A stretch of 64,000 nucleotides of DNA. Origin: a virus. Its lineage: Duplodnaviria > Caudoviricetes. The notes beneath the pieces are model-generated. The model ran no database searches, had not been told where the DNA came from, and saw nothing but the letters and a program-made list of their open reading frames with translations. The translations under genes were made by a program, and so were the position numbers. Location of the stretch: the IMG/VR virus record IMGVR_UViG_3300021959_007005, one strand, 5' to 3'. Of the stretch, positions 1 to 64,000 are shown in pieces. Every line of letters begins with the position of its first letter. The stretch's first letter is position 1.

Positions 1-1051
1 TAGTACGTAGTTCGTCTATAATTTTATCACAGTCTGTAATAGTACCAATCGGTCCACGAGTACCGTCAAACTTGGCTTGACATGTCTGATGATGCCATAT
101 AGTATCTGTTTGTTGTTCAATGTGTAGGAAGAACCAGTTAACACTACACTGCCAGTTACGGAATTTAGCAAAGTCCAAGAATGTACTTTTACTCCAGCAA
201 CCATCACTACCACATGTTTCCATTGTACGACTACCACAACATGGACGTCCTAGTTCTCTAGCAAACTTTTTCTCTGGGGGTTTCTCAGTTGCCATCATCA
301 TTACACCCGCTGGTGGTTTCTTTACTGGAGCAGGCTTAGGCTTGTCGTTTAGTGCGGCGTTTTTATTTGCCCAGTAGTCTTTCATCCACTGTAGTTGCTC
401 ATCTGTGTAGCGGTGTGCATATGAGTTTTTACTATCCTCATGCTCGCCAATCATTCGTGGCACATATCCAATACCATCACGCTCAAACTGTATACACAAG
501 TCTTTACACTCGTCCCAGTACTCTGCGTGAAACATTACATTAATCTTAATTGGAAATTTATGCTCAGTAAAATAATATATATTATCTATTACTTGCTTTT
601 TAAGATTGGCATGTGCTTCTGCATGGTAACTAATAGTCATAAATCCATAATTAGCAATAACATTATCTGCCATCTTCTTGCCAAATGCGCCGTTACTGGT
701 AATAGTAAGGGTCATTTTAAAGTCGTCAGCATATTTCTCATTGTATGTATCACGTAACCACTGACCAAATGCTAAAAAGTTTGGATTATTTGTGGGCTCT
801 CCACCAGTAAAGTTTAAATTAATACGCTTATTCTTTTTGTGTGGCATCATTAGTTGTGCGTAATCAAATACAAACTCTCCAGTCTTTTGCAGTGTAGCTA
901 AGTCAGCATGTTTACTAAAGTTATCATGACGGTGTGGGGGACAATATGTACAATCATAGTTACAGCGTCTACCTACATCCCAAGTAACAGTTAAGTTGTC
1001 ACCATCCAGTAAATTAATAGCTGTGAAATCTTTTTGTTCTAATTCTAGCAT
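1..1051 (-). CDS. Radical SAM protein with C-terminal Cys-rich SPASM/Twitch-like region, partial (runs off the left edge; absent from the ORF track)
   Basis: Manual translation from ATG at 1051 (TGATG overlap with the upstream stop): MLELEQKDF...WDVGRRCNYDCTYCPP...FTGGEPT...ITSNG...ISYHAE...PCCGSRTMETC...QCSVNWFFLHI...HHQTC. The frame is open to position 2 (350 codons). Confidence 0.9.
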   Translation of the reverse strand, partial: MLELEQKDFTAINLLDGDNLTVTWDVGRRCNYDCTYCPPHRHDNFSKHADLATLQKTGEFVFDYAQLMMPHKKNKRINLNFTGGEPTNNPNFLAFGQWLRDTYNEKYADDFKMTLTITSNGAFGKKMADNVIANYGFMTISYHAEAHANLKKQVIDNIYYFTEHKFPIKINVMFHAEYWDECKDLCIQFERDGIGYVPRMIGEHEDSKNSYAHRYTDEQLQWMKDYWANKNAALNDKPKPAPVKKPPAGVMMMATEKPPEKKFARELGRPCCGSRTMETCGSDGCWSKSTFLDFAKFRNWQCSVNWFFLHIEQQTDTIWHHQTCQAKFDGTRGPIGTITDCDKIIDELRT

Positions 1052-2367
1052 CAGCGTGGGGTCTCCAAAAATTCAATTATATCAGCATGTAGATAATCAT
1101 TATAAGTTTGATTTCTACTTTTGTCAAATGCTGTTACTTCTTTGAGCATGTTAAGTCTATGTTGTTCAGTAACAGTCATCTCCAGATGCTGCTGTAAAAA
1201 TGTAATAATGTTTTGTGTATTAACAAAAAATTTAGTCTCTTCGTTGGGAATTATAGCACTTAGTTGTTGTATCAGATCTTGTTTTATATGTTTGGGCAAG
1301 AACTTTATATTAATGTACTTATTCTCTGGCCAAAGTAGGTCTATCCAAAAACTCCAACTTAGTTGAGATTTACCGTAGACTGTGTGCAACTGGTAATGGT
1401 AATTGTAAAGATCCACTAAGTGGTGTACGTTTAGTGCAGTTACTACTGGATTAAAATTCACTGTGCCCGGGCGAGTGTTTTTACTGAGATAGTTTTCCAC
1501 GCTGTGTGTTAAACGATCCCATGTCCATGGATAACGCATGTAATGATAATTGTTCCCAATACTGTCTATGCTTGCATTCAGTCTCAGTTCTTTAAATTGA
1601 TTTAATTTATTCATCAGCTTGTCAGTAAACTTTGTACAATTACTATGAAACTCTAATACAATATTCTTAGCACAGTCACGCTCAATAGCAGTGTCAAGGA
1701 ATTGTAAAAAACCACCACTGAGTGTTGTTTCGCCACCAGTGGCTTTAATCTGTGTTAATTCGTGAATATTATCTAATATATCTTGCCATTGATGATTGTC
1801 TTGATCAAAATTATGCACAGCATACTCATTACCTGGGTCACTGTTTAATGCCTGTGTAAAAGGATGATCACTGGCATAATCAAAGTCCTGCATACCAACA
1901 GTGTCGATGTCATTTTCTAAAAAATATCTATAATCTATTCTAAGTTTGTTGCTTAACCCTGGCATACATATACGACATCTTAAATTACAATTCTCTCCGA
2001 AACTAAAATCAATTACTTGTAATACGGGGTCAGTTAATAACTGGGAGTCGTGATATTTTATTTCACTTAGCCGATAACTACTTGCTCCACGATCTTCCAT
2101 ACGCCAACATACATCACAAGCACTGTGTCGCTCACCTGCTAACATGGTTGCTCGTAACTCAGACATCTCTTCACCGTGAAATATTTCTTTAGCAGTGGGA
2201 GTAGTGGTTTTAAGTTTAGTTACCAAGCCCATTGGATCAGGTGTTTCAGGACGTATCATATTACAACACGGTGTGGCATTGGTAATACTTTGAGAATTCC
2301 ATTCTTTAAGAGCTAGCTGTGTGAACGGATGCCAGCAAAATGTATTTTGTTTACTTGGATGCACCAA
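1051..2367 (-). CDS. Radical SAM protein, N-terminal Twitch-like module (type A)
   Basis: FCWHPF..TPCC..CDVCW, then CNLRCRIC, ATGGET, RYPWTW and C-terminal FDKSR. Confidence 0.9.
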   Translation of the reverse strand: MVHPSKQNTFCWHPFTQLALKEWNSQSITNATPCCNMIRPETPDPMGLVTKLKTTTPTAKEIFHGEEMSELRATMLAGERHSACDVCWRMEDRGASSYRLSEIKYHDSQLLTDPVLQVIDFSFGENCNLRCRICMPGLSNKLRIDYRYFLENDIDTVGMQDFDYASDHPFTQALNSDPGNEYAVHNFDQDNHQWQDILDNIHELTQIKATGGETTLSGGFLQFLDTAIERDCAKNIVLEFHSNCTKFTDKLMNKLNQFKELRLNASIDSIGNNYHYMRYPWTWDRLTHSVENYLSKNTRPGTVNFNPVVTALNVHHLVDLYNYHYQLHTVYGKSQLSWSFWIDLLWPENKYINIKFLPKHIKQDLIQQLSAIIPNEETKFFVNTQNIITFLQQHLEMTVTEQHRLNMLKEVTAFDKSRNQTYNDYLHADIIEFLETPR

Positions 2368-3214
2368 CTACTCCCAATGCCCATGCTCTTTCTGCACACC
2401 AAAAACAACCCCCTTGTGAATTGTCGGTGATATCATTACAGGTCACCAATGGTGTAATACCATGTTCATATTCAGTATAGTCTTTGAATGGTTCTGACTC
2501 CATAAATTTAAACAAGTTTTTGTCACCTTCGCAACTTCTGGTGGTGTTGAATAAGTCCATCCAGTTATTGCGTATGTATTCATTAATAATAAAGTCTTTG
2601 GTTACTAGTTTCCAGGGATGACATCCTACAAAACCATTCTGCCGCTGATACTGCGGGCAGTATGTGGCAAATTCCAATTTTAACTGATCCCAACTTCTAT
2701 CCCATGGTTTTTCTCTGTGTGTTAGTTGTGAGTCAGATGGATTATTGGTTATAAAGTTGTACACTGCATCTAAGTTATAGGTATGTACAGCAAATTGATT
2801 AAAACTTCTTGTACATATTCTGTCACCAGTGGTGCCGATTTGTTCAATAACTCCTATAGCACCATCTTCTATCTCAGGCGGAATAAAATTTTGTACTCTT
2901 TGCATGATCACATCAGGAAACATTTCACGTAATTTATTGTATACTTCTACACTAATAGGGGCTGCCCATGGTCTATTGTTCCATACTCTCACATTGGTAA
3001 GCACTGTGATTGCTGTATTGTTTCCGTGTTCTAGTATAAGTTTACACAGTGTTGCAGTACCAACTGCACTGTCTGCTCCTCCACTTAGATTTACACCTAT
3101 ATTAGCCCAAGCAGGATCATATGGATAAAGTAATCCATTTACATCATGAAGTACACTTGGGTCTACACCAAACTTCTCGTAACTGCTATTGCTTAATTTA
3201 ATATTAAATGTCAT
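2351..3214 (-). CDS. QueC-like PP-loop ATP pyrophosphatase
   Basis: N-terminal LSGGADSA PP-loop; C-terminal TRSCEG...C...CFWCAER metal-binding motif as in the QueC family. Confidence 0.7.
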   Translation of the reverse strand: MTFNIKLSNSSYEKFGVDPSVLHDVNGLLYPYDPAWANIGVNLSGGADSAVGTATLCKLILEHGNNTAITVLTNVRVWNNRPWAAPISVEVYNKLREMFPDVIMQRVQNFIPPEIEDGAIGVIEQIGTTGDRICTRSFNQFAVHTYNLDAVYNFITNNPSDSQLTHREKPWDRSWDQLKLEFATYCPQYQRQNGFVGCHPWKLVTKDFIINEYIRNNWMDLFNTTRSCEGDKNLFKFMESEPFKDYTEYEHGITPLVTCNDITDNSQGGCFWCAERAWALGVVGASK

Positions 3215-4607
3215 TGAATATATCTTTCATTTCTGGGAATGTTGCACTGAAACTGTTGTTGCGTTGACGATCACATAAACTTAAAAATTCTTTCATTTCA
3301 GGCAAGCGTACACTCCAGTCTTCACTTTCCATAAACTGTATCATACCTTCAAGTCGTTTAATACCGTAGTCAGCGGTTCGCCATTCTTCGTAAGTAACTT
3401 TGCCCTTGTGCCAACTGGGTATACTTAATTCCCAGTTTTCTTCCCACCATGGATAAAACTCCTTGTATTTTTTACGACACTCAGCTTTAAACCAGGCTGG
3501 TAGTACTTTAACATTTAAGTGTGCTGGATGATATACAAAGTGATAGTTTATACCACCTGCGCCAAACGGCCACATGTTTATTTTATTAAACCGTTGCTCT
3601 AGTTTCCAACGGATAAAGTCTGGTAGATAATAGATGTTTAGAGCTTGCACTGCACATGCAACTGTAATTTCAACATTATTACTTGTTTCTTTATCAAGTA
3701 TATGAAATACTTCTTCTGTGCGTTTCCATTTACTAGGATATCGAATATAATCATTCATTTCGTGTATACTATCTACACTATAATGGAATCTTACCAGTTT
3801 AAATTCTTTCCACAAGTCAAATAAATCCTCCCTCCATTCAACTCCATTTGAGTTATAACGTAGTTCTAAATTCTTTGCATGCCCTTGCTTAATACATTCT
3901 TCAAGTATCTCATAGTGTTCATCAATAATTAAACTCTCACCGCCAGCAAAATATATCTGTTGCATATTTGGAATCTGTTCGTAAAACTGTTCCCAGAATA
4001 CTGGATTATGTTTATGCCAGTTGTAACTGCTTCCATTAATACTGCCTTTGTCACGCCATTGTGTATTGCTTTTCAAACTTTCATTTTGTATTTGAGGATT
4101 TATTGCTTTCCAGTCTTTAATCCAACCTGATGAATCGTGTGGACTACACATAACACAAGCTAGTTGACACTTTGTGCCAAAGCGTAAATCAATGTATGCC
4201 AAGTTAGGAGGCACTTCTCCGTTCTCTTGTGTATTTTGTATGAGACTTTCTAGATCTGTGCGTTGCATCCAATATGCGGTCTCCCACTGACGTTTACTAC
4301 GATGCCCTGCTGCTTCTTCCTTGTAACATTTTACACAACTAGGAGGTTGTTCGCCGTTGAGCATTTGCTTGCGAACGTTCTTCATGTATGTACTGTTCCA
4401 CGAACTTTGAAAATCAGTTATGTTTAAATTGTTGGGTTTGCCTTCATCGTCTTTAAGTACTCCAACCATACCCCCGTGTTCTTTATCATTAGTGGCGCCA
4501 ACACTACTAGCATTTGCAGTACAACATACTCGCATACTGCCATCTGGCCTTGTACTAAGATGCACCCAGGGCAGTATACAAAATGTGTCACTTGGTATTT
4601 TTGTCAT
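3204..4607 (-). CDS. Radical SAM protein, N-terminal Twitch-like module (type A)
   Basis: FCILPW..VCC..CVKCY; CQLACVMC; FAGGES; RYPSKW; CDRQR. Confidence 0.92.
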   Translation of the reverse strand: MTKIPSDTFCILPWVHLSTRPDGSMRVCCTANASSVGATNDKEHGGMVGVLKDDEGKPNNLNITDFQSSWNSTYMKNVRKQMLNGEQPPSCVKCYKEEAAGHRSKRQWETAYWMQRTDLESLIQNTQENGEVPPNLAYIDLRFGTKCQLACVMCSPHDSSGWIKDWKAINPQIQNESLKSNTQWRDKGSINGSSYNWHKHNPVFWEQFYEQIPNMQQIYFAGGESLIIDEHYEILEECIKQGHAKNLELRYNSNGVEWREDLFDLWKEFKLVRFHYSVDSIHEMNDYIRYPSKWKRTEEVFHILDKETSNNVEITVACAVQALNIYYLPDFIRWKLEQRFNKINMWPFGAGGINYHFVYHPAHLNVKVLPAWFKAECRKKYKEFYPWWEENWELSIPSWHKGKVTYEEWRTADYGIKRLEGMIQFMESEDWSVRLPEMKEFLSLCDRQRNNSFSATFPEMKDIFNDI

Positions 4608-5965
4608 TGTATTATCTCATAAAAGTTTGGAACAATATCTGTAATATTTTGTCCTCTGTGTTGGTCTAGTTGTTTTGTGTACTTGTGTAATTTTACAGCA
4701 AGTTCGGGCAGAGCTGTGTCATTGTACCAGTAACGCCACGAATTGTTTTGTTTATCAAAGCCCAATACTTCAATGTAAAGTGCAATATTAACAATTCTTT
4801 TTTTAAGTTTATCTAACTCTCTCCAATGATCTTGTACAGTTTGTGTTTGTGTATCCACGGTGTCTATTATACTGTTTAAATATTTTGTCACTGGCTGATA
4901 TACGTCTGTGTACCATGTGTACTTAGCAGATTTATTTAATTGTTTTGCTGACAAATAATCGGGATCATACAATAGATCATAACTCAGTGTAAATCTACTA
5001 CCCAGCTGTTGTTGGATCCATTTATCTGTATACCACCGTGTTAGGCGATCAATGTGCATTATGTTATATATTTGTATTACTGGAGTTAAATTTATTTGTA
5101 CATTTTTAATAGCAAGTAATTTATCAATGTTATGTTCAATTGTTACCCAGTCACTGGGATATCTAATATAATTGTTTACATCGTCGATGCCATCTATACT
5201 GCCGTTTATTTCTACACTGTCAAACTTGTGCATCAACTCTAAAAATCTCTGTTGTATATTAGTGAGATTACTGGTTAGTTTTAATCTAATGTTTTTAGCC
5301 AAGTTATTTTGCACAAGTTTATCAACAAGTTCATACATTTCATCGTGTAGTGTAGGTTCCCCTCCTACAAATGTAATCTCTTCAATCTCTGCAATGCCAT
5401 CATTGATACTACTCCACAGTTTAGCAGTATCCCACTCGGCAACATCATAGTGCTTGTAGTGTGTAGGAAGTCCCATAGATGCAAATTGTTTTTGCTCTCG
5501 AACTATCTGACTGCTAAAGTGAGGCCAGCACATACGACATTTTAAGTTACACAAGTTACTCAGTCTGATATCATAGTAGCGTATGCGTGGGTTATCAATG
5601 ATGTCTTCCCACTGATCATTGATTTTTGTGTGAGGCTTGTGTAGCCATTTTTGATTTTCTTTGCGCCGCTTACTGGGCAATTCTTCTTTTTTATGTTTGC
5701 TCCAGTCACTACTGAAAATCTCTTCTTCACGCCAACATGTCGCACACTCTGGCAATTGTTGATCTTGTTCCCATACTTTGTGTCTCAGTTCGCGATAATG
5801 TTTACTGTTCCATATCTCGTCAATGCTGTGAGTGTTAACGTTATAAGGCACACCATTGTCATCTAGTATAACATCGTGCTTGCTTACTTTGCAACACAAG
5901 CGACAGGTGCCTTCTGTTGTGGTTGCTAAATGTATAAAAGGAAGAATACAAAAGTTCTTGTGCAT
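4604..5965 (-). CDS. Radical SAM protein, N-terminal Twitch-like module (type A)
   Basis: FCILPF..LCC..CATCW; CNLKCRMC; FVGGEP; RYPSDW; LDQHR. Confidence 0.92.
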   Translation of the reverse strand: MHKNFCILPFIHLATTTEGTCRLCCKVSKHDVILDDNGVPYNVNTHSIDEIWNSKHYRELRHKVWEQDQQLPECATCWREEEIFSSDWSKHKKEELPSKRRKENQKWLHKPHTKINDQWEDIIDNPRIRYYDIRLSNLCNLKCRMCWPHFSSQIVREQKQFASMGLPTHYKHYDVAEWDTAKLWSSINDGIAEIEEITFVGGEPTLHDEMYELVDKLVQNNLAKNIRLKLTSNLTNIQQRFLELMHKFDSVEINGSIDGIDDVNNYIRYPSDWVTIEHNIDKLLAIKNVQINLTPVIQIYNIMHIDRLTRWYTDKWIQQQLGSRFTLSYDLLYDPDYLSAKQLNKSAKYTWYTDVYQPVTKYLNSIIDTVDTQTQTVQDHWRELDKLKKRIVNIALYIEVLGFDKQNNSWRYWYNDTALPELAVKLHKYTKQLDQHRGQNITDIVPNFYEIIQ

Positions 5966-5970
5966 GTGTA

Positions 5971-6003
5971 TATTTATTAACGTAGTACTTAATAAGATAA
6001 ATA
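5971..6003. promoter_or_regulatory. Back-to-back T4-like late promoter motifs
   Basis: ATAAATA on the minus strand (5977-5971) lies 5 nt before ATG 5965; ATAAATA on the plus strand (5997-6003) lies 5 nt before ATG 6009. Confidence 0.7.
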
Positions 6004-6008
6004 TTAGA

Positions 6009-7277
6009 ATGGAACATCCTACTTATTGTAGCTTTCCGTTTGAAAGCATTGCTCCTAAAAGCTGGGTTGATGGTCGTCCACATCGTGTAACACCTTGTTG
6101 TAACATGAAGTCGGACAATACTGACGATCCAATGGGAGTAAAACCTCTAATAGACGCTGGTGCTAGTTTAGCAGATATTTTTGCTAGCCCACAGTTTGAT
6201 CAACTACGTTTAGACTTACTGAGTGGCATACGCAACCCAGCATGTGAGTATTGTTGGCGGCTGGAAAGTCGAACAGGACACAGCCCACGTATTACTACTA
6301 TTGAACCGCTAAAACAAAGTACAGCTCCAGCTACTAAAAAGTTAATGAAGTTAGATACTATGATAGACGAAAGTTGTAACCTCCAGTGTAGAATGTGTGC
6401 GCCCAGTGTTAGCAATAGTCTACGTAAAGACTACAATCAGATACTAGAACTTGACTTACCGTTACCTGAATATTATAACATAAAGCAGACAGAAAGTCAA
6501 GCTGATCCCAGTGGAACACAAGTATTTTTTGGACCTAATACAGAATATCAAAAAGAGATAATTGATATAGGAGACGAAATACGTGAGCTAAAGTTTACTG
6601 GCGGAGAGCCAACTGTTAGTAAAACATTTTGGAGTATCGTTAATAATTTAAACTATCCAGAAAATGTAAAAATACATTTAACAACCAATGCTACTAAATT
6701 TAATCATTTATTTTTAGACAGTATGAAGAAGTTCGGTAAACGCCACTTTACACTAAGCATAGACGGTACCCGTAGTACATATGAATACATACGATATCCC
6801 TTTAACTGGCGAAAGCTGGAAAATAATATAAACAAACTTTGTGAAACACAAAATCCAGACAGTACTGAGATACATATTTGTAGTGTGTTAACCACATATA
6901 ATATGTTAAACATACGTAACCTTATTGATTGGATTATACAACACAATTGGTATAGTGAACACAAGATTACATGGAAGTGTATCCCTGATCCACATCCAGT
7001 AGATAGTTGTTTAGATGTTAAGTGGGCAAGTACAGAACTATTGGACATAGTATATCAAACTATGTGTGCTGTAGAGTGTGATGAATATGTACAGGGTGGT
7101 GTACAAAAAACTATAAAGTATTTAGAATGGTGTTTGAATCAAACACATGATCCTGATGTACTAACGGAACGTAGAGCTAGGCTAAAACAAGACACACTAA
7201 CACTTGATATTGTACGTAAACAAAACTATGATGAAATGTTACAGCCACAAGTAGCTGATTTTATTCTGCATATTTGA
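6009..7277 (+). CDS. Radical SAM protein, N-terminal Twitch-like module (type A), inverted orientation
   Basis: Start moved to ATG 6009 (MEHPTYC) because the longer ORF overlaps the neighbouring gene; YCSFPF..PCC..CEYCW; CNLQCRMC; FTGGEP; RYPFNW; LDIVR. Confidence 0.9.
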   Translation: MEHPTYCSFPFESIAPKSWVDGRPHRVTPCCNMKSDNTDDPMGVKPLIDAGASLADIFASPQFDQLRLDLLSGIRNPACEYCWRLESRTGHSPRITTIEPLKQSTAPATKKLMKLDTMIDESCNLQCRMCAPSVSNSLRKDYNQILELDLPLPEYYNIKQTESQADPSGTQVFFGPNTEYQKEIIDIGDEIRELKFTGGEPTVSKTFWSIVNNLNYPENVKIHLTTNATKFNHLFLDSMKKFGKRHFTLSIDGTRSTYEYIRYPFNWRKLENNINKLCETQNPDSTEIHICSVLTTYNMLNIRNLIDWIIQHNWYSEHKITWKCIPDPHPVDSCLDVKWASTELLDIVYQTMCAVECDEYVQGGVQKTIKYLEWCLNQTHDPDVLTERRARLKQDTLTLDIVRKQNYDEMLQPQVADFILHI

Positions 7278-8295
7278 TTTCGTTTTGATATGCACGATTT
7301 TTGGCACAAGTCCGTATACAACGACTTATGTGCAAATTATGTCTTGGATCAAAACTATCGCTAAGTGTTTGTGCATAGTAATCAGTTGCAAGTATTTGAT
7401 CAATTGAGTGTGTGTTTAAATTATTCCAACCTTGCGTAAACCCACTATACTTGTCATTGATACCTTCTTTATTTTTAAAACTACTGTCCCATAAAAAACA
7501 ACAAGGCCATAGTGTACTGTTGGCGGCTACAAATATTTCTTTATCGTGATAAAATTTGCAACTTATACTGTCCAAAATTGATTCGATTTCTTCTTGACTT
7601 TTGTTTTCTTGTTGTATAAACTTATCTAATTGTTTTACTTCTTTTACTTTACTGTGTTCTTTTGCGCCAGTGGTTGTTATAGTCTTTTCTACTTTATTAT
7701 TCTTTTTGCCAATTTGTGCAACCCAGTTGTGATAACTATTACGCATTCCAGTACGAGTAGCAAACTTAAAATTCATGCTCTTCGCTAATGCACGAGCTTG
7801 TTCTAGTTCGTGTTCATTATGATCAAACACAATGTATATCCAAGTTGCTTCGCCACCGGCATCGGCGTATGCTTGCATATTACGTTTAATAATTTTATAA
7901 TTGGTGTTTACACGATATATATGATTGGTTTCAGTGCCGTCAACACAGAAGTGTACATCAACTCCTAACTGTGCTAATCGTGCCCACCAGTCTGCACTGT
8001 TGCGTCCACCATTGGTACTGTACTGTATGTGCGCTCCGTGATCAACTAAATGTTGTGTAATTTCTAAACATTCAGGATTAACAATTGGATCTCCCAGTAC
8101 TCCACAAAACTTAAAACGTTTACCTGCAATGTGTCTGCGATCAGGAAACCAAGTTTTAATTTGTTGTAGTGTTAAGTTTTGTGGTTTTAGTATATCTAAG
8201 TTTTGTGTTCTAGCACATCCTGGACATGCGGCATTACAATCGCTGCTTATTTCTAATTCAATTCGTTCAATTGTATCTATATTAATTAAGTACAT
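7261..8295 (-). CDS. Radical SAM protein with C-terminal Twitch module (type B)
   Basis: CNAACPGC; FCGVLGDP; STNGG; C-terminal SCK..IFV..LWPCC..CIRTC. Confidence 0.9.
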   Translation of the reverse strand: MYLINIDTIERIELEISSDCNAACPGCARTQNLDILKPQNLTLQQIKTWFPDRRHIAGKRFKFCGVLGDPIVNPECLEITQHLVDHGAHIQYSTNGGRNSADWWARLAQLGVDVHFCVDGTETNHIYRVNTNYKIIKRNMQAYADAGGEATWIYIVFDHNEHELEQARALAKSMNFKFATRTGMRNSYHNWVAQIGKKNNKVEKTITTTGAKEHSKVKEVKQLDKFIQQENKSQEEIESILDSISCKFYHDKEIFVAANSTLWPCCFLWDSSFKNKEGINDKYSGFTQGWNNLNTHSIDQILATDYYAQTLSDSFDPRHNLHISRCIRTCAKNRAYQNEIKYAE

Positions 8296-8299
8296 ACAT

Positions 8300-8314
8300 T
8301 ATTTATGATAAATA
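8300..8314. promoter_or_regulatory. Near-palindromic bidirectional late promoter TATTTAT-G-ATAAATA
   Basis: ATAAATA reads outward on both strands: 4 nt before ATG 8295 (-) and 5 nt before ATG 8320 (+). Confidence 0.7.
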
Positions 8315-8319
8315 CTAGT

Positions 8320-9672
8320 ATGAGAAACAAGCATAAACGTCACAGTGATGTCATCAAAGAATTCAATCTGCCAAATTTTTGTGCAAGTCCTTGGAACAGT
8401 TTTCACGAAGGACCAGAGGGTTTGGTTAGTACTTGCTGTAAAACCAGACAACCAATTGGCTGGAGTAACAAGCAAACCTATGAAGAAATGTACAACAGTG
8501 ATCATGCTAAAGACGTTAGGGCAGCTTTTTTGCGTGGCGAAAGACATTCACAGTGTGAAGCATGTTGGATACAAGAAGTAAACGGAGAGCCTAGTTTAAA
8601 CAGGGTACACGGCAATGCTATGAGTGATATGGATAACTTGCGTGAACTTGTTGCTAATACAGATGCAGACGGAACACTGCACGTACAAAAGCCTGAATGG
8701 CTAGACTTGTTGTGGACATCAAAGTGTAATTTTGCTTGTTTGGGGTGCGGCCCTGATCTTAGCAGTACAATTAACAACAAATATAGAAAAGAATTTGCTA
8801 TTCTAAATGATAATTCAGCAGATCAATATTATCCTCACATGACCAATTGGGATAACATGGGAAAGCACAAAGTAGATTATGTTCTAAAACACGCAGACAC
8901 TATTCGTAGCATACACTTAAATGGCGGCGAGCCGTGGATGCAACAAGAAACATATGAGCTATTAGAAGAACTTCTCAAGCGTGGATTGCACAAAACTATA
9001 CAAGTGTGGAGTCATACCAATGGTAGTATTACAAAAAGTTATAAAGGTGTTGATATTATTGAAGAGTATCTTGTACATTGGGGGCGAAACTGTAAAGTTA
9101 CTATGAGTAATGATGGGTTTGGCAGCGTAGGAGAATATACTCGTTACGGATACAAAGATAAAAAATGGTTGGAAACATATCGTAAAGTAAGAGAATCAGG
9201 TATAGAACTTACAATACAAACTTGTTGGAATATGTTTAACGCACCCAACATTGACGAAATTGGTACTTGGTATCTTGACAATTGCCCAGGTACGCACTAC
9301 GATCCGCCTTATAATGTACCAGACGGTAGCTTAACTATATGGACAAACACAACAACCCAGCCTTGTATGATAAACTATGTACCTGAACTACAGCAACAAG
9401 GGTTACAAGCACTCAAACGTTTGCAAAAATCTGAAATTCATCCTTACAGTTGGCGAGAAAATATACAGCGTTGGATCAATTGGTTAAATCAAGACTTAGA
9501 ACAATACAGTGTAGATTATAAAAATTTACTTGCATGGCGTCGAGGAATAGATGCATTGGATATTGCTCGTGGCACTGATTTGTGTACAAGTGTTCCACGG
9601 TTACAACCATTGTATGAGTTGGCTACTCAAATTGAGCAGCAAACGGATCAAACTCACTGCCACACTTCATAG
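8320..9672 (+). CDS. Radical SAM protein, N-terminal Twitch-like module (type A), inverted orientation
   Basis: Start at ATG 8320 (MRNKH); FCASPW..TCC..CEACW; CNFACLGC; LNGGEP; SHTNG; LDIAR. Confidence 0.9.
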   Translation: MRNKHKRHSDVIKEFNLPNFCASPWNSFHEGPEGLVSTCCKTRQPIGWSNKQTYEEMYNSDHAKDVRAAFLRGERHSQCEACWIQEVNGEPSLNRVHGNAMSDMDNLRELVANTDADGTLHVQKPEWLDLLWTSKCNFACLGCGPDLSSTINNKYRKEFAILNDNSADQYYPHMTNWDNMGKHKVDYVLKHADTIRSIHLNGGEPWMQQETYELLEELLKRGLHKTIQVWSHTNGSITKSYKGVDIIEEYLVHWGRNCKVTMSNDGFGSVGEYTRYGYKDKKWLETYRKVRESGIELTIQTCWNMFNAPNIDEIGTWYLDNCPGTHYDPPYNVPDGSLTIWTNTTTQPCMINYVPELQQQGLQALKRLQKSEIHPYSWRENIQRWINWLNQDLEQYSVDYKNLLAWRRGIDALDIARGTDLCTSVPRLQPLYELATQIEQQTDQTHCHTS

Positions 9673-10705
9673 AACACACGCCAAGTTTACCATTGGCAAC
9701 ACTGTCTTTTTGCCAACTCTCAGTTATGCTTTCTAATATACCGCTGTTAAATACACTTTCTAATCCGTGTAATGTAGCATCGATAGCTAATTTGCCGCCT
9801 GCACGTTCGATATGTTCCCATATTTGTTCTACACGATAATCTTTGTGCCACCATTTGTACATGCGTCCAGCAGTCCAACAGCAAGGCATCAATAGTCCTT
9901 CTGCTGTAATAAAGATTTCTTTTTTATCTATGGCTTTGCAATTTATACTACACTTATTGTAATAGTCGCTCATACTTCCGTATGTTTTTTCAATCTCTTT
10001 TTGTTTTAACAATGCTAAATTTTGATTATCTAACTTTTGAGGTTTTTGTAGTAGTTGTGTTTCTTGGCCTTTGCGATTTTGTGCTTGATGTTTATCTTTG
10101 CCTTTGTTACTTGCTGTAAAGAATCTGCCGCTTTTCTTACGCTGAAACTTTTCACATCCCCATTTAGCTGCAAGTGCTTCTGCTTCATCAACTTGATGTT
10201 CGTTGTGTCCGAAAATGATAAAGTCCCAACGAGCTCTACCACCTGCTAAGATAAAAGCCTTCATATTGCGTTCTACATTATCCCATACAACTCCTTGGCG
10301 ATATAAATGATTAGTGTCACGCAAACCGTCCACCGAAAATATGACGGTACCCATCCTTCCAAAAACTTCAGCCAGCTGTCTCCACCATTCTTCATTTTTT
10401 GCCCCTGCATTAGTATTCATACTTAGCCACATTGTAGGGTTGTGTTTTCTGAAGTACCGAAATATCTCTAGTGTATCCCGAGCAATAATAGGATCGCCCA
10501 AGTTACCACACATGTACATTGTTTTTAATTGTGCAATAAACTCTGGAGGGAAGATACGTTCGCAGTCTGCTAAACTTAGTTCACTATTATCTATATGGCG
10601 ATTGTCTACTCCGCCATTTTCATTACGGTCGCACATAGGACATGCTGCTTGGCAACGTTGTGTAACTTCTAAATGAACTTGTTTTATATCTTCATAGTTA
10701 TACAT
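9623..10705 (-). CDS. Radical SAM protein with C-terminal Twitch module (type B)
   Basis: CQAACPMC; MCGNLGDP; MNTNAG; NCK..IFITAEGLLMPCCW..CSMKC. Confidence 0.92.
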   Translation of the reverse strand: MYNYEDIKQVHLEVTQRCQAACPMCDRNENGGVDNRHIDNSELSLADCERIFPPEFIAQLKTMYMCGNLGDPIIARDTLEIFRYFRKHNPTMWLSMNTNAGAKNEEWWRQLAEVFGRMGTVIFSVDGLRDTNHLYRQGVVWDNVERNMKAFILAGGRARWDFIIFGHNEHQVDEAEALAAKWGCEKFQRKKSGRFFTASNKGKDKHQAQNRKGQETQLLQKPQKLDNQNLALLKQKEIEKTYGSMSDYYNKCSINCKAIDKKEIFITAEGLLMPCCWTAGRMYKWWHKDYRVEQIWEHIERAGGKLAIDATLHGLESVFNSGILESITESWQKDSVANGKLGVCSMKCGSEFDPFAAQFE

Positions 10706-10922
10706 TGTATATTAGTTTTACATCCTTGCCAGGTCCAGTCTTGCTGGGCAAATCACCGTACTCTTCTATATACCATTCTATAACTGCACGATACCATTTT
10801 TGACTATCATGATGTGCTAGTTTATTAAATTTATAAATGTTATTGTTTGTGGCTTGCATAGTACTTAGTGCCCTGGCACTTTCCTGTTGCAACTGTCTTA
10901 ATTTTAAATTACTTATATCCAA
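10698..10922 (-). CDS. Small hypothetical protein (74 aa)
   Basis: Fills the gap between two co-oriented genes with overlaps at both ends; TTG start. Confidence 0.6.
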   Translation of the reverse strand: MDISNLKLRQLQQESARALSTMQATNNNIYKFNKLAHHDSQKWYRAVIEWYIEEYGDLPSKTGPGKDVKLIYNV

Positions 10923-11988
10923 TTCTCATAAACCTTTTGTACTTAGGCAATGCTAGTTTGCCACTATATAGTACCTGTGACATTGGTGCCTGTGATTTAA
11001 ATTCTTCTATATCATTTACGCAATTAACATGCTCCGCTACTTTAAAGAAATTGTTGCTTTGTAGTACTACTAGTTTACCATCTGGAATCTTAGCATACCA
11101 TTCAGCAAAGTCGGAGATATGTTCGCAACTTGTATTAATAATAGTATCTGGCGTATCTGTTATGGGTCGGCTCATCCTGTTGTTAGCATTACTCCAAGAT
11201 TGCCACTTGTGAGTGTCATAGTCAATATCCATTATATCTTGTGTAATACTTTTGAAGCGCCATGTCTCCATAAACCATGGCTTGTTAAATGTTTCAGCAA
11301 TGTCTATACAACTAGGATCAATGTCAAAAGATCTAACTTTATCTACTTTAATGTCGCTTTCAAATAACATTGTAGCAAGTGTAGCGTACCATCCTGCACA
11401 TAAAAATACAGTTCCTAGTTCTACATTACACTTTTTAAGTTCGTCGATTAACCATAGCTTACTTTGTAATTGCCCTCTGCTAAAACAATCATTGTCAATA
11501 TCTGTACTGTTTATAAAAAAACTTTTAAACGCACTAGTGAATTGTGTGTCCACATAACTACTGAGTATAGGCCACAGTTTATACACGTTTTCATCAATGA
11601 TTAATTTACGTAAATTGTCATTGCCAAGTAATTTAAAGATACTGCGTAAATTTTTATTAACTATTGCTGTACGATATAAGTGTATATTCTCGTCTTGTTC
11701 AGAAAACAATCTAAACAAACTATATAAATTGTTTTCAATAACAGCTCTTCTTAGATCGTCACTGTGTCCACTTACATCCCATTCACTAGCTATTCTAAAC
11801 ATACTATGAAGATTTTCGTCAACTACTGCTTTTCTTAGTTCTTCGTTTTCGTCACACAATCTAAATATACTGCTTAAATCTCGGTCAATAAACGCACGTC
11901 TTAGATCAGCTATCGCAGACACTTCTGGATAAAGTAATTCGTAACGGTCTAGCAGTTCGTTTAAAGGTAATTCCAATGTATTAGTCAA
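10909..11988 (-). CDS. Class I SAM-dependent methyltransferase-like protein with N-terminal helical repeats
   Basis: VFLCAGWYATLA (motif I-like), SFDIDP (motif II), IINTSCEH, VLQSNN; paralog of 19021..19674. Confidence 0.65.
   Translation of the reverse strand: MTNTLELPLNELLDRYELLYPEVSAIADLRRAFIDRDLSSIFRLCDENEELRKAVVDENLHSMFRIASEWDVSGHSDDLRRAVIENNLYSLFRLFSEQDENIHLYRTAIVNKNLRSIFKLLGNDNLRKLIIDENVYKLWPILSSYVDTQFTSAFKSFFINSTDIDNDCFSRGQLQSKLWLIDELKKCNVELGTVFLCAGWYATLATMLFESDIKVDKVRSFDIDPSCIDIAETFNKPWFMETWRFKSITQDIMDIDYDTHKWQSWSNANNRMSRPITDTPDTIINTSCEHISDFAEWYAKIPDGKLVVLQSNNFFKVAEHVNCVNDIEEFKSQAPMSQVLYSGKLALPKYKRFMRIGYK
11566..11907 (-). repeat. Five tandem 17-aa repeats (consensus xLRxAxxxxNLxSxFRL)
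   Basis: DLRRAFIDRDLSSIFRL / ELRKAVVDENLHSMFRI / DLRRAVIENNLYSLFRL / LYRTAIVNKNLRSIFKL / NLRKLIIDENVYKLWPI. Confidence 0.85.
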
Positions 11989-12718
11989 AAGCGCCAGCCT
12001 CCAGTGGAGTGTCCTCCACTGCGTCAGAAAATGTTTCTCTTAGCCAAGAAAAGTCATTAATTTTATTTAAACGTTTTAAATCATTACGGTAATATTCACC
12101 AAAGTCAGAACCTTGATTTGCTCCTAAGATACAATAATCACCAAACGGGCGATCTTTGCCTCTTGAACACCAAGTCTCTAATCTGTATGCATTGTCAACA
12201 CTATCGCCATTATCGATGATACTGCTAGATAGTTTCGCACATTCTCTAAACGCACTGCGCCATGCATCGAATGGCGATGTATTAAATGCCGTTACGTTGC
12301 TAATCTGAAACTTTGGCACAAACGTACACCCTAAACTAGTAGTCATATCTACTGTCCAACGATTAGCTAGTAACATTGCCTTACGTGGGAATAATTTAGC
12401 ACCACCATAACCATATATTAGATCATTGACTGGGTTACGTGAGCGCCAACAATATATACACTCGTTTTGTGGTCTAAACCCATATTCCACTTCTTCTCTA
12501 TTAGGTGTAAAATTAAAATTAAATCCTTCTTCAATTACTGCATCCGCATCCATTACATAAAAGTTACTAGTTTCAGCAATCCTAGCTGCTTCTTTATGTG
12601 CTGCAAATATACCTTTGACTCCCTGAACACGCTTTGCGTGGGGAGCATAGTATTTTAAAATTTCAAAGTTTTCATCAGCTTGTGGTTCATTATAGCTAAT
12701 TTGTATTACGTCTAGCAA
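11981..12718 (-). CDS. Putative GT-A glycosyltransferase
   Basis: ISYNEP, AAHK, DxD motif (MDAD), AWRSAFRE; AGGAGA Shine-Dalgarno 8 nt before TTG; paralog of 40752..41732. Confidence 0.65.
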   Translation of the reverse strand: MLDVIQISYNEPQADENFEILKYYAPHAKRVQGVKGIFAAHKEAARIAETSNFYVMDADAVIEEGFNFNFTPNREEVEYGFRPQNECIYCWRSRNPVNDLIYGYGGAKLFPRKAMLLANRWTVDMTTSLGCTFVPKFQISNVTAFNTSPFDAWRSAFRECAKLSSSIIDNGDSVDNAYRLETWCSRGKDRPFGDYCILGANQGSDFGEYYRNDLKRLNKINDFSWLRETFSDAVEDTPLEAGAFD

Positions 12719-12741
12719 AGGTTACTTCTCCTATACACTTC

Positions 12742-12770
12742 ATTATACAGTATGATAGTTTAGATGTCAA
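12742..12770 (-). promoter_or_regulatory. Consensus sigma70-type promoter
   Basis: TTGACA (12770-12765), 17 nt spacer, TATAAT (12747-12742), upstream of the glycosyltransferase. Confidence 0.85.
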
Positions 12771-12893
12771 TTATTCGTAAATGAACGGATCTTTTTTACG
12801 TAACTCTTCTAATCTCTTTTTTAGCTTTTTCTTTTTTTGATATCTATCCCAAGGATACATAAAAAAGTTTCTAATTTTATTAAGCATATTCAT
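12771..12893 (-). CDS. Small Lys-rich protein (40 aa), below the ORF-track cutoff
   Basis: MNMLNKIRNFFMYPWDRYQKKKKLKKRLEELRKKDPFIYE*; ATGA overlap with the carbamoyltransferase stop; fills the gap exactly. Confidence 0.7.
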   Translation of the reverse strand: MNMLNKIRNFFMYPWDRYQKKKKLKKRLEELRKKDPFIYE

Positions 12894-13867
12894 TCACTCC
12901 ATATAGTTTTTTTAACTCGTATTTTTGATTTAGTATGCGCTAGTACACACCCTAGAGCACTACTGGCATCACCAGGACTTGGCATAATCCAAGTATTATC
13001 AAAATATTTATTAGATGATTCTCGACAAGCACCATTCATTGCACAGCCACCCATAAGAACAATATTTTTACTACAAGTTAGTTTTAGACTACACAAGATT
13101 AACGAGTCAACTATCTCTGCAAATATACGCTGTGTTGCAGCGGCAATATCTGTTAAGTCTTGTACTGTATTTAATTCAGGTCGCCAATCTCTGCATCCCC
13201 TGTGACAATTCCTTTTAAAAAGTAATCGTGGGTCATTTATATCTGGCATTTTCATAATAAATTCTGTTTTAATTAATTCATAAAATCTATCACTGTTACC
13301 AACTTGTGCCATTTCAGATATTACATGTTCTTGTATTTGTGGTTTTAGACCTATTCGTTGTGTCATTGCACTATACCAAATACCTATACTGTGTGGATAG
13401 TTCTGTGAAAACTTACGAGTTAGTTCTCCGTCATTACCTTCCCAAATAGTAATTGTATTCCATTCACCAATACTGTCCATTACTAATACAGCCGCATTAT
13501 CAAAAGAACTAGTGTAATATCCTGCGGCTGCATGGCTTAAATGATGACTAACTGTAGTGCTTTTAGGGGCATCTTTCCATAGACTACGCATATATCTTGT
13601 AGGTGATTCTTTACTGAGTAGTGTGTATTGTCCTGCGTATAACTGACGTGTTTTTTTAAGCCAGGGCTGTTCATAAAAATAAACTTGACTGGGTTTACCC
13701 CATTGTAATGCATGTTGAATTAATGGTAAACATAATGTTTTATCATTAACAACATGCGTATACTGTTGTGTGCGTCTAGCCCATTTAAACTGGTCACCAA
13801 CAAACACTGCCAGACTTGCATCGTGGCTCATTCCAGTCCAACCCCAAGTTACTTTATTTTTTGCCAA
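12890..13867 (-). CDS. Carbamoyltransferase (NodU/CmcH/TobZ family), N-terminal Kae1-like domain only
   Basis: SHDASLA, HHLSHAAAGY, VMDSIGE, GGCAMN, PSPGDASSALG; ends at 325 aa without the C-terminal domain. Confidence 0.85.
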   Translation of the reverse strand: MAKNKVTWGWTGMSHDASLAVFVGDQFKWARRTQQYTHVVNDKTLCLPLIQHALQWGKPSQVYFYEQPWLKKTRQLYAGQYTLLSKESPTRYMRSLWKDAPKSTTVSHHLSHAAAGYYTSSFDNAAVLVMDSIGEWNTITIWEGNDGELTRKFSQNYPHSIGIWYSAMTQRIGLKPQIQEHVISEMAQVGNSDRFYELIKTEFIMKMPDINDPRLLFKRNCHRGCRDWRPELNTVQDLTDIAAATQRIFAEIVDSLILCSLKLTCSKNIVLMGGCAMNGACRESSNKYFDNTWIMPSPGDASSALGCVLAHTKSKIRVKKTIWSE

Positions 13868-14022
13868 TGTAATTCACCTTGTTGTGGTAGTTGACCTCTA
13901 TATTCAACTCCAGTCTCTTCATCTATTAATCGCCATTTGGTTGGACATTTAGTAACTACTTTGAGTTCTACTGCTATGTCAATGGCAGGTACTACGGTAC
14001 CATCTTGTAGTGTTCTATTCAA
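13849..14022 (-). CDS. Small hypothetical protein (~57 aa; ORF track extends it to 14058)
   Basis: TTG at 14022 follows a purine-rich Shine-Dalgarno-like run and overlaps both neighbours; KCPTKWRLIDEETG core. Confidence 0.55.
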   Translation of the reverse strand: MNRTLQDGTVVPAIDIAVELKVVTKCPTKWRLIDEETGVEYRGQLPQQGELHWQKIK

Positions 14023-14467
14023 GTTCGCCCTTCTCTCTCCAATATTGGTACCTTTCAACTGCTTGCATTAGTGTTTCGTGGGTATTGTCAAACCATTCTG
14101 ATATATGATAATGTACTTGCTCAGGAGGTTCAAACAAATCATTTGTATCTTCGTATCTGCCTCGAGAAATAGTATCCATCCACACTGTAAAGTCTGGATT
14201 AAAGTTTTTCCTTGCTTCTTCTGTAGGACAAATAAAATCACACACTGCAATCTTACCTGCCATAACTACGCCATCTGCTAGATGCTTCATGCGAACAGAC
14301 TGTCTAATACGACCAGACAAACTAAAGTCCCAATCATCATAACTCTTTCTAATTTCGTCTGCATTAATATGCACACCACCTACTAATTCTGCAAATGGTT
14401 TTGCCAGTGTAGATTTACCACTTCCTGGCAATCCAAATATTAATATTTTCATTGGTGTTATTTCCAT
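14015..14467 (-). CDS. Adenylylsulfate-kinase (CysC)-like P-loop kinase
   Basis: ILIFGLPGSGKSTLA Walker A; NADEIR; DFSLSGRIRQ; CDFICP; FEPP. Confidence 0.75.
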   Translation of the reverse strand: MEITPMKILIFGLPGSGKSTLAKPFAELVGGVHINADEIRKSYDDWDFSLSGRIRQSVRMKHLADGVVMAGKIAVCDFICPTEEARKNFNPDFTVWMDTISRGRYEDTNDLFEPPEQVHYHISEWFDNTHETLMQAVERYQYWREKGELE

Positions 14468-14481
14468 TAAGTGCTACTATA

Positions 14482-14495
14482 ATAAATATATTTAT
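14482..14495. promoter_or_regulatory. Perfect 14-bp palindrome ATAAATATATTTAT carrying a late-promoter motif on each strand
   Basis: Plus-strand ATAAATA (14482-14488) is 5 nt before ATG 14494; the minus-strand copy points to the kinase gene. Confidence 0.65.
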
Positions 14496-14847
14496 GATAC
14501 TTTATATTGACATTGACGGCACTATCTGCACCGAGAAAAAAGTAATGGGAAAGAGTGCCAAAGATTATGAGGGAGCTAACCCTCACATGGACAGAATTGC
14601 AGTAATTAACAAACTGTATGACGAAGGACATGAGATACACTACTGGACTGCCAGAGGCACCACTAGCGGTATTGACTGGACAGATCTTACTACAGAACAA
14701 CTTAATGGTTGGGGCTGCAAATATCACGAACTTCATGTAGGCAGCAAGCCACATTTTGATGCATATATTTGCGACAAAAGTTGGAATAGTGAACATTGGT
14801 TTACTCAAAATTTGTATGAACAAATACCTCCGCCGGAAAGTGACTAA
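14494..14847 (+). CDS. HAD-family phosphatase (capsule-biosynthesis/EcbF-like)
   Basis: MILYIDIDGTIC (DxD motif I), WTARG (motif II), KP..D.YICDK (motifs III/IV); start moved to 14494. Confidence 0.8.
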   Translation: MILYIDIDGTICTEKKVMGKSAKDYEGANPHMDRIAVINKLYDEGHEIHYWTARGTTSGIDWTDLTTEQLNGWGCKYHELHVGSKPHFDAYICDKSWNSEHWFTQNLYEQIPPPESD

Positions 14848-15289
14848 TTAATTTTTCAAATATGTAAATGAACCCTAGCTCATGATAGCTTTTCATGAGC
14901 ATGGGTAATTTACTTTCACTGTATTCAATACAAATATCAGTTGAACTACTGATACGGCCATTGGCATTAAATGTGATACTCATAGTTTTTGCATTAGTCT
15001 TCTGTGCAATATCTATGTAGGCAAAACTGCTGGCAGTATTTCCACTAGCTGTTACAAACACAACAAGATCTCTACTATCTAAATTGGGCACTTGTAAGTC
15101 TTCACTGTGGTACGCTCGTAATCCTTGTTGACTTAGCCGCTGCATAAACATCTTACATGCTAGTCCTACTCTACCTTTGGCAACAAACACAATGTTTCTT
15201 GCACGTTGTAGTTCAACTAGTATTGCTTGCTGTTTATCAGGATCATACAATTTAGTATAATCACACCATGCTTTGTCAAAATCACTCAT
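14801..15289 (-). CDS. SIS-domain sugar-phosphate isomerase (6-phospho-3-hexuloisomerase-like)
   Basis: IVFVAKGRVGLACKMFMQRL, DLVVFVTASGNT, MSIT, SYHE; ATG 15289 lies just after the HNH stop. Confidence 0.75.
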   Translation of the reverse strand: MSDFDKAWCDYTKLYDPDKQQAILVELQRARNIVFVAKGRVGLACKMFMQRLSQQGLRAYHSEDLQVPNLDSRDLVVFVTASGNTASSFAYIDIAQKTNAKTMSITFNANGRISSSTDICIEYSESKLPMLMKSYHELGFIYIFEKLISHFPAEVFVHTNFE

Positions 15290-15290
15290 A

Positions 15291-15737
15291 TCAGTGATTC
15301 TGATTAGCTGGTGTAATGTTATCACCATGCTCAATTGTTTTAATATTATGACAATTACTACACAGTGTAACTAAGTTTCCTGGATCATTATTTGCATGAT
15401 TACCATCAATATGATCAACTGTTAAGGAAGCACGTAATAAACTGTTATACATTTTAGGATCACTTTCTTTATATTTCTTAACACGTGGCAACTCCGACGG
15501 ATCAAACTGACATTCACTACATTTACTTTCACGAAGCTGACTGTATGCTTTTGCTGGTGTTGCTAAACCACCAAATGCACTAAAGTTTCGCTGACAAGGA
15601 TCACAATAGTCTTTCTCACCTGGCCCTTTCCACAGTGTTAAATGACTGTTACAACCAGGTGTTTTACACTTGCCGCGCAGTGCCGACTTCATTTCAACAG
15701 TCGACTTTCTTACACGTTCCGTAGCTTCACGTATCAT
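15291..15737 (-). CDS. HNH endonuclease
   Basis: VDHIDGNHANNDPGNLVTLCSNCH plus upstream Cys pairs (CKTPGC, CDPC, CSEC). Confidence 0.88.
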   Translation of the reverse strand: MIREATERVRKSTVEMKSALRGKCKTPGCNSHLTLWKGPGEKDYCDPCQRNFSAFGGLATPAKAYSQLRESKCSECQFDPSELPRVKKYKESDPKMYNSLLRASLTVDHIDGNHANNDPGNLVTLCSNCHNIKTIEHGDNITPANQNH

Positions 15738-16930
15738 TATTTTACATCCTCTTCAGTAAAGTTAAATGTCTCACTAAACACTGGCAGTTTTTTACTAAAT
15801 CCAGCTACCTTTAATGCTGTTGTAATCCAATAAGGTCCGACAATTGTTTGGTTACAACGATAAGTCTTACCCTCCATCATACGCCCTGCTGCCTTTTCAA
15901 TATTACAGTGATTCTGATATGCTTCTTGTACCTTGCGTCCTTTAATGGTTCCACTAGGTGCCCATGTGTTCTGTGTAATCTTACTCAGTATTTCAGACAT
16001 TTCATCAATATATGTATTTGTAATAGTGATTCCCTGATTCATACATTGCCGAAAAAATACACTAAGGTTATCAATCTCCATTGCTACAAACGGTTTGTTA
16101 GTATTGCTAACTGAATGATAATACATTACACGCTCAAACACTTCCACTGGAAAATTACGGTTCATAACTTCTGTCATACGTGACCAAGCACCGGCACGTT
16201 TCTCATCACCAAACTTTTCGCTAGTAGCAAAGTATGAGTATTGCTCAAAGTATTCTTGTAGTTTAACACATCGTATATTCCAAAAGTCTGTTAACCCATC
16301 ATGACGGAACCCTGCAACATACTGCTTATACAAATCAATTGCTTCAAGTTTTTTACTTGTACGTCCACTATTAAATTCTACAAACCGTCTGCGAATTGCT
16401 GCACGATCATCACCTGGATATTGATCCACTGGAACCATTGCTTGTGCGGGATCAATACCAAATCCATATACTGCAATAACCCAAAGAGCAATTCCAGTAT
16501 GTTGCCCATCCCATGCTACATGCCTATCAATCTTACCATCTGCTCGCTTTGTGTCTAAATAAGTGCGTATCCGATTAATAAAATCTGGATTAAATTCTGC
16601 AACAATATTAATTAAGTTTTCACGATCTGGCCAACGCTGCATAGTGTCATTAATATCAATTTCACTAGCTGGTACATATTGTATGCTGCCCATGCCTACT
16701 ACATCTTTAACCATGTCATGATATGATTCATACCCCATAGCTCCTACCATACCTTCAGCAAGCGCACGGAACATCATTTCTAAATCACTATCTTTAGCAT
16801 ACATTTCCTGTAGTCGTTCGCCAATAGTTACAAAATGATCTTCATCTGTATGATATGAACTATTAATAATGTCTGCATATGGACTTGTTTTAATAGTATT
16901 AGCTTTATTGGTTGTCATTAGTGTCATCAT
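15737..16930 (-). CDS. ParB/Srx-superfamily-like protein with QR and DGQH motifs
   Basis: IDINDTMQRWPD..FNPD..AWDGQHT; TAATG coupling to the HNH gene. Confidence 0.6.
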   Translation of the reverse strand: MMTLMTTNKANTIKTSPYADIINSSYHTDEDHFVTIGERLQEMYAKDSDLEMMFRALAEGMVGAMGYESYHDMVKDVVGMGSIQYVPASEIDINDTMQRWPDRENLINIVAEFNPDFINRIRTYLDTKRADGKIDRHVAWDGQHTGIALWVIAVYGFGIDPAQAMVPVDQYPGDDRAAIRRRFVEFNSGRTSKKLEAIDLYKQYVAGFRHDGLTDFWNIRCVKLQEYFEQYSYFATSEKFGDEKRAGAWSRMTEVMNRNFPVEVFERVMYYHSVSNTNKPFVAMEIDNLSVFFRQCMNQGITITNTYIDEMSEILSKITQNTWAPSGTIKGRKVQEAYQNHCNIEKAAGRMMEGKTYRCNQTIVGPYWITTALKVAGFSKKLPVFSETFNFTEEDVK

Positions 16931-16985
16931 TTATATTCTCTTCTGCTCCAATTAAAAAATTGTTGTTTAAAGTTTAGATGTCTTC

Positions 16986-17014
16986 GTTGTACAGTATTAT
17001 AACACATGAGTCAA
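16986..17014 (-). promoter_or_regulatory. Putative sigma70-type promoter for the DGQH-HNH pair
   Basis: TTGACT (17014-17009), 17 nt spacer, TACAAC; an extra TATAAT lies at 17001-16996 inside the spacer. Confidence 0.5.
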
Positions 17015-17029
17015 TATAAAAAGGCAAGA

Positions 17030-18430
17030 TTACGTACTATATTTGTGCAAATGCTGCATTGACCACAAAAATAATTGATGATTTAACTGAGCATCAACAT
17101 TTAATGGTGCCATTGACAACCATATGGCACCTACACCCAGTTCAATTTTTTGCCAGTTATTTTTGTAAATATCTGAATCTCTGAATTTATTTAAACGTAT
17201 TAAGTCTTTTTCAGTAACAGTAACTCCATCAGTTACCATATGATTTAAGTTAATATTGTGCAGCCATAAGCTATGATAAAATTTACAGATATCATAAAAT
17301 ATGTCATTGACTACGCCAGCACGATGGTCTATATAATTTATACTATCTGGTGTTACAACGATATTGTCTAATACAAGATCCCCATGACATGGTCCTAGTA
17401 TCCCATTATTAAGTATATCCCAATTAATTGATTCAACTAGACGAGTACAATCGACATTAACACCATTAATGTCTAATACGCCGCCATACTTCTCGTCTTG
17501 ATCGCACATCATTTCAAAACGTTGCCAAGTCTTATCTTGCCACAATTCTTTATTATTAACAACTACATTGTTGTTTAAACAATATGTCCATAAATTTTCT
17601 AAGTTGTTGTAGATTCTATCATAATTTCCATTATACGGATTAACATCTCCATTAACAAATTCATAACTTAATGACGTTGGTGTACATATTACTGGTGATG
17701 GATGTGGAAATGTAGTATTTGTTACATTAATATTAGTTTCCGTACTAAACAGTTTAATTATTCTGTCATTTACTTTATATACTTCTTGATGTGACTTATC
17801 AAGAACTAAAAATTCATCCTCAAAATGAGTAAACGCTCCGCTACTGCTTTCTCTGTTTCCTACATCATACCAAGTATCTAATGCATGCTCATTTAAGTTG
17901 TTGAGCTCTTTTAATATCAATAAATCATTACGACTATGATTGCTGTCTTGGAGTATGCGATAATAATCTTTACTGTCTTTTATAAAACTTATGCCGCTAT
18001 ACACTGAGCAGTTATCTGAATCATAATATTCACTATTTTCTGGATAACATACGAACCAAGTATTTTCATCAACCAGAGGAACCAATGTACTCCAATTGTC
18101 ACATGCGTTATAGTAAAATGGCTTATCAAATACATACTCAGGTATTTGTTTAAAGCTAGCAATTTGGCCACTGTTCCAGTTTGCTATTTCGATAAATTCT
18201 ATATTTTTATATCCAGCATGTGTCAAGTATTCACGTACTCGATCACCTTCATACCCAAGAGTAATATATATTGTATCTATGTCAGTATAGCTAGCAATAA
18301 TATGATCTATTACAGCATATGGTCCAACACGATTTAATGTTTTATGAAATTTGGTATAGCCAGCACTCCTAGTACCAGGCCCACTACATGGAATAAGTAA
18401 GTTTTTGCATGTTTTGTGTATAGTCTTCAT
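17030..18430 (-). CDS. Fusion of a nucleotidyltransferase and an APH/choline-kinase-like domain
   Basis: N-terminal LIPCSGPGTR..KTL (GxGTR NTP-transferase signature), NACD; C-terminal CHGDLVLDNI, YIDHR, YDICK. Confidence 0.8.
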   Translation of the reverse strand: MKTIHKTCKNLLIPCSGPGTRSAGYTKFHKTLNRVGPYAVIDHIIASYTDIDTIYITLGYEGDRVREYLTHAGYKNIEFIEIANWNSGQIASFKQIPEYVFDKPFYYNACDNWSTLVPLVDENTWFVCYPENSEYYDSDNCSVYSGISFIKDSKDYYRILQDSNHSRNDLLILKELNNLNEHALDTWYDVGNRESSSGAFTHFEDEFLVLDKSHQEVYKVNDRIIKLFSTETNINVTNTTFPHPSPVICTPTSLSYEFVNGDVNPYNGNYDRIYNNLENLWTYCLNNNVVVNNKELWQDKTWQRFEMMCDQDEKYGGVLDINGVNVDCTRLVESINWDILNNGILGPCHGDLVLDNIVVTPDSINYIDHRAGVVNDIFYDICKFYHSLWLHNINLNHMVTDGVTVTEKDLIRLNKFRDSDIYKNNWQKIELGVGAIWLSMAPLNVDAQLNHQLFLWSMQHLHKYST

Positions 18431-19013
18431 TGAATATTATTTTACTTCCTGCTATTAACCGAATGTTGTCTTGATTTTTAAAACGCTCATATGTTTCATA
18501 TGTTACACCACCGTCTATTGTAACATGTCTTTGCGTATCTGTCAATTTATCCAAGTCAAAGAAGCTATTTTGTACTTTAATTCCTGGGTTATACGCCATA
18601 AGCAAAAAAGAGTCTACATCCAATCTATCACATATATTATCCATTTTTTGTACTGTGTGGTATGGCTTAAATGCTAATTTAAGTCTTGGGTCTTGACTTA
18701 AGAAGTCAACACAATGTTGTTCACTGTGAAAACTTTCATAGTGTGCAAATATAACATCTGCGCTGCTATTCAGTATTGCATCCCATGCAGGATTATTACA
18801 TGTTATCATGGCATGCACATCTATGTGTTCTGCAAAATGTTTTCTAGCTTCATCTATAGCTTCAGGGTGACATCCTAATCTAGGAACAAAACTGCCATCC
18901 ATAAAGTCCATGTGTAATCCTACTGATCCTTTTGCAAAACTTCTAGACAGATCGTTATGGGTGTTTCTAATATTAATCCAGCTATCACATATATAACTTA
19001 AACTTAATTGCAT
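18384..19013 (-). CDS. rpe: Ribulose-phosphate 3-epimerase family protein
   Basis: HMDFMDGSFVP, DVHAM, HYE, LMAYNPG, IDGGV, IAGS: the metal-binding H/D/H/D set is present. Confidence 0.85.
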   Translation of the reverse strand: MQLSLSYICDSWINIRNTHNDLSRSFAKGSVGLHMDFMDGSFVPRLGCHPEAIDEARKHFAEHIDVHAMITCNNPAWDAILNSSADVIFAHYESFHSEQHCVDFLSQDPRLKLAFKPYHTVQKMDNICDRLDVDSFLLMAYNPGIKVQNSFFDLDKLTDTQRHVTIDGGVTYETYERFKNQDNIRLIAGSKIIFNEDYTQNMQKLTYSM

Positions 19014-19020
19014 ATTTTGC

Positions 19021-19674
19021 CTACACTTTCTTTTTTCCTATTAACATATAACGATCATACTTTAATGTGGGTAATGTTTTACACAAATAAGTATTAATAT
19101 TACTTATGTGCATAAATTCCTTTAAATCTGTACAGCATCTAATATGCTCATCCAAGTCAATATAATTATTACTTTGCAATACAATAGTAGCATGATCTGG
19201 TTGATTACTTAACCATTGATCGTATTGTTCTTGTGTAATATGTTCGCAGCTAGTATTTACAACAACATCAGCAGTCTTATCTACAAATGTTGTCATATCT
19301 GCGGTTATTGCACTAAATTTTCCTTGATCCAAATAAAGTGTATTTACTGTGTTTGCAATTTCTTCACACACAGGATCTATATCTACACTTTTAATTGTGT
19401 TTATATTAATATTAGAGTTAAATAATATACTTGCAAGTACTCCATTCCACCCACCGTATATAACAATATCTAACGGTCTGACAGGCACAAACCCTACTAG
19501 GTTCTCAGCTAACCATATTTTACTATTAACTTGGCCCTTCCAAAAACTTTCAAGTGTGCGATATCGGTCATCACTATCGCGAATCGCATCCATCCAAAAT
19601 AATACATCTTGTATGTTAATTTTCATTGGCATTCCGTATAGCTCAATAGGAAGTAACGGTGATTTGGAATTCAT
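19021..19674 (-). CDS. Class I SAM-dependent methyltransferase-like protein
   Basis: VIYGGWNGVLA, SVDIDP, VNTSCEH, VLQSNN; start moved to ATG 19674; paralog of 10909..11988. Confidence 0.65.
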   Translation of the reverse strand: MNSKSPLLPIELYGMPMKINIQDVLFWMDAIRDSDDRYRTLESFWKGQVNSKIWLAENLVGFVPVRPLDIVIYGGWNGVLASILFNSNININTIKSVDIDPVCEEIANTVNTLYLDQGKFSAITADMTTFVDKTADVVVNTSCEHITQEQYDQWLSNQPDHATIVLQSNNYIDLDEHIRCCTDLKEFMHISNINTYLCKTLPTLKYDRYMLIGKKKV

Positions 19675-19694
19675 TATTGCTCTCTTAAGGTTAC

Positions 19695-19701
19695 ATAAAT
19701 A
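19695..19701 (+). promoter_or_regulatory. Late-promoter motif upstream of the plus-strand ugd operon
   Basis: ATAAATA in a divergent intergenic gap, inside the inverted repeat ACATAA-atac-TTATGT. Confidence 0.5.
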
Positions 19702-19736
19702 CTTATGTACGTATATAATAAAGGATTTTTTACAAA

Positions 19737-20972
19737 ATGTCAAATGTTGGGTTTATAGGGGTTGGTAAACTAGGTATGCCTTGTGCAGAAGCAATAGCTA
19801 AAAAAGGTCATTATGTGGTTGGTTACGATATATCATCTAGACATAGTGATATTATTAAAACTGTGGAAACTATTAAAGAAGTTACACAAGGTAAAGATAT
19901 TGTATTTGTTGCTGTTCCAACACCACATGATCCTAAGTATGATGGAGATGCACCTACTGCACACTTGGATCCAAAAGATTTTAGTTACGATATTGTTAAA
20001 CAGTGTTTAGCAGAAGCTAACAAATACATGAACAAAGATCAATTATTAATCCTAATTAGTACAGTATTGCCTGGAACAACAAGAAGAGAATTTATCGATC
20101 TCGTTCCAAATACAAGATTTATATACAATCCATATTTAATTGCAATGGGCAGTGTAGCATGGGATATGGTAAATCCCGAAATGGTTATGATTGGCACAGA
20201 AGACGGAAGTGAAACAGGCGATGCAAAAAAATTAGTAGACTTCTACAAGACTATAATGGAAAACAATCCACGCTACGTAATAGGTACATGGGACGAGTGT
20301 GAATGTATCAAAGTATTTTATAACACATTTATTAGTGCTAAGTTAGGGCTAGTTAATATGATACAAGATGTTGCAGAAAAGCAAGGAAATATTAATGTAG
20401 ACGTTGTCACAAAAGCACTTGCTGAAAGTGATATGAGAATTATGGGTAAACAATTTATGACAGCAGGAATGGGCGACGGTGGTGCATGTCATCCAAGAGA
20501 TAATATCGCACTACGTTATATGGCAGAAAAATTAGATTTAGGTTACGACTTATTTGATAGCATTATGAATGCTAGAGAAATTCAAGCACAAAATATGGCT
20601 AAATCTGTTGCACATCTAGCAAAATTGCATCGCATGCCAGTGGTTATACACGGAAAAGCATACAAACCAAATGTACCATATCAAGAAGGCAGCTATAGCA
20701 AACTAGTAGGACATTATGTAGCACAAGCAGGTATCAGTGATATAAATTATGTTGATCCGCAAACAGACGACTATTATAAACCCACTGGTCCTTGCGTGTT
20801 TTTGCTTGCACATAGTGCTAGTATCACATACGAATATACTGGTAAATTACAAGAAGATAAATTATATTGTGATATTCCAGACGGTAGTATTGTAGTTGAC
20901 CCATGGCGTAAGTTCCAAAGCGATACTTGTACAGTTATACATTATGGAAATTCCAGGGAAATAAATAACTAG
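19737..20972 (+). CDS. ugd: UDP-glucose/GDP-mannose dehydrogenase family
   Basis: GFIGVGKLG Rossmann fold; IKVFYN; catalytic GDGGACHPRD; C-terminal GKAYKP. Confidence 0.92.
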   Translation: MSNVGFIGVGKLGMPCAEAIAKKGHYVVGYDISSRHSDIIKTVETIKEVTQGKDIVFVAVPTPHDPKYDGDAPTAHLDPKDFSYDIVKQCLAEANKYMNKDQLLILISTVLPGTTRREFIDLVPNTRFIYNPYLIAMGSVAWDMVNPEMVMIGTEDGSETGDAKKLVDFYKTIMENNPRYVIGTWDECECIKVFYNTFISAKLGLVNMIQDVAEKQGNINVDVVTKALAESDMRIMGKQFMTAGMGDGGACHPRDNIALRYMAEKLDLGYDLFDSIMNAREIQAQNMAKSVAHLAKLHRMPVVIHGKAYKPNVPYQEGSYSKLVGHYVAQAGISDINYVDPQTDDYYKPTGPCVFLLAHSASITYEYTGKLQEDKLYCDIPDGSIVVDPWRKFQSDTCTVIHYGNSREINN

Positions 20973-20973
20973 T

Positions 20974-22851
20974 ATGAAAAACGTTTATCTCAGTCAGATG
21001 AGTTTAGAACTACCTGGTTCTAAATATTATTACTTTCCCTACAGTGTTGGTGTAGTATGGTGTTACGCATCAAATGATCCAGTAGTTAAAGAAAATTATC
21101 AATTGAAAGAACTTTATTTTTTAAAAGATGATCTTGATACTATAGTCAATAATATGGAAGATCCTGCTGTTCTAGGACTTAGTAGTTATATATGGAATAC
21201 TAATTATAATGAAGAGTTTGCTAAGAAAGTTAAAGCACGTTGGCCAGAATGTAAGATTATTGTCGGTGGCGCAAATGCACCGGACAGTGATATAGAATAT
21301 TTTAAAAACAAACCATATATTGATTATCTTATACACCAAGAGGGAGAAATTAGTTTTCTCGGGCTTCTTAAAAGTTTTATAGGCGAACAAGATGAAGAGA
21401 AAGTACCTGGTATTAGTATTAACCGCAATGGTGAAAGAATTACAACAGGTAAAAGTGTCAGAGTCAATGACTTAACTAATGTACCCAGTCCATACTTAAC
21501 TGGATTATTCGATGACATTATAGCCAAGTACAGCAATCGTGATGATATGATATTAAACGGTATTATTGAAACTAACAGAGGGTGTCCATTCATGTGTACG
21601 TTCTGTGATTGGGGAGGTACTACATTTAGTAAAGTTAAGAAGTTCGATATAACAAGAATTGAAGCAGAAGTTAAATGGTTTGCTGAAAACAAAATTGAAT
21701 ACATCAACAACACTGATGCTAACTTTGGCATATTTAAAGAACGTGATATGGCTATTACTGATATGCTTATTGCTACAAAAGAAAAATATGGTTTCCCAGA
21801 AATATTTGATACAAACTGGAATAAAAATAACAATCAGGCAACAGTAGAGATGGCAAGCAAATTGTTAAATGCTGGTATGATGCGTAGATTTACTGCTAGC
21901 TTACAAAGTATGAACCCTGATGTACTTAAAGCTATTAAACGCACAAACCTAAATGGTGAGCAACTGGATAATATTGTAGATGATGCACGTAAGATTGGTA
22001 TTAGTGTTAGTACTGAGATGATTGTTGGATTGCCGGAAGAAACATACGAAAGTTGGAAGGAAGGTATTTGCCAACTACTAAAAGATGATTTCATTGTGGA
22101 AAGTTATCCACTTGCATTGTTGCAAAATAGTGAAATGAATGATCCTGTATATAAAGAGAAATATGGAATTATCACAAAGAAAGTAAAAAGTTATTTTAGT
22201 AACTATGTAGACGAATGGCAAGATATGGTTGTAGGCACACGTACTATGCCAGAAAACATGATGAGTCGTGTGTGGTTGTGGACCTGGTTAACAAACAAAC
22301 TCGAAGCAAACGGATTTACGCATCTTCTTAGTCGTTACTTAGAAAAGTATCATAACATTGAACAAAAAGATTTCTATGAGGCTTTACTAGAAACATTCTT
22401 GAATAACGAAGACAGTGTCTATTACCCGCACCTACAAAAATGGGGGAAACATGCTGCAGATTTACAATTCCAATACTTTATAGCAGGATTTATATACGGA
22501 GAAGTATTAGTAGATATTGGACAATACCGTAGAGCAAAATTCTTTAAAGAAGTTTATGAAGTTGCAAATAGCTTGTTGGATAAATTTGACCCTATGCTAA
22601 GTCAAGTTATCGATCTTCAGGAAAAAATTCAGAGACAAAAAGGCGAACACAAACATGTAATCAGATGTGATGCTAACCTATATGAGTATATTGTAGAAAA
22701 TAAAAAATTAGAATTAGAAGAAACGAACTACGTGATTACAAATAAAAATATACAAGAGCGATTCGAAGGCGACTGGATAGCTTTTCTGAACTTTGCTCGC
22801 AAAAATAAGGGATGGACCAATGAGTTGGAAACAGCCCAAATGTCAGTATAG
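20974..22851 (+). CDS. Cobalamin-binding (class B) radical SAM protein
   Basis: N-terminal B12 domain (LGLSSYIWN, IIVGGAN, EGE); ETNRGCPFMCTFCDW; DANFG; EMIVGLPEET. Confidence 0.9.
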   Translation: MKNVYLSQMSLELPGSKYYYFPYSVGVVWCYASNDPVVKENYQLKELYFLKDDLDTIVNNMEDPAVLGLSSYIWNTNYNEEFAKKVKARWPECKIIVGGANAPDSDIEYFKNKPYIDYLIHQEGEISFLGLLKSFIGEQDEEKVPGISINRNGERITTGKSVRVNDLTNVPSPYLTGLFDDIIAKYSNRDDMILNGIIETNRGCPFMCTFCDWGGTTFSKVKKFDITRIEAEVKWFAENKIEYINNTDANFGIFKERDMAITDMLIATKEKYGFPEIFDTNWNKNNNQATVEMASKLLNAGMMRRFTASLQSMNPDVLKAIKRTNLNGEQLDNIVDDARKIGISVSTEMIVGLPEETYESWKEGICQLLKDDFIVESYPLALLQNSEMNDPVYKEKYGIITKKVKSYFSNYVDEWQDMVVGTRTMPENMMSRVWLWTWLTNKLEANGFTHLLSRYLEKYHNIEQKDFYEALLETFLNNEDSVYYPHLQKWGKHAADLQFQYFIAGFIYGEVLVDIGQYRRAKFFKEVYEVANSLLDKFDPMLSQVIDLQEKIQRQKGEHKHVIRCDANLYEYIVENKKLELEETNYVITNKNIQERFEGDWIAFLNFARKNKGWTNELETAQMSV

Positions 22852-22862
22852 AGAGTATATTA

Positions 22863-23825
22863 TTATTTGAAAGAATAAGTATTATTTGATAATGTAACTG
22901 ATGTTTTAACAATATCAGTGTCAAAAATTATTTTGTCAAGTGTACACTGTTGCCCATACTTCAAAAACCATTGCCTGTCCTTCTGAGATCCATTATGATT
23001 TATTCCCATAATATGACGTCCAGGACGGTGTATCCAATGATTAACGTCTACACCGTATTGTGCAATGTTATGCTCTTTTGCAAGTTTATTCATCCATTCA
23101 ATTCTTTCTTTATCTGTTTGTTCTGTATTAGTGATAATATTATCAGATTGTGGTACACAGATAGCAAACCACGGGCTTACAGTTTCCTTAGGAACCATTT
23201 CCTGTCTTTCAAGTAAATGAAAATGTTTATCATTTAATATCATTTCTAAATCTTTACCCAGACTGGCATAACTTAAAAATAAACAATGTTTTTTTGTAAA
23301 GTCAGTATTTTTTGATTTTTGATCATCTTGTGTTAGGTATTTTAAATCTTGCGGATCATCCGCTGCATGCCATTGTTTTAATACACTTCTTAAATAACTT
23401 TGTAGTCCATTACCAGAAGACATTGCAGCTTCTAGTGTGTGTATCTGATGATTTAATTCAATTAAGATCTTTTTAAATTCAGGGTCATCATTACTATTAA
23501 CAATATTTACATTTTCAGCAAAATCGTCGTGAATCACATTTAGCATTTCCTGAGTATACGGCGGCTTGTCCCATCCTTCTACAATATCGACACCGTACTG
23601 ATTGACTAAACTTTGACATCTAACAAAAACTTCATTATGGTAGTAGTCGAGAGAATTAATAGTTGTTGGTGACTCACTATTCATTTCAAAATCTACATGG
23701 CCCGTATCTCTATAAAATTTCCAAAGTTTTAACCATTTTTCTACTACAGTGTGATCTGTTTGTAAAGTATAGTCTAGCGAAATACTTTCATCACCACAAG
23801 AATATATTAGTGTTACCATATTCAT
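22863..23825 (-). CDS. Hypothetical protein, paralog of 25470..26450
   Basis: Shared motifs: IHDDF/LHEYF, LNHQIHTLE/INYLVHKME, YASLGKD/YATVGKD, GRHIMG/GRIRLG. Confidence 0.75.
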   Translation of the reverse strand: MNMVTLIYSCGDESISLDYTLQTDHTVVEKWLKLWKFYRDTGHVDFEMNSESPTTINSLDYYHNEVFVRCQSLVNQYGVDIVEGWDKPPYTQEMLNVIHDDFAENVNIVNSNDDPEFKKILIELNHQIHTLEAAMSSGNGLQSYLRSVLKQWHAADDPQDLKYLTQDDQKSKNTDFTKKHCLFLSYASLGKDLEMILNDKHFHLLERQEMVPKETVSPWFAICVPQSDNIITNTEQTDKERIEWMNKLAKEHNIAQYGVDVNHWIHRPGRHIMGINHNGSQKDRQWFLKYGQQCTLDKIIFDTDIVKTSVTLSNNTYSFK

Positions 23826-23857
23826 AATTATAAAGATCCTCTATATATGTTAAATAC

Positions 23858-23871
23858 TATTTATATAAATA
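23858..23871. promoter_or_regulatory. Perfect palindrome TATTTATATAAATA, equal to two overlapping exact T4 late promoters (TATAAATA)
   Basis: TATAAATA reads outward on both strands between divergent genes. Confidence 0.75.
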
Positions 23872-23894
23872 AGTATGTAGTTAATGGATACCCA

Positions 23895-24410
23895 ATGAAA
23901 GCACTGATAATTATTGATATGTGGGATAGATATCATCCTGGGCATACAAGATTTCAAAACATACTAGAACAAACTGTTAATAGATTAAGTAATGTAATAA
24001 AAAGATGGCAAGGGCCTGTTGTACTAGCTTGCTATAATACACACAAAGATCTAGTTACAAATCAATGGCAGACTACTAATTTGCCGTGGACTAGTCCTAA
24101 CTTGTTGCTTGAAATAACAACAAATGATCATTCCAACAGTATTATTGATTGGGATAAGGATAGTGTGTTTGAATTTTTAGTAAAACACAACACAACAGAA
24201 CTTGTGTATGCAGGTGCTAGTTTGCCTGGATGTATATTAGATAGACCGCTTGGAATAAAATCAATGCAACAACATTTTAATTGTAGTGTACTAATAGATT
24301 GTGCTATAAACTTAACCAGTACAGGTTATAATGAACAAGAAATAATCCATGACGCTTATAGATTTGCCCTCAATAACAACTACAATTTGTACACGAGTAA
24401 TAACATATGA
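23895..24410 (+). CDS. Isochorismatase/cysteine-hydrolase-like protein
   Basis: MKALIIIDMW (catalytic Asp), LVYAGASLPGCI (catalytic Cys), VLIDC; start moved to 23895. Confidence 0.65.
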   Translation: MKALIIIDMWDRYHPGHTRFQNILEQTVNRLSNVIKRWQGPVVLACYNTHKDLVTNQWQTTNLPWTSPNLLLEITTNDHSNSIIDWDKDSVFEFLVKHNTTELVYAGASLPGCILDRPLGIKSMQQHFNCSVLIDCAINLTSTGYNEQEIIHDAYRFALNNNYNLYTSNNI

Positions 24411-25495
24411 TACCAGCTGAATTTTATAAAACAAAATTAGACGCTTATAGTCAAAGATATCTATATCGTCAGTATGTACGTCAACGCACAGCCCAAGATG
24501 AAAAATTTGTATTTTTTATTGCTACCACTGATCGGGATGCTCCACCAGGTAGATACGTAAATTCTAATAAAGGATTATTTAATTGGTTAGATGATATTAT
24601 ATTGCCCTTGGAAATAATACAAAGTGTACATAATAAAAAGTGTAGTATAATAATAGATGATTCTATAGAAGGTTTTGAAACAGAATGGGTACATCCTGGT
24701 ATTTGTAATTTTTTAAATAGAAACCAAATATCCGGAGAACAAGTTTATTATGTTACAGGTAATACAGGATTTAATTCAGTTACTGAATACAATGTAATAA
24801 AAGATCATTTTGTAGTTGAAGTCGCGAATCAAAATTGGGATAAAATGCACACAGATACTGTGAGTCAGATATCACAGCAACGAGCATCACAGGATTGGCT
24901 TTTTGAATTTATCTGTTTACAACAACGTCCTCGTGATTTTAGAGTAACACTTAGAAACAAACTAAGAAATTTGTATACAACACAAACAAGTGTTTGTACT
25001 ATGAAAACAGGAACCCCTGGCGAATACATATACGATAGCGATTGGATAGAAAGTAATCCGCTGGATTCAAAGTTACAAAGTGTTTATGAATGGTGGGAAA
25101 TAGAACCTAATAACTTTGCACGTAGTAAGGTTGCAGTGGTAAGCGAGTGCAGTTATCAAGGATTAGATAAGAAGTTTGTTACTGAAAAAACTTTAAAAAA
25201 TTTGCTATTCCCTCAACCTTTTGTACTATGCGGGCATCAGCATCAGATTCAGGAACTTCGTAATATTGGATTTAATTTCTACGATAATATCGTAGATCAC
25301 AGTTATGACGCACAAGATGATACCACACGTATGGATTCAATGATAAAAGAATTAGATAGGTTAATTAACAAACAAGTATTGTTAGATGAATGTCTTGAAG
25401 TGGTTAATCATAACAAACAAGTTGCAAATTTATATAAGCCTTACAAAACAGCATTAGAAATGATATACTATGACACAGATAACCTTAGCATTTAG
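24407..25495 (+). CDS. Putative glycosyltransferase (GT10-like C-terminus), paralog of 26447..27751
   Basis: VVSEC..FVTEKTLK..PFVLCG..LRNIGFNFYD..VDHSYD. Confidence 0.45.
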   Translation: MIPAEFYKTKLDAYSQRYLYRQYVRQRTAQDEKFVFFIATTDRDAPPGRYVNSNKGLFNWLDDIILPLEIIQSVHNKKCSIIIDDSIEGFETEWVHPGICNFLNRNQISGEQVYYVTGNTGFNSVTEYNVIKDHFVVEVANQNWDKMHTDTVSQISQQRASQDWLFEFICLQQRPRDFRVTLRNKLRNLYTTQTSVCTMKTGTPGEYIYDSDWIESNPLDSKLQSVYEWWEIEPNNFARSKVAVVSECSYQGLDKKFVTEKTLKNLLFPQPFVLCGHQHQIQELRNIGFNFYDNIVDHSYDAQDDTTRMDSMIKELDRLINKQVLLDECLEVVNHNKQVANLYKPYKTALEMIYYDTDNLSI

Positions 25496-26450
25496 TGAAT
25501 TGCCAAGATCAGAGTTTGATAATACTGATCCCAATGGCTCTAGCCAACTTACAACTAGTGCTGACGAAATACTCGATAATCAATTACATTCTCTAAAAAC
25601 TATTAAATTCAATGTAGTAGATACTGAATATTCACGTATATTTTTAGACCAATGGGAACGTACAAAAACCGTTGACAATACAAGATCAATTATATACAAT
25701 GTATATGAGGAAATCAGTAAAGAACAATTAGTTGTTAACCAAAAAGAAATGTTGGCAACAATTGAAACTATCACAAAAAACTGGCCTGAATATCCAATTC
25801 CAGATGATATTGTAATCGTAATTAACGAAGATGATCAACAATTGGCCAAATTAAATGCATTGCATGAATATTTTGAAGACACAAGTCATGCTAACAATAG
25901 CAGTGAAAAAAATATCGAACTTTATAATCTATTAGAAAGAATAAATTACCTAGTTCATAAAATGGAAAGTGGCGCTAGTACGTCACCGTTACGACATACA
26001 GTTATTAGAGCAGATAGTAGAATTGAGGAACATTATCGTTTAACGACAGAAGACTATGCAAATTTTGAAGCTATTCAAAGTGGAATACTATACATTGACT
26101 ATGCTACTGTAGGGAAAGATTTTCATACATGTCGTGTCACCAATGACATTGAATTAGTTAAATTAAAAAAAGTAAGTCCACAAGAGTTTATTTTACCTAG
26201 TATGATTTTTACAGTAGAACATCGGGGACGACAAAATGAAAAATTCTACAAAGCTCGTAGTAGAGCAATGAAAAGGCATGCAGAGTACTGGGTCAACAAA
26301 AATAATTTGTCTGAATATATTGATGTTAATGATCCCAAGCATACGTACGGTCGTATACGATTGGGAGAACCTGTTAATGAAATAACTATAGATCAATTAA
26401 CAGATATAAATTCTACCCATCCGTATTTGTATGGGGCATATATCGAATGA
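25470..26450 (+). CDS. Hypothetical protein, paralog of 22863..23825
   Basis: See the shared motifs listed for 22863..23825; overlaps both neighbours. Confidence 0.75.
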   Translation: MTQITLAFSELPRSEFDNTDPNGSSQLTTSADEILDNQLHSLKTIKFNVVDTEYSRIFLDQWERTKTVDNTRSIIYNVYEEISKEQLVVNQKEMLATIETITKNWPEYPIPDDIVIVINEDDQQLAKLNALHEYFEDTSHANNSSEKNIELYNLLERINYLVHKMESGASTSPLRHTVIRADSRIEEHYRLTTEDYANFEAIQSGILYIDYATVGKDFHTCRVTNDIELVKLKKVSPQEFILPSMIFTVEHRGRQNEKFYKARSRAMKRHAEYWVNKNNLSEYIDVNDPKHTYGRIRLGEPVNEITIDQLTDINSTHPYLYGAYIE

Positions 26451-27751
26451 ATAATATGCTATGGGGTCCATTTACTGCAAATGGTCACGATTTAAATTCT
26501 AGTCGAATAGTATTGTTTCAAGAATATCAAAAGAATGTATTTGAAGCAATTCATACGTATAAAGAGCATTCTCATACTAAAATAGTACCTAATAGAATCA
26601 TATATTTTGAGTCTGCAAAAAGGCTTTTTGATTTCTTAGAGGATGAACAATTCTTAGGAGATCCAAAAACTCTTACATTTAGTATACCAAAAAATCATGA
26701 AGAACTAAGAACACAACGAATAGAAAAAGATAAGCGTACTTTTAATTCTCTACCGATAGAAGTTAGAGAAGCAATTAAAAACGAAAATACATTAGTATAT
26801 GTTGATCATTCAATTGAAGGTTGGGATAATATACTATTTGATCGTGTGTGTGAGATTTTTAATATACCGAAAGAAAGACTTGTTTGGATTACATCTATAT
26901 ATAGACTCCGTAACAAGCCTCCATTCACTGAAGTGAAATCTTTATACTATAATTTTTGGGAACACAATTTACACACTCACATAGCCCGTGATAAAAATAA
27001 TGAGCGTATGTTTGAACAGCAAATACAACACTCATTGGATTTAAAACCAAGACAGAAGTTATGTACTTCGTATATGCGTAGACGTAGACATGCCCGTATG
27101 ACTATGGCCATGTTATTAAAAGAGAACGATTTATTGAAAGATATGTATTGGTCACTGGGAACTCTAGTAGATGGTAATAGAAAGTTAAAAAGTGTATTAA
27201 AGCAATTAGATTATATAGTTAGTATTGTAGAAAAATCACATCCAGGACTATTGAACAAAGATACAATAGATTGGGCTTATTCGATTGATAAAAATATAAC
27301 ATGTGATGACAATACATTAGATACTAATTTAGCACTTGGGTTTTTAACATGGGAGCATATATTTGATACTAAATTTATGCTTGTCAATGAAACTATACCG
27401 GGAAATCTAGTACATAATACTTCTACGCTTAGGCCATTCTTATCTGAAAAAATTTATAAACCGTTTGCCGCAGGTCAAATGTTTTTAGTACACGGTTGTG
27501 CAGGAACAGTTGCAGCGATCAAAGAAAAAGGATATAAAACATTTGATGGATTTATAAATCATAGTTATGATAATGAATTATGTCCAACCACTAGAGCAAA
27601 CATGATAGCTAAGGAAATGAAAAGATTATCACAAATACCAGAAGATGTTTGGTTAAAGCATCTACGTGATATTGTACCTCAGTTAAGATACAACTATGAT
27701 CATTTTATTAATTGCAATCCTATAGTAACTACTAGTAATAATGGATGGTAA
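26447..27751 (+). CDS. Putative glycosyltransferase (GT10-like C-terminus), paralog of 24407..25495
   Basis: LVNET..FLSEKIYKPF..MFLVHG..GYKTFD..INHSYD; both paralogs share IDD/VDHSIEG. Confidence 0.45.
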   Translation: MNNMLWGPFTANGHDLNSSRIVLFQEYQKNVFEAIHTYKEHSHTKIVPNRIIYFESAKRLFDFLEDEQFLGDPKTLTFSIPKNHEELRTQRIEKDKRTFNSLPIEVREAIKNENTLVYVDHSIEGWDNILFDRVCEIFNIPKERLVWITSIYRLRNKPPFTEVKSLYYNFWEHNLHTHIARDKNNERMFEQQIQHSLDLKPRQKLCTSYMRRRRHARMTMAMLLKENDLLKDMYWSLGTLVDGNRKLKSVLKQLDYIVSIVEKSHPGLLNKDTIDWAYSIDKNITCDDNTLDTNLALGFLTWEHIFDTKFMLVNETIPGNLVHNTSTLRPFLSEKIYKPFAAGQMFLVHGCAGTVAAIKEKGYKTFDGFINHSYDNELCPTTRANMIAKEMKRLSQIPEDVWLKHLRDIVPQLRYNYDHFINCNPIVTTSNNGW

Positions 27752-27771
27752 GTAGTTAACAAAAGTAAACT

Positions 27772-28923
27772 CTATTTATTTTTAACACTTTCGCTGACTT
27801 TTTTCCATGTTTGATTTGTTTCAGTACCACAAAACATACTACATACTCTCAATCTTTTGTTTGTGATGTCATTATCTCGCCAATTGTCTGGCCAATCAGT
27901 TTGGAATATTTTACTATTAACAATAGACTCTAATGTGTTGTTATTCAAACTAATCTTATCACGGCCTCCACTGTTTACAAATTCTCTAAGTTGTACAGCT
28001 TCTGGCGTACCAGGTGCATATAATTTTCCTGCTGTCATACAGCAAGGAAATACCAAGCCTTCTGATGTTATAAAAATACTTCGCTTATTAAGTACTTGGC
28101 AATCAATACAAGTATTACCCAACTTAACTTCCCACTCATTCAATGGAGTTGATGCATTGTATTTAAATTTAACATGTTTGTTTTTTGTATCTGGATTTTG
28201 ATTACCGTCAACAATATCTTGAATTATTTCTGTATTATTAGACTTTCCATCAGGTGCATGAATACTATATAGGAAATTGTTTTGTTCATTGTATACACCA
28301 AAACTAGACTTTTTATTATTGTTAATCATTGTGTCTTCGAATCCAAATGCTTCCTTTGCATAAAATTCAGTGATTCCTATCTTCTCTGCTAGTTGTCTAG
28401 CTTCTTCAACTTGATGTTGGTTGTGTTTAAAAACTAAAAACTCCCATTTGCTATGACCCGGACCGCTAGCATAGCTTTCCATTGCTGTAATAATTTTATC
28501 CCATTTAGTGCCTCTTCTGTAGATCCAGTTTGTATTTTCTAAACCGTCGACACTAAATGTCAGATGTCCATTGGTATTAATTATCTCACTTAGCTCAGCC
28601 CAAAACTCAGGAGTTCTTCCGCTGGCGTTAGTATTCATAGTAATTTCTATTTTTGGATTAATGTCCTTTGTGTACCTTAGTATATCCAACAACTCAGGAT
28701 TTGTCATTGGATCACCATAGTTTCCACACAAACTAATACCTCTAAGATTTTTTAGAAAGTCTAGGTTAAACCAATCTTTGAACTGATTAAATGTAATGTA
28801 TGTTTCTACCATATTTTCAACTTTTTGTCCGCCAGAATATCTTCTGTTGCATATAGCACATAAAGCATTACACAAGCTGCTCGCTTCTAAATCTAAATAT
28901 TGGAGTTCATTGAATGTGTACAT
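27772..28923 (-). CDS. Radical SAM protein with C-terminal Twitch module (type B)
   Basis: CNALCAIC; LCGNYGDP; MNTNAS; DCQ..IFITSEGLVFPCCM..CSMFC. Confidence 0.92.
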   Translation of the reverse strand: MYTFNELQYLDLEASSLCNALCAICNRRYSGGQKVENMVETYITFNQFKDWFNLDFLKNLRGISLCGNYGDPMTNPELLDILRYTKDINPKIEITMNTNASGRTPEFWAELSEIINTNGHLTFSVDGLENTNWIYRRGTKWDKIITAMESYASGPGHSKWEFLVFKHNQHQVEEARQLAEKIGITEFYAKEAFGFEDTMINNNKKSSFGVYNEQNNFLYSIHAPDGKSNNTEIIQDIVDGNQNPDTKNKHVKFKYNASTPLNEWEVKLGNTCIDCQVLNKRSIFITSEGLVFPCCMTAGKLYAPGTPEAVQLREFVNSGGRDKISLNNNTLESIVNSKIFQTDWPDNWRDNDITNKRLRVCSMFCGTETNQTWKKVSESVKNK

Positions 28924-29788
28924 TTATTTTTTTCCAAATATTATCACTAGCAATTGAAGTACCTTCAGTGTTCCAATGTGCATCAGTATCTGAAAGCCAA
29001 TAGTTTCTAACATTGGGTAAAATGTATTTTATTTTTCTTAGGTTGCTAGATTGTTCTAATTTACTAAGTTGCTCACGAAATATGGAGGTATCTTGGTTAT
29101 TAAGCCAGTGTAAACATCTATCAGGTAACCAATAATAGATAGGTATATTTGTCGCACGTGATATCCAGTATAATCTTTTAACTGCTAATTGTAAATTTAT
29201 TAAATTTGTTACTGGTGTCACTTGGTATTGATAATAATGATCCCATTGTTGTTTCGCATACTTAAACACTTCTGGAACGCTGGAAGCCCGAATACGTTCT
29301 TTAGAAATACGATGATTAGGTACTAATTTTTCAACCCATTGATTGTTATTATCAAATATACTAATATCTGGCGTATCACCAATCTGTGTATACTCGGTAT
29401 TATAGTATATGGTATCTCTTAATCCATCAGTTAGTCCAACAAAAATCACAGGACTATCTTGATGTGTGTTTATCCATTGTTCTAATCTCATTAAAATATC
29501 GACATTACTAGATCCAGGATTAGCAAAATTAAGATAACAGTTCTTAGGGTCTAATTTAGATAAATTAGCGTCGATAGTTTCATTATGAGGTAAGCCTTGT
29601 CCAAATATAAAGCTATCTCCAAATAAAGGAATAACCAATCCTTCATTATTCACATATTTTGTTATGTCAGACCTAGTAGGCATATCATATTGCCAATTCT
29701 CTTCTGGGCATTGAGGACCGATTGGTAATCCCTTCGCTTGCCCGTTCCATTTAATATCTGAAAATATAGATAGCTTATTACTTTTCAT
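28907..29788 (-). CDS. SGNH/GDSL-hydrolase-like protein (possible O-acyl esterase or transferase)
   Basis: LFGDSFIFG (block I Ser), NFANPGSSN (block II), DAHWN (block V DxH); start moved to MKSNK at 29788. Confidence 0.7.
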   Translation of the reverse strand: MKSNKLSIFSDIKWNGQAKGLPIGPQCPEENWQYDMPTRSDITKYVNNEGLVIPLFGDSFIFGQGLPHNETIDANLSKLDPKNCYLNFANPGSSNVDILMRLEQWINTHQDSPVIFVGLTDGLRDTIYYNTEYTQIGDTPDISIFDNNNQWVEKLVPNHRISKERIRASSVPEVFKYAKQQWDHYYQYQVTPVTNLINLQLAVKRLYWISRATNIPIYYWLPDRCLHWLNNQDTSIFREQLSKLEQSSNLRKIKYILPNVRNYWLSDTDAHWNTEGTSIASDNIWKKINVHIQ

Positions 29789-30962
29789 TGAATTCTTCCA
29801 AAAAATCTTGTATGTTGTGTCCACGAATTTTATCAAGCCGCAGTGTATATTCTAACGCATGTTTCCATTTTTCTGGTCTGTCTGGACCGCCAAACATATT
29901 TGTTAACTCATTTACTTTGTACTCTGGAAAAGAGTTATGTAATTTTGTATGTACAAGATCTCGAATTTCCTTGGGAAGTACTGCTGGACTTAGAATAGCT
30001 GGATCGTATACATAGTTATGGTGTACCCATACTCCATGTTCTCTATGAAAGAAGTCATAAAAGTCTCCTAAAGTACTATAGTTCATAAAGCTCACGGTTT
30101 GTGTTACGTCTAGTTCAAAATCCTCTTGTTTAAGACGCAGGAAATTTTTCATTACATCGTCCCATTTGGTAGGATATCTAATATATTCATTTCTCTTACC
30201 CAAGTCATCTATACTACAACTAACCTTTACATGATCAAATTTTCTCCATAACTCAATAACTTTCTCATTCATTAATGTCATGTTAATATTGTACCATAGC
30301 TTAATATCAGTTTTGCCTAATTCAACAAGTCGTTCTAAGAACTTAAAGTGCTGTTTGATTAACATAGGCTCACCACCATTAATATAAAACGTTTTTACAT
30401 TATCACAATGTTTGAGTAAATCTTCCCAAAACTCTTCACGTTCCGGCCAACGAAAGCCTTGCATTGTATTATAATCAGTTAGTTTGAATGATAAACTATT
30501 TTGTAATTTGTCATAATCATTACGCCACTTACTACTACTTGCCGGATTGCATGTTCTACAAGCAACATTACAAGTATTACCCAGACGTAGCTCTACAAAT
30601 TCTAGTTGTACATCTTGTATGTAGCCTTGCGCATCAGTTGCTAATTGAGCTACATCTTGTGTATATTCGGGATAATTTTTTATTTCCTCTAGACGTTTAC
30701 TAGTCATACCTTTTGCTTCTTCGCTAAAACAACGCATACATGCTTTAGGCTTTTTACCTTCCAATACCTGCAATCTTGCTTGTTTAAATGTATCACTATT
30801 CATAGTATCATGTACAGTATCAACATTTAGATTAAAATACTTGTTGTCTGTTCTACTACTGCTGAGTGCCTGTCTGTGATCAGCAATACAACAATGAGTA
30901 ACGCCGCCGTGCGGGTGTGTTGCTAAGTGTTGAAATAACAGGGGGCAAAATGTATTACTCAT
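29778..30962 (-). CDS. Radical SAM protein, N-terminal Twitch-like module (type A)
   Basis: FCPLLF..HCC..CMRCF; CNVACRTC; INGGEP; RYPTKW; LDKIR; start MSNTFC at 30962. Confidence 0.92.
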   Translation of the reverse strand: MSNTFCPLLFQHLATHPHGGVTHCCIADHRQALSSSRTDNKYFNLNVDTVHDTMNSDTFKQARLQVLEGKKPKACMRCFSEEAKGMTSKRLEEIKNYPEYTQDVAQLATDAQGYIQDVQLEFVELRLGNTCNVACRTCNPASSSKWRNDYDKLQNSLSFKLTDYNTMQGFRWPEREEFWEDLLKHCDNVKTFYINGGEPMLIKQHFKFLERLVELGKTDIKLWYNINMTLMNEKVIELWRKFDHVKVSCSIDDLGKRNEYIRYPTKWDDVMKNFLRLKQEDFELDVTQTVSFMNYSTLGDFYDFFHREHGVWVHHNYVYDPAILSPAVLPKEIRDLVHTKLHNSFPEYKVNELTNMFGGPDRPEKWKHALEYTLRLDKIRGHNIQDFLEEFNEK

Positions 30963-32139
30963 AAAATTCCTCAAGCTCTGGCAAAATATCATTTAACGAT
31001 TCAGATCGTATTTCATCCAGTTTTCGAGACCAACTTACAAAGTAATTAAACTTATCTACTTTTTTATCTAGCAAAAATTTCTTGTATGCTTCTAACTGGA
31101 TAAAATGAGTGTCTGTAATATTATAATCTCGTATATACTTATCTACCTTTTGTAGTGCTATTTGTAATACAGAATCAGGCAATACTTGTGCCCTTAGATG
31201 TTCAGGAAATTGTACAATGTTAATAAAAAAATCATTTTTTGTTACCCATTTTTTATCAATACAATACTGAAAAAAATCAATGCAGTGTAATGCATTATAA
31301 GCACTAACAGTACAGTTTATTTTAAAATCAACTTCTGGACTAGTTGCTCTAAGATGCTCTATGTTATTCTCAATATCTTTCCACACTGTGCCACGACGAA
31401 TATATTCAGCATGCTTTCCGTAACCATCTAAACTTGCTTCTACTCTAACACTTTTAAAATGCTTCCATAGATCAATCACATTATGTTGTTTATATACGAG
31501 CTTGCTCAAATTACTGTTATAACTTAGTTCAATATCTGTTTTGTTATTTTCAATAAGATATTCTAAGATTCTATAGTGCTCATCCATTATTAATGGCTCA
31601 CCACCTGCAAAGTAAATTTTTTCAACAGTATCAATCCAAGTTTCGATATCATCCCAAATTTCTTCAATCGTATTTTTTACTCTCGTAATACGTGGCCAAG
31701 AGCCCTCGTTCATTTGTTCCCATTCGTCCTTCCACATACTACTAAAGTCTGGTCCACAGCTTCTACACTTAAAATTGCATATGTTACTAAATCTTATATC
31801 CATATACGACATATCCACTTGTTCAACGGTGCCATCAGGCAATGTTGAATCGATATTTAAAAATTTATGGCTAAATGATTTGTTCATATGTTGGCGCATA
31901 CTAGTACTACCAAAACGTTCTGTTTCAAAACATTTATTACATGCAGCATGTTTTTTATTTGCCAACATTGTTAAACGTAATTCTTTCATACGCTCACTGT
32001 TCCAAATTTCTGTAAAGCTAGACTCACGTGAATTACCAACACTATAATCATAAGATGCTAAACAACAGGGATAAACTTTGCCATTAGCAAAAGCATGTAA
32101 GTGAATCCATGGGAGTATACACATGTTATCTTTCATCAT
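30955..32139 (-). CDS. Radical SAM protein, N-terminal Twitch-like module (type A)
   Basis: MCILPW..YPCC..CNKCF; CNFKCRSC; FAGGEP; RRGTVW; LDEIR. Confidence 0.92.
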   Translation of the reverse strand: MMKDNMCILPWIHLHAFANGKVYPCCLASYDYSVGNSRESSFTEIWNSERMKELRLTMLANKKHAACNKCFETERFGSTSMRQHMNKSFSHKFLNIDSTLPDGTVEQVDMSYMDIRFSNICNFKCRSCGPDFSSMWKDEWEQMNEGSWPRITRVKNTIEEIWDDIETWIDTVEKIYFAGGEPLIMDEHYRILEYLIENNKTDIELSYNSNLSKLVYKQHNVIDLWKHFKSVRVEASLDGYGKHAEYIRRGTVWKDIENNIEHLRATSPEVDFKINCTVSAYNALHCIDFFQYCIDKKWVTKNDFFINIVQFPEHLRAQVLPDSVLQIALQKVDKYIRDYNITDTHFIQLEAYKKFLLDKKVDKFNYFVSWSRKLDEIRSESLNDILPELEEFYE

Positions 32140-33298
32140 AACTCTCTTTTATAATGCTATAAAGCTCTGGAAATGTTTGTATGAAAGATTCTTTACGGTA
32201 TTGGTCTGCTCCTCTAGTTTCTTGTACAAAGTTAGTAAATTGTTGATGGTCACCTGGTTGTTGTAAATGATTAACAATAGGTACAAGTGACTCGTCTGTT
32301 AATTCATTTGAAATTTTTGATTTATACTCTTGTGGTATGTGCCTAATATCGTAGTGTTGTGGATAATAAACTATGTTATTAAAGATATATGTGTCAGGGA
32401 ATTGGTTTAAGTATTTGTGAATCCTAGGCAGATAGTATATGTTTAGTGTACTAATAGTCACAGTAAAACTAATACCTAGTCGTACTCCCTGACTTTGTTG
32501 AAGTTCACTAAACTTTCTAATATTATCGTCTGCTAGATTCCAACTTTTTCCATGGCGTATATAATTAAAATGATCTCCTATACCGTCTATACTAATGTTA
32601 AGTCCAACTGTCTCGAAATTATCCAGCATTTTGTTTACAAAATCTTCATCAAACACTGTAGCGTTTGAACTAAAATTAAGACTAATATGTTTACTATTTC
32701 CATTATCAATTAGCATGTTTACGAGTTTTCTAAAGTCTTTACTGTACAACGGCTCACCACCCATTATTTCTAATCGTTGTACTGTTTTACTCCAGTCATC
32801 CAACTCAGTCCACATCTTACTTGTAATTTTATTGTTAAAGTCTACAGACATCTCTCGATGATCAAATTTGTGAACACGATCATTCCACTCAGTATTCCAT
32901 TTGGTACTGTGTGTCGGGCCACAAGTTCTACACTTTAGATTACAAACATTACCAATGTTTATTTGTAGGTCTTTGGGTATAACTTGTAAATTATTATAAT
33001 CTACATTTATATTAAACGTCTTAAAGATATCATTGTATATTAAACGCTTACTTTGTTTACCATTACGTTCATCATTCCAACAAGTATTACAGTTACTAGG
33101 ATATTTTTCCTCTAACATATCTTTTCTAAGTTGAATCATAAACTCTGAATTTATAATGTCGTGTATGCTATCATCAGCAACATTCATTTTACGTTGGTCT
33201 TGTACAATAAGATCTTTAGCAATACAACAACTTCTAACAAACCCACTAGGCTCACTACTAGTATGCCCCCATGCTAAAGCACATAGATTCTTATTCAT
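32126..33298 (-). CDS. Radical SAM protein, N-terminal Twitch-like module (type A)
   Basis: LCALAW..SCC..CNTCW; CNLKCRTC; IMGGEP; RHGKSW; ADQYR; start MNKNLC at 33298. Confidence 0.92.
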   Translation of the reverse strand: MNKNLCALAWGHTSSEPSGFVRSCCIAKDLIVQDQRKMNVADDSIHDIINSEFMIQLRKDMLEEKYPSNCNTCWNDERNGKQSKRLIYNDIFKTFNINVDYNNLQVIPKDLQINIGNVCNLKCRTCGPTHSTKWNTEWNDRVHKFDHREMSVDFNNKITSKMWTELDDWSKTVQRLEIMGGEPLYSKDFRKLVNMLIDNGNSKHISLNFSSNATVFDEDFVNKMLDNFETVGLNISIDGIGDHFNYIRHGKSWNLADDNIRKFSELQQSQGVRLGISFTVTISTLNIYYLPRIHKYLNQFPDTYIFNNIVYYPQHYDIRHIPQEYKSKISNELTDESLVPIVNHLQQPGDHQQFTNFVQETRGADQYRKESFIQTFPELYSIIKESYDER

Positions 33299-34685
33299 AT
33301 CTACACCACCAGTCATACAACTCAGGGTCAGCACGATAAATGTCTTTTAATCTAAACTGTTCTTGTCTAATTTGATCTAACCTATCTTGATAACCTTTAC
33401 CGTTCTTAAATTTTTGCTCATGTGTGTCTGGAAATTGTTCAGCAAATGTCGGACGATTTTTCATTTCACTAAGTGTATTTACAAGAGTCATTTGTCGATG
33501 TGTAGCACGTGGTTCCATATACGCAAGTAATTGATCAATTTTACGATCTAATATATGCCTTGGCCATGCAAACGGACTCATTACAATGTCAGGATGAAAT
33601 GCAAACATAATTTTAGTTTCCATACTTACATCTAATTCTAAACTTAAATCAAATAAGTCACGTAAACTAAACATACCTGGACCAGTAATAGTTAAATCAA
33701 AACGCATTTTTTCTTTGCCGCCAGGTAGTGCTAATCCTTGCTTAAAGTTATCAAGCCATTCTTCCCATACAATGCCTTTGCGAATAAACTCTACAATATC
33801 TCCTGTACCATCAATGCTTGCACACATTAGCCAATCTTTAAACTGTGGTAAGTAATCATACAAGTTTTTTCCCTTGAAGTCAATCCTTGATAAATTACTA
33901 TTATAACGCAAGTAACAATTTTTCGCACTGCCGTTACGGGTCATTTCTTCTAGTGCCCACCAATGCATATCATACATTAGTGGCTCGCCGCCTACCCAAT
34001 ATATTTCTTCTACAATACCATCACTGATAGCTTGTTTAAATTCAGGCTCAGCTACATGCTTTTGGAAGTTATTCATTTTCTTTTTAACTTCAGGAATCAT
34101 AAATGGTTGGTGTTCAGGGCTCCATAAATCATGTTTCTTTTTTTCAGCTTCCCATGCACTGCTCAATTGCTCGCCGCACATTCGACATTTAAAGTTACAC
34201 AAATTACTATAACGATAGTCAAATGATATAGTAGGCATAGTTGTATAGCCATCATCATCTGTATTATCAAATGCTTCTTGTATTTTGTCTTTGAATAAGA
34301 CACCAGTGAACCATTTACGATATGAACTTAACGACAATGTATCATCATTGCATACATCACATTGACTAATACGCTCTCCTGCCATTAGTTTTTTTCGTAT
34401 GTCACGCATGTATTCACTGTTCCAATGTTCTTCTAGTGTAAGTGGATTAAACTTATCAGCGTCTGTCTCACTTTCACGTATTTCGCCATACTTTTCGTCA
34501 TTGGTTGCATCTATATATTGTTTTTGAAAGGCGTGTTCTTCTCTACTGGCACAACATAATCTGCGCTCTCCTTGTGGACTAATATAGGTGTGTGTCCACG
34601 GTGCCATACAAAACGTTTTGTTTTCACTATCTGCCGCACAGCTTCCATCGTTATTCCATTTTGGTTTAATTTTTGTCAATATCAT
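33291..34685 (-). CDS. Radical SAM protein, N-terminal Twitch-like module (type A)
   Basis: FCMAPW..LCC..CDVCN; CNFKCRMC; WVGGEP; RKGIVW; LDQIR. Confidence 0.92.
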   Translation of the reverse strand: MILTKIKPKWNNDGSCAADSENKTFCMAPWTHTYISPQGERRLCCASREEHAFQKQYIDATNDEKYGEIRESETDADKFNPLTLEEHWNSEYMRDIRKKLMAGERISQCDVCNDDTLSLSSYRKWFTGVLFKDKIQEAFDNTDDDGYTTMPTISFDYRYSNLCNFKCRMCGEQLSSAWEAEKKKHDLWSPEHQPFMIPEVKKKMNNFQKHVAEPEFKQAISDGIVEEIYWVGGEPLMYDMHWWALEEMTRNGSAKNCYLRYNSNLSRIDFKGKNLYDYLPQFKDWLMCASIDGTGDIVEFIRKGIVWEEWLDNFKQGLALPGGKEKMRFDLTITGPGMFSLRDLFDLSLELDVSMETKIMFAFHPDIVMSPFAWPRHILDRKIDQLLAYMEPRATHRQMTLVNTLSEMKNRPTFAEQFPDTHEQKFKNGKGYQDRLDQIRQEQFRLKDIYRADPELYDWWCRYE

Positions 34686-35883
34686 ATTCCATAAACTCAG
34701 GCCATAGTTTTTTCCAACTGTTATTTCTTCTTATATCTAATTTAGATAGAAATTTTAACCCGTTTCTAAAATGCCATAACTCTGGCTCTGCACTATTCAT
34801 ATGTTCTAAGCAAGCATCTACTACTTTTCTTCTTTCATCAGCTATATCTAAATTATCTCTGTACTCTGAAAGTTCTGTAGTATACATATCTTTGATAGGT
34901 TTGGGTAAATTAACAGATGAAAATCGTTTAGGCTCTACTGCCATATTATATGTAAACTGCTGACTTCCCTTAGGCGCACGCCAATGAAATGGGTCCACAT
35001 GCATCTGATCAACAAGATAATCTAAGAATTTTGGTATATTCCTTATGCTTAAATTTGTTATTGTAATTTGTGGAAGTACATGTACTTCTGGCATTTCGTT
35101 TTTTATTGTGTGCCAGTTTTTTACAATCTTCTCCCAATTACTTCCGTAGCGTTGATACTCACCAATGTCGTCGACTGCATCGATACTTGCTCTTATACTA
35201 ACCCATTTAAATTGTTTCCATAGGTCTAGTATATCTATTTTTTTGTATTTTAGTGTTGACAAGTTAGTGTTATACTCAAGTTTTATATTAGACGCCAATC
35301 CTCGGCGCACTACTTCATTTAATAATGTGTAATGATATGGTGTCATCAAAGGCTCACCGCCTGCAAAGTAAATTACTTCTAGTTTGTTATCAACAATTGT
35401 TAAAATGTCTTGCTCTGTATTATTGGATAGTGTAATAAACTTACTGGCACCCTCTTTTACTTGATATTTTAGTGCAGATCCGTCTTCATACCAACTACTA
35501 CTAAGAGCATGCCCACACATTACACAAGCCATATTACACATATTACTACTTCGAATATCTAAATATCTTAATGCAAAGTCAGGTGTTGTATTTTCGGTTA
35601 TTAACTCGCCGTAATCATTATTCAACCGTGTTCTTAGACTGTTCCCATTTCCAAATTTTTCTTGATTATAACAAAACTTACAAGCATCTTGTAATTTACC
35701 ATCGAGAAGATCTTGTCTAAAATTACTCGCAGTATCACTTCGCCAAGCATCTTGCACAGACATTTCATTTGTATTTCCATAGTTAATACTTTGTGCAGTA
35801 CAACAAGGATTTACTTGACCGTCTGGGTGTATGTATAAGTGTACCCAAGGCGCAGCGCAAATTACTCCATTATCTTCTTTCAA
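34666..35883 (-). CDS. Radical SAM protein, N-terminal Twitch-like module (type A)
   Basis: ICAAPW..NPCC..CKFCY; CNMACVMC; FAGGEP; RYGSNW; LDIRR. Confidence 0.92.
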   Translation of the reverse strand: MKEDNGVICAAPWVHLYIHPDGQVNPCCTAQSINYGNTNEMSVQDAWRSDTASNFRQDLLDGKLQDACKFCYNQEKFGNGNSLRTRLNNDYGELITENTTPDFALRYLDIRSSNMCNMACVMCGHALSSSWYEDGSALKYQVKEGASKFITLSNNTEQDILTIVDNKLEVIYFAGGEPLMTPYHYTLLNEVVRRGLASNIKLEYNTNLSTLKYKKIDILDLWKQFKWVSIRASIDAVDDIGEYQRYGSNWEKIVKNWHTIKNEMPEVHVLPQITITNLSIRNIPKFLDYLVDQMHVDPFHWRAPKGSQQFTYNMAVEPKRFSSVNLPKPIKDMYTTELSEYRDNLDIADERRKVVDACLEHMNSAEPELWHFRNGLKFLSKLDIRRNNSWKKLWPEFMEYDIDKN

Positions 35884-37412
35884 ACTTCAACTCCACCTAA
35901 CGCATCCGTTTTTGTATCCCATCCGCCTATTGCTTCGTGTTCGTCATCACCACCTGTATATTCTTCAGTAGTGGCTGGATCACCAGCTCTATCATTTACA
36001 AAGATAGTTTCTTTATTTTCGATTTGTTTACGAGTTGGCACAATTGCATCAATACTTTCAAACCATTCAGCAAATGGACCTGGAAAAGTTTCTACAAAGT
36101 TTTTATTTCTACGCACATCATATTGGGCAAAGAATGCTTTAAAATCGTTGTATAGTTTAGGCATATCTGCTGTGTTTTTGTGAGGAGTTTTTACAATGTC
36201 CAAATAGTCTATAAGTCGCTGTACACTAGCACGTTCTCCATCATTTAACATTTGTTGAGGGCGTTCACTGTTAAACCATAACTGTAGCTTATCTTTATAG
36301 TGACGCTTAATTTCTACTGGAATAATTGCACAACTTTGAAAACTAGGAAAACGTAAAATGTTTAATGTCATAGTAGGCGCACGACGACCATAAGTTTCAC
36401 GCAAGTCTAACATTTCGTCCATAAACTCTGTAATAGTAGTTAAGCACAATGAATTGATTGTCATCATCATATGTAATTTAGATACATTTGATTCTTTAAG
36501 AACACGATGAATACTACTCATCCATAAATCATAATCTAGTCCATCACGTATATATTCTGCTTGTGGCTTTGTCGCTTCCATAGATGTGTAGATTTCAAAG
36601 TTAGGAACATGCCAAGACTTTTCAATTAACTTGTCTAGTACCTTAGGTGTTTGTGGCGACAAGTTACTATTAATAGCAAATCTCATTTGTCTGCCTCTAT
36701 AAGGATTCTGCTCGAACCAATCGAACAATTTCCACGTGCCTTTATGCATAATAGGCTCGCCGCCGGTAATACGAATTTCTTCAAGGTTGTCTGCTAATCC
36801 GTTCTCCCACCATTTATGAAATGCTTGTATGTATGGGTTGTCTTCTTGTTTCTTTGTTGCTGGTTCTGCCCAAGGAGCAGTATCTGAGAAATGACCACGA
36901 CCGTCACTTTGAATATTTTGATAAGCACCATAGTCGTTGATATCTTTAACCCAAGCTGTACTAAATGCTGGATTACAGTATGAACATTTTAAGTTACAAG
37001 CACGATCAAAAGAAATTTCAAGTGTACGCAACATAACATTGTCGTCCCACGGCATCTCTGTACTTTTGGTTATATCTTCGTCTTTGAAAATTTCAGTTTT
37101 AAACACACGATCACTGATGTGATCCTTACCCATGTCTTCAACTTTCCAACAGTATTCACACTCAGCAGGTCGTTCGCCTTTGAGCATCATTTTTCGCATT
37201 TTTTTCTTATGAGATGTATTATGAATAGCAGTATGATCTTTTTCAAGTTCATCCAATGGGATCCAATGTCCTGGTGGGTGATGGCAACTAGTAGTTTGTC
37301 CATGACCTAACCATATAGTAGCATTATACCACTTAGCCGCACAATAACTAGTACTAATACTATCAATCATACGTTCTTTATATGCCTGTAATGATTCGCT
37401 GTGTTTACGCAT
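35880..37412 (-). CDS. Radical SAM protein, N-terminal Twitch variant (CH instead of CC), acidic C-terminal tail
   Basis: YCAAKW..SCHHP..CEYCW; CNLKCSYC; ITGGEP; YDVRR; ~55-aa tail rich in D/E/G. Confidence 0.92.
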   Translation of the reverse strand: MRKHSESLQAYKERMIDSISTSYCAAKWYNATIWLGHGQTTSCHHPPGHWIPLDELEKDHTAIHNTSHKKKMRKMMLKGERPAECEYCWKVEDMGKDHISDRVFKTEIFKDEDITKSTEMPWDDNVMLRTLEISFDRACNLKCSYCNPAFSTAWVKDINDYGAYQNIQSDGRGHFSDTAPWAEPATKKQEDNPYIQAFHKWWENGLADNLEEIRITGGEPIMHKGTWKLFDWFEQNPYRGRQMRFAINSNLSPQTPKVLDKLIEKSWHVPNFEIYTSMEATKPQAEYIRDGLDYDLWMSSIHRVLKESNVSKLHMMMTINSLCLTTITEFMDEMLDLRETYGRRAPTMTLNILRFPSFQSCAIIPVEIKRHYKDKLQLWFNSERPQQMLNDGERASVQRLIDYLDIVKTPHKNTADMPKLYNDFKAFFAQYDVRRNKNFVETFPGPFAEWFESIDAIVPTRKQIENKETIFVNDRAGDPATTEEYTGGDDEHEAIGGWDTKTDALGGVEV

Positions 37413-37454
37413 ATGTTTACTTGTCCTTCATTCTATAATACTTCTATTTAATTT

Positions 37455-38993
37455 CTAAGATGATGTATAACAATCATTCCACCAACCACTAAGCTCTGGA
37501 AATACTTCAATAAAGTTTGTATTTCTTCTATCATCAATTTGATTAAAATATTCCCAAAACTGTTTCTGCCGAAGTTGCAATTCATCTTCACTAATCGATT
37601 CTGCTCCCGACTTAATCCATGCAATGTCCCTTTTAACTTTTTCAATTTCATGATCTAAAAATCCATGAAAAGTTGTATCATAATCTTCTTTAGCTCGATT
37701 ACTTTCCATAAATTCTACAGCATCTTCCATATACTTCATTACCTCAGGTATATAATGTATGTTCTGTGCAGACATCCATGTAGGCTGCCTAAGATAAGGT
37801 ATATCAAAATATATACGTTGTCTCTGATATCTCACAAATGGACCTCGGTGTTTTCCTGTTTCATCAATAGGAGAATCATTTACAATATTTTGATTATCAA
37901 ATCCAAACTCTACTCGAAGATCTAATATCATTTGTAAGTATTGTTGTATTCTCGGAATACTTAGTAAGTTAAATGTGTTAATAAAAGTGACACTAGTTCC
38001 TGTAGTCTCAGATAATATGCGCTTTGTATTATTTAACACGACATCATAATCCATACCAGTACGAATATATTCAGCTTGTTCTCCTACACTATCAAAACTA
38101 ACAAACAAATTAAAATGTTTGATAGCAGGTGCAACAAAAAAGTTATTATCAGTATAAGGATTAATTTTATTTTTATCTTCCCAGATCCTTGTTGTTTCTA
38201 TCTCTTGAAGATGTTCAACAAATTTATCAAAAAGTTTAGGTTGAGGAGGACACATATTACTAGTAATACTAATTTCAATATCTTGATTAGGATTGTCGTT
38301 TACATATTTTAATACTTTGAATGTATTTTTATCCATGAGAGGTTCGCCACCTGTCATACGAAATATCTTCAAATCTTTGTATAGGTCAGGCCACCACTTC
38401 CAAAATGCTTCCACATATGGGTTTTCTTTTGCAGCGCCTTTAATCGGCATCAGTCCTATTTTGTCTAAATGTTCTTTATCATTATGCACAAAGTCTGTTA
38501 AGTGGAATGCTCCATGATCGTCAATCTCTTTTTCCCATTCAGTACTCAAATGCGGACTACAATATGTACACTTGAAGTTACATGCTTGATTAAAATTTAC
38601 CTCTACGTAACGTGGATTAATGTTTTCATCCCAACTGCCTTCCAATACCTCATTCCAGCCGTCAGTTCCTACCCATTCTTCCCCACTTCGATAATGTCTA
38701 TCACTCAGATCCCCTTGATCTTCTAATTTCCAACAGTAACTACATCCTGCTGGCCTTTTACCTTCAAGCATTTCTTTACGCTGTAATGCTTTTTCTTGAG
38801 TATTGTGTAATGCCTTAGGATTATTTTTTAACTCACTAAGCGGTATTTTATGCGTAGGTGGATGATAACAGCTCTGAGTCAGTCCTTGCGGTAAGTGCAG
38901 ACTAACTTGTAGCCACTTAGCCATACACATGCTGGGACTAATATCATTTAGCTTTTCTTTAGTACGTTGTGCATTAGAAAGATAATCTTTCAT
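37455..38993 (-). CDS. Radical SAM protein, N-terminal Twitch variant (CYH)
   Basis: MCMAKW..SCYHP..CSYCW; CNFKCTYC; MTGGEP; IDDRR. Confidence 0.92.
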   Translation of the reverse strand: MKDYLSNAQRTKEKLNDISPSMCMAKWLQVSLHLPQGLTQSCYHPPTHKIPLSELKNNPKALHNTQEKALQRKEMLEGKRPAGCSYCWKLEDQGDLSDRHYRSGEEWVGTDGWNEVLEGSWDENINPRYVEVNFNQACNFKCTYCSPHLSTEWEKEIDDHGAFHLTDFVHNDKEHLDKIGLMPIKGAAKENPYVEAFWKWWPDLYKDLKIFRMTGGEPLMDKNTFKVLKYVNDNPNQDIEISITSNMCPPQPKLFDKFVEHLQEIETTRIWEDKNKINPYTDNNFFVAPAIKHFNLFVSFDSVGEQAEYIRTGMDYDVVLNNTKRILSETTGTSVTFINTFNLLSIPRIQQYLQMILDLRVEFGFDNQNIVNDSPIDETGKHRGPFVRYQRQRIYFDIPYLRQPTWMSAQNIHYIPEVMKYMEDAVEFMESNRAKEDYDTTFHGFLDHEIEKVKRDIAWIKSGAESISEDELQLRQKQFWEYFNQIDDRRNTNFIEVFPELSGWWNDCYTSS

Positions 38994-40175
38994 TTAATGT
39001 CCTTTAATATTTTATTTTTTGGCAGTCTTTCCATACTGCACTTAGTTCAGGGAAAGTTTTAACAAAACTTGTGTTACGTCTGGAATCTAGTTGTTTAAAG
39101 TAATTATAAAATTGAAACTTTCTATTTTTTGCATCGCCTAATTTAATCTTAGAATTTTTAATAATTGAAATGTTTCTTTTTACTTTAGCTATTTCAAACT
39201 GTGTAAACCCTAATCCTTGCTCCGTCTCTTGGTTTTGCTGCATAAACTTAACACAATCGTCTAGAATATCTAGCATATCTGGATAAAATACAGCAAAGTC
39301 TGCATTCATCCAAATTGGTTCTCTGAGTAGTGGAATATCAAACCAAATTCGACATCGATCTTTACTTTCACTAAATTTCATTTTAAGTTCTAGTATATAC
39401 TCTAAAAAATGTTTGAATCCAGTGATACTTAAAAAATTGAAAGTGTTAATAAAAGTTATCTCACTGTTTTTTGTATTACGTAAAAACTTATGTACGTTAT
39501 CTTGAAACACTTGCCAATCTAATCCATTACGTATATATTCCGCTTGTTTTCCCACACTATCTATACTTGCAAAAAGCATAAAGTTTTTGATTCTGGGAAC
39601 GTTTAACATGACTCCCTGATTGCCTTCTTCATCGCTTGGTGGTGCACCTAAGCACTTCCATTCTAGATTTTCATCTGGTTTAAACCAAATAAGTGTATAC
39701 AAAAAATCTCCATGTTCGGTTCTGTTTCTACTGTCAAATTCTAATCCAATATCTTCTAGTGTTAAACGCTGTTTTTTTGGATCAATAGTAGGATCGTCTA
39801 CAGTAGAGTCATCTAATACAATAGCCCTTTGCCAATTCTGCCAATTAATATCTGGATCAGATTCAGCAAAATAAGTAACTTCTTTTAAAATTCCACGATC
39901 AATCCAGTCATTATAAACTTCTTGTGTAATATCATTTTCGATATTTTTAATATTAGTTATAAACTGATCAAAAAGTTTAGGTTGAGGAGGACACATGTTA
40001 CTAGTAATACTAAGCTCAAGTAATTGATTAGGATTCTTGTTTACATAATCTAATACTTTGAATGTATTTTTGTCCATAAGGGGCTCACCGCCTGTCATGC
40101 GAAATACTTTAAGATCACTATATAGGTCAGGCCACCACTTCCAAAATGCTTCCACATATGGGTTTTCTTTTGCAG
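38380..40175. repeat. Identical nucleotide tracts shared by the two adjacent radical SAM paralogs
   Basis: 55 nt identical at 38380-38434 and 40121-40175; 30 nt identical at 38226-38255 and 39967-39996. Confidence 0.85.
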
Positions 40176-40746
40176 TGCTTTTAATGGGCATTAGTCCTTT
40201 ATCAACAAGTGAATCAATATCATTATGTTTATTATAGCCTATATTAACTGGGCCGAATTTGTCAATCTCTTTTTCCCATTCAGTACTTAGATGAGGACTA
40301 CAGTAGGTACATTTAAAATTACAACTTTGGTTAAAGTTTACTTCCACATAATGAGGATTAATGTTTTCATCCCAACTGCCTTCTAAAACTTTATCAAATC
40401 CAGATTGCGCCCAGCCTTCTCCACTTCGATAATGCCTATCACTCAAATGTCCTTGATCTTCAATCTTCCAGCAATAACTGCATCCCGTGGGTCGTTTTCC
40501 CTCCCACATTTTTTTTCTTTCAAGAACTTTATGTACAGTATTGTGAAGTGCTCGTGGATTATTTTCAAGCTCAGATAATGGGATATTGTGTACAGGAGGA
40601 TGATAACAACTTTGTGTAAGTCCAGCGGGTAAATGTATACTAACTTGTAGCCACTTAGCTAAACAAAAACTGGTACTAACAGAGGACAATTGTTGTTTGA
40701 TTTCATCTTCGCCGTCAAGATTACGTGAAATTGAAAATTTAGCCAT
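39004..40746 (-). CDS. Radical SAM protein, N-terminal Twitch variant (CYH) with a ~115-aa insertion
   Basis: FCLAKW..SCYHP..CSYCW; CNFKCTYC; MTGGEP; LDSRR; close paralog of 37455..38993. Confidence 0.92.
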   Translation of the reverse strand: MAKFSISRNLDGEDEIKQQLSSVSTSFCLAKWLQVSIHLPAGLTQSCYHPPVHNIPLSELENNPRALHNTVHKVLERKKMWEGKRPTGCSYCWKIEDQGHLSDRHYRSGEGWAQSGFDKVLEGSWDENINPHYVEVNFNQSCNFKCTYCSPHLSTEWEKEIDKFGPVNIGYNKHNDIDSLVDKGLMPIKSTAKENPYVEAFWKWWPDLYSDLKVFRMTGGEPLMDKNTFKVLDYVNKNPNQLLELSITSNMCPPQPKLFDQFITNIKNIENDITQEVYNDWIDRGILKEVTYFAESDPDINWQNWQRAIVLDDSTVDDPTIDPKKQRLTLEDIGLEFDSRNRTEHGDFLYTLIWFKPDENLEWKCLGAPPSDEEGNQGVMLNVPRIKNFMLFASIDSVGKQAEYIRNGLDWQVFQDNVHKFLRNTKNSEITFINTFNFLSITGFKHFLEYILELKMKFSESKDRCRIWFDIPLLREPIWMNADFAVFYPDMLDILDDCVKFMQQNQETEQGLGFTQFEIAKVKRNISIIKNSKIKLGDAKNRKFQFYNYFKQLDSRRNTSFVKTFPELSAVWKDCQKIKY

Positions 40747-40751
40747 AATGT

Positions 40752-41732
40752 CTATTCAATACTGTCGTTGACTTGTTCTTCACGTACCATTGCACCCAAT
40801 CTATGTGGATTCTTGTATACGGTCTTAAAGAATCTACTGCCAACCCTTCCCATATCTGCAATTTCTAAGTCTAATACTGAACGAAGGTTTTCGCCTATCT
40901 CTATAGTTTTTGCTGTTACCTTGTCAATATCCCATGATACACCAGTGTTTACACACAATTCATTTCCGCCCTCAAACTCTGGGAATAACTCAGTTGTAAA
41001 GTAATTACTAAGCCAATCAAAGTCACGCACATTTTTCCAATCCCATGCATTACGTTGTATATTAGTCATTTGGCATCCAAGTCGTGCACCATACATTGCC
41101 CAAATTCCATTAGTAACGTCTTCGCCAACACTCATCCATACCATCAGTCTCTTATAATTTTCACGATATATGTGTTTAAGTTTTGCAGGATCAACTACAT
41201 TGCCATCTTCTAGTCCCATCTTAACACCTTCACGAAACCCTGCACGCCAAGCCTGTAGTGGGCTACCATTGTTCATTACATCACAGTAAATATTATTCAT
41301 TTGTACATAGTTAATATTCCAACAAAAGTCAACCTGTGCTCTTTTATCACTTGCAGGGGCGGCTTCATGTGTACGCATACGGTTAACAACATCAACGGGC
41401 CAACATTTAATACCGCCGTTACCATATACCAAACCATTTACTGTATTTTTACCTGCCCAACTAATGACGTCATTGCTTTTGATTCGGTCCATATCAACTT
41501 CTACATTGAAAAAATCTTCTTTTACTACATTATCAGCATCAATAGTAATAAATCGTTCAGTGTCACTCATAGCAGCGGCGGCTTTATGTGCGGCGTCACT
41601 TCCCCATACTCCATGACTTCGTTTAGCCCAAGGCGCCTTTTCAAGTAAGTCTGAATAATTTTCATCAGCATTAGGCTCGTCATAGCTAATAAAAATTATA
41701 TCAAATTCAGTAATTGGTACTAAATTTGTCAT
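40752..41732 (-). CDS. Putative GT-A glycosyltransferase, paralog of 11981..12718
   Basis: ISYDEP, AAHK, IDAD (DxD), YGNGGIK, AWRAGFRE. Confidence 0.65.
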   Translation of the reverse strand: MTNLVPITEFDIIFISYDEPNADENYSDLLEKAPWAKRSHGVWGSDAAHKAAAAMSDTERFITIDADNVVKEDFFNVEVDMDRIKSNDVISWAGKNTVNGLVYGNGGIKCWPVDVVNRMRTHEAAPASDKRAQVDFCWNINYVQMNNIYCDVMNNGSPLQAWRAGFREGVKMGLEDGNVVDPAKLKHIYRENYKRLMVWMSVGEDVTNGIWAMYGARLGCQMTNIQRNAWDWKNVRDFDWLSNYFTTELFPEFEGGNELCVNTGVSWDIDKVTAKTIEIGENLRSVLDLEIADMGRVGSRFFKTVYKNPHRLGAMVREEQVNDSIE

Positions 41733-42715
41733 ATTGTAATCTCCTCTTGTGCAAACGTAATATTGCGTATATTGTCTGATACTAATATTTTACATTGATC
41801 TACATTGTCAGTCAAGTTTAAATTTATTTCTTGTTTCCAACCTATTTTTTCAAATGGTATTTTTATTGTTGATAATAAGCTATTTGGATCTTTTTTAGTA
41901 ATATAAAAAGTCAAGTCTCCAAAAATTTTATGTTCCTGTGGATCACTAAAATTACTACGCATAACCCATCCATTAGTTGTATTACTTATTACAAATGTCG
42001 GTACTTGAATTTGTCCAGGTTCATAAATTTTAGCATGATATCGTTTATGACTTTTATTACTTGTATACTCAGCACCAACAAAATATTCCTTAGTTCTAAT
42101 AGAATAACTTTTAAAAATTCTTCTTGTTAAAATTTGTATATCATCTAAACTACATATCGTTCTCAGATGACTCATATCAAAAATACGAAATCCATCATTC
42201 ATAAGATCAATAGGATCAATTTCATATGTAGACATCAGATAGCTTGGGTTCTTTTTACTAATCAGATAAAATTTAATTTTACTATACTGACTTTGCGAAC
42301 TTTGTTTTTTAACGTGTCGAGCACCAGTCATTCTATATACTGTGTCTTGATTAAAATTTACTTCCATTTTCCAATCATTTGTATACAAGATAATGTTAAC
42401 GTCACAATTTTTGTTATGATACTCAGGTATCATACTAAGTTGGTCTTCTTCCTTTTTAATGGTAAGTTTTTTACTTTTCGCCATCAAGACGAATCCATCT
42501 TTACTCTCAGACACAACAAAACGGCGTGGGTCTAATTCCCCAAGCATTATTTTTCTAGCATTGTCGTCATTAGTCTTAAGATAAGAATGCTTGCTAGGTT
42601 TTGGTTTATTTGAAATTTCAACAACCTGACCATCCCATTCTTCATAGTATACAAAGTAATCAGCTGGAGGTTTATCCACTATATATTCACTTAGTGACAG
42701 AAAGTTTGAGGTCAT
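41729..42715 (-). CDS. Hypothetical protein with an internal duplication
   Basis: KFYLISKKNPSYLMST versus TFYITKKDPNSLLST; coupled overlaps with both neighbours. Confidence 0.7.
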   Translation of the reverse strand: MTSNFLSLSEYIVDKPPADYFVYYEEWDGQVVEISNKPKPSKHSYLKTNDDNARKIMLGELDPRRFVVSESKDGFVLMAKSKKLTIKKEEDQLSMIPEYHNKNCDVNIILYTNDWKMEVNFNQDTVYRMTGARHVKKQSSQSQYSKIKFYLISKKNPSYLMSTYEIDPIDLMNDGFRIFDMSHLRTICSLDDIQILTRRIFKSYSIRTKEYFVGAEYTSNKSHKRYHAKIYEPGQIQVPTFVISNTTNGWVMRSNFSDPQEHKIFGDLTFYITKKDPNSLLSTIKIPFEKIGWKQEINLNLTDNVDQCKILVSDNIRNITFAQEEITI

Positions 42716-43541
42716 CTATTATTTCTTTCGTTATAAATTGCTCGTCACCGTAATGAATAATTCCAGAAGACAATTTATGATTTTCTATAATTATATCACC
42801 ATCATCAGTGTACCAACTGTTAAGCATTTCTGTCCAGTTTTTTGGAATATCAGAGTGCCATAATCCTTGACTACGATTATCAAGATCATAAAAATCATCC
42901 ATCCAAATACCAATGTTATCTTCTTGGTTTAGTAAGTATGTTACAATATTTGTTAAAACATTCTTATTAAAAGTTTCTGGTCTTTTCTCATTGAATATTT
43001 TTGCATACATATCTCGCCAGTTTTGAAAAACTGGATCTGCCATTTTAAACCATTCAATAGCCTCATCAGTTGATTTATCAAAGTATATCAAATGACTATA
43101 ATGTTGTGATAGTTTGTAATGACTTTCAAATTCAAATTTACTGGTTTTCTGTGCAATTCCATTTCTAAAATTTCTAGCAACAATAGGCATAGCTATACTT
43201 TTGTTTTTAAATTGTTGCCAAAAAAGGTCTATATCAACATTTAAAAATAACATATCATTATCAATATACACTGTTTCATTGAAAGGAGAACAATGATACA
43301 TTTGCCATAAATTCGTGCCATGAAATCCATCTTTATATGCTGAATTACCAAATTTTAATTCAGTTATATAATCAAAAACATCATGGTATACGTCCGGTAC
43401 ATCGTCAAGTTTTCCCTGATCGACCACTAAGCATATTTCAGAATTAGGGTCACACTTTTTAATACTACATGCTAATGCATAATTATATTGAATTTGGTCA
43501 GTTTCAGTATTAATTCCCAGTGTTATGAATCCTCTACTCAT
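42687..43541 (-). CDS. GT8-like glycosyltransferase
   Basis: YALACSIK..ICLV..SPFNETVYIDNDMLF (DxD); start MSRGF at 43541 (ORF track gives 43556). Confidence 0.6.
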   Translation of the reverse strand: MSRGFITLGINTETDQIQYNYALACSIKKCDPNSEICLVVDQGKLDDVPDVYHDVFDYITELKFGNSAYKDGFHGTNLWQMYHCSPFNETVYIDNDMLFLNVDIDLFWQQFKNKSIAMPIVARNFRNGIAQKTSKFEFESHYKLSQHYSHLIYFDKSTDEAIEWFKMADPVFQNWRDMYAKIFNEKRPETFNKNVLTNIVTYLLNQEDNIGIWMDDFYDLDNRSQGLWHSDIPKNWTEMLNSWYTDDGDIIIENHKLSSGIIHYGDEQFITKEIIDDLKLSVTK

Positions 43542-44460
43542 ACTCTTCATCTCCATTTAATACTTTTAATGAGTGTGCTAACTCTTTAAGAATACCTGGT
43601 GCATGTCGAGCCAATGCACGTTTATTCATAATATGCAGATTTTCATTTTCAGTTCTGACTAATAAATTTTTCCATTGTTCTTGTCGATTATGTGCCAAGA
43701 AAGTCCAATCGTTTATATTTTTAACTCTGATTAAATCATCTTTCTGATCCATATTTACAAGCGGAATATTTTTAAAATCATGTACCAGGTTATTACTATT
43801 AAACCCATTTAGCATATGGGCAGCAATACTTACACAAAAATCTGTTCTAAATAAACTAGGAGGAAACTGATAGAGCAAATGATAATACTCCCAATTTTCT
43901 TTAACATGAGCCCACATATCAAAGAATATTTTACTCTCATCAGATTTATCAAAGTAAACAGCGGTACTCCACCAGTGATGAATGCCAGCTTCATTTAGTT
44001 GTTGCTCATTTAGATATGGAGGTGTAAAATCCAAATACCTTGCAGTACGATGCATACCCAATGATACGTCACTTTCAAACAAATAATTGTAAAAATTATT
44101 TTGTATTATATAATCACTATCAATTAATAGTGTTTTATCAAAAGGAGTAAGATTAAAGATGTCATTTTTATTTTTATTACTAAACTGTGCAGCAAATTCA
44201 GTCCAAGGACTGTCATAATGTTTACGTGGATTGGGATCATGGTCAATTTCATGTGCGATTACATAATCAAAAAACAGAGATTGCATATCCTCAGTCATGC
44301 TCTGTTCCATCCAGGACACCGTGCCAGTATCAGTAATTAATGCGACTTCAATATTTTTCATATTGAGTTTAGCATATCCAGCTGCAATAGATGCAAATTG
44401 TAGATAATCAAGCTGACTATTGTTGTAGGCAATTATTGCAACACCTTGCTTGCTACTCAT
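43534..44460 (-). CDS. GT8-like glycosyltransferase, tandem paralog of the adjacent gene
   Basis: VALITD..TPFDKTLLIDSDY (DxD)..WSTAVYFDKS..FRTDF. Confidence 0.6.
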   Translation of the reverse strand: MSSKQGVAIIAYNNSQLDYLQFASIAAGYAKLNMKNIEVALITDTGTVSWMEQSMTEDMQSLFFDYVIAHEIDHDPNPRKHYDSPWTEFAAQFSNKNKNDIFNLTPFDKTLLIDSDYIIQNNFYNYLFESDVSLGMHRTARYLDFTPPYLNEQQLNEAGIHHWWSTAVYFDKSDESKIFFDMWAHVKENWEYYHLLYQFPPSLFRTDFCVSIAAHMLNGFNSNNLVHDFKNIPLVNMDQKDDLIRVKNINDWTFLAHNRQEQWKNLLVRTENENLHIMNKRALARHAPGILKELAHSLKVLNGDEEYE

Positions 44461-44463
44461 TTT

Positions 44464-44811
44464 CTACCAATCCATTAACTTTTTAACACTTCGAGCTCTG
44501 TTAATTTTTTCTATTTGTGTTTTATATTCATTTGTTGCTGCCTGATATGCTTCAAGCAATTCACGACAAAAATCTTCCAAGTCCTCAATCAAAATTGGAT
44601 TATCTTTGATATCTAGTATAACACTTGATTTTTTTCCATGTTGTATTAATGCGTTAACAAATCCAATAGTATGTGAATCAGCCATAAACGTGCCCTTTTC
44701 ATAATGCACAGTTTGTATGACATTCATTCTACTTCTAATTTGTCTTTTTTGGTTGCCTAAGGTTGTTCTATAATTAGCAAATTCTAACGCTTTCTCTAAA
44801 CGTTCGTCCAT
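44464..44811 (-). CDS. Hypothetical protein (115 aa)
   Basis: Strong AGGAGA Shine-Dalgarno and promoter motifs upstream; first gene of the leftward accessory block. Confidence 0.75.
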   Translation of the reverse strand: MDERLEKALEFANYRTTLGNQKRQIRSRMNVIQTVHYEKGTFMADSHTIGFVNALIQHGKKSSVILDIKDNPILIEDLEDFCRELLEAYQAATNEYKTQIEKINRARSVKKLMDW

Positions 44812-44839
44812 ACGGATATTCTCCTGTTAATTAACTACT

Positions 44840-44868
44840 ACTATAACTTATTTAGTAGTAAATGTCAA
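44840..44868 (-). promoter_or_regulatory. Nested sigma70-type and late promoter
   Basis: TTGACA (44868-44863), 17 nt spacer, TATAGT (44845-44840), with CTAAATA (44855-44849) inside the spacer. Confidence 0.7.
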
Positions 44869-44875
44869 CGGAACT

Positions 44876-46027
44876 TTATGGAGTATTATCATCACTTGTG
44901 TTAAAACTATTTGTAACTTGACATGTGGGTACTGGATTAACATCAAATTCTGCATCTTTATATGTAACAATATCTGGCATTAATAAACTAAGATTGGCAG
45001 TTGTAACACCGTCAACATATTGTGCTAAACTAGTATCATCAAGAACTAGTTTAAAGTGAACTTCCTTACCACCATTGGCCCACTTTCCGTAAAGTTTAAA
45101 TTTCATACTTTGGTATGCGCCACCGTATCCACTATATCCACTATATCCTGTTGGACTAATTCCAATACCAGAGTATGCAGACCCGCCTCCGTCTACATAT
45201 ATGTAATCGCCACTAGCTCCCCCATAACCATAACCATAGCCATAACCACTTATTGTTACTCCGCTGCTAGTATAAAGTAGACCTTCATTATGATACCCAG
45301 CATCTGATCCATCACCATAATTTTCGGTTAGGTCATAAAACCCCTTGCCTTCACTAGTACCACCAGTAAATGCAGCACTTTCGAAAACATTATCATATGT
45401 AAAGTTTAACTGACCCATTTCATTTAAAATATCACTCCAGTTATAATAACCAGCAGTTGACCCACCGGTGATATTCATACTAACACGAAGTTGCCCGCCG
45501 CCGTTGAAAAAATATCTAGCATGATTATAACTATTGAATGTCCACTTATGCTCGCCATTTAATTGGTGTTGCCAAACACTGGTCCTATTATATGCTGGAC
45601 CTGTTGGTGTTATAATAAGACTACTAGCATTCGCTGCATCTACTGTTAAATGGTTATTGTTTATTAATAAGGTATTAAACTTTGATTCAACTAAATTTAA
45701 ATCTTCAGCACGTATTAAGCTATACTTAACAACATCAGTACGTCCTGTAGGTACATTAAAAATTAATATAGTATCAGGTAAAATGGTTCTATCTGTACTG
45801 ACATTTGTGCGTTCAACTAAATCTTGCAATCTTTCAGCAGTAATATCAGTACCAATAGTTAATGCATCTTCTATATTTACAGCACCCCAACCGAACTTAT
45901 GTGTTAATGCACGATTAGCATCTGTGACAGATGCAGTACTATATTTGTCACCAAATATCTTGTTAACAACTTCTGCAACGCTGTTGTATTCCGATGCTAA
46001 TACAACGGTATTGGGGCTAGCCACCAT
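44876..46027 (-). CDS. Putative virion structural (tail/baseplate) protein with a Gly-Tyr-Ser-rich segment
   Basis: Position in the structural block; FNSYNHARYFFNGGG..SITGG core; GYGYGYGYG tract. Confidence 0.6.
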   Translation of the reverse strand: MVASPNTVVLASEYNSVAEVVNKIFGDKYSTASVTDANRALTHKFGWGAVNIEDALTIGTDITAERLQDLVERTNVSTDRTILPDTILIFNVPTGRTDVVKYSLIRAEDLNLVESKFNTLLINNNHLTVDAANASSLIITPTGPAYNRTSVWQHQLNGEHKWTFNSYNHARYFFNGGGQLRVSMNITGGSTAGYYNWSDILNEMGQLNFTYDNVFESAAFTGGTSEGKGFYDLTENYGDGSDAGYHNEGLLYTSSGVTISGYGYGYGYGGASGDYIYVDGGGSAYSGIGISPTGYSGYSGYGGAYQSMKFKLYGKWANGGKEVHFKLVLDDTSLAQYVDGVTTANLSLLMPDIVTYKDAEFDVNPVPTCQVTNSFNTSDDNTP

Positions 46028-46028
46028 A

Positions 46029-46946
46029 TTACTTTACTCCGACTACTACTTCAATTGTACCTGCCTCGTCAGTATCTTTACTTTCAAGAGCTCTACCAAT
46101 TATCCTTCTATAGTCATCTAATTCTAATTGACTTGCACCTCTTGCATGCCCCGTTATATCACTGCTAACTAATCTCTGACCTTTTTTAATCTTCCCAACT
46201 ACCTTACATGGTACTCTGCCAGCTAATGCAATAAATGGATGTGTTGTATCTGTTCCTGCTGAACTATTCATTTCAAATCCTGGTGCTGTACTTACTATTC
46301 CAAACACTTCATTATCTAAATCAAAAATAGTTTGGGTTACTTCTGCATCCCCGCCTAATCTTACAATAGTACCAGCATCATATTCTGCATCTGCTGCATA
46401 ACGCTCTGCAAGGTCAGCATATTCTGCACTTGTGGCAATGCCTCTAAATTTATAATTAACTGTATTATTAAGTTGTATACCAGCTTGTATTACTGGATAC
46501 TGTGTGGTAAGTGCTGTTACATTATCTTCCAAATATTCAGTTGCATGCGGTGTCCATGCTGTTGTGTCATCAGTTATAATACTAACAATTTGTCCATCAA
46601 CAACAGTCTCAATTGTCTTATGATAATTTAATAAGGTATCTTGTCTATTTCTATATTCAATCCGTGTATCTCCAGCCGGAGCACCAATTGAATACCATTT
46701 GCCACTTTCGTATATCATTAGTGTGTTGTTTGCTGTATCATACCAAAGTTGTCCTTCAGTAGGATTACTGGGTGCGGATCCATTAGCAAAATTTTCTAAT
46801 AAATGTAGTAAATCTTCGTTTAATGCTTCGCCAAACGCTGTATAATTTTTACCAATAAGTTTTAAACTGGTACTAGTGTTAACTGTCCCATCGTTTACTA
46901 CTATTTGCGTCTTTGTACTATCTGAAAAGTCTAATGTATATGGCAT
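46029..46946 (-). CDS. Tail-fibre-like protein with a C-terminal Peptidase_G2/IMC-like domain
   Basis: N-terminal LKLIGKNY..GE..NE..LLENFA..P.NP.EGQLWYD; C-terminal YADLAERY..GIVST.PG..IALAGRVPCKV..IGRALE. Confidence 0.65.
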   Translation of the reverse strand: MPYTLDFSDSTKTQIVVNDGTVNTSTSLKLIGKNYTAFGEALNEDLLHLLENFANGSAPSNPTEGQLWYDTANNTLMIYESGKWYSIGAPAGDTRIEYRNRQDTLLNYHKTIETVVDGQIVSIITDDTTAWTPHATEYLEDNVTALTTQYPVIQAGIQLNNTVNYKFRGIATSAEYADLAERYAADAEYDAGTIVRLGGDAEVTQTIFDLDNEVFGIVSTAPGFEMNSSAGTDTTHPFIALAGRVPCKVVGKIKKGQRLVSSDITGHARGASQLELDDYRRIIGRALESKDTDEAGTIEVVVGVK

Positions 46947-46957
46947 GTTTTTTCCTA

Positions 46958-47548
46958 TTATATATCCTGGAAACTAGTTCTTATTCTTAGAGTGTATACT
47001 ACTTGAATTTTTCTATTAGCACTCTTTTGTACTGGATGAAAAACAACATGTGTTAGTAAGTCACCGTTTGCACTATAAATTCCTAGCTCATCGAAAATAT
47101 ATGTTCCTGTCTGTGATGTGGCTGTATCAGTGGCATCTTGTCCTGCTGGTACATTATAGTCTAATGTACACGTTACTTCTACGTCACTATATGTATTATT
47201 GGCAGTATGAGATACTGCACTTTTATTATATGCATCTGCTGCATCTACATTAGCAGTATGTGTAGAATTGTATAACGTTCCTGATGATGAACTAGTATTT
47301 GGCACTTTATATGTTACTGTACCAAGCCCATCTATAGTTGTGCCGCCATTACCAAATCGCATAGTCCCAATTTGATGTGTGCTTGTAGATCCTGCTTTGT
47401 TAGATAACAAGTTTGCTATAGCAATACTCATATTTTCAAAATTAACAGCATTGCGTCTGCGTACTAATACTTCACCTGATACAGGATCCCATATTTTAAT
47501 ATGTCCTTCAATCCCAATCATTGTGTCTTCTCTCTGTGATAAACTCAT
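46958..47548 (-). CDS. Putative baseplate/tail-collar-like structural protein
   Basis: GHIKIWD..RNAV..FGNGGT..FDELGIY..LLTHVVFHPVQKS..YTLRI; located in the structural block. Confidence 0.5.
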   Translation of the reverse strand: MSLSQREDTMIGIEGHIKIWDPVSGEVLVRRRNAVNFENMSIAIANLLSNKAGSTSTHQIGTMRFGNGGTTIDGLGTVTYKVPNTSSSSGTLYNSTHTANVDAADAYNKSAVSHTANNTYSDVEVTCTLDYNVPAGQDATDTATSQTGTYIFDELGIYSANGDLLTHVVFHPVQKSANRKIQVVYTLRIRTSFQDI

Positions 47549-47569
47549 ATCTCTTCTTCCAATTTATAG

Positions 47570-47577
47570 TATTTATA
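47570..47577 (-). promoter_or_regulatory. Exact T4-type late promoter TATAAATA
   Basis: Lies in a 45-nt gap, 21 nt upstream of ATG 47548. Confidence 0.7.
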
Positions 47578-47593
47578 CTTTAAAATACCATGA

Positions 47594-50500
47594 TCATATT
47601 GATCCCGGCCCTGCACTCCTAATGAAGGCATGTTCTGGCGAAATTCCTGTGGCACTTAGGCTTGTACCGCTGTCGTTGTATGCCATACGTAAATTATCAC
47701 CATAATGTGAGAATTTTTCTAGTGTTGGAATACGTGTCGACGGTCCACTGTGTATTATAGTTGAACCGTTAGTGTGTGCTTTTGCACTTGTTCCCAACGT
47801 ACCTCTTATGCAATATAGTAAATTATTATTGTCTATTGCACTATATTCAATTCTTTCGCCATTTATATATACAACTCCAGGATCTGTAGTTGGATTATCA
47901 AATAATGCTAGACTTGTCGCTGGTATTGTGGTGTCTGTTGCTGTTACGCTGCTACTTAATGATGTTTTCTGCGCATCATCAATAACATTGCTAATCTGTA
48001 CATCGTTAGGTTGATATATGCTCATTCTAAATGCTCTACTGTTTCCATCATATGTACTACCACTACTATTTGTTTGTACTGTTATTGAGATATTCTCTGT
48101 GAAATCTGTTGGATATAATTCTTCGCCCCAGCCTTCGTATGCTGCTTGGTCAAAGTTATTTCCATTATACACATATTCTATATCTCCGTCAAGTGTTGTA
48201 AATGTTATAGCGTCAACATTATCAAGCAAATTAGTAAACGTTCCGCCACTTAGTGTTGTGTCACCTTCCCATGATCTTCCACTATGGTCTTCGTACTTCA
48301 TTGTAATAACACTATTTCTAGATTGTTCTGTTGTTTGTATTCCTACTGCTTCAGCATGGGTTGTTGACTCCATACCAGTTCTTAGTTTAGTATGGAAAGG
48401 TTTAATATCATTTATAAAGTCTTCCACAACGCTAACATCATAATTTGCATAGTTTGTTTGTGTTAAACTTAACGGACGGTTGACTTGTAATTTAACGTAT
48501 GTTGTTTTAAAGGCAAAGTCATCTGTTGTATTTTGTGTGATTGCTTCGTTTAACATATCAAACCAAAGTTTATTATATTTTACTTGATGTTTTCCTATAA
48601 ACAATCTTGTTCTTATTAAATCAAACAGCTCACTAATAACAACACTACTATCGCTATCAAACGGTACAATATCAAAGCCAGCAGCGTCAAAACCATGACC
48701 AAATTTACTTTGGTTCCATAATTCCTCGCTCACCTCTATAGTACCTAACTTTTTCCAACACATTGTCCAGCCATTATTGTAAACATACATTTCATTTCTA
48801 TTTTTACTATCAGGACCAGGTACGTTTTTAATTAGCATGTACTGTCCATTTAATGGTGTTACAACACCAACACTATCATAATAATCTTGTATTGAATTAT
48901 ATGTATAAGTTGGTGTAGTATTTTTATTAAATTGGTATGTTATGTTTCCATTACTATCATAATCCGTTCTTGACCAATCAACCCAATTCCAATATTTGTT
49001 TACACTATATGTTACGTTTGCATTAGTGAATGTGTGATCAAATGTATTTTGCCAATTACTTGTATCAGAAACAATTGGTGTTTCTGCAAGTAACTTGTTT
49101 AAGCTATATACAAAATTGTGTCTTGCATCAACTAGGTTCCTATACAAAGATTGTACAGGTCGAATACTTTGCCCATATCTGTTGAACTCATGTAAATTAA
49201 GATCTGGAACCATTTGTCCACGCCACACATTGATATCGTCTGTCTCAGTTTCGGCTGGTAACGTATACTCTTGAATTTCTGCCCAGTATGTCATTGCTGA
49301 ATCTAGACTTGGTTGTTGATTTATGTTATCAGGTATAACTGCCTGTCCAAACATCCTGGCAGGGAAAGTACTTACATAATATTTACCACCGTCAGTTACA
49401 ACATCATTTATTCTATATGTTGTACTTGCATTCCACGCTGTGTAAACCACTCGCTCTTGATAGTTATTAAACCCTGACAAACTGTCACGCATTTTTATAT
49501 GAAGCTGTTCAGGAATAACACTGTCAATATCACCATCACTTAATAATGTCCATTCGTTTAACGGAAGTGCATTACTATCATATATTTGGTTAACTTGTAT
49601 TACTGAGTTTTTATTAACATAATTGTCTACATTGTTTATAAACAATAAATTACTGCTACTCGCTGCACACCAACTTAGATCAAATCCACTAGGGTTCTCC
49701 ATCAATCTTGCTAATTGATAAGTGTTGTAGTTTCTTTGTCCACTATAGCTAGTTTTGTTCTTAACCCAAAAGTAATAAAACGTTTCACTCTCGTTGGATT
49801 TATTATTATAATAGGTTTGTTCTGCCCAATAATACAACTGTTCGCCATCTAGCATTACTGAATATGCTTCTCCGCTTGCTGGTTTACCATCAACTAAGTT
49901 TCCAAAACTAACAAATTGTTCCCACTGTTCAGGTAAAACTGGACTGCGTGTCCATTCATAAATGTCAATACTTGCACCATCAAACAATCTACCCCAATTA
50001 CTTTGTTGATAATCAATACTACCTTGTTCATAGTTTAAATAAATTGCACTGTTAATATCCCACCAACGCTGTCCAACATTGGTTGCTCCCCAACATCTAG
50101 CTTCATCTAATTGACCGTCAATAGTAGTATGATTATATGTTGCAATATCACTACTTACTATGAAATCAATTTCGTTTTTAATAAACCCAGGAATAATACC
50201 TTTTGCTGGATCAAATGTTTCTATAGTAGTAATCGTAGTTTGCGATTTAGCATCATAGATTTTAACATTTTCTATTAGATCATTTCTAGCCTGATTTGGC
50301 ATAGATCTAATTGCTAACCATTCACCATTTGTATGTCCAACTGTATTACTAAACGTGCCAGTCCACTTATATACAGTTGGTGTGCCTGTGTTGTCATCAT
50401 TAACATATGCATAAATGGGAGTTTGTTGATTATTTTGTCTATAGCCACTAAAGTTAAATTTATACGCACCACCTGAATTTGGTGTACCTTTTAGTACCTT

Positions 50501-53500
50501 AGTATTATACTCAGTGTCTAATGTTGCTTTGTCTTTAAATGTAACATTTTTTAGTGGATATACATTTCCTTCTGTAGCTTCCGTTTCAATATATTCATCT
50601 ATATAAAATTTATTTGATGATGACGTATCAACTTTGGTTACTTTATGTATTCCATCAATATTTGGTTTACTATTACTACCACGTATTAATACATAATCAC
50701 CAACTAATACATTGTGTGCTTGTGAATTTGCCAAAATAATTTCTGCATCGTCTGCTTCAGTGATTCCAGCACAAATTCTATGTGCATACATTCCAAAGTC
50801 CATTGTTTGGTAAACGGCATAGCCCCTATTAAAGTTTCCTTGGAAACTATTATCAGCAACCCATATACTAAACAAGTTTGGATCATAAGTCATTTGTTGA
50901 AATACTACATTATTATTTACTATAGCTTCAAATACATTTGATACTGTACTTTGGGTTGCACTATATGTTAGTGCAGTAAGTCCAACTGAACTGTTACTAG
51001 TACCTGCACCAATAATAAGGATAGGGTTTGTACTGGTTATTTTTAGTCTGTTATTACTATTACTTGCTGTAACACCAGTAATTCCTTTACTGTTAATTTT
51101 TCCAATTATTGAAGTAATGTCTAGATTAACGTCAGTTTCAGTTGTTGTTGTACCAGCAAGGATAACACCAGTTGTCAACCCTATTACACTATTTGATGTA
51201 CCACCACCAATAAACAAGGTAGCGGCATTACAGTTTATTTGTAATAAGTTTGTGTTTGAACTATTAATCTGAGCAGTTATACTTGTAATGCTAGCTGCAT
51301 TAATTTGATCAACAACTTGTGCAATTGTTAAATTTGGAGTACTTGATGCAACACTACTAGTTGCTGATGTTGTATCAGCTGGTATACCCACATCACCATT
51401 TGCTGTTCCTGAACCAATAATTAAATCAAACGCAACACCAGGAGTAGATGTTGTCTTAGTTATACGCAATCTATTACTGCTATTTTGTACTGTAATATTT
51501 GCTATACCAATTGATGTAATTCTATTAATAATATCACTCAGTGTGTATACTTTAAATCCACTTGTTGTTTCTGTAGTTACAATTGTGCTTGGCGTGATAA
51601 CACTGCTAGCATTAGCTGAGTTTGTTAAGTATGTTTTAAACCCAAGCATGTATTGACCATTTGCAATCGCAGCCTGTGATCCAGATATATGTGCTGGTGT
51701 AATAATTTGTGTTCCAGCTAATACTGCTGATGCAGTATATGGACTACCATTTAATAAGTTTATGATAGCAACGTCATCTGTTATTAATGCAGCAAGTTGA
51801 CTTTGATAAGCTGGTGCAGCATTGTATTCTACAAGAAGTTGACTAATATTTAATTGTCCAGCACTTGTACAGTATGTGGACATAAAGCTAGCCCAAGCCG
51901 CGGCGCCATTAACTGCTACATATGCACTTCTTAATGCTTCAAGTGCAGCAATTCTATTGGTACTACTATGTGAAATACCAGCAGTACTAAATGCATTACT
52001 ATATGCAACACTGGCAGTAATGTTTGCTGTATTATTTTGTGTTTCATTGAATGGTATTGTGTTACCATCAATAATTAATGTTTTAGCTGCACTACCATTA
52101 ATAGTTGGGTTAGTTGTGGTTCCGTTTATTACAATATCATTAAACGTTGTTGTATTCACCACGTTAGAAAATACAATTGTTTGCGCCGTTGCAGATGTCG
52201 TGCCTAAAATTAAACTACTACCATGAGTAACTACGTTTGAGCTAACTAAATCATTTCCACCGATTTTTTGTATTACGCCTTGTACTGTTGATGTTGCAGT
52301 ACGTGTCAGTGGAATTGATATATTATCTAATATCAGTGTGTTTGATAAATTACTAGCTACATTTGGTAATGTAATACTTCCGATTACTTCAATTGGATCA
52401 TTTGGTGTAGTTAAGCCACTACTGCCATCAATGTCCACCATTTGCCACGTTTTGCCTTGGTGTAAAATTTTGTCATTAAATTTGTAGCTTGTTCTATTAT
52501 TCCAAGCATAAATGTCTTGCCATTCTCCTGAAAAATTATAATCAGTTTTTGTTTCCAAAGGAAACGTTGCAAGATCATCTCTGTTTATTACTCTGTAATC
52601 TACTTCACTTGTTAGCGGTAATCCTGCAGTTATAAAGTCATTAGCATAAGTTTCTTCATAACTAATAGTATCACCAGATTCTAAAATTCTTGGAAGTCTA
52701 GTTGTAAAGTTGTCTCCTGGAGTACCAGTAACAAGTAACGGACTATTATGATCAACATCAATAACAACATCAGTTAAAACATCATTAACTTCTTCTGCGC
52801 TAAATCTAACTGCCTGTGGGCTAGTAGTTAATAAGTCTGGTGTTATTTGAAATTCTATAGTATCTCTACTACGTGTATCACCATAATCAGCTGTTCTGAT
52901 TGCCCACTCTTCATGTATATTTGCCGTTGCATCACCATCAAATAATGATTTATTTTTCATAAACGCATCTAATGCAAGTCGTGTACCTCTATATTTTCGA
53001 GTACCTTTTATGAATTCATACAATGTGTCATCATCTATGTCAAGTTTAGAACTCCATTCTGGTTTGTTATATCCAACATTAAATCTTGCAACATCAACAA
53101 TTTGTTGATTATTGATGGTGTTCCCTCTTCCATAATACTGGTCCATTTCTCTTGCACTAGTATCTAAGTTATCCACAATAGTATTATCAGTTATAATATA
53201 GCCTGGTGCATATAGCTTACCATTCCAGTTCTTAGTTTTACTACCACGCCATTTAATTCTTGTATGTCTTTGCCCAAGTGCTGGATTATAGATAACATCA
53301 TCAAAATTTGTACTATTATCAAATACAATCGCATGTTCAAGTTCAACTTTGTAAAGTCTAATACCCGCAATAAATGTTTTATCAGGATCTTTAACTGATA
53401 TTGTTGTTATTGCATCTTCACCTTTATCAAATTCACGAACTATATAAATTTCACTACTGCTGATTTGTTTACCATATGGATCTATTAAATTATAAACCCC

Positions 53501-56500
53501 ATCATATTTGCGATCAATATTATCATAATATCCAACTGGACCATCAGCAATGCTGATTGTGCTAGTACTAGGCATTAACACACTTGATTCATTTAATATT
53601 GCAGTATCAGCCCATTGTAGGAAGTTGCTTGCCATTGCATCCCAAGTTTCCTGCCACCCCTGTTGCCTTGCATATTCGCCATAACCACGTATTACGTCAT
53701 AAACCGCTTGCTCACTTAAAAGAACAGTGTTATAAGATAGTGAGTGTAAAGTTTGCCCAAAGTTTAAATATTTTGTAACACTGAACTTATCACTTACTAC
53801 TGTAGTACTTGTACCGCCTTCATTTGTAGCGTAATACTTGAATGATCCGTCACTATTGTCAAATCCAGATATACTATAACCAGTACTTACTTTTTTAACT
53901 TTAACGCCACCAATAAAAAGTTCTTTATTGGGCTTAGTAGTATAAAAAATAGTGTTATAATTTTCTTCTGGTAATGCAACTTTTCCTTTATCTTGGCTAC
54001 TTTCCAAGATAAAGTTTTGATTATTTGTGTTAACAAATCCTCCTGCTCTAACAATTGGATTGTATTGTAAGTTTTTAAATCTGGTTGTTAATTCAGTAGC
54101 ATTGGATTTATTGTTTGTTACATAATCAACAATACTGTTACTCAACCCTGATACATATTTTCTAGCATCTTTGGATAAATTTACTTCAAGAGTTGCATTT
54201 CCACTAGAGATGGTTACTGTTGGTTTACTATAATAATTTTCTCCAGGGGTTAATACTGATACTCCAGTAACAGATCCGGAACCAACTGATCCTAAAAGTT
54301 GTCCACCAAAACCAAAATTATCATATACTGTAAGTGTAGGTACTGTAGAGTATCCAGTTCCACCATCAGTTACGGTTACACTTTCAATTATACTACCTGG
54401 ATATATTGTGTTACTAAGTTCTATCTGCCTGTTATTACCAAGCTGTTTTTTATTATCATTATAATAAATTGACGAATAGTATTGGTATCCTGTAGTTTTC
54501 TTTCTAGTTAAACTATTGAAGTATGTATTTAAGATCCAATTTGGTCTTAGTTTCATAAGACCAAATATCAGTGAAAATTTATATTCACTACTTGCACGCC
54601 AATCAGCTTCTACTGGTCCCCAATCACCAAATACAAAATCTTTACTTGCATTTACTGGTGTAGGCGCTGTTACTATTCCTGCAGTAACTGGATCATTTAA
54701 TACTCCACCTGTTGTTACTAAAGTATCAACCATCCACTGGTATTCACTATATGTATAATTATCATCATATACTGGTGTTAGTGACGGATCAGACACTTTG
54801 CCCCATCTTAATGCAGTATTTAATGCTATACGTTTGAATGCATCAGTCCAACTATAATATGTATCCCACCAAGTTGGTTTTATGTTATGTCCTAACATTT
54901 CCCAAGGATGCGTATGTGGTCTATCTGTATTAAAATAATATGTATATAACCCTCTCCAGCCGCCAATTCCTGGTCCTACACTACTGTAATTCCATGTAAA
55001 TTTATCAGTACCGTCATAATACAGAACACGATTTAGTGTTGTAACATTGTTGCGAAGTTTCCAACTATTAAATTCACTTGCTAGACTATTATTCAAATCA
55101 TTCCATGTATATGCAAGTGTTTTATGAGATGTAGGCATAATTTCAGTATATGATGTAACTGTATTCAATGAGGCGTTTAAGTTATTACTAATTCTATTTT
55201 CCAAATCCCATAATGCTGCATCCTCTATACTAAATCCAGCAATGGACTTATTAAACATCTCGGTACCTTTACGATAGTGTACACTACCATCGTGTCCAGT
55301 AATAACTGCATCTGTTGCTGTACCTGTACTAGTAAATGCATAATTATTTGCTATCTCTGGAGCATATGGCTTTACCAATCCTAATTTTACTGCACTAGGG
55401 GGAATATAGCTAACACTATCTTGTGGGTACCATCTTATATGAGCGTATGCAAGTCCACTTGAATCAAATGTTACTACAGGATGTATATTAATTGTATTAA
55501 TTGTTAGTGTGTATTCATGTGATTGTAATGGTCGCCAAATTGGTTCATTATTAGCGTCTAAACTGTTAATCCAAACTTGTATATGGTTTTTTGTATCGCC
55601 ATAGGTGTTAACTACTTTAGGTAAATCAAATAGTTGCGGCATTGATGCTGTCCAACTGTAATCCTGGCTTTCAAAATCTTTATACATAGCCATATTACTA
55701 TTATTAAATTCGCTGTCTGTATTCTTACCTAAGTTAATAGACGCTAGTGCAGCATCTACAATTTCATGTACTGGAGTTTCTAATGGGCTATTATTGTATA
55801 TTTGAACAACTTTTTGTAAAAATTGTGCTTTAAATCTTCTATAGCTCTGTGTACTGTATCTTATTGAACTATAAGGGTCAGTGTCTGGATCTGACAATAA
55901 TTGTCCCAGAACTTCTGTACTGAACGGCTGTTGTCTGATAGTTCCACCAAATTCATGCAGTTGTGTCATAGTATGATAATTATTTTCACCAAATAAAGTT
56001 GTTTGGTGTTTTGGTGTGCTGTCTAATTGGTGCTGCATATGTGTCATAAGATCAGCATAGCTACTAGTTTTAAGAGTATCATTTTGTGGATTAAGTATAT
56101 GAGAATCAGCTGGTAAAAAATCACCTTCAGCATCTGCACTTAATTGACTATTACTATGATAAGTTACATCAAAAACATCGTCAATTGCTGATGTATTGAT
56201 AGTAATAACTCCATTAGCATATGTATAATTTGTAAACTCAACATTATTTTTTAACACTTGAATATTAGTATTGTTTGTGTTATCTGTTACGTACACTATA
56301 CCATAAATGTTAGGGTTAGTTACATTTCTATATTTGAATGCAACTTTATTGGCAGCGCCAGCAGCAACATTTATTGTAAATTTATCGTTAGTGCCGTTTG
56401 CACCTCGAGTAATTCCACTAAATGCCGTTCCATCTAAATTAACAAACTCAATTGCATTGGGATTAAATTTACAATGTACAGTATAGTCTACACCTTGATC

Positions 56501-58831
56501 CATAAACAAATGTGGATTTCCGCCGTTTGTACCTTCTACATAATAATTGTTATTTACAATACTAAAGTCAAAAGTGTTGTCCATACCAACATCAGTTGTT
56601 CCTAATGTAAATGTTACTGGTGTGGTGTTATCTGTTACTATTTTTTGTATATGTCTACGTACTGGCTGTTTATCTCTACTAACCACCCATCCATTATGAT
56701 ATTCACTACTTTCTATATTTTTATAGTAGTAGTAACCTGGGATTTCTTGTAAATTAGTTTGGTCTTGTGGTGTATTAATACTATTGTAGTTATATCTAAT
56801 AGAACCTAATCCAAAATCAAAACTCAGTCCTGGTGTGTTACCATAGTCTATATATCTTGGGCTAAATTGTAATGCTGTGTCTAGTTTACTTGCACTGTTT
56901 CTTCCATAGTCAAAAATCTTATCACCAACAAATGTGCTATTAGGATACACAGATGCATCTTCCAATGGAGTGAGATCAATATCATAAAGACTAAACAGTA
57001 TATTAGAACTTAACCCCATTTTCTGCTGACTGTAAATCCATGAACTTCCATTCCAATGCCATTCACTCCCACTTCTTGGCGCTATTATGTCATTGGTTTG
57101 TAGTTGTGCATTATTATACCCATGTATTACACTAATCTTAGTACCAACAGTACTTGGAGTATGTACTAGTGCTAAATTTATACTAGACCCAACTCCACTT
57201 ACTGTGTAAATTTTATTATTAAATGTTGCGTTTGTACTATTCAAGAATAGAACAGTGTCGCCGTCTACCAATGGTGATATTTCAACTCTATCCCAATATG
57301 CGGTCTGTGCTTTGTTTAGATTTTTCGGATCCAATGGATCCTTGGCAATGCCATGTGCCTTTACACATTCATAATAATTTGAAACACCAAGGATAGATAT
57401 TTTTACTACTTCACCAACATTATAACCTTTGTATGCATCCCATGCGGTTGCTGTACTGGTATCAAAGTGATTCCATGAGGTCTGTCCAATAATTGCAGTT
57501 GCAGGATCAACACTTTCCTCAATTAAGTGGGTAACATATAATGATGAATTATCTGTTGCATCATAATTAGATAGCCCAGCATTGTATTTTTCAATATTTT
57601 TTCTAAATTCAATAATAGGGCGTACTGCTCTGAACGTATCAACTATCCAATCTTCATAAGTTTTTCCTTGATAAGTTAATACCGCTTGCGCTGCTTTCTC
57701 ATGTATCCATAAGTTACTTCTTGACCATGCACTTTGATCTTGACTGATTCTAGACTCAATAATATAATCTCTAGAATAGTTCCTAGTTTCACTATCTAGT
57801 GTTGAATCAAAATCCCAAGTTGTTGATGTTTCAGTAAATCCTTCTTGTGATTGTGTTGCGAATATTGTACTATTAAGCCAAGTTCTTTTATCATATACAT
57901 TATTAGCTGGCCCTATTGCATATTGTTTAGTTAGTTTAATATTATCACCAACTCCGTCAACAATATAAATGTCATCTACATTAAATGCACCACTTGTACT
58001 ATGTGAATAATAAGTTTTTATTATAATTTCATCACTAATGTTTGGCGCAGTATTAAAAGTTAAAATTCCAGTAGTTGGATCATATACATAGCTTCCAGGA
58101 AGAACACGAGTGTTATTTTTATATACTTTAACTACTGTAGCATTATTTGATGTTGAATTAAATGTTACGTTACCAACAACACTTTGTGTAAATGTTTCAG
58201 TACTAGATGGTGTGAATCGAATACGCATACCATTTTGTAATGCTAACGTCTTTCCACCATTTAGTGTTGGTGTAGTATAGTATGGACCATTATTAGCAAT
58301 ATCATCTATATCAATTGTGTTCGCTAAAGTTGCAGGAATATCACATGGTGGTAGTATATCAACTAACCAAAAATATCTATGATAATTGATAAACATATCA
58401 TAGTTAACAGGCAAGTCCAAGGTATAACCATTTTCACCTAAACTTATGTTTTGTTGATTAGTTTCCGCTTCGTTAAACTTTAATGCAGAAATCATATCAG
58501 CATATGATAGCGCACTTGTAATATTGTTATTATTGTCTCTGTTTACTATTCCTGGAACAAATTGATGACTGTCAACTGGTCGGTTACTTTCAAAATAACT
58601 GTCACTTGCAATTTTTTTATTATACGTCCCACCTACCACATTATTAATTGCCTGTAGACTACCACTACTCATTAATTGTTCTAATGTACTATCTAAGAAT
58701 CGACCATTAATTGCTGTTTGAAAGATATTTGGAAGTAGCTCTTTTACAGAACGTGTTCCTATATAATCTACACTCTCACCAGGACGGGTGATAAGAGGGG
58801 CAATTATCGGGTTTGTTGTGCGGTCATTCAT
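47594..58831 (-). CDS. Giant (3745 aa) baseplate wedge-like structural protein
   Basis: Directly follows gp6-like and gp25-like genes; ELLPNIFQT..FL N-terminus; VTxGGxGY..PT repeats; Thr/Ser/Asn-rich beta composition; three CBM5/12-like motifs. Confidence 0.7.
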   Translation of the reverse strand: MNDRTTNPIIAPLITRPGESVDYIGTRSVKELLPNIFQTAINGRFLDSTLEQLMSSGSLQAINNVVGGTYNKKIASDSYFESNRPVDSHQFVPGIVNRDNNNNITSALSYADMISALKFNEAETNQQNISLGENGYTLDLPVNYDMFINYHRYFWLVDILPPCDIPATLANTIDIDDIANNGPYYTTPTLNGGKTLALQNGMRIRFTPSSTETFTQSVVGNVTFNSTSNNATVVKVYKNNTRVLPGSYVYDPTTGILTFNTAPNISDEIIIKTYYSHSTSGAFNVDDIYIVDGVGDNIKLTKQYAIGPANNVYDKRTWLNSTIFATQSQEGFTETSTTWDFDSTLDSETRNYSRDYIIESRISQDQSAWSRSNLWIHEKAAQAVLTYQGKTYEDWIVDTFRAVRPIIEFRKNIEKYNAGLSNYDATDNSSLYVTHLIEESVDPATAIIGQTSWNHFDTSTATAWDAYKGYNVGEVVKISILGVSNYYECVKAHGIAKDPLDPKNLNKAQTAYWDRVEISPLVDGDTVLFLNSTNATFNNKIYTVSGVGSSINLALVHTPSTVGTKISVIHGYNNAQLQTNDIIAPRSGSEWHWNGSSWIYSQQKMGLSSNILFSLYDIDLTPLEDASVYPNSTFVGDKIFDYGRNSASKLDTALQFSPRYIDYGNTPGLSFDFGLGSIRYNYNSINTPQDQTNLQEIPGYYYYKNIESSEYHNGWVVSRDKQPVRRHIQKIVTDNTTPVTFTLGTTDVGMDNTFDFSIVNNNYYVEGTNGGNPHLFMDQGVDYTVHCKFNPNAIEFVNLDGTAFSGITRGANGTNDKFTINVAAGAANKVAFKYRNVTNPNIYGIVYVTDNTNNTNIQVLKNNVEFTNYTYANGVITINTSAIDDVFDVTYHSNSQLSADAEGDFLPADSHILNPQNDTLKTSSYADLMTHMQHQLDSTPKHQTTLFGENNYHTMTQLHEFGGTIRQQPFSTEVLGQLLSDPDTDPYSSIRYSTQSYRRFKAQFLQKVVQIYNNSPLETPVHEIVDAALASINLGKNTDSEFNNSNMAMYKDFESQDYSWTASMPQLFDLPKVVNTYGDTKNHIQVWINSLDANNEPIWRPLQSHEYTLTINTINIHPVVTFDSSGLAYAHIRWYPQDSVSYIPPSAVKLGLVKPYAPEIANNYAFTSTGTATDAVITGHDGSVHYRKGTEMFNKSIAGFSIEDAALWDLENRISNNLNASLNTVTSYTEIMPTSHKTLAYTWNDLNNSLASEFNSWKLRNNVTTLNRVLYYDGTDKFTWNYSSVGPGIGGWRGLYTYYFNTDRPHTHPWEMLGHNIKPTWWDTYYSWTDAFKRIALNTALRWGKVSDPSLTPVYDDNYTYSEYQWMVDTLVTTGGVLNDPVTAGIVTAPTPVNASKDFVFGDWGPVEADWRASSEYKFSLIFGLMKLRPNWILNTYFNSLTRKKTTGYQYYSSIYYNDNKKQLGNNRQIELSNTIYPGSIIESVTVTDGGTGYSTVPTLTVYDNFGFGGQLLGSVGSGSVTGVSVLTPGENYYSKPTVTISSGNATLEVNLSKDARKYVSGLSNSIVDYVTNNKSNATELTTRFKNLQYNPIVRAGGFVNTNNQNFILESSQDKGKVALPEENYNTIFYTTKPNKELFIGGVKVKKVSTGYSISGFDNSDGSFKYYATNEGGTSTTVVSDKFSVTKYLNFGQTLHSLSYNTVLLSEQAVYDVIRGYGEYARQQGWQETWDAMASNFLQWADTAILNESSVLMPSTSTISIADGPVGYYDNIDRKYDGVYNLIDPYGKQISSSEIYIVREFDKGEDAITTISVKDPDKTFIAGIRLYKVELEHAIVFDNSTNFDDVIYNPALGQRHTRIKWRGSKTKNWNGKLYAPGYIITDNTIVDNLDTSAREMDQYYGRGNTINNQQIVDVARFNVGYNKPEWSSKLDIDDDTLYEFIKGTRKYRGTRLALDAFMKNKSLFDGDATANIHEEWAIRTADYGDTRSRDTIEFQITPDLLTTSPQAVRFSAEEVNDVLTDVVIDVDHNSPLLVTGTPGDNFTTRLPRILESGDTISYEETYANDFITAGLPLTSEVDYRVINRDDLATFPLETKTDYNFSGEWQDIYAWNNRTSYKFNDKILHQGKTWQMVDIDGSSGLTTPNDPIEVIGSITLPNVASNLSNTLILDNISIPLTRTATSTVQGVIQKIGGNDLVSSNVVTHGSSLILGTTSATAQTIVFSNVVNTTTFNDIVINGTTTNPTINGSAAKTLIIDGNTIPFNETQNNTANITASVAYSNAFSTAGISHSSTNRIAALEALRSAYVAVNGAAAWASFMSTYCTSAGQLNISQLLVEYNAAPAYQSQLAALITDDVAIINLLNGSPYTASAVLAGTQIITPAHISGSQAAIANGQYMLGFKTYLTNSANASSVITPSTIVTTETTSGFKVYTLSDIINRITSIGIANITVQNSSNRLRITKTTSTPGVAFDLIIGSGTANGDVGIPADTTSATSSVASSTPNLTIAQVVDQINAASITSITAQINSSNTNLLQINCNAATLFIGGGTSNSVIGLTTGVILAGTTTTETDVNLDITSIIGKINSKGITGVTASNSNNRLKITSTNPILIIGAGTSNSSVGLTALTYSATQSTVSNVFEAIVNNNVVFQQMTYDPNLFSIWVADNSFQGNFNRGYAVYQTMDFGMYAHRICAGITEADDAEIILANSQAHNVLVGDYVLIRGSNSKPNIDGIHKVTKVDTSSSNKFYIDEYIETEATEGNVYPLKNVTFKDKATLDTEYNTKVLKGTPNSGGAYKFNFSGYRQNNQQTPIYAYVNDDNTGTPTVYKWTGTFSNTVGHTNGEWLAIRSMPNQARNDLIENVKIYDAKSQTTITTIETFDPAKGIIPGFIKNEIDFIVSSDIATYNHTTIDGQLDEARCWGATNVGQRWWDINSAIYLNYEQGSIDYQQSNWGRLFDGASIDIYEWTRSPVLPEQWEQFVSFGNLVDGKPASGEAYSVMLDGEQLYYWAEQTYYNNKSNESETFYYFWVKNKTSYSGQRNYNTYQLARLMENPSGFDLSWCAASSSNLLFINNVDNYVNKNSVIQVNQIYDSNALPLNEWTLLSDGDIDSVIPEQLHIKMRDSLSGFNNYQERVVYTAWNASTTYRINDVVTDGGKYYVSTFPARMFGQAVIPDNINQQPSLDSAMTYWAEIQEYTLPAETETDDINVWRGQMVPDLNLHEFNRYGQSIRPVQSLYRNLVDARHNFVYSLNKLLAETPIVSDTSNWQNTFDHTFTNANVTYSVNKYWNWVDWSRTDYDSNGNITYQFNKNTTPTYTYNSIQDYYDSVGVVTPLNGQYMLIKNVPGPDSKNRNEMYVYNNGWTMCWKKLGTIEVSEELWNQSKFGHGFDAAGFDIVPFDSDSSVVISELFDLIRTRLFIGKHQVKYNKLWFDMLNEAITQNTTDDFAFKTTYVKLQVNRPLSLTQTNYANYDVSVVEDFINDIKPFHTKLRTGMESTTHAEAVGIQTTEQSRNSVITMKYEDHSGRSWEGDTTLSGGTFTNLLDNVDAITFTTLDGDIEYVYNGNNFDQAAYEGWGEELYPTDFTENISITVQTNSSGSTYDGNSRAFRMSIYQPNDVQISNVIDDAQKTSLSSSVTATDTTIPATSLALFDNPTTDPGVVYINGERIEYSAIDNNNLLYCIRGTLGTSAKAHTNGSTIIHSGPSTRIPTLEKFSHYGDNLRMAYNDSGTSLSATGISPEHAFIRSAGPGSI

Positions 58832-61800
58832 GTGATGCTAACTCCAGTATTTGCAGCAATTGTAGTAGCATTATTACTAACACTATTACTAATAGTTATA
58901 TTCCCAGTGGTTAGCACTGGTAAAAATAACTCGTCACTATCTGATATTATTTCAAACAGTTCTGTTGTTTCAGCTTGTGCTGAAACTGGACTAATTGTAA
59001 CTTGACTAATTTGTCCTATCATATTATTATGAATAAACGCAGCTAGTTCTGTAAAATAAAATGTTTCACCAAAGTCCCAGTTGTCAATTGCAAAATATTC
59101 AGTGATTAATTTGATTACTTGTTGTTTAACTTCAGTATCGCTCATTGTGGCGGTACTAGTACGACTAACATTAAATTTAGCTTGAAGTTCACTACTAGCC
59201 AAATCACCAAATAATATTTTATATTTTACTGGCCGATATATAATCTGATCACTTATACTTTTTTTGTTTTCTAAACTCTGAAACATTTCTCCTAGTTCAG
59301 TAACAGTTGGATTATTTGGCTTTGTTTGTGGCAATCCATCATATAATGCCCATGCTCTATATAAATTATCGTAACTTGACAATAGTACATACGTATCTAT
59401 AATATTTGTAGTACTTGGATCAATTACTTGATTTACATCAGCTATTCTACTATACTTTGATCTAAGATTACTTCTGCCAATAACCGCAGTATTTCCTGCA
59501 CTGTTTTCATTATCATAAACAGTAAAGTTGTAACCATTTTCACGTATAGTTTTTAGTTTGATTGTCCCGTTATTAATAATTCTGTTAAATGATTCTGGAT
59601 CATTAGGGAACCCATCTTTATTTGGATCACTAATTGATACTCTAATTTTATGAGGATCAGTGTATCCATCAGCATATGTAAAGTAACCTACTACATTAAA
59701 GTCATAATTTTTACCTAAGGGCACACTACTAGATGTACTCTCTGCATTTATGTCTAATACTCTAAGACTATCTCTTAGTGGCTTTAGGGTATCACTACTA
59801 AATGATTCTTCAAAATTTAGGTTATTAAATCTAACAGTTTGATCACTTCCGTAAATATATCGAGTTTTTCTTGTAAGTATTTCCCATTGTGAACTACTAT
59901 AGTTAACTCGTAATATCCAACTTTGATCAGCACCTGTGCTAGTATTATCACCTTCGTATGATCTGCTCCAATTACTAGCTAAGTTATTAGTTGTACTACT
60001 AGTTGGTAAATTTGCGCTTTCTACAATAACCCATTCTTGGTTTGTTGCATCATATCTCAAACCAAAACTATTGTTTGCATCTAATTTACTAATTAAATTA
60101 CTTTTTACTGTTTTAGTTGTGTCATTTACCCAACTTGGAACAATACGATTAATTCTAGCACCTGTTGGTATTACAGCGTCTAATGATATTGCGCCTTTGC
60201 CTGATGCATCATCACCAGTTGGTGTTCCGTCAGATGCGTCAATACCAAGTCCATCTTTATAGATATTGGTTACTCTTGCCCATTTAGTATCTGCGCTTGC
60301 TATTGTACATTTTGCTATAGCACCAGTACCACCACCGCCAGTAAAACTTATACTAGTAGCATCTGTATAATTTACACCACTATTACTAATTGTTACACTA
60401 ACAACAACACCTGCATTGATGTTTGCAATTGCAGATGCATCTGCACCGCTACCACCAATTACGACTGTAGGAGGGGTTGTATATCCACTTCCACCTGCTG
60501 TTACACTAATTGTATTAATATAACCACTTTTAAATGGAGTAGTAATAAATTCTACTAAACTGTTTTTTTGTATTTTTTTCATTGGGTCAGCTGCTAGCTT
60601 GCCAACTCTTTGTACTGGCGTATTAAATGTAATATATCCAGTACTTGTATTGCTTGCGCTTGTTGACTGATTCCAACGATATGTATTTGTTATTGATCCG
60701 TCTATTGTAAAACTTGTAATGCCAGCCGTAGTATCTGTATAATGTAATTCGGCGGTTGCTGCTGGTAATCCACTATAATAATGTTTATTATAGAAAAAAT
60801 TCTTTACTTCTGGATTGTCAAGTATAGGTTTTAAAAATCTTTGATATAATTGTTCACTGTTATATCTACTAGGCAATGCAACAATATTTCGAGTAGTTAT
60901 ATCCTCTTGATACAAGTATCCATCATCCATGAACTGCACGGCATCAGTATAAGTTGCTGTTGGGTCATACAAATCACGATATCTACTATGCCCACTGTGT
61001 ACACGGTTAATGCTTTTGATCTTACGAATGTTTTCGCTAACTGTTAATGGAAAAATACTATAGTCGTCTGCTGTAACCATTCTATCTTGTGTAGCAAAAA
61101 ATCTACTTGCATTGACTTTAATACTATTGAGGCTTTCACGCTCACTTGCATTAGTAACATTTGACTTTAAGCTGCACCCCAATGATGCTTCATATGTATT
61201 TCCATCTTCGCCAACATAACTAAATTTATATGTTGTACCGCTAAAATTATTAGAGTTTAACGTATATGTTTGATTAAGTCCAGTTCTATACCATACTCTA
61301 ACAATGCCACGTGGAATATTACCAAACGCACCATCACCAAATACAATACTAACTTGATCATCTTCTCTGCTAGTAACTGTGTAAATATTTTTGTTACCAT
61401 TACTGATCGCATTAAAAATACTACTACTACCAAATTGTCTATCTATTCGTGTCCAATTAGCTTGAACTTGGCCTACTTCGTCAACTGTTTGTACCCAAAT
61501 ATTGCCATTTGCAATATTGTTTACATTAATATCAAGTACCATATTAGGTAAGCCATTTTGTATTGAGAAATCTTTATTCTCTAACGTACCCTGTTTAAAT
61601 CCTACAAAAAATCCAGTGTTTGGACTACTAAATCCACTGTTATCATTTCTATAAACCATATCAAAAACACCATAAGGGTCAGGAGATTTTTCTTGCAATA
61701 CGTTTTCTGTTTGATTATAAGCAATACTGTGTATACCAAATGCTTCACTAACTCCGTTAATATTTCCTCTAAATAAATTACTAACTGTTGTATTAACACT

Positions 61801-62370
61801 ATTTGTTCTATATACTTCGTTTATGATACCATTTTTTGTAAATCTGGCAAATGGCGATCCAAACTTATTGCTTGATTGTAATATAGAGTTTAATACTGTT
61901 AAAAAGTTTTGATAAGCATCTGGATCGGTAACATCATCAAATTGTAATGTTGTGTTAGCAAGGCTACCGCCATCTACATCATATACTGTCTGTGATGTTC
62001 TTATACTGTTTATTTTTAATAGTCCACTTGCCACAACATTTCTAGTAGGAGTATAACCTAAAAATTCAGCAATACGTAAGGCGCTTTCTCTGCGTTCTGC
62101 TGTACTTAAATAATTCTCTCTACTTGCTAAGTCACTTCTAAATGCTAAGTTATGTCCAAGAAATGCCATAAGTTCAATTAAACTTACAAATTCACTTGAA
62201 CTAATCCAATCATTAAAATTTTCTGGATAGTTGGTAGTAATATATTCTACCATTGCGTTTCTAATTGTTTCAAAATCGTATGCTTGAAAGTTTGCTTGTG
62301 CAAAACTTTCATATACTACACTAAAATCTTCCGCAGCAAATAAACTGCTCTGTCTTGCGCCCTGTGCCAT
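58828..62370 (-). CDS. gp6: Baseplate wedge subunit, T4 gp6-like / baseplate J domain
   Basis: YDFETIR..LIELMAF..ENYLSTAERRES..LGYTP; ERESLNSIK..TQDRMVTADDY. Confidence 0.85.
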   Translation of the reverse strand: MAQGARQSSLFAAEDFSVVYESFAQANFQAYDFETIRNAMVEYITTNYPENFNDWISSSEFVSLIELMAFLGHNLAFRSDLASRENYLSTAERRESALRIAEFLGYTPTRNVVASGLLKINSIRTSQTVYDVDGGSLANTTLQFDDVTDPDAYQNFLTVLNSILQSSNKFGSPFARFTKNGIINEVYRTNSVNTTVSNLFRGNINGVSEAFGIHSIAYNQTENVLQEKSPDPYGVFDMVYRNDNSGFSSPNTGFFVGFKQGTLENKDFSIQNGLPNMVLDINVNNIANGNIWVQTVDEVGQVQANWTRIDRQFGSSSIFNAISNGNKNIYTVTSREDDQVSIVFGDGAFGNIPRGIVRVWYRTGLNQTYTLNSNNFSGTTYKFSYVGEDGNTYEASLGCSLKSNVTNASERESLNSIKVNASRFFATQDRMVTADDYSIFPLTVSENIRKIKSINRVHSGHSRYRDLYDPTATYTDAVQFMDDGYLYQEDITTRNIVALPSRYNSEQLYQRFLKPILDNPEVKNFFYNKHYYSGLPAATAELHYTDTTAGITSFTIDGSITNTYRWNQSTSASNTSTGYITFNTPVQRVGKLAADPMKKIQKNSLVEFITTPFKSGYINTISVTAGGSGYTTPPTVVIGGSGADASAIANINAGVVVSVTISNSGVNYTDATSISFTGGGGTGAIAKCTIASADTKWARVTNIYKDGLGIDASDGTPTGDDASGKGAISLDAVIPTGARINRIVPSWVNDTTKTVKSNLISKLDANNSFGLRYDATNQEWVIVESANLPTSSTTNNLASNWSRSYEGDNTSTGADQSWILRVNYSSSQWEILTRKTRYIYGSDQTVRFNNLNFEESFSSDTLKPLRDSLRVLDINAESTSSSVPLGKNYDFNVVGYFTYADGYTDPHKIRVSISDPNKDGFPNDPESFNRIINNGTIKLKTIRENGYNFTVYDNENSAGNTAVIGRSNLRSKYSRIADVNQVIDPSTTNIIDTYVLLSSYDNLYRAWALYDGLPQTKPNNPTVTELGEMFQSLENKKSISDQIIYRPVKYKILFGDLASSELQAKFNVSRTSTATMSDTEVKQQVIKLITEYFAIDNWDFGETFYFTELAAFIHNNMIGQISQVTISPVSAQAETTELFEIISDSDELFLPVLTTGNITISNSVSNNATTIAANTGVSIT

Positions 62371-62735
62371 TATTCTATCTCACCTACAAAATTTAAGTAT
62401 AGCTCTTCGGCTGTACCTGTTGAAATGTATTCTAATCTAACCTGTATTCTCAACGTATGATCATCAGGTTTAGTAACTAACGTTTCTAGCGGTTTCCATC
62501 GTGGATCACTATTAACAATTCTCTCAACATCTTCATGAACTGCTTCTTCTGTCATACTATCAAGTGGATCAAAAACTAGATCCCACACTATGCTTCCAAA
62601 CTCAGGATTCATAACTCGCTCGCCTTTTCGTGTATAAAAATGATTCATAAGATCACGTTTTGCCAGCTCTGAGTCTGTCAGTGTTCTACTTGAGAATGTA
62701 CTATTGAGTGTACTATATCCGTAATACGTTGCCAT
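62370..62735 (-). CDS. gp25: Baseplate wedge protein, gp25/GPW family
   Basis: KRDLMNHFYTRKGERVMNPEFGS..LVFDP..DPR. Confidence 0.92.
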   Translation of the reverse strand: MATYYGYSTLNSTFSSRTLTDSELAKRDLMNHFYTRKGERVMNPEFGSIVWDLVFDPLDSMTEEAVHEDVERIVNSDPRWKPLETLVTKPDDHTLRIQVRLEYISTGTAEELYLNFVGEIE

Positions 62736-62740
62736 GCAAG

Positions 62741-62747
62741 TATTTAG
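62741..62747 (-). promoter_or_regulatory. Late-promoter motif CTAAATA
   Basis: Exactly 5 nt before the gp25 ATG, with no Shine-Dalgarno in between. Confidence 0.6.
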
Positions 62748-62768
62748 TGCAGAATTAACCGGGTATTT

Positions 62769-63704
62769 TTAGATTTTAACTGATGTTTGGATAATATCAC
62801 CAGTTACTAGTTCTGCAATTATAGTTAGTCTAGGACCATCTAAAGTATAGTCATAATAGTGTTGTTTGATATCACCGTTTATTTTAACTAGTAATTTTTC
62901 TACAGGTTCAATACTTGGAGTCACTGATAATGTAATAGTTGGTACACCATCTAAATACTCTATATTGTTTTGAGCTATTGTAACGTTATATGTAAACTGT
63001 TGCTCCCTAAGTGTATCTTGATATCGATTGACAATTGCACGTTTTATGCCTTCTGGTGTGAATGGTAGAAATTTTGCTGTTTCTGCATAGTATGCAAATC
63101 TAGCAGCTCTAAGTTGTTCTTCACTTAGTATTCCTTGTTCATTGGCTGTACGCATATTAAAAATACCAGTTGCTCGCATCCAACTTCTATCTTTATTAAA
63201 TCCATAATCAGCCAATCTTACAATAGTAGCAGCAATCCGTGATTTTTTTCTGTTAGTTGTACTTCTCATCATCATACTTGCCAAACCAGACCAATCTTTA
63301 CTTAAAATTATATTTCTAGTATTGTATGTTCCTTCAACTGCATTAATTGTAAGAAAATTCATTGTTATCCAGTAGTATATAAAAATACCGTCATATACAG
63401 ATTGTGGAATTCGTTCAACACCAATAGATATAAGTTGTTTTTTAAAATTATTTTCAGCACGATTAAAGTAGCCTAACCAACTGCTAAATGCTTCTTGTTC
63501 AGTTACTCCACGAACAAATCTACTTTCTCCATAACCAATAAAATTATAAGGATTATAACGACCAAAATTCAATGCAGTTAATTCAGCATCTGCGCTAACT
63601 GCTATGTTTTCTATTGCAATTTCTGTTTCATAAAGTATACTATCTTTTACAGTAAAATCATCCCATACTGTAGTGTAAATTTCATCTATTGTATCTAGGC
63701 TCAT
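62769..63704 (-). CDS. GH24-lysozyme-like protein (possibly inactive) with a C-terminal beta domain
   Basis: FIGYGE..GVTEQEA..IPQSVYDG resembles the TIGYGH..IT..EA..L.Q.QFDA pattern; C-terminal VKING..QHYYDYTLDG..LT. Confidence 0.45.
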   Translation of the reverse strand: MSLDTIDEIYTTVWDDFTVKDSILYETEIAIENIAVSADAELTALNFGRYNPYNFIGYGESRFVRGVTEQEAFSSWLGYFNRAENNFKKQLISIGVERIPQSVYDGIFIYYWITMNFLTINAVEGTYNTRNIILSKDWSGLASMMMRSTTNRKKSRIAATIVRLADYGFNKDRSWMRATGIFNMRTANEQGILSEEQLRAARFAYYAETAKFLPFTPEGIKRAIVNRYQDTLREQQFTYNVTIAQNNIEYLDGVPTITLSVTPSIEPVEKLLVKINGDIKQHYYDYTLDGPRLTIIAELVTGDIIQTSVKI

Positions 63705-64000
63705 TGTTGTTGCCCTTTATATCCACGTCTGTATGTTTGTACTGGTCTAGCCATATTATCATAGCTGTCTTCTCTTCTTCCCATTAACGTGTTAACTTCT
63801 GGTTCTGGATTTATACCATTTTCAGCATTCCAATCTGACTCTGCTCGTCGCTGTTCTCTTAGTATAGCGTCATCATAAAACAAGTCATCATCTTGTTGTA
63901 ACCTATTTAATTCAGCATCACTCCAAGGGAGACCTGTTCTAGGATTAATTTCATTTTGATCAATATTGCTTTTTGTTTCAGAACCAATTCCTGATTGCGT
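63701..64000 (-). CDS. C-terminal end of a gene entering from the right edge (possibly baseplate hub/gp5-like by position only)
   Basis: The frame of the 60-aa ORF stays open to position 64000 (TQSGIGSETKSNIDQNEINPRTGLPWSDAEL...); ATGA overlap with the next gene. Confidence 0.7.
   Translation of the reverse strand, partial: TQSGIGSETKSNIDQNEINPRTGLPWSDAELNRLQQDDDLFYDDAILREQRRAESDWNAENGINPEPEVNTLMGRREDSYDNMARPVQTYRRGYKGQQQ

Follow-up and report, generated by a model that had tools for sequence, protein, structure and literature searches.

A radical SAM gene array in a marine jumbo phage: a candidate carbohydrate-tailoring island

The enzymes BtrN, AprD4, DesII and BlsE, TobZ-type carbamoyltransferases and B12-dependent C-methylases belong to secondary-metabolite sugar pathways, and in BtrN, as in anSME, the auxiliary-cluster cysteines lie C-terminal to the radical SAM core. 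For enzymes with an N-terminal twitch domain we found no paper; their family NF033640 (N_Twi_rSAM) is a catalogue entry only, with no known reaction for any member. Campylobacter phages CP220/CPt10 were published in 2010 with 11-12 radical SAM genes (PMC2853527) and the marine T4-like EVG TARA_ERS488813_N000010 in 2017 with 12 (PMC5332604), and in some published phages radical SAM genes occur together with amidinotransferases (PMC2853527, PMC12801897). Autonomous virion glycosylation is described for chlorovirus PBCV-1, with A64R, and for the fibril sugars of mimivirus (review PMC4691112). A characterised pathway with arrays such as the one analysed here was not found in the literature, in line with the original prediction for this DNA.

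Extent and composition of the array

The window, i.e. the whole stretch of DNA analysed, comprises 64,000 nt, and exactly 18 ORFs with CxxxCxxC lie within its positions 1-40746, as had been predicted: eight at 2-10705, one at 20974-22851 and nine at 27772-40746. The chance expectation, estimated from Cys content, is ~0.006 motifs per 400-aa ORF. In the Pfam profile search that had been proposed as a check, all 18 match PF04055 (E <= 2e-3); six miss the Pfam gathering cut-off, and five of these six pass NF033640 with 224-313 bits. The genes are as follows.

2..1051, minus strand: R18, radical SAM, cut by the window edge; CNYDCTYC at residue 30, GGE; PF04055 30.2 bits; complete ORF of 400 aa with a Cys-rich C-terminus at 141770-142972 of the full contig (G000)
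1051..2367, minus: R17, N-terminal-twitch radical SAM; NF033640 243 bits against a cut-off of 170; motifs invariant
3204..4607, minus: R16, N-terminal-twitch radical SAM; NF033640 424 bits; L057 orthologue 76% identical
4604..5965, minus: R15, N-terminal-twitch radical SAM; NF033640 312 bits; SPASM at residues 6-78, PF04055 at 135-286
5856..7277, plus: R14, N-terminal-twitch radical SAM; NF033640 213 bits, match starting at residue 55
7261..8295, minus: R13, short radical SAM, paralogous to R09, R11 and R19; PF04055 46.8 bits; C-terminal C-x18-CC...CxxxC module
8305..9672, plus: R12, N-terminal-twitch radical SAM; NF033640 224 bits
9623..10705, minus: R11, short radical SAM with C-terminal twitch-like module; PF04055 37.9 bits; L057 orthologue 70% identical
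20974..22851, plus: B12-binding radical SAM (class B methylase type); PF04055 63.8 bits, PF02310 1.1e-5; 253 bits to NF033712 (KedN5 family), under the cut-off of 700
27772..28923, minus: R09, short radical SAM with C-terminal twitch-like module; PF04055 32.2 bits; SPASM 5.6e-4 at residues 279-362
29778..40746, minus: R08 to R01, eight consecutive N-terminal-twitch radical SAM genes, NF033640 302-414 bits each; R08-R05 at 29778-30992, 30955-32139, 32126-33334 and 33291-34685, R04-R01 at 34666-35883, 35880-37412, 37455-38993 and 39004-40746

The predicted runs of eight and nine genes, the eight consecutive genes within the second and the single B12-dependent enzyme between them were all recovered. 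The first run, however, is not unbroken and is cut by the window edge; non-radical-SAM ORFs interrupt both runs (2351-3214 and 28907-29836). The first ~50 residues of R14, which has a TTG start, overlap the adjacent gene and are not covered by the family match; they are therefore probably untranslated, with the true start probably near residue 52.

Thirteen genes pass the NF033640 cut-off of 170 (213-424 bits) and have in common an N-terminal 4-Cys domain, CxxxCxxC and GGE. The auxiliary-cluster cysteines are thus present as predicted, but in 13 of the 18 window genes they precede the catalytic core instead of following it as in BtrN and anSME, and most of the enzymes are not the classical C-terminal Twitch/SPASM type that had been assumed. 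Four further enzymes have this Cys module in C-terminal position, one depends on B12, and the remainder are of other types. GGE or GDP, noted at first in all, occurs in 17 of 18 ORFs; the B12 enzyme has neither.

The array passes the window start. On the 198-kb marine jumbo-phage contig, three additional radical SAM genes lie beyond R18, giving 21 intact genes in 47 kb. Besides the 18 ORFs of the window, only four ORFs of >= 100 aa on this contig carry CxxxCxxC. An MTA/SAH nucleosidase gene is located inside the array, between two array genes. From 63704 to 27772 intergenic gaps are <= 64 nt, forming an operon-like block. Four metatranscriptome libraries, each from a different study, contain the stretch; this is no more than a weak hint, since these are contigs and DNA carry-over is possible.

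Divergence and conservation across related phages

The array paralogs are old and deeply diverged: they are 22-32% identical to one another, while orthologues in other phages, including those of R01-R08, reach 45-85%. All 13 N-twitch paralogs in the alignment retain the four twitch cysteines (C7, C25, C67 and C70 in R01-R08), CxxxCxxC, GGE, SxD, YxR and DxxR. In a comparison with locus L187 (92% DNA identity), ten genes have dN/dS values of 0.05-0.20, with 0.05-0.18 for R01-R08, 0.20 for R09 and 0.06 for the B12 enzyme. The radical SAM genes are under purifying selection, and the original view that they are maintained rather than decaying holds. It is hardly credible that the paralogs are mere passengers, redundant or in decay, with no functions of their own: two genes are missing from L187 despite its similarity, and many accessory copies lack a close orthologue, but the dN/dS values contradict decay for the ten genes, no copy has an internal stop or a lost motif, and core lineages are kept across the phage clade.

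The window is of phage origin, as predicted, with gp25 and a gp6-like baseplate wedge 35-40% identical to those of Atu_ph07/SCTP-2/PA5oct-type jumbo phages. Related IMG/VR contigs hold 2-16 N-twitch copies (40 of 40 tested), and in a complete related genome of 347 kb the motif CxxxCxxC occurs in 21 ORFs. This lineage commonly carries such arrays, and the present one is neither unique nor exceptional there. Gene order is kept over ~80 viral loci as tail fibre, GT-A-like transferases, radical SAM genes and carbamoyltransferase, or in detail as fibre, clusters 6, 5, 3, 3 and 2, radical SAM genes, cluster 7 and carbamoyltransferase; the window locus is also syntenic with the complete genome G003. 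Three core subfamilies are present in 55-80 of 80 loci, and the distribution ends in a long series of singletons. The core across the phage clade comprises about five radical SAM lineages, and the others are a fast-turning accessory set, as is likewise seen in hypervariable surface-glycan loci. Deep divergence, together with the conservation of single lineages between phages, fits the predicted many distinct substrates or positions; an "assembly line" or a particular substrate we can only infer.

Neighbouring genes and the proposed function

The genes around the radical SAM enzymes are listed below.

2351..3214, minus: 287-aa protein inside the first run; no match in Pfam, NCBIfam or PHROGs
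11981..12718, minus: second GT-A-like (cluster 2) copy, 35% identical to 40752-41732
12890..13867, minus: carbamoyltransferase, N-terminal (Kae1-like) domain only; PF02543 3.5e-25
14015..14467, minus: P-loop kinase-like protein; APS_kinase 3.4e-7, AAA_33
14801..15334, minus: SIS-domain sugar-phosphate isomerase; PF01380 3e-12; nearest to 6-phospho-3-hexuloisomerases, best solved relatives MJ1247 and YckF
18384..19013, minus: ribulose-phosphate 3-epimerase family enzyme; PF00834 1.6e-20; adjoins the array also in L004 and L187
19737..20972, plus: UDP-glucose/GDP-mannose dehydrogenase family enzyme; PF00984, PF03721; G003 orthologue 60% identical
24407-25495 and 26447-27751, plus: cluster 4 paralog pair, with an unassigned gene (25470-26450) in between
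40752..41732, minus: GT-A-like fold protein (cluster 2) directly upstream of the array; in 70 of 80 related loci
42687..44460, minus: cluster 3 paralog pair, weakly GT8/glycogenin-like; in 59 of 80 related loci, usually paired
44464..44811, minus: cluster 5, conserved 115-aa protein; single copy in 48 of 80 related loci
46029..47548, minus: fibre-like structural genes heading the block; PHROG virion structural and tail-fibre families; relatives carry a Peptidase_G2 intramolecular-chaperone domain
47594..62735, minus: 3745-aa giant protein, gp6-like baseplate wedge and gp25; CBM_5_12, GPW_gp25; tblastn matches to jumbo-phage wedges

The sugar context of the array is real. Loci L004 and L187 have the same set of carbamoyltransferase, PHI-like SIS isomerase, Rpe, UGDH and P-loop kinase beside their arrays, and in L002 a DegT aminotransferase, an NDP-sugar dehydratase/epimerase and a GFO oxidoreductase adjoin a four-gene array. 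Of 80 related loci, 38 have a full-length carbamoyltransferase homologue (~500 aa, with PF16861) and 15 an NDP-sugar epimerase; an SGNH-like family was also found. In L187 a nucleotidyltransferase-cupin gene adjoins R01; a 51%-identical homologue lies in the array contig far from the array (G000 183777-184544).

Cluster 2 has an invariant IDGDN, a DxD-like motif, and its AF2 model (pLDDT 90.6) has TarP, SunS and RmlT as top Foldseek matches (E 3e-4). In VIA it aligns with B4GALNT1 over 143 residues (Z 10.8, rmsd 3.1). The model has a GT-A (nucleotide-diphospho-sugar transferase) fold, with nucleotidyltransferases of the same fold tied. The cluster 3 profile matches glycogenins only, over the N-terminal 110 residues (E 0.003-0.09). 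Cluster 4 (98 members in 51 of 80 related loci, scattered among radical SAM genes) has no relative in Pfam or PDB, and clusters 4, 6 and 7 belong to no recognisable family, though they are as tightly array-linked as the GT-A-like genes.

We regard it as an even call that the locus is a phage carbohydrate-tailoring island, in which radical chemistry tailors a sugar or a glycan that the virion may display; the radical SAM enzymes themselves probably tailor an unusual sugar structure. What kind of substrate is used, what each enzyme does and where the product goes we infer as follows. The CxxxCxxC [4Fe-4S] cluster of each enzyme would cleave SAM, and the 5'-deoxyadenosyl radical would take one particular hydrogen from a nucleotide-sugar or a growing-glycan residue. 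The second, 4-Cys cluster (N-terminal in 14 enzymes, C-terminal in four) might accept the electron, resulting in oxidation, epimerisation, dehydration or decarboxylation as in BtrN, NeoN, AprD4, DesII and BlsE. The B12 enzyme would add C-methyl groups. The TobZ-like carbamoyltransferase, UDP-sugar dehydrogenase, epimerase, isomerase and kinase would make and decorate the sugars, which the GT-A-like proteins of clusters 2 and 3 would transfer, and the MTA/SAH nucleosidase encoded inside the array could clear inhibitory 5'-deoxyadenosine. The block is almost gap-free, co-directional with the baseplate and fibre genes and has late-promoter-like motifs, e.g. a T4-late-like TATAAATA at 47570-47577 by the fibre-like genes; the product is therefore most likely late and virion-displayed. 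Virion display, argued from gene position only, is the weakest step. The window yielded neither a gene for a lipid carrier, flippase or polymerase nor a proven acceptor. Mixed bacterial contexts, the non-discriminating R07 model, the array-linked clusters 4, 6 and 7 without a family, the tied GT-A assignment of cluster 2 and the weak GT8 signal of cluster 3 (E 0.003) count against a sugar function.

Bacterial homologues are not found in sugar loci throughout: one lies within a Wzt-type polysaccharide locus, one within a GT2/RmlC locus and one between NRPS and NRPS-PKS genes, and two stand alone without sugar genes nearby. The polysaccharide loci, and phage-borne glycan modifiers such as TarP among the cluster 2 matches, would also suit glycan machinery that remodels the host envelope (O-antigen or capsule) to block superinfection. 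We consider this very unlikely, as membrane-embedded transferases, flippases and lipid-carrier enzymes are all missing from the window, linkage ties the block to late structural genes, and a lytic jumbo phage would presumably have little time in which surface remodelling could pay off.

The homologue in the NRPS-PKS cluster speaks for another reading, modification of proteins: leader-independent anSME-/PoyD-like maturases would epimerise residues, form cross-links or carry out formylglycine-like oxidations in virion proteins, e.g. the 3745-aa fibre or the small conserved upstream proteins. The array lies directly behind the fibre and baseplate genes and shares their strand, and the best VIA match of the R07 model (AF2, pLDDT 89) is anSME (Z 11.8), tied with CteB and SkfB. 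However, Z scores of 10.2-11.8 are alike for anSME, CteB, BlsE, SkfB, DesII, viperin and MoaA; sugar-, nucleotide- and peptide-acting enzymes fit the model equally well. Profile searches revealed no RRE/PqqD-like domain in any of the 18 radical SAM genes, no small Cys- or Gly-rich precursor was found (nor such a core in the cluster 5 alignment) and no ORF group with a common N-terminal tag, and sugar enzymes and GT-A-like proteins, not proteases or transporters, are what persistently accompanies the array. Protein modification is thus unlikely.

Alternatively, the island might make a small molecule or modified nucleotide rather than a surface glycan, such as a compound resembling aminoglycoside or nucleoside antibiotics, or a donor of sugar for DNA hypermodification elsewhere in the genome. 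Secondary-metabolite sugar enzyme families give weak family-level matches here, the array flank encodes TauD, a cupin hydroxylase and a nitroreductase, and both the nucleotidyltransferase-cupin gene of L187 and the published radical SAM-amidinotransferase pairing (PMC2853527, PMC12801897) point the same way. Yet the presence of GT-A-like transferases, together with a constant location after the fibre genes, points to a macromolecule as acceptor. In the window we saw no gene for export, resistance or a scaffold synthase, and the conserved module contains no DNA-modifying enzyme (e.g. DpdA, TET-like oxygenase). This alternative is rather unlikely.

Comparison with known systems

Thirteen array genes are members of NF033640 ("twitch domain-containing radical SAM protein"); compared with this entry, the array comprises 13-14 diverged N-terminal-twitch copies in one phage plus four enzymes with a C-terminal Cys module. 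With the sugar-acting Twitch/SPASM enzymes (BtrN, NeoN, AprD4, DesII, BlsE) it shares a radical SAM core with a single auxiliary cluster and the presence of sugar-nucleotide enzymes close by, but in most array copies the auxiliary domain stands before the core. The top structural matches of the R07 model include BlsE and DesII (Z 10.7-11.0), equalled by peptide- and nucleotide-acting enzymes. By sequence, membership in these families was not found: the BlsE family TIGR04466 gives 19-24 bits against a cut-off of 400.

In the PBCV-1 and mimivirus systems, too, the virus encodes sugar-nucleotide enzymes and GT-A transferases, and A64R and mimivirus R699 are among the structural matches of cluster 2. 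These systems use no radical SAM enzymes.

CP220/CPt10 and TARA_ERS488813_N000010 are also large phages, with a clustered dozen of radical SAM genes that have no assigned function and were termed highly unusual. The CP220 genes are not close relatives of the array family, because tblastn of R07 against isolated phages found only Vibrio phages K566/K567 and Ralstonia phage RsoM2USA. The array phage differs from these published phages with their 11-12 radical SAM genes (PMC2853527, PMC5332604) in having 21 and in belonging to another lineage, with an Atu_ph07/PA5oct-like baseplate.

Composition of the radical SAM array

A motif scan of the window returned 18 ORFs with the CxxxCxxC motif for the SAM-cleaving [4Fe-4S] cluster, exactly those named in the original prediction, and all 18 match the radical SAM profile PF04055. 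Twelve reach the Pfam gathering cut-off of 29.5 bits. For the other six, the scores are 18.9-28.5 bits (E 2e-6 to 2e-3), and all but one of them pass the full-length model NF033640. The array extends past the window start, as the ORF at 2-1051 reaches 400 aa in the full contig and is followed by three more radical SAM genes. This gives a total of 21 radical SAM genes within 47 kb, all with CxxxCxxC, while only four other CxxxCxxC ORFs are found in the remaining 150 kb of the contig. The genes are arranged as follows:

29778-40746: radical SAM genes R01-R08
27772-28923: radical SAM gene R09
20974-22851: B12-binding radical SAM gene
2-10705: radical SAM genes R11-R18
beyond the window start: radical SAM genes R19-R21

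Thirteen window genes are members of NF033640 (N_Twi_rSAM), scoring 213-424 bits against a curated cut-off of 170 bits; R21 is a fourteenth match, at 134 bits and thus under the cut-off. Cysteines C7, C25, C67 and C70 (R07 numbering) of the auxiliary domain are invariant in the thirteen and lie ahead of C121/C125/C128 of the core; the CxxxCxxC, GGE, SxD, YxR and DxxR motifs are likewise invariant. Consistently, the Pfam SPASM match covers residues ~6-113 and PF04055 lies downstream of it. The classical layout of BtrN and anSME with a C-terminal Twitch/SPASM domain, from which the array had originally been interpreted, therefore does not apply to these thirteen N-twitch genes. By contrast, R09, R11, R13 and R19 have this layout in form, i.e., the core followed by a C-terminal C-x18-CC...CxxxC (SPASM E-values 8e-5 to 6e-3). 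These four genes are shorter and carry the cysteine pattern of the N-twitch genes in the classical position. R18 and R20 are radical SAM genes of other types. The B12-binding gene at 20974-22851 matches PF04055 with 63.8 bits and the cobalamin-binding family PF02310 with 25.7 bits (E 1.1e-5), under the cut-off of 32.1. Its nearest family is NF033712 (KedN5), at 253 bits against a cut-off of 700, and it is therefore not a KedN5 equivalog. In the long paralogs R01-R03 (35880-40746), the second cysteine of the CC pair is replaced by His or Tyr (CH/CY), and the inserts after the SN strand differ in length, with an acidic insert of ~115 aa in R01.

Divergence, selection and distribution

Identity among the paralogs is 22-32%, with the exception of R01 and R02, which share 73% over their first 262 residues only. 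Orthologues in other phages are much closer (45-85%), and dN/dS ranged from 0.05 to 0.20 for R01-R09 and the B12 enzyme in comparison to L187, a metagenomic relative with 92% DNA identity. Together, these values indicate genes of considerable age, each conserved in its own right and subject to purifying selection. The expectation that the array is maintained is thereby borne out, and neutral decay, named as the outcome that would contradict it, is not what the dN/dS values show.

Across 80 related viral loci, N-twitch genes grouped at ≥38% identity form three core subfamilies and many singletons, the latter including most first-run genes of the window phage. The core subfamilies are distributed as follows:

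R07/R16-like: 80 of 80 loci
R01-R03-like: 71 of 80 loci
R05-like: 55 of 80 loci

Gene content varies even between relatives at 92% DNA identity. In comparison to window positions 26443-29775, L187 lacks a gene of protein family cluster 4 (26447-27751) and a 309-aa gene (28907-29836); directly ahead of R01 (window 40746-40752), it carries an additional nucleotidyltransferase-cupin gene. These differences are gains and losses of genes within the island between very close relatives.

The N-twitch family comprises 5,674 proteins at E ≤ 1e-10, and its matches in IMG/VR exceed 555, a lower bound. Each of the 40 related viral contigs tested encodes 2-16 copies above the cut-off, with 7, 15 and 16 copies in the near-complete genomes among them. 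The complete relative genome G003 (346,856 bp) has 21 CxxxCxxC ORFs, which are spread wider than in the window phage. Published phages already include some with 11-12 radical SAM genes whose function is unknown (PMC2853527; PMC5332604). In the literature we found neither papers on N-terminal-twitch enzymes nor papers on the function of such arrays, in agreement with the original statement that no characterised phage pathway with so many radical SAM genes was known to its author. The array marks the top of the range of a phage module that is widespread, lineage-wide and uncharacterised, and its count of 18 genes is no one-off.

The window corresponds to positions 78821-142820, read on the reverse strand, of an IMG/VR viral contig of 197,947 bp with a CheckV completeness of 55%. 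Among its products are gp25 and a gp6-like baseplate wedge of 1180 aa, with 35-40% identity to those of jumbo myophages such as Atu_ph07, SCTP-2 and PA5oct, which makes it a jumbo phage with a genome of roughly 350 kb. At least 16 studies (2015-2024) yielded seawater or estuary metagenomes with near-identical DNA; a megablast search of window positions 29000-41000 against isolated phages gave no match. Between the baseplate wedge and fibre-like genes, a 3745-aa protein (47594-58831) has a CBM_5_12 repeat match. Its counterpart in G003 (160730-175297, ~4,855 aa) is only 25% identical, in a local match of 549 residues. Two contigs of 148 and 183 kb (L120 and L122) from a Haliscomenobacter sp. 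MAG, binned as Saprospiraceae bacterium, have the complete gene order of the phages, with fibre, clusters 6, 5, 3, 3 and 2, radical SAM genes, cluster 7 and carbamoyltransferase. Both probably derive from jumbo phages and ended up in the bin of the host, which provides a candidate host lead.

Conserved gene order, partner genes and transcription signals

ORF clustering of the 80 related viral loci revealed a fixed order on one strand: a Peptidase_G2-chaperone tail fibre gene, clusters 6, 5, 3 (two copies) and 2 (one or two copies), radical SAM genes, cluster 7 and carbamoyltransferase, with clusters 4 and 10 interspersed among the radical SAM genes. The window obeys this order and is syntenic with G003 from baseplate to carbamoyltransferase. 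Genes accompanying the array include:

between clusters 6 and 3: cluster 5, ~105 aa
42687-44460: cluster 3
40752-41732: cluster 2
12890-13867: carbamoyltransferase, N-terminal (Kae1-like) domain only
L001:1647-2201 (G000 144467-145021; L001 is the flank beyond the window start, G000 the full parent contig): MTA/SAH nucleosidase homologue, ~1.6-2.2 kb past the window start, between two radical SAM genes

Cluster 2 occurs in 70 of the 80 loci and has an invariant IDGDN motif, including D65 and D67 of a putative DxD metal site. Its AF2 model (pLDDT 90.6) matched TarP, SunS and RmlT in Foldseek (E 3e-4 to 2e-3) and a GT-A fold in VIA (Z 10.8, rmsd 3.1, 143 residues aligned), although nucleotidyltransferases of the same fold tie with GT-A (Z 9.0-9.8). 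As modelled, the protein combines the nucleotide-diphospho-sugar transferase fold with a DxD-like site, as expected of GT-A enzymes. The cluster 3 profile matched only glycogenins (GT8), weakly (E 0.003-0.09, residues 8-115), and gave no match in Pfam. Alignment to cluster 2 with hhalign yielded probabilities of 2% for cluster 3 and 0.4% for cluster 4. A resemblance of cluster 4 to GT10 fucosyltransferases was considered and dropped. Cluster 10 shows SGNH/DUF6071 signals. Pfam, PHROGs and profile-vs-PDB searches returned nothing usable for clusters 4, 5, 6 and 7, the cluster 4 profile matched only unannotated proteins among 5.8 billion, and an Atlas search with cluster 7 gave no usable match; clusters 4, 6 and 7 thus have no family recognisable by these searches.

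Between the two radical SAM runs lie the half carbamoyltransferase, a P-loop kinase, a PHI-like SIS isomerase, Rpe and a UDP-sugar dehydrogenase. The same sugar genes adjoin related arrays, or arrays adjoin a DegT aminotransferase, an NDP-sugar dehydratase and a GFO oxidoreductase. Relatives carry a full-length carbamoyltransferase of ~500 aa with the C-terminal domain, and a 614-aa copy is located at 39740-41584 of the parent contig. A GmhA/NDP-heptose assignment of the SIS protein was dropped, as its solved relatives are phosphohexuloisomerases and not GmhA. An HNH endonuclease gene (15291-15737) interrupts this run, with the SIS isomerase on one side and, on the other, a 397-aa protein without a known family. 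Searches of 15737-16930 and 17030-18430 against PDB sequences found nothing, which leaves the earlier description of the latter as a nucleotidyltransferase-kinase fusion unsupported.

MTA/SAH nucleosidases clear 5'-deoxyadenosine, an inhibitory by-product of radical SAM turnover. The homologue in the array matches PF01048 (PNP_UDP_1) at 5e-22, and all 38 of its PDB matches are MTA/SAH or aminofutalosine nucleosidases (best 1.4e-11); its N-terminus is ~45 residues shorter than in solved MtnN enzymes. It probably serves to clear 5'-deoxyadenosine. A nitroreductase, a cupin Asp/Arg-hydroxylase-like protein and a TauD-family dioxygenase (L001:3626-7469) flank the outer radical SAM genes, i.e., oxygen-dependent tailoring enzymes adjoin oxygen-sensitive ones. 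Genes for IscU, IscA, flavodoxin and 2Fe-2S ferredoxin were not found in the 198-kb contig, a result of little weight at its completeness of only 55%.

From 63704 to 27772, all genes of a 36-kb stretch run in the same direction, and no gap exceeds 64 nt. The motif TATAAATA is strongly depleted in the window (3 copies vs 14 expected by chance), and one copy precedes the gene heading the fibre-to-array block by 22 nt. Two overlapping copies on opposite strands (23858-23871) look like a back-to-back late promoter pair; they lie in the 21 nt that separate 22863-23825 from 23847-24410, two divergent genes. Contigs of four metatranscriptome libraries cover the array; being blind to strand, level and DNA carry-over, they agree with its transcription but are no proof of it.

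Candidate substrates and significance

Structure comparison gave no clue to the substrate, as the AF2 model of R07 (pLDDT 89) matched anSME, CteB, BlsE, SkfB, DesII, viperin and MoaA near-equally (Z 10.2-11.8). Only the generic radical SAM core was matched in Foldseek and VIA, with the N-terminal domain barely covered, and phmmer found no PDB sequence for R07. Bacterial homologues (32-40% identity) are found in Bdellovibrionota, Bacteroidota, Elusimicrobia and further groups. Six bacterial contexts were inspected:

L191: Wzt-type polysaccharide locus
L194: GT2/RmlC locus
L192: NRPS-PKS cluster
L149 and L193: stand-alone genes
L190: chromosomal seven-gene array adjoining a nucleotidyltransferase

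These mixed contexts tie the family to sugars often, not always. A carbohydrate is the best-supported guess for the substrate, at roughly even chances; display of the product on the virion is a weaker proposition. Alternatively, the enzymes may modify proteins, or make small-molecule or DNA-related products. Regarding proteins, the 18 radical SAM ORFs of the window had no match to RRE/PqqD-like leader-binding families, and RiPP maturase models all scored far under their cut-offs. We found no N-terminal tags shared among ORFs and saw no Cys- or Gly-rich small protein, yet an unrecognised precursor is still conceivable. In L192 (a 311-kb contig of a Cytophagales MAG), a single N-twitch gene has a TauD gene on one side and large NRPS and NRPS-PKS genes on the other, which suggests that some family members may tailor non-sugar natural products.

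The original proposal of a tailoring array thus stands in that the genes are maintained (dN/dS 0.05-0.20) and have diversified into diverged paralogs; the array is not unique, and the functional reading is supported in part. It is tempting, if rather doubtful, to extend the carbohydrate reading and propose that the N-twitch enzymes are a large unstudied carbohydrate-modifying class. Together with the new GT-A-like transferases and three protein families without a known fold family, they would form a virus-encoded pathway for a hyper-tailored glycan on tail fibres or capsid of a jumbo-phage lineage that is widespread in marine and fresh water. In this pathway, a conserved five-enzyme core would be complemented by a fast-exchanged accessory set that diversifies the sugar. 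If true, virion glycosylation based on radical SAM enzymes would be seen here for the first time.

Radical SAM enzymes catalyse some of biology's hardest reactions, and a family of thousands (5,674 matches) whose reaction is unknown is a clear gap. One phage combines ~14 diverged N-twitch copies and four permuted ones with likely helper genes in a single operon-like block, a compact test set for new chemistry. The phage is common in seawater, which would lend any such chemistry ecological weight. A virion glycan would bear on host recognition, grazing or immune evasion, and bacterial viruses would then, like giant eukaryotic viruses, make their own exotic surface sugars.

Follow-up and report, generated by a model that had tools for sequence, protein, structure and literature searches.

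In T4-like phages, UDP-D-arabinofuranose is made by a pathway (RB69 gp55, gp52:53 and gp51) that combines a fusion of an N-terminal nucleotidyltransferase with an APH-like kinase, a small HAD phosphatase and, alongside, a SIS isomerase of the KpsF/GutQ arabinose-5-P isomerase type; the RB69 cluster lies in the replication region and has no rpe. In PMC13326640 (citing He et al. 2026), AfhE is described as both arabinose-5-P kinase and UDP-arabinose pyrophosphorylase and AfhF as a phosphatase, and the AfhE/AfhF pair of HY126 serves DNA arabinosylation. A second related system comprises BcbE/BcbF/BcbG of P. multocida B and KfoE/KfoI/KfoH of E. coli K4, in which BcbE and KfoE are genetically required for the fructose branches of the capsule (PMC13552107, PMC7925653). 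For these capsule fructosylation genes, the literature that we searched provided genetic evidence and identified no donor. The triad has no feeder enzymes; its homologues are also found in O78 and O20/O137 loci. NDP-heptose synthesis (GmhA, HldE/HddA, GmhB, HddC) follows the same logic of isomerase, anomeric kinase, phosphatase and nucleotidyltransferase. The literature searched, in which subscription papers are thinly covered, contained no description of an RPE+PHI feeder or of an NDP-ketofuranose donor.

A four-gene block in a marine T4-like phage

The window, a stretch of 64,000 nucleotides, belongs to a 198-kb record, about 55% complete, of a T4-like phage of the jumbo type that is marine and widespread. 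The first-pass annotation had proposed that four enzymes within 4.5 kb of this window form a route to a nucleotide-activated ketose, and all four ORFs (rpe-like, fusion, SIS and HAD; 14494-19013) were found to be intact and to belong to the families claimed.

11981..12718, minus strand: DxD GT-A-like protein that may use the donor (conserved in 58 related loci, downstream of the block)
14482..14495, both strands: back-to-back T4-type late-promoter motifs (T4 consensus)
14494..14847, plus strand: small HAD phosphatase, 117 aa, inverted (DxDGT motif, profile homology)
14801..15289, minus strand: PHI (HxlB)-family SIS isomerase, 162 aa, likely starting at the ATG at 15289 (profile search, motifs)
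15291..16930, minus strand: passenger pair, a 397-aa ParB/GmrSD-like protein and a 148-aa HNH nuclease (Pfam, locus comparison)
17030..18430, minus strand: fusion of a nucleotidyltransferase (residues ~1-205) and an APH/choline-kinase-like domain (~215-466) (AlphaFold, profiles, motifs)
18384..19013, minus strand: 209-aa epimerase of the RPE family, AlsE-like in some features (Pfam PF00834, E 1.6e-20)

The enzymes are real, but the block is not uninterrupted: the HAD gene, on the plus strand, runs towards the SIS gene and shares 47 nt with its 3' end, and the ParB-like and HNH genes, present in only 4 of the 98 related loci, account for 1.6 kb of the 4.5 kb. This inserted pair is unrelated to the pathway and lies outside it.

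The order rpe-fusion-SIS-HAD is repeated among relatives at identities down to ~48%, and the block is therefore not a chance arrangement. Co-occurrence in other genomes, which the first-pass annotation had raised as a check, was observed both in bacterial polysaccharide loci and in phage relatives, 32 of 40 evaluable relatives carrying all four genes together. In seven of the 40, the epimerase, isomerase and phosphatase are jointly missing while the fusion is kept, an absence that falls at two or more places on the tree; absence was scored beside the fusion, and the records searched elsewhere are 13-18% complete, with no positive control. The conserved block contains no reductase, allose kinase, transporter or hexulose-phosphate synthase in the 98 related loci. 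With strict patterns, GTDB genomes yielded nothing for the close phage clade; they did so for the wider fusion family, which has at least 281 bacterial or archaeal and 424 viral matches in all.

A scan for sigma-70 promoters gave chance-level results. Five nt upstream of the HAD ATG, the plus strand carries an ATAAATA motif (14482-14488), a second late motif on the minus strand (14489-14495) faces the P-loop kinase gene, and TAAATA is found upstream of 19 of 19 inverted HAD copies; judged by their sequence, the two motifs probably act as late promoters. Metatranscriptome contigs span the block; they are silent on transcription and strand, and two of the runs resemble one data set.

The activation enzymes resemble those of the arabinofuranose pathway

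The fusion was not identified by Pfam or PDB sequence searches, and folding together with wider profiles succeeded. Its AlphaFold model (pLDDT 91.5) has an N-terminal domain of the RmlA/LicC/MurU type, with RmlA (Z 18.8) and LicC (Z 18.7) in a near tie and HddC among the fold matches, and a kinase domain whose top match is choline kinase (Z 12.2). The catalytic residues are kept in both domains, K226, HGD349-351, N356 and D368 being invariant, and the APH-type motifs and fold agree with the kinase assignment made earlier. The profile of the fusion matches RB69 gp52 (E 7e-19) and gp53 (E 6e-10), and BcbE-type proteins (~520 aa) show full-length remote homology (hhalign 99.3%, E 5e-20), as does the gene at the KfoE position of a K4-type locus; by these sequence comparisons, the fusion is a homologue of AfhE (RB69 gp52:53) and a remote homologue of BcbE/KfoE. 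Whereas the N-terminal domain of BcbE-type proteins has no GxGxR motif and is accompanied by a separate BcbG, the motif is intact here, as in AfhE, and no BcbG homologue was found among the ORFs of the record or in the conserved block. In the fusion tree, where the labels of two phage rows are assumed from those of their close relatives, BcbE forms a separate clade; RB69 and BcbE sit on long branches, and we therefore claim no origin. A small ORF at 13855-14025 resembles the tail of gp52.

Library matches to the HAD protein are weak, although its DxDGT motif is present. Its profile matches RB69 gp51/AfhF (E 1.7e-15); for BcbF, TIGR01689 gave no match at E 0.1 and the protein's own profile a weak one (E 4e-4). 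We therefore regard it, on profile evidence, as a homologue of AfhF (RB69 gp51) and, weakly, of BcbF/KfoI. The closest characterised system thus appears to be the phage UDP-arabinofuranose route. NDP-heptose synthesis, the analogy chosen in the first-pass annotation, fits less well: it relies on GmhA and a PfkB/GHMP kinase, whereas the block encodes a PHI-family SIS protein, an APH-like kinase and a BcbF/AfhF-type HAD.

An epimerase and an isomerase as the feeder module

The epimerase retains the complete His/Asp/His/Asp set of metal and catalytic residues (H34, D36, H67, D167, all invariant) and resembles E. coli AlsE in the Cys of its N-terminal motif, in the replacement of the GFGG loop and in a longer beta8 phosphate loop. 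This AlsE-length loop is present in 76 of 76 phage homologues, although the indel is alignment-dependent and absent from HMMER alignments. The length of the beta8 loop reportedly sets hexose versus pentose specificity, a finding attributed to Chan et al. 2008. The protein scores 79 bits against the rpe equivalog TIGR01163 (cut-off 212.6), from which it differs in GFGG and the short beta8 loop, and 51 bits against the AlsE family (cut-off 271); whole-protein scores place Rpe (E 4e-24) slightly above AlsE, and HxlA reaches only E 0.035. It did not group with E. coli AlsE in a small tree, and Foldseek did not separate Rpe from AlsE.

The SIS protein had been called PHI-like rather than GmhA-like, and the scores agree: PHI/HxlB is the best match (E 7.8e-18), GmhA reaches E 0.016-0.06, and KpsF gave no match. 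The PHI/HxlB motifs GRxG, SG, M-x-S-x-x-E and the C-terminal HxNxE are all kept, and together the scores and motifs exclude a KpsF/GutQ or GmhA type. At 65 bits the protein remains below the HxlB equivalog cut-off of 160, which its bacterial partners exceed. Both feeder enzymes thus share residues with AlsE and HxlB, yet fall below those families' cut-offs and stand in a biosynthetic context.

Bacterial polysaccharide loci, a comparison also suggested earlier, were examined next to the viral ones. The epimerase and PHI-like genes are always paired, never one alone beside the fusion; 6 of the bacterial polysaccharide loci and 2 distant viral ones have the pair next to their fusion gene, and these occurrences are spread over 4-5 distinct positions in the fusion tree. 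In 60 other bacterial fusion loci, the neighbour is a GatZ-like C4-epimerase that keeps D87/H88/E171/H257 of GatZ (activity: PMC11907403). The two feeders never occur together (0/6/55/4, Fisher p 2.5e-6, kinship uncorrected), and because of this exclusion each module looks like an epimerase plus an isomerase. Since a cupin gene is present in 59 of the 60 GatZ loci and 0 of the 6 others, one pair appears to replace another pair, not GatZ alone. The GatZ+cupin module accompanies the fusion and HAD in bacteria, cyanophage-like phages and other large viruses, with fusions of the same family as here (~25-30% identity).

A proposed pathway and its alternatives

By its architecture, the block probably encodes an NDP-sugar pathway, and the best explanation overall, to which we give a probability of roughly 0.6, is that it supplies a phage glycosyltransferase with a rare NDP-sugar during late infection. 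The feeder pair would yield a sugar terminal-phosphate, the APH-like domain would phosphorylate its anomeric hydroxyl, the HAD would then strip the terminal phosphate, and the nucleotidyltransferase domain would add NMP; we infer this order from the characterised homologues AfhE/AfhF. The earlier proposal of such an epimerase/isomerase-kinase-phosphatase-nucleotidyltransferase route is supported by these homologies and by the co-occurrence of the genes. Tentatively, and at somewhat less than even odds, the product would be NDP-altrose or NDP-allose: the AlsE-like epimerase would form D-allulose-6-P from fructose-6-P, and isomerisation by the SIS protein would then yield D-altrose- or D-allose-6-P. 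Against this explanation, the fusion shares only ~16% identity with gp52:53 over the columns aligned, Rpe slightly outscores AlsE, seven relatives keep the fusion with no adjoining feeder or phosphatase, and true PHI chemistry (2-keto to 3-keto), whose motifs the SIS protein keeps, would undo the C3 epimerisation.

With its four soluble enzymes, all open to direct assay, the block would offer access to a nucleotide sugar that is probably undescribed. Most likely, its activation chemistry is the known one of the phage UDP-arabinofuranose pathway, and the sugar-making front end is what differs. The fusion family exposes two interchangeable feeder modules and links phage arabinofuranose chemistry to capsule fructosylation genes. 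It may even be, although we hold this a little below an even chance, a general platform for rare-sugar activation with swappable feeders, the AlsE-like and PHI-like pair leading by an undescribed route to NDP-D-altrose/allose or an NDP-ketohexose, with the sugar placed on their virions by abundant marine jumbo phages. The GatZ+cupin feeder, which many bacteria and viruses carry, would then represent another such route.

With the activation steps unchanged, the product could instead be a ketose, NDP-tagato- or NDP-psicofuranose, which we consider unlikely but the strongest competitor. Either the PHI-like protein and the epimerase would replace GatZ as a shuttle, from F6P to 3-hexulose-6-P and, after C4 epimerisation, to tagatose-6-P (or from S7P to manno-heptulose-7-P), or allulose-6-P would be activated directly. 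The mutual exclusion with a C4-epimerase retaining GatZ residues, the PHI motifs and the homology to the fructose-linked BcbE/KfoE are consistent with a ketose. The cupin distribution, however, indicates replacement of a pair, the intact N-terminal motif resembles AfhE rather than the degenerate BcbE type, and an Rpe-length loop would be expected of a hexulose shuttle where an AlsE-length one is found. The NDP-ketose of the first-pass annotation is upheld as an NDP-sugar but less secure as a ketose, AfhE, the closest homologue with characterised biochemistry, activating an aldose phosphate (PMC13326640). The NDP-alditol also suggested there is unsupported because the conserved block has no reductase.

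Considerably less probable is the RB69 pathway itself or an epimer of it, in which the epimerase would balance Ru5P/Xu5P as a canonical Rpe and the SIS protein would form arabinose-5-P or lyxose-5-P, giving NDP-D-arabinofuranose or NDP-D-lyxofuranose. The three activation activities are directly homologous to the RB69 set, PHI chemistry on pentose phosphates would, we reason, amount to arabinose-5-P isomerase chemistry, and one bacterial epimerase partner passes the rpe cut-off. However, the SIS profile fails to match gp55 of RB69 (E 0.31), the epimerase has AlsE-like features, and Ru5P and Xu5P are both housekeeping metabolites; the RB69 cluster manages with no rpe, yet here every PHI-like gene comes with the epimerase.

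Whatever the product, we infer each reaction, the nucleotide and the acceptor, which is probably a virion glycan. The block follows virion structural genes and is surrounded by glycosyltransferase and radical-SAM genes, a late glycan-island context that differs from that of RB69, and the glycosyltransferase at 11981-12718, whose paralogue at 40752-41732 is tail-adjacent, is a candidate user of the donor. That the acceptor is DNA, hypermodified as in RB69, and not a protein or surface glycan would fit any of the products above but is improbable, slightly more so than the pentofuranose product. The use of AfhE/AfhF in DNA arabinosylation (PMC13326640), the conserved P-loop kinase, carbamoyltransferase and methyltransferase-like neighbours and the gp52-tail-like ORF would suit it. 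Yet the dCMP hydroxylase gp48 of RB69 has no match in the 198-kb record (at its ~55% completeness) or the 98 loci, the genome encoding ThyX and folE/queE-like genes instead, and the late-promoter motifs, the surroundings and the homologous modules in bacterial surface-polysaccharide loci point elsewhere.

Very unlikely is a LicC/LicA-type fusion whose product is a CDP-alcohol of choline-like or polyol type and which receives a free polyol or ketose from the remaining three enzymes. LicC-LicA fusions have the same domain order, LicC ties with RmlA, choline kinase is the top kinase match, and the fusion stands alone in seven relatives; nevertheless, AfhE homologues give identical LicC/choline-kinase matches and act on a sugar phosphate (PMC13326640), and the linkage to sugar-phosphate epimerases/isomerases is constant in a conserved block that lacks a reductase.

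That rpe and the SIS gene boost the pentose-phosphate or RuMP pathway as auxiliary metabolic genes and stand here by chance, as the family labels rpe and hxlB and an rpiB far away in the genome might suggest, is hardly credible given how strictly they are tied to the fusion across unrelated viruses and bacteria, their joint absence with the HAD, the sub-cut-off rpe and HxlB scores, the poor HxlA match and the late-promoter context. A pentose-phosphate role of the block is unlikely, as the first-pass annotation had argued, and a RuMP role of the SIS protein was rejected, hexulose-6-P synthase being absent from the block. The labels rpe and hxlB in marine phages need not denote auxiliary genes of carbon metabolism. 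HldE-like and HldD-like genes are present elsewhere in the genome, separate from the block.

The four-gene block

The block is conserved and, at the pathway level, well explained as a probable variant of the AfhE/AfhF chemistry of phage HY126 with a new putative feeder, namely an epimerase and a SIS isomerase. All four genes are intact and were confirmed as real, with the HAD gene lying on the strand opposite the other three.

Features of the block and its flank (coordinates, strand, description)
12890-13867, minus, carbamoyltransferase, N-domain only (325 aa; relatives ~500 aa)
13855-14025, minus, small ORF similar to the last 56 aa of RB69 gp52 (41%, E 2e-7)
14494-14847, plus, HAD phosphatase
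14801-15289, minus, SIS isomerase
15291-16930, minus, ParB/GmrSD-like gene and HNH nuclease gene, between fusion and SIS
17030-18430, minus, nucleotidyltransferase-kinase fusion
18384-19013, minus, rpe-like epimerase

A full-length carbamoyltransferase is present elsewhere in the record. The epimerase retains the His/Asp/His/Asp set, and the SIS protein keeps all PHI motifs, bearing out the first-pass annotation, which had likened it to PHI. The fusion (466 aa) has a confidently predicted fold; its N-domain matches RmlA, LicC, MurU and HddC, and its top kinase match is choline kinase. Invariant residues comprise the GxGxR motif and two aspartates in the nucleotidyltransferase domain, and the lysine, HGD, Asn and metal-binding Asp in the kinase domain.

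Across 98 related loci from viruses and metagenomes, the genes as a rule run in the order rpe-fusion-SIS-HAD, and the upstream neighbours vary. The ParB/GmrSD-like and HNH genes are passengers and are limited to 4 of these loci; relatives L024 and L078 carry another insert (~200 aa) near that site. Co-occurrence in other genomes, on which the pathway proposal had been made to depend, was found: of the 40 distinct fusions that could be evaluated, 32 are accompanied by all three partners, 7 by none of them and 1 by all but HAD. The joint absence of the partners takes two or more changes on the tree to explain, and the fusion usually remains ahead of a carbamoyltransferase, a DxD GT-like gene and a methyltransferase-like gene; the epimerase, isomerase and phosphatase therefore behave as one detachable unit.

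Relation to known pathways

In RB69, the fusion-family profile finds gp52 (E 7e-19) and gp53 (E 6e-10) and the HAD profile finds gp51 (E 2e-15), whereas the SIS profile gave no match to gp55. With AfhE and AfhF, the HY126 counterparts, arabinofuranose-5-P is phosphorylated at C1, the 5-phosphate is removed and UDP-arabinose is formed (PMC13326640); this is therefore the most likely step order for the block here. The earlier idea of a route to a nucleotide-activated ketose, built on NDP-heptose logic, is upheld as a pathway, probably with AfhE/AfhF-type chemistry, and a ketose is one possible product. Membership of the heptose pathway, the BcbE triad and the RB69 pathway proper was rejected on the defining features of each.

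Over 449 columns, the profile of a wider family of ~520-aa fusions can be aligned to a BcbE-type protein, whose gene has a TIGR01689 BcbF gene on one side and a BcbG-like gene on the other. In a K4-type E. coli locus the profile also aligns with a gene that we take, from gene order and sizes, to be kfoE; IS1 interrupts this kfoE-position gene (L189:10270-12614). BcbF/E/G-type triads occur within the O-antigen clusters of E. coli O78 and O20/O137 (L192:10001-12728, L193:7854-10566). A fusion homologue on a Planktothrix plasmid (L185:7977-9497) adjoins genes for amidinotransferase, sulfotransferase and dioxygenase enzymes, which may form a natural-product cluster.

The predicted sugar

In 76/76 phage homologues the epimerase beta8 loop is longer by one residue, as in E. 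coli AlsE and not Rpe; in work by Chan et al. in 2008 this loop reportedly decides hexose versus pentose specificity. A Cys in the N-terminal motif is likewise common to AlsE and not Rpe, and the GFGG loop is lost. Both Rpe substrates are housekeeping metabolites, so a canonical Rpe would be dispensable here. Together, the AlsE-like features and this dispensability favour a putative conversion of fructose-6-P to allulose-6-P by the epimerase. With allulose-6-P made in this way, a true PHI reaction would be futile, and SIS would therefore have to work as an aldose-ketose isomerase that yields altrose- or allose-6-P; the ring stereochemistry of D-altrofuranose is that of the AfhE substrate. We tentatively predict altrose/allose as the product (probability about 0.35). 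The PHI motifs kept by SIS speak against this reading and suit a 3-ketose shuttle ending at tagatose-6-P, which is what GatZ produces; a ketose is slightly less probable. A pentofuranose is improbable, given the AlsE-like loop and Cys and the dispensability of a canonical Rpe.

The bacterial neighbourhood analysis advised by the first-pass annotation, covering 80 bacterial and archaeal fusion loci, found RPE- and PHI-family genes beside the fusion in 6, mostly evident polysaccharide clusters, with a KdsC-like phosphatase in 5 of the 6; the pair also occurs at two distant viral loci. It occupies 4-5 separate positions on the fusion tree. A GatZ-like protein (330-390 aa) retaining the GatZ catalytic residues (GatZ: PMC11907403) occurs in 60/80, with a cupin alongside in 59 of these. 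The two modules never occur together (0/6/55/4; p 2.5e-6, uncorrected for kinship). This divergent GatZ/KbaZ-like epimerase, with a cupin, also lies beside the fusion at 64/68 distant viral loci (examples from the prokaryote and viral sets together are L206:4648-5826 and L122:10074-11072). Most simply, each module would consist of a ketose-phosphate epimerase and an isomerase feeding the kinase; the GatZ/KbaZ-like loci put a C4-epimerase family to widespread biosynthetic use.

Acceptor and genomic setting

The virus record that contains the window is linear (198 kb, ~55% complete), has a gp23-type major capsid protein, and is near-identical to sequence in many seawater and estuary runs. Radical-SAM, sugar and GT-like genes surround the block, forming an island downstream of the genes for virion structure. 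The window has fewer copies of ATAAATA than expected (13 observed against 46), most of them at gene starts and one 5 nt upstream of the HAD ATG; TAAATA precedes 19/19 distinct inverted HAD copies in relatives. We read this motif before HAD as a putative T4-type late promoter. In one subclade (L015, L016, L066, L068, L069, L082, L198) HAD is co-oriented and a SnoaL-like gene lies between rpe and the fusion.

The late-promoter motifs, the place of the block in the genome and the polysaccharide loci in which its bacterial counterparts occur make a virion or surface glycan the more likely acceptor. Because the record is incomplete, DNA modification keeps a small probability, but those same features, the ThyX and deazaguanine-type genes, and the search of the ~55% complete record, which found no dCMP hydroxylase match, speak against it. 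The folE, queE-like and Vut_1 genes at L286 (C1:172621-188321 of G000, the stored record) suggest 7-deazaguanine metabolism; two neighbours there (148 and 503 aa) had no family match. Outside the window G000 encodes an HldE-like PfkB kinase-cytidylyltransferase and an HldD-like epimerase (L287:63-2107), and no GmhA was noticed among the ORFs of the record. The window differs from G000 by 8 single bases, none within 14000-19100.
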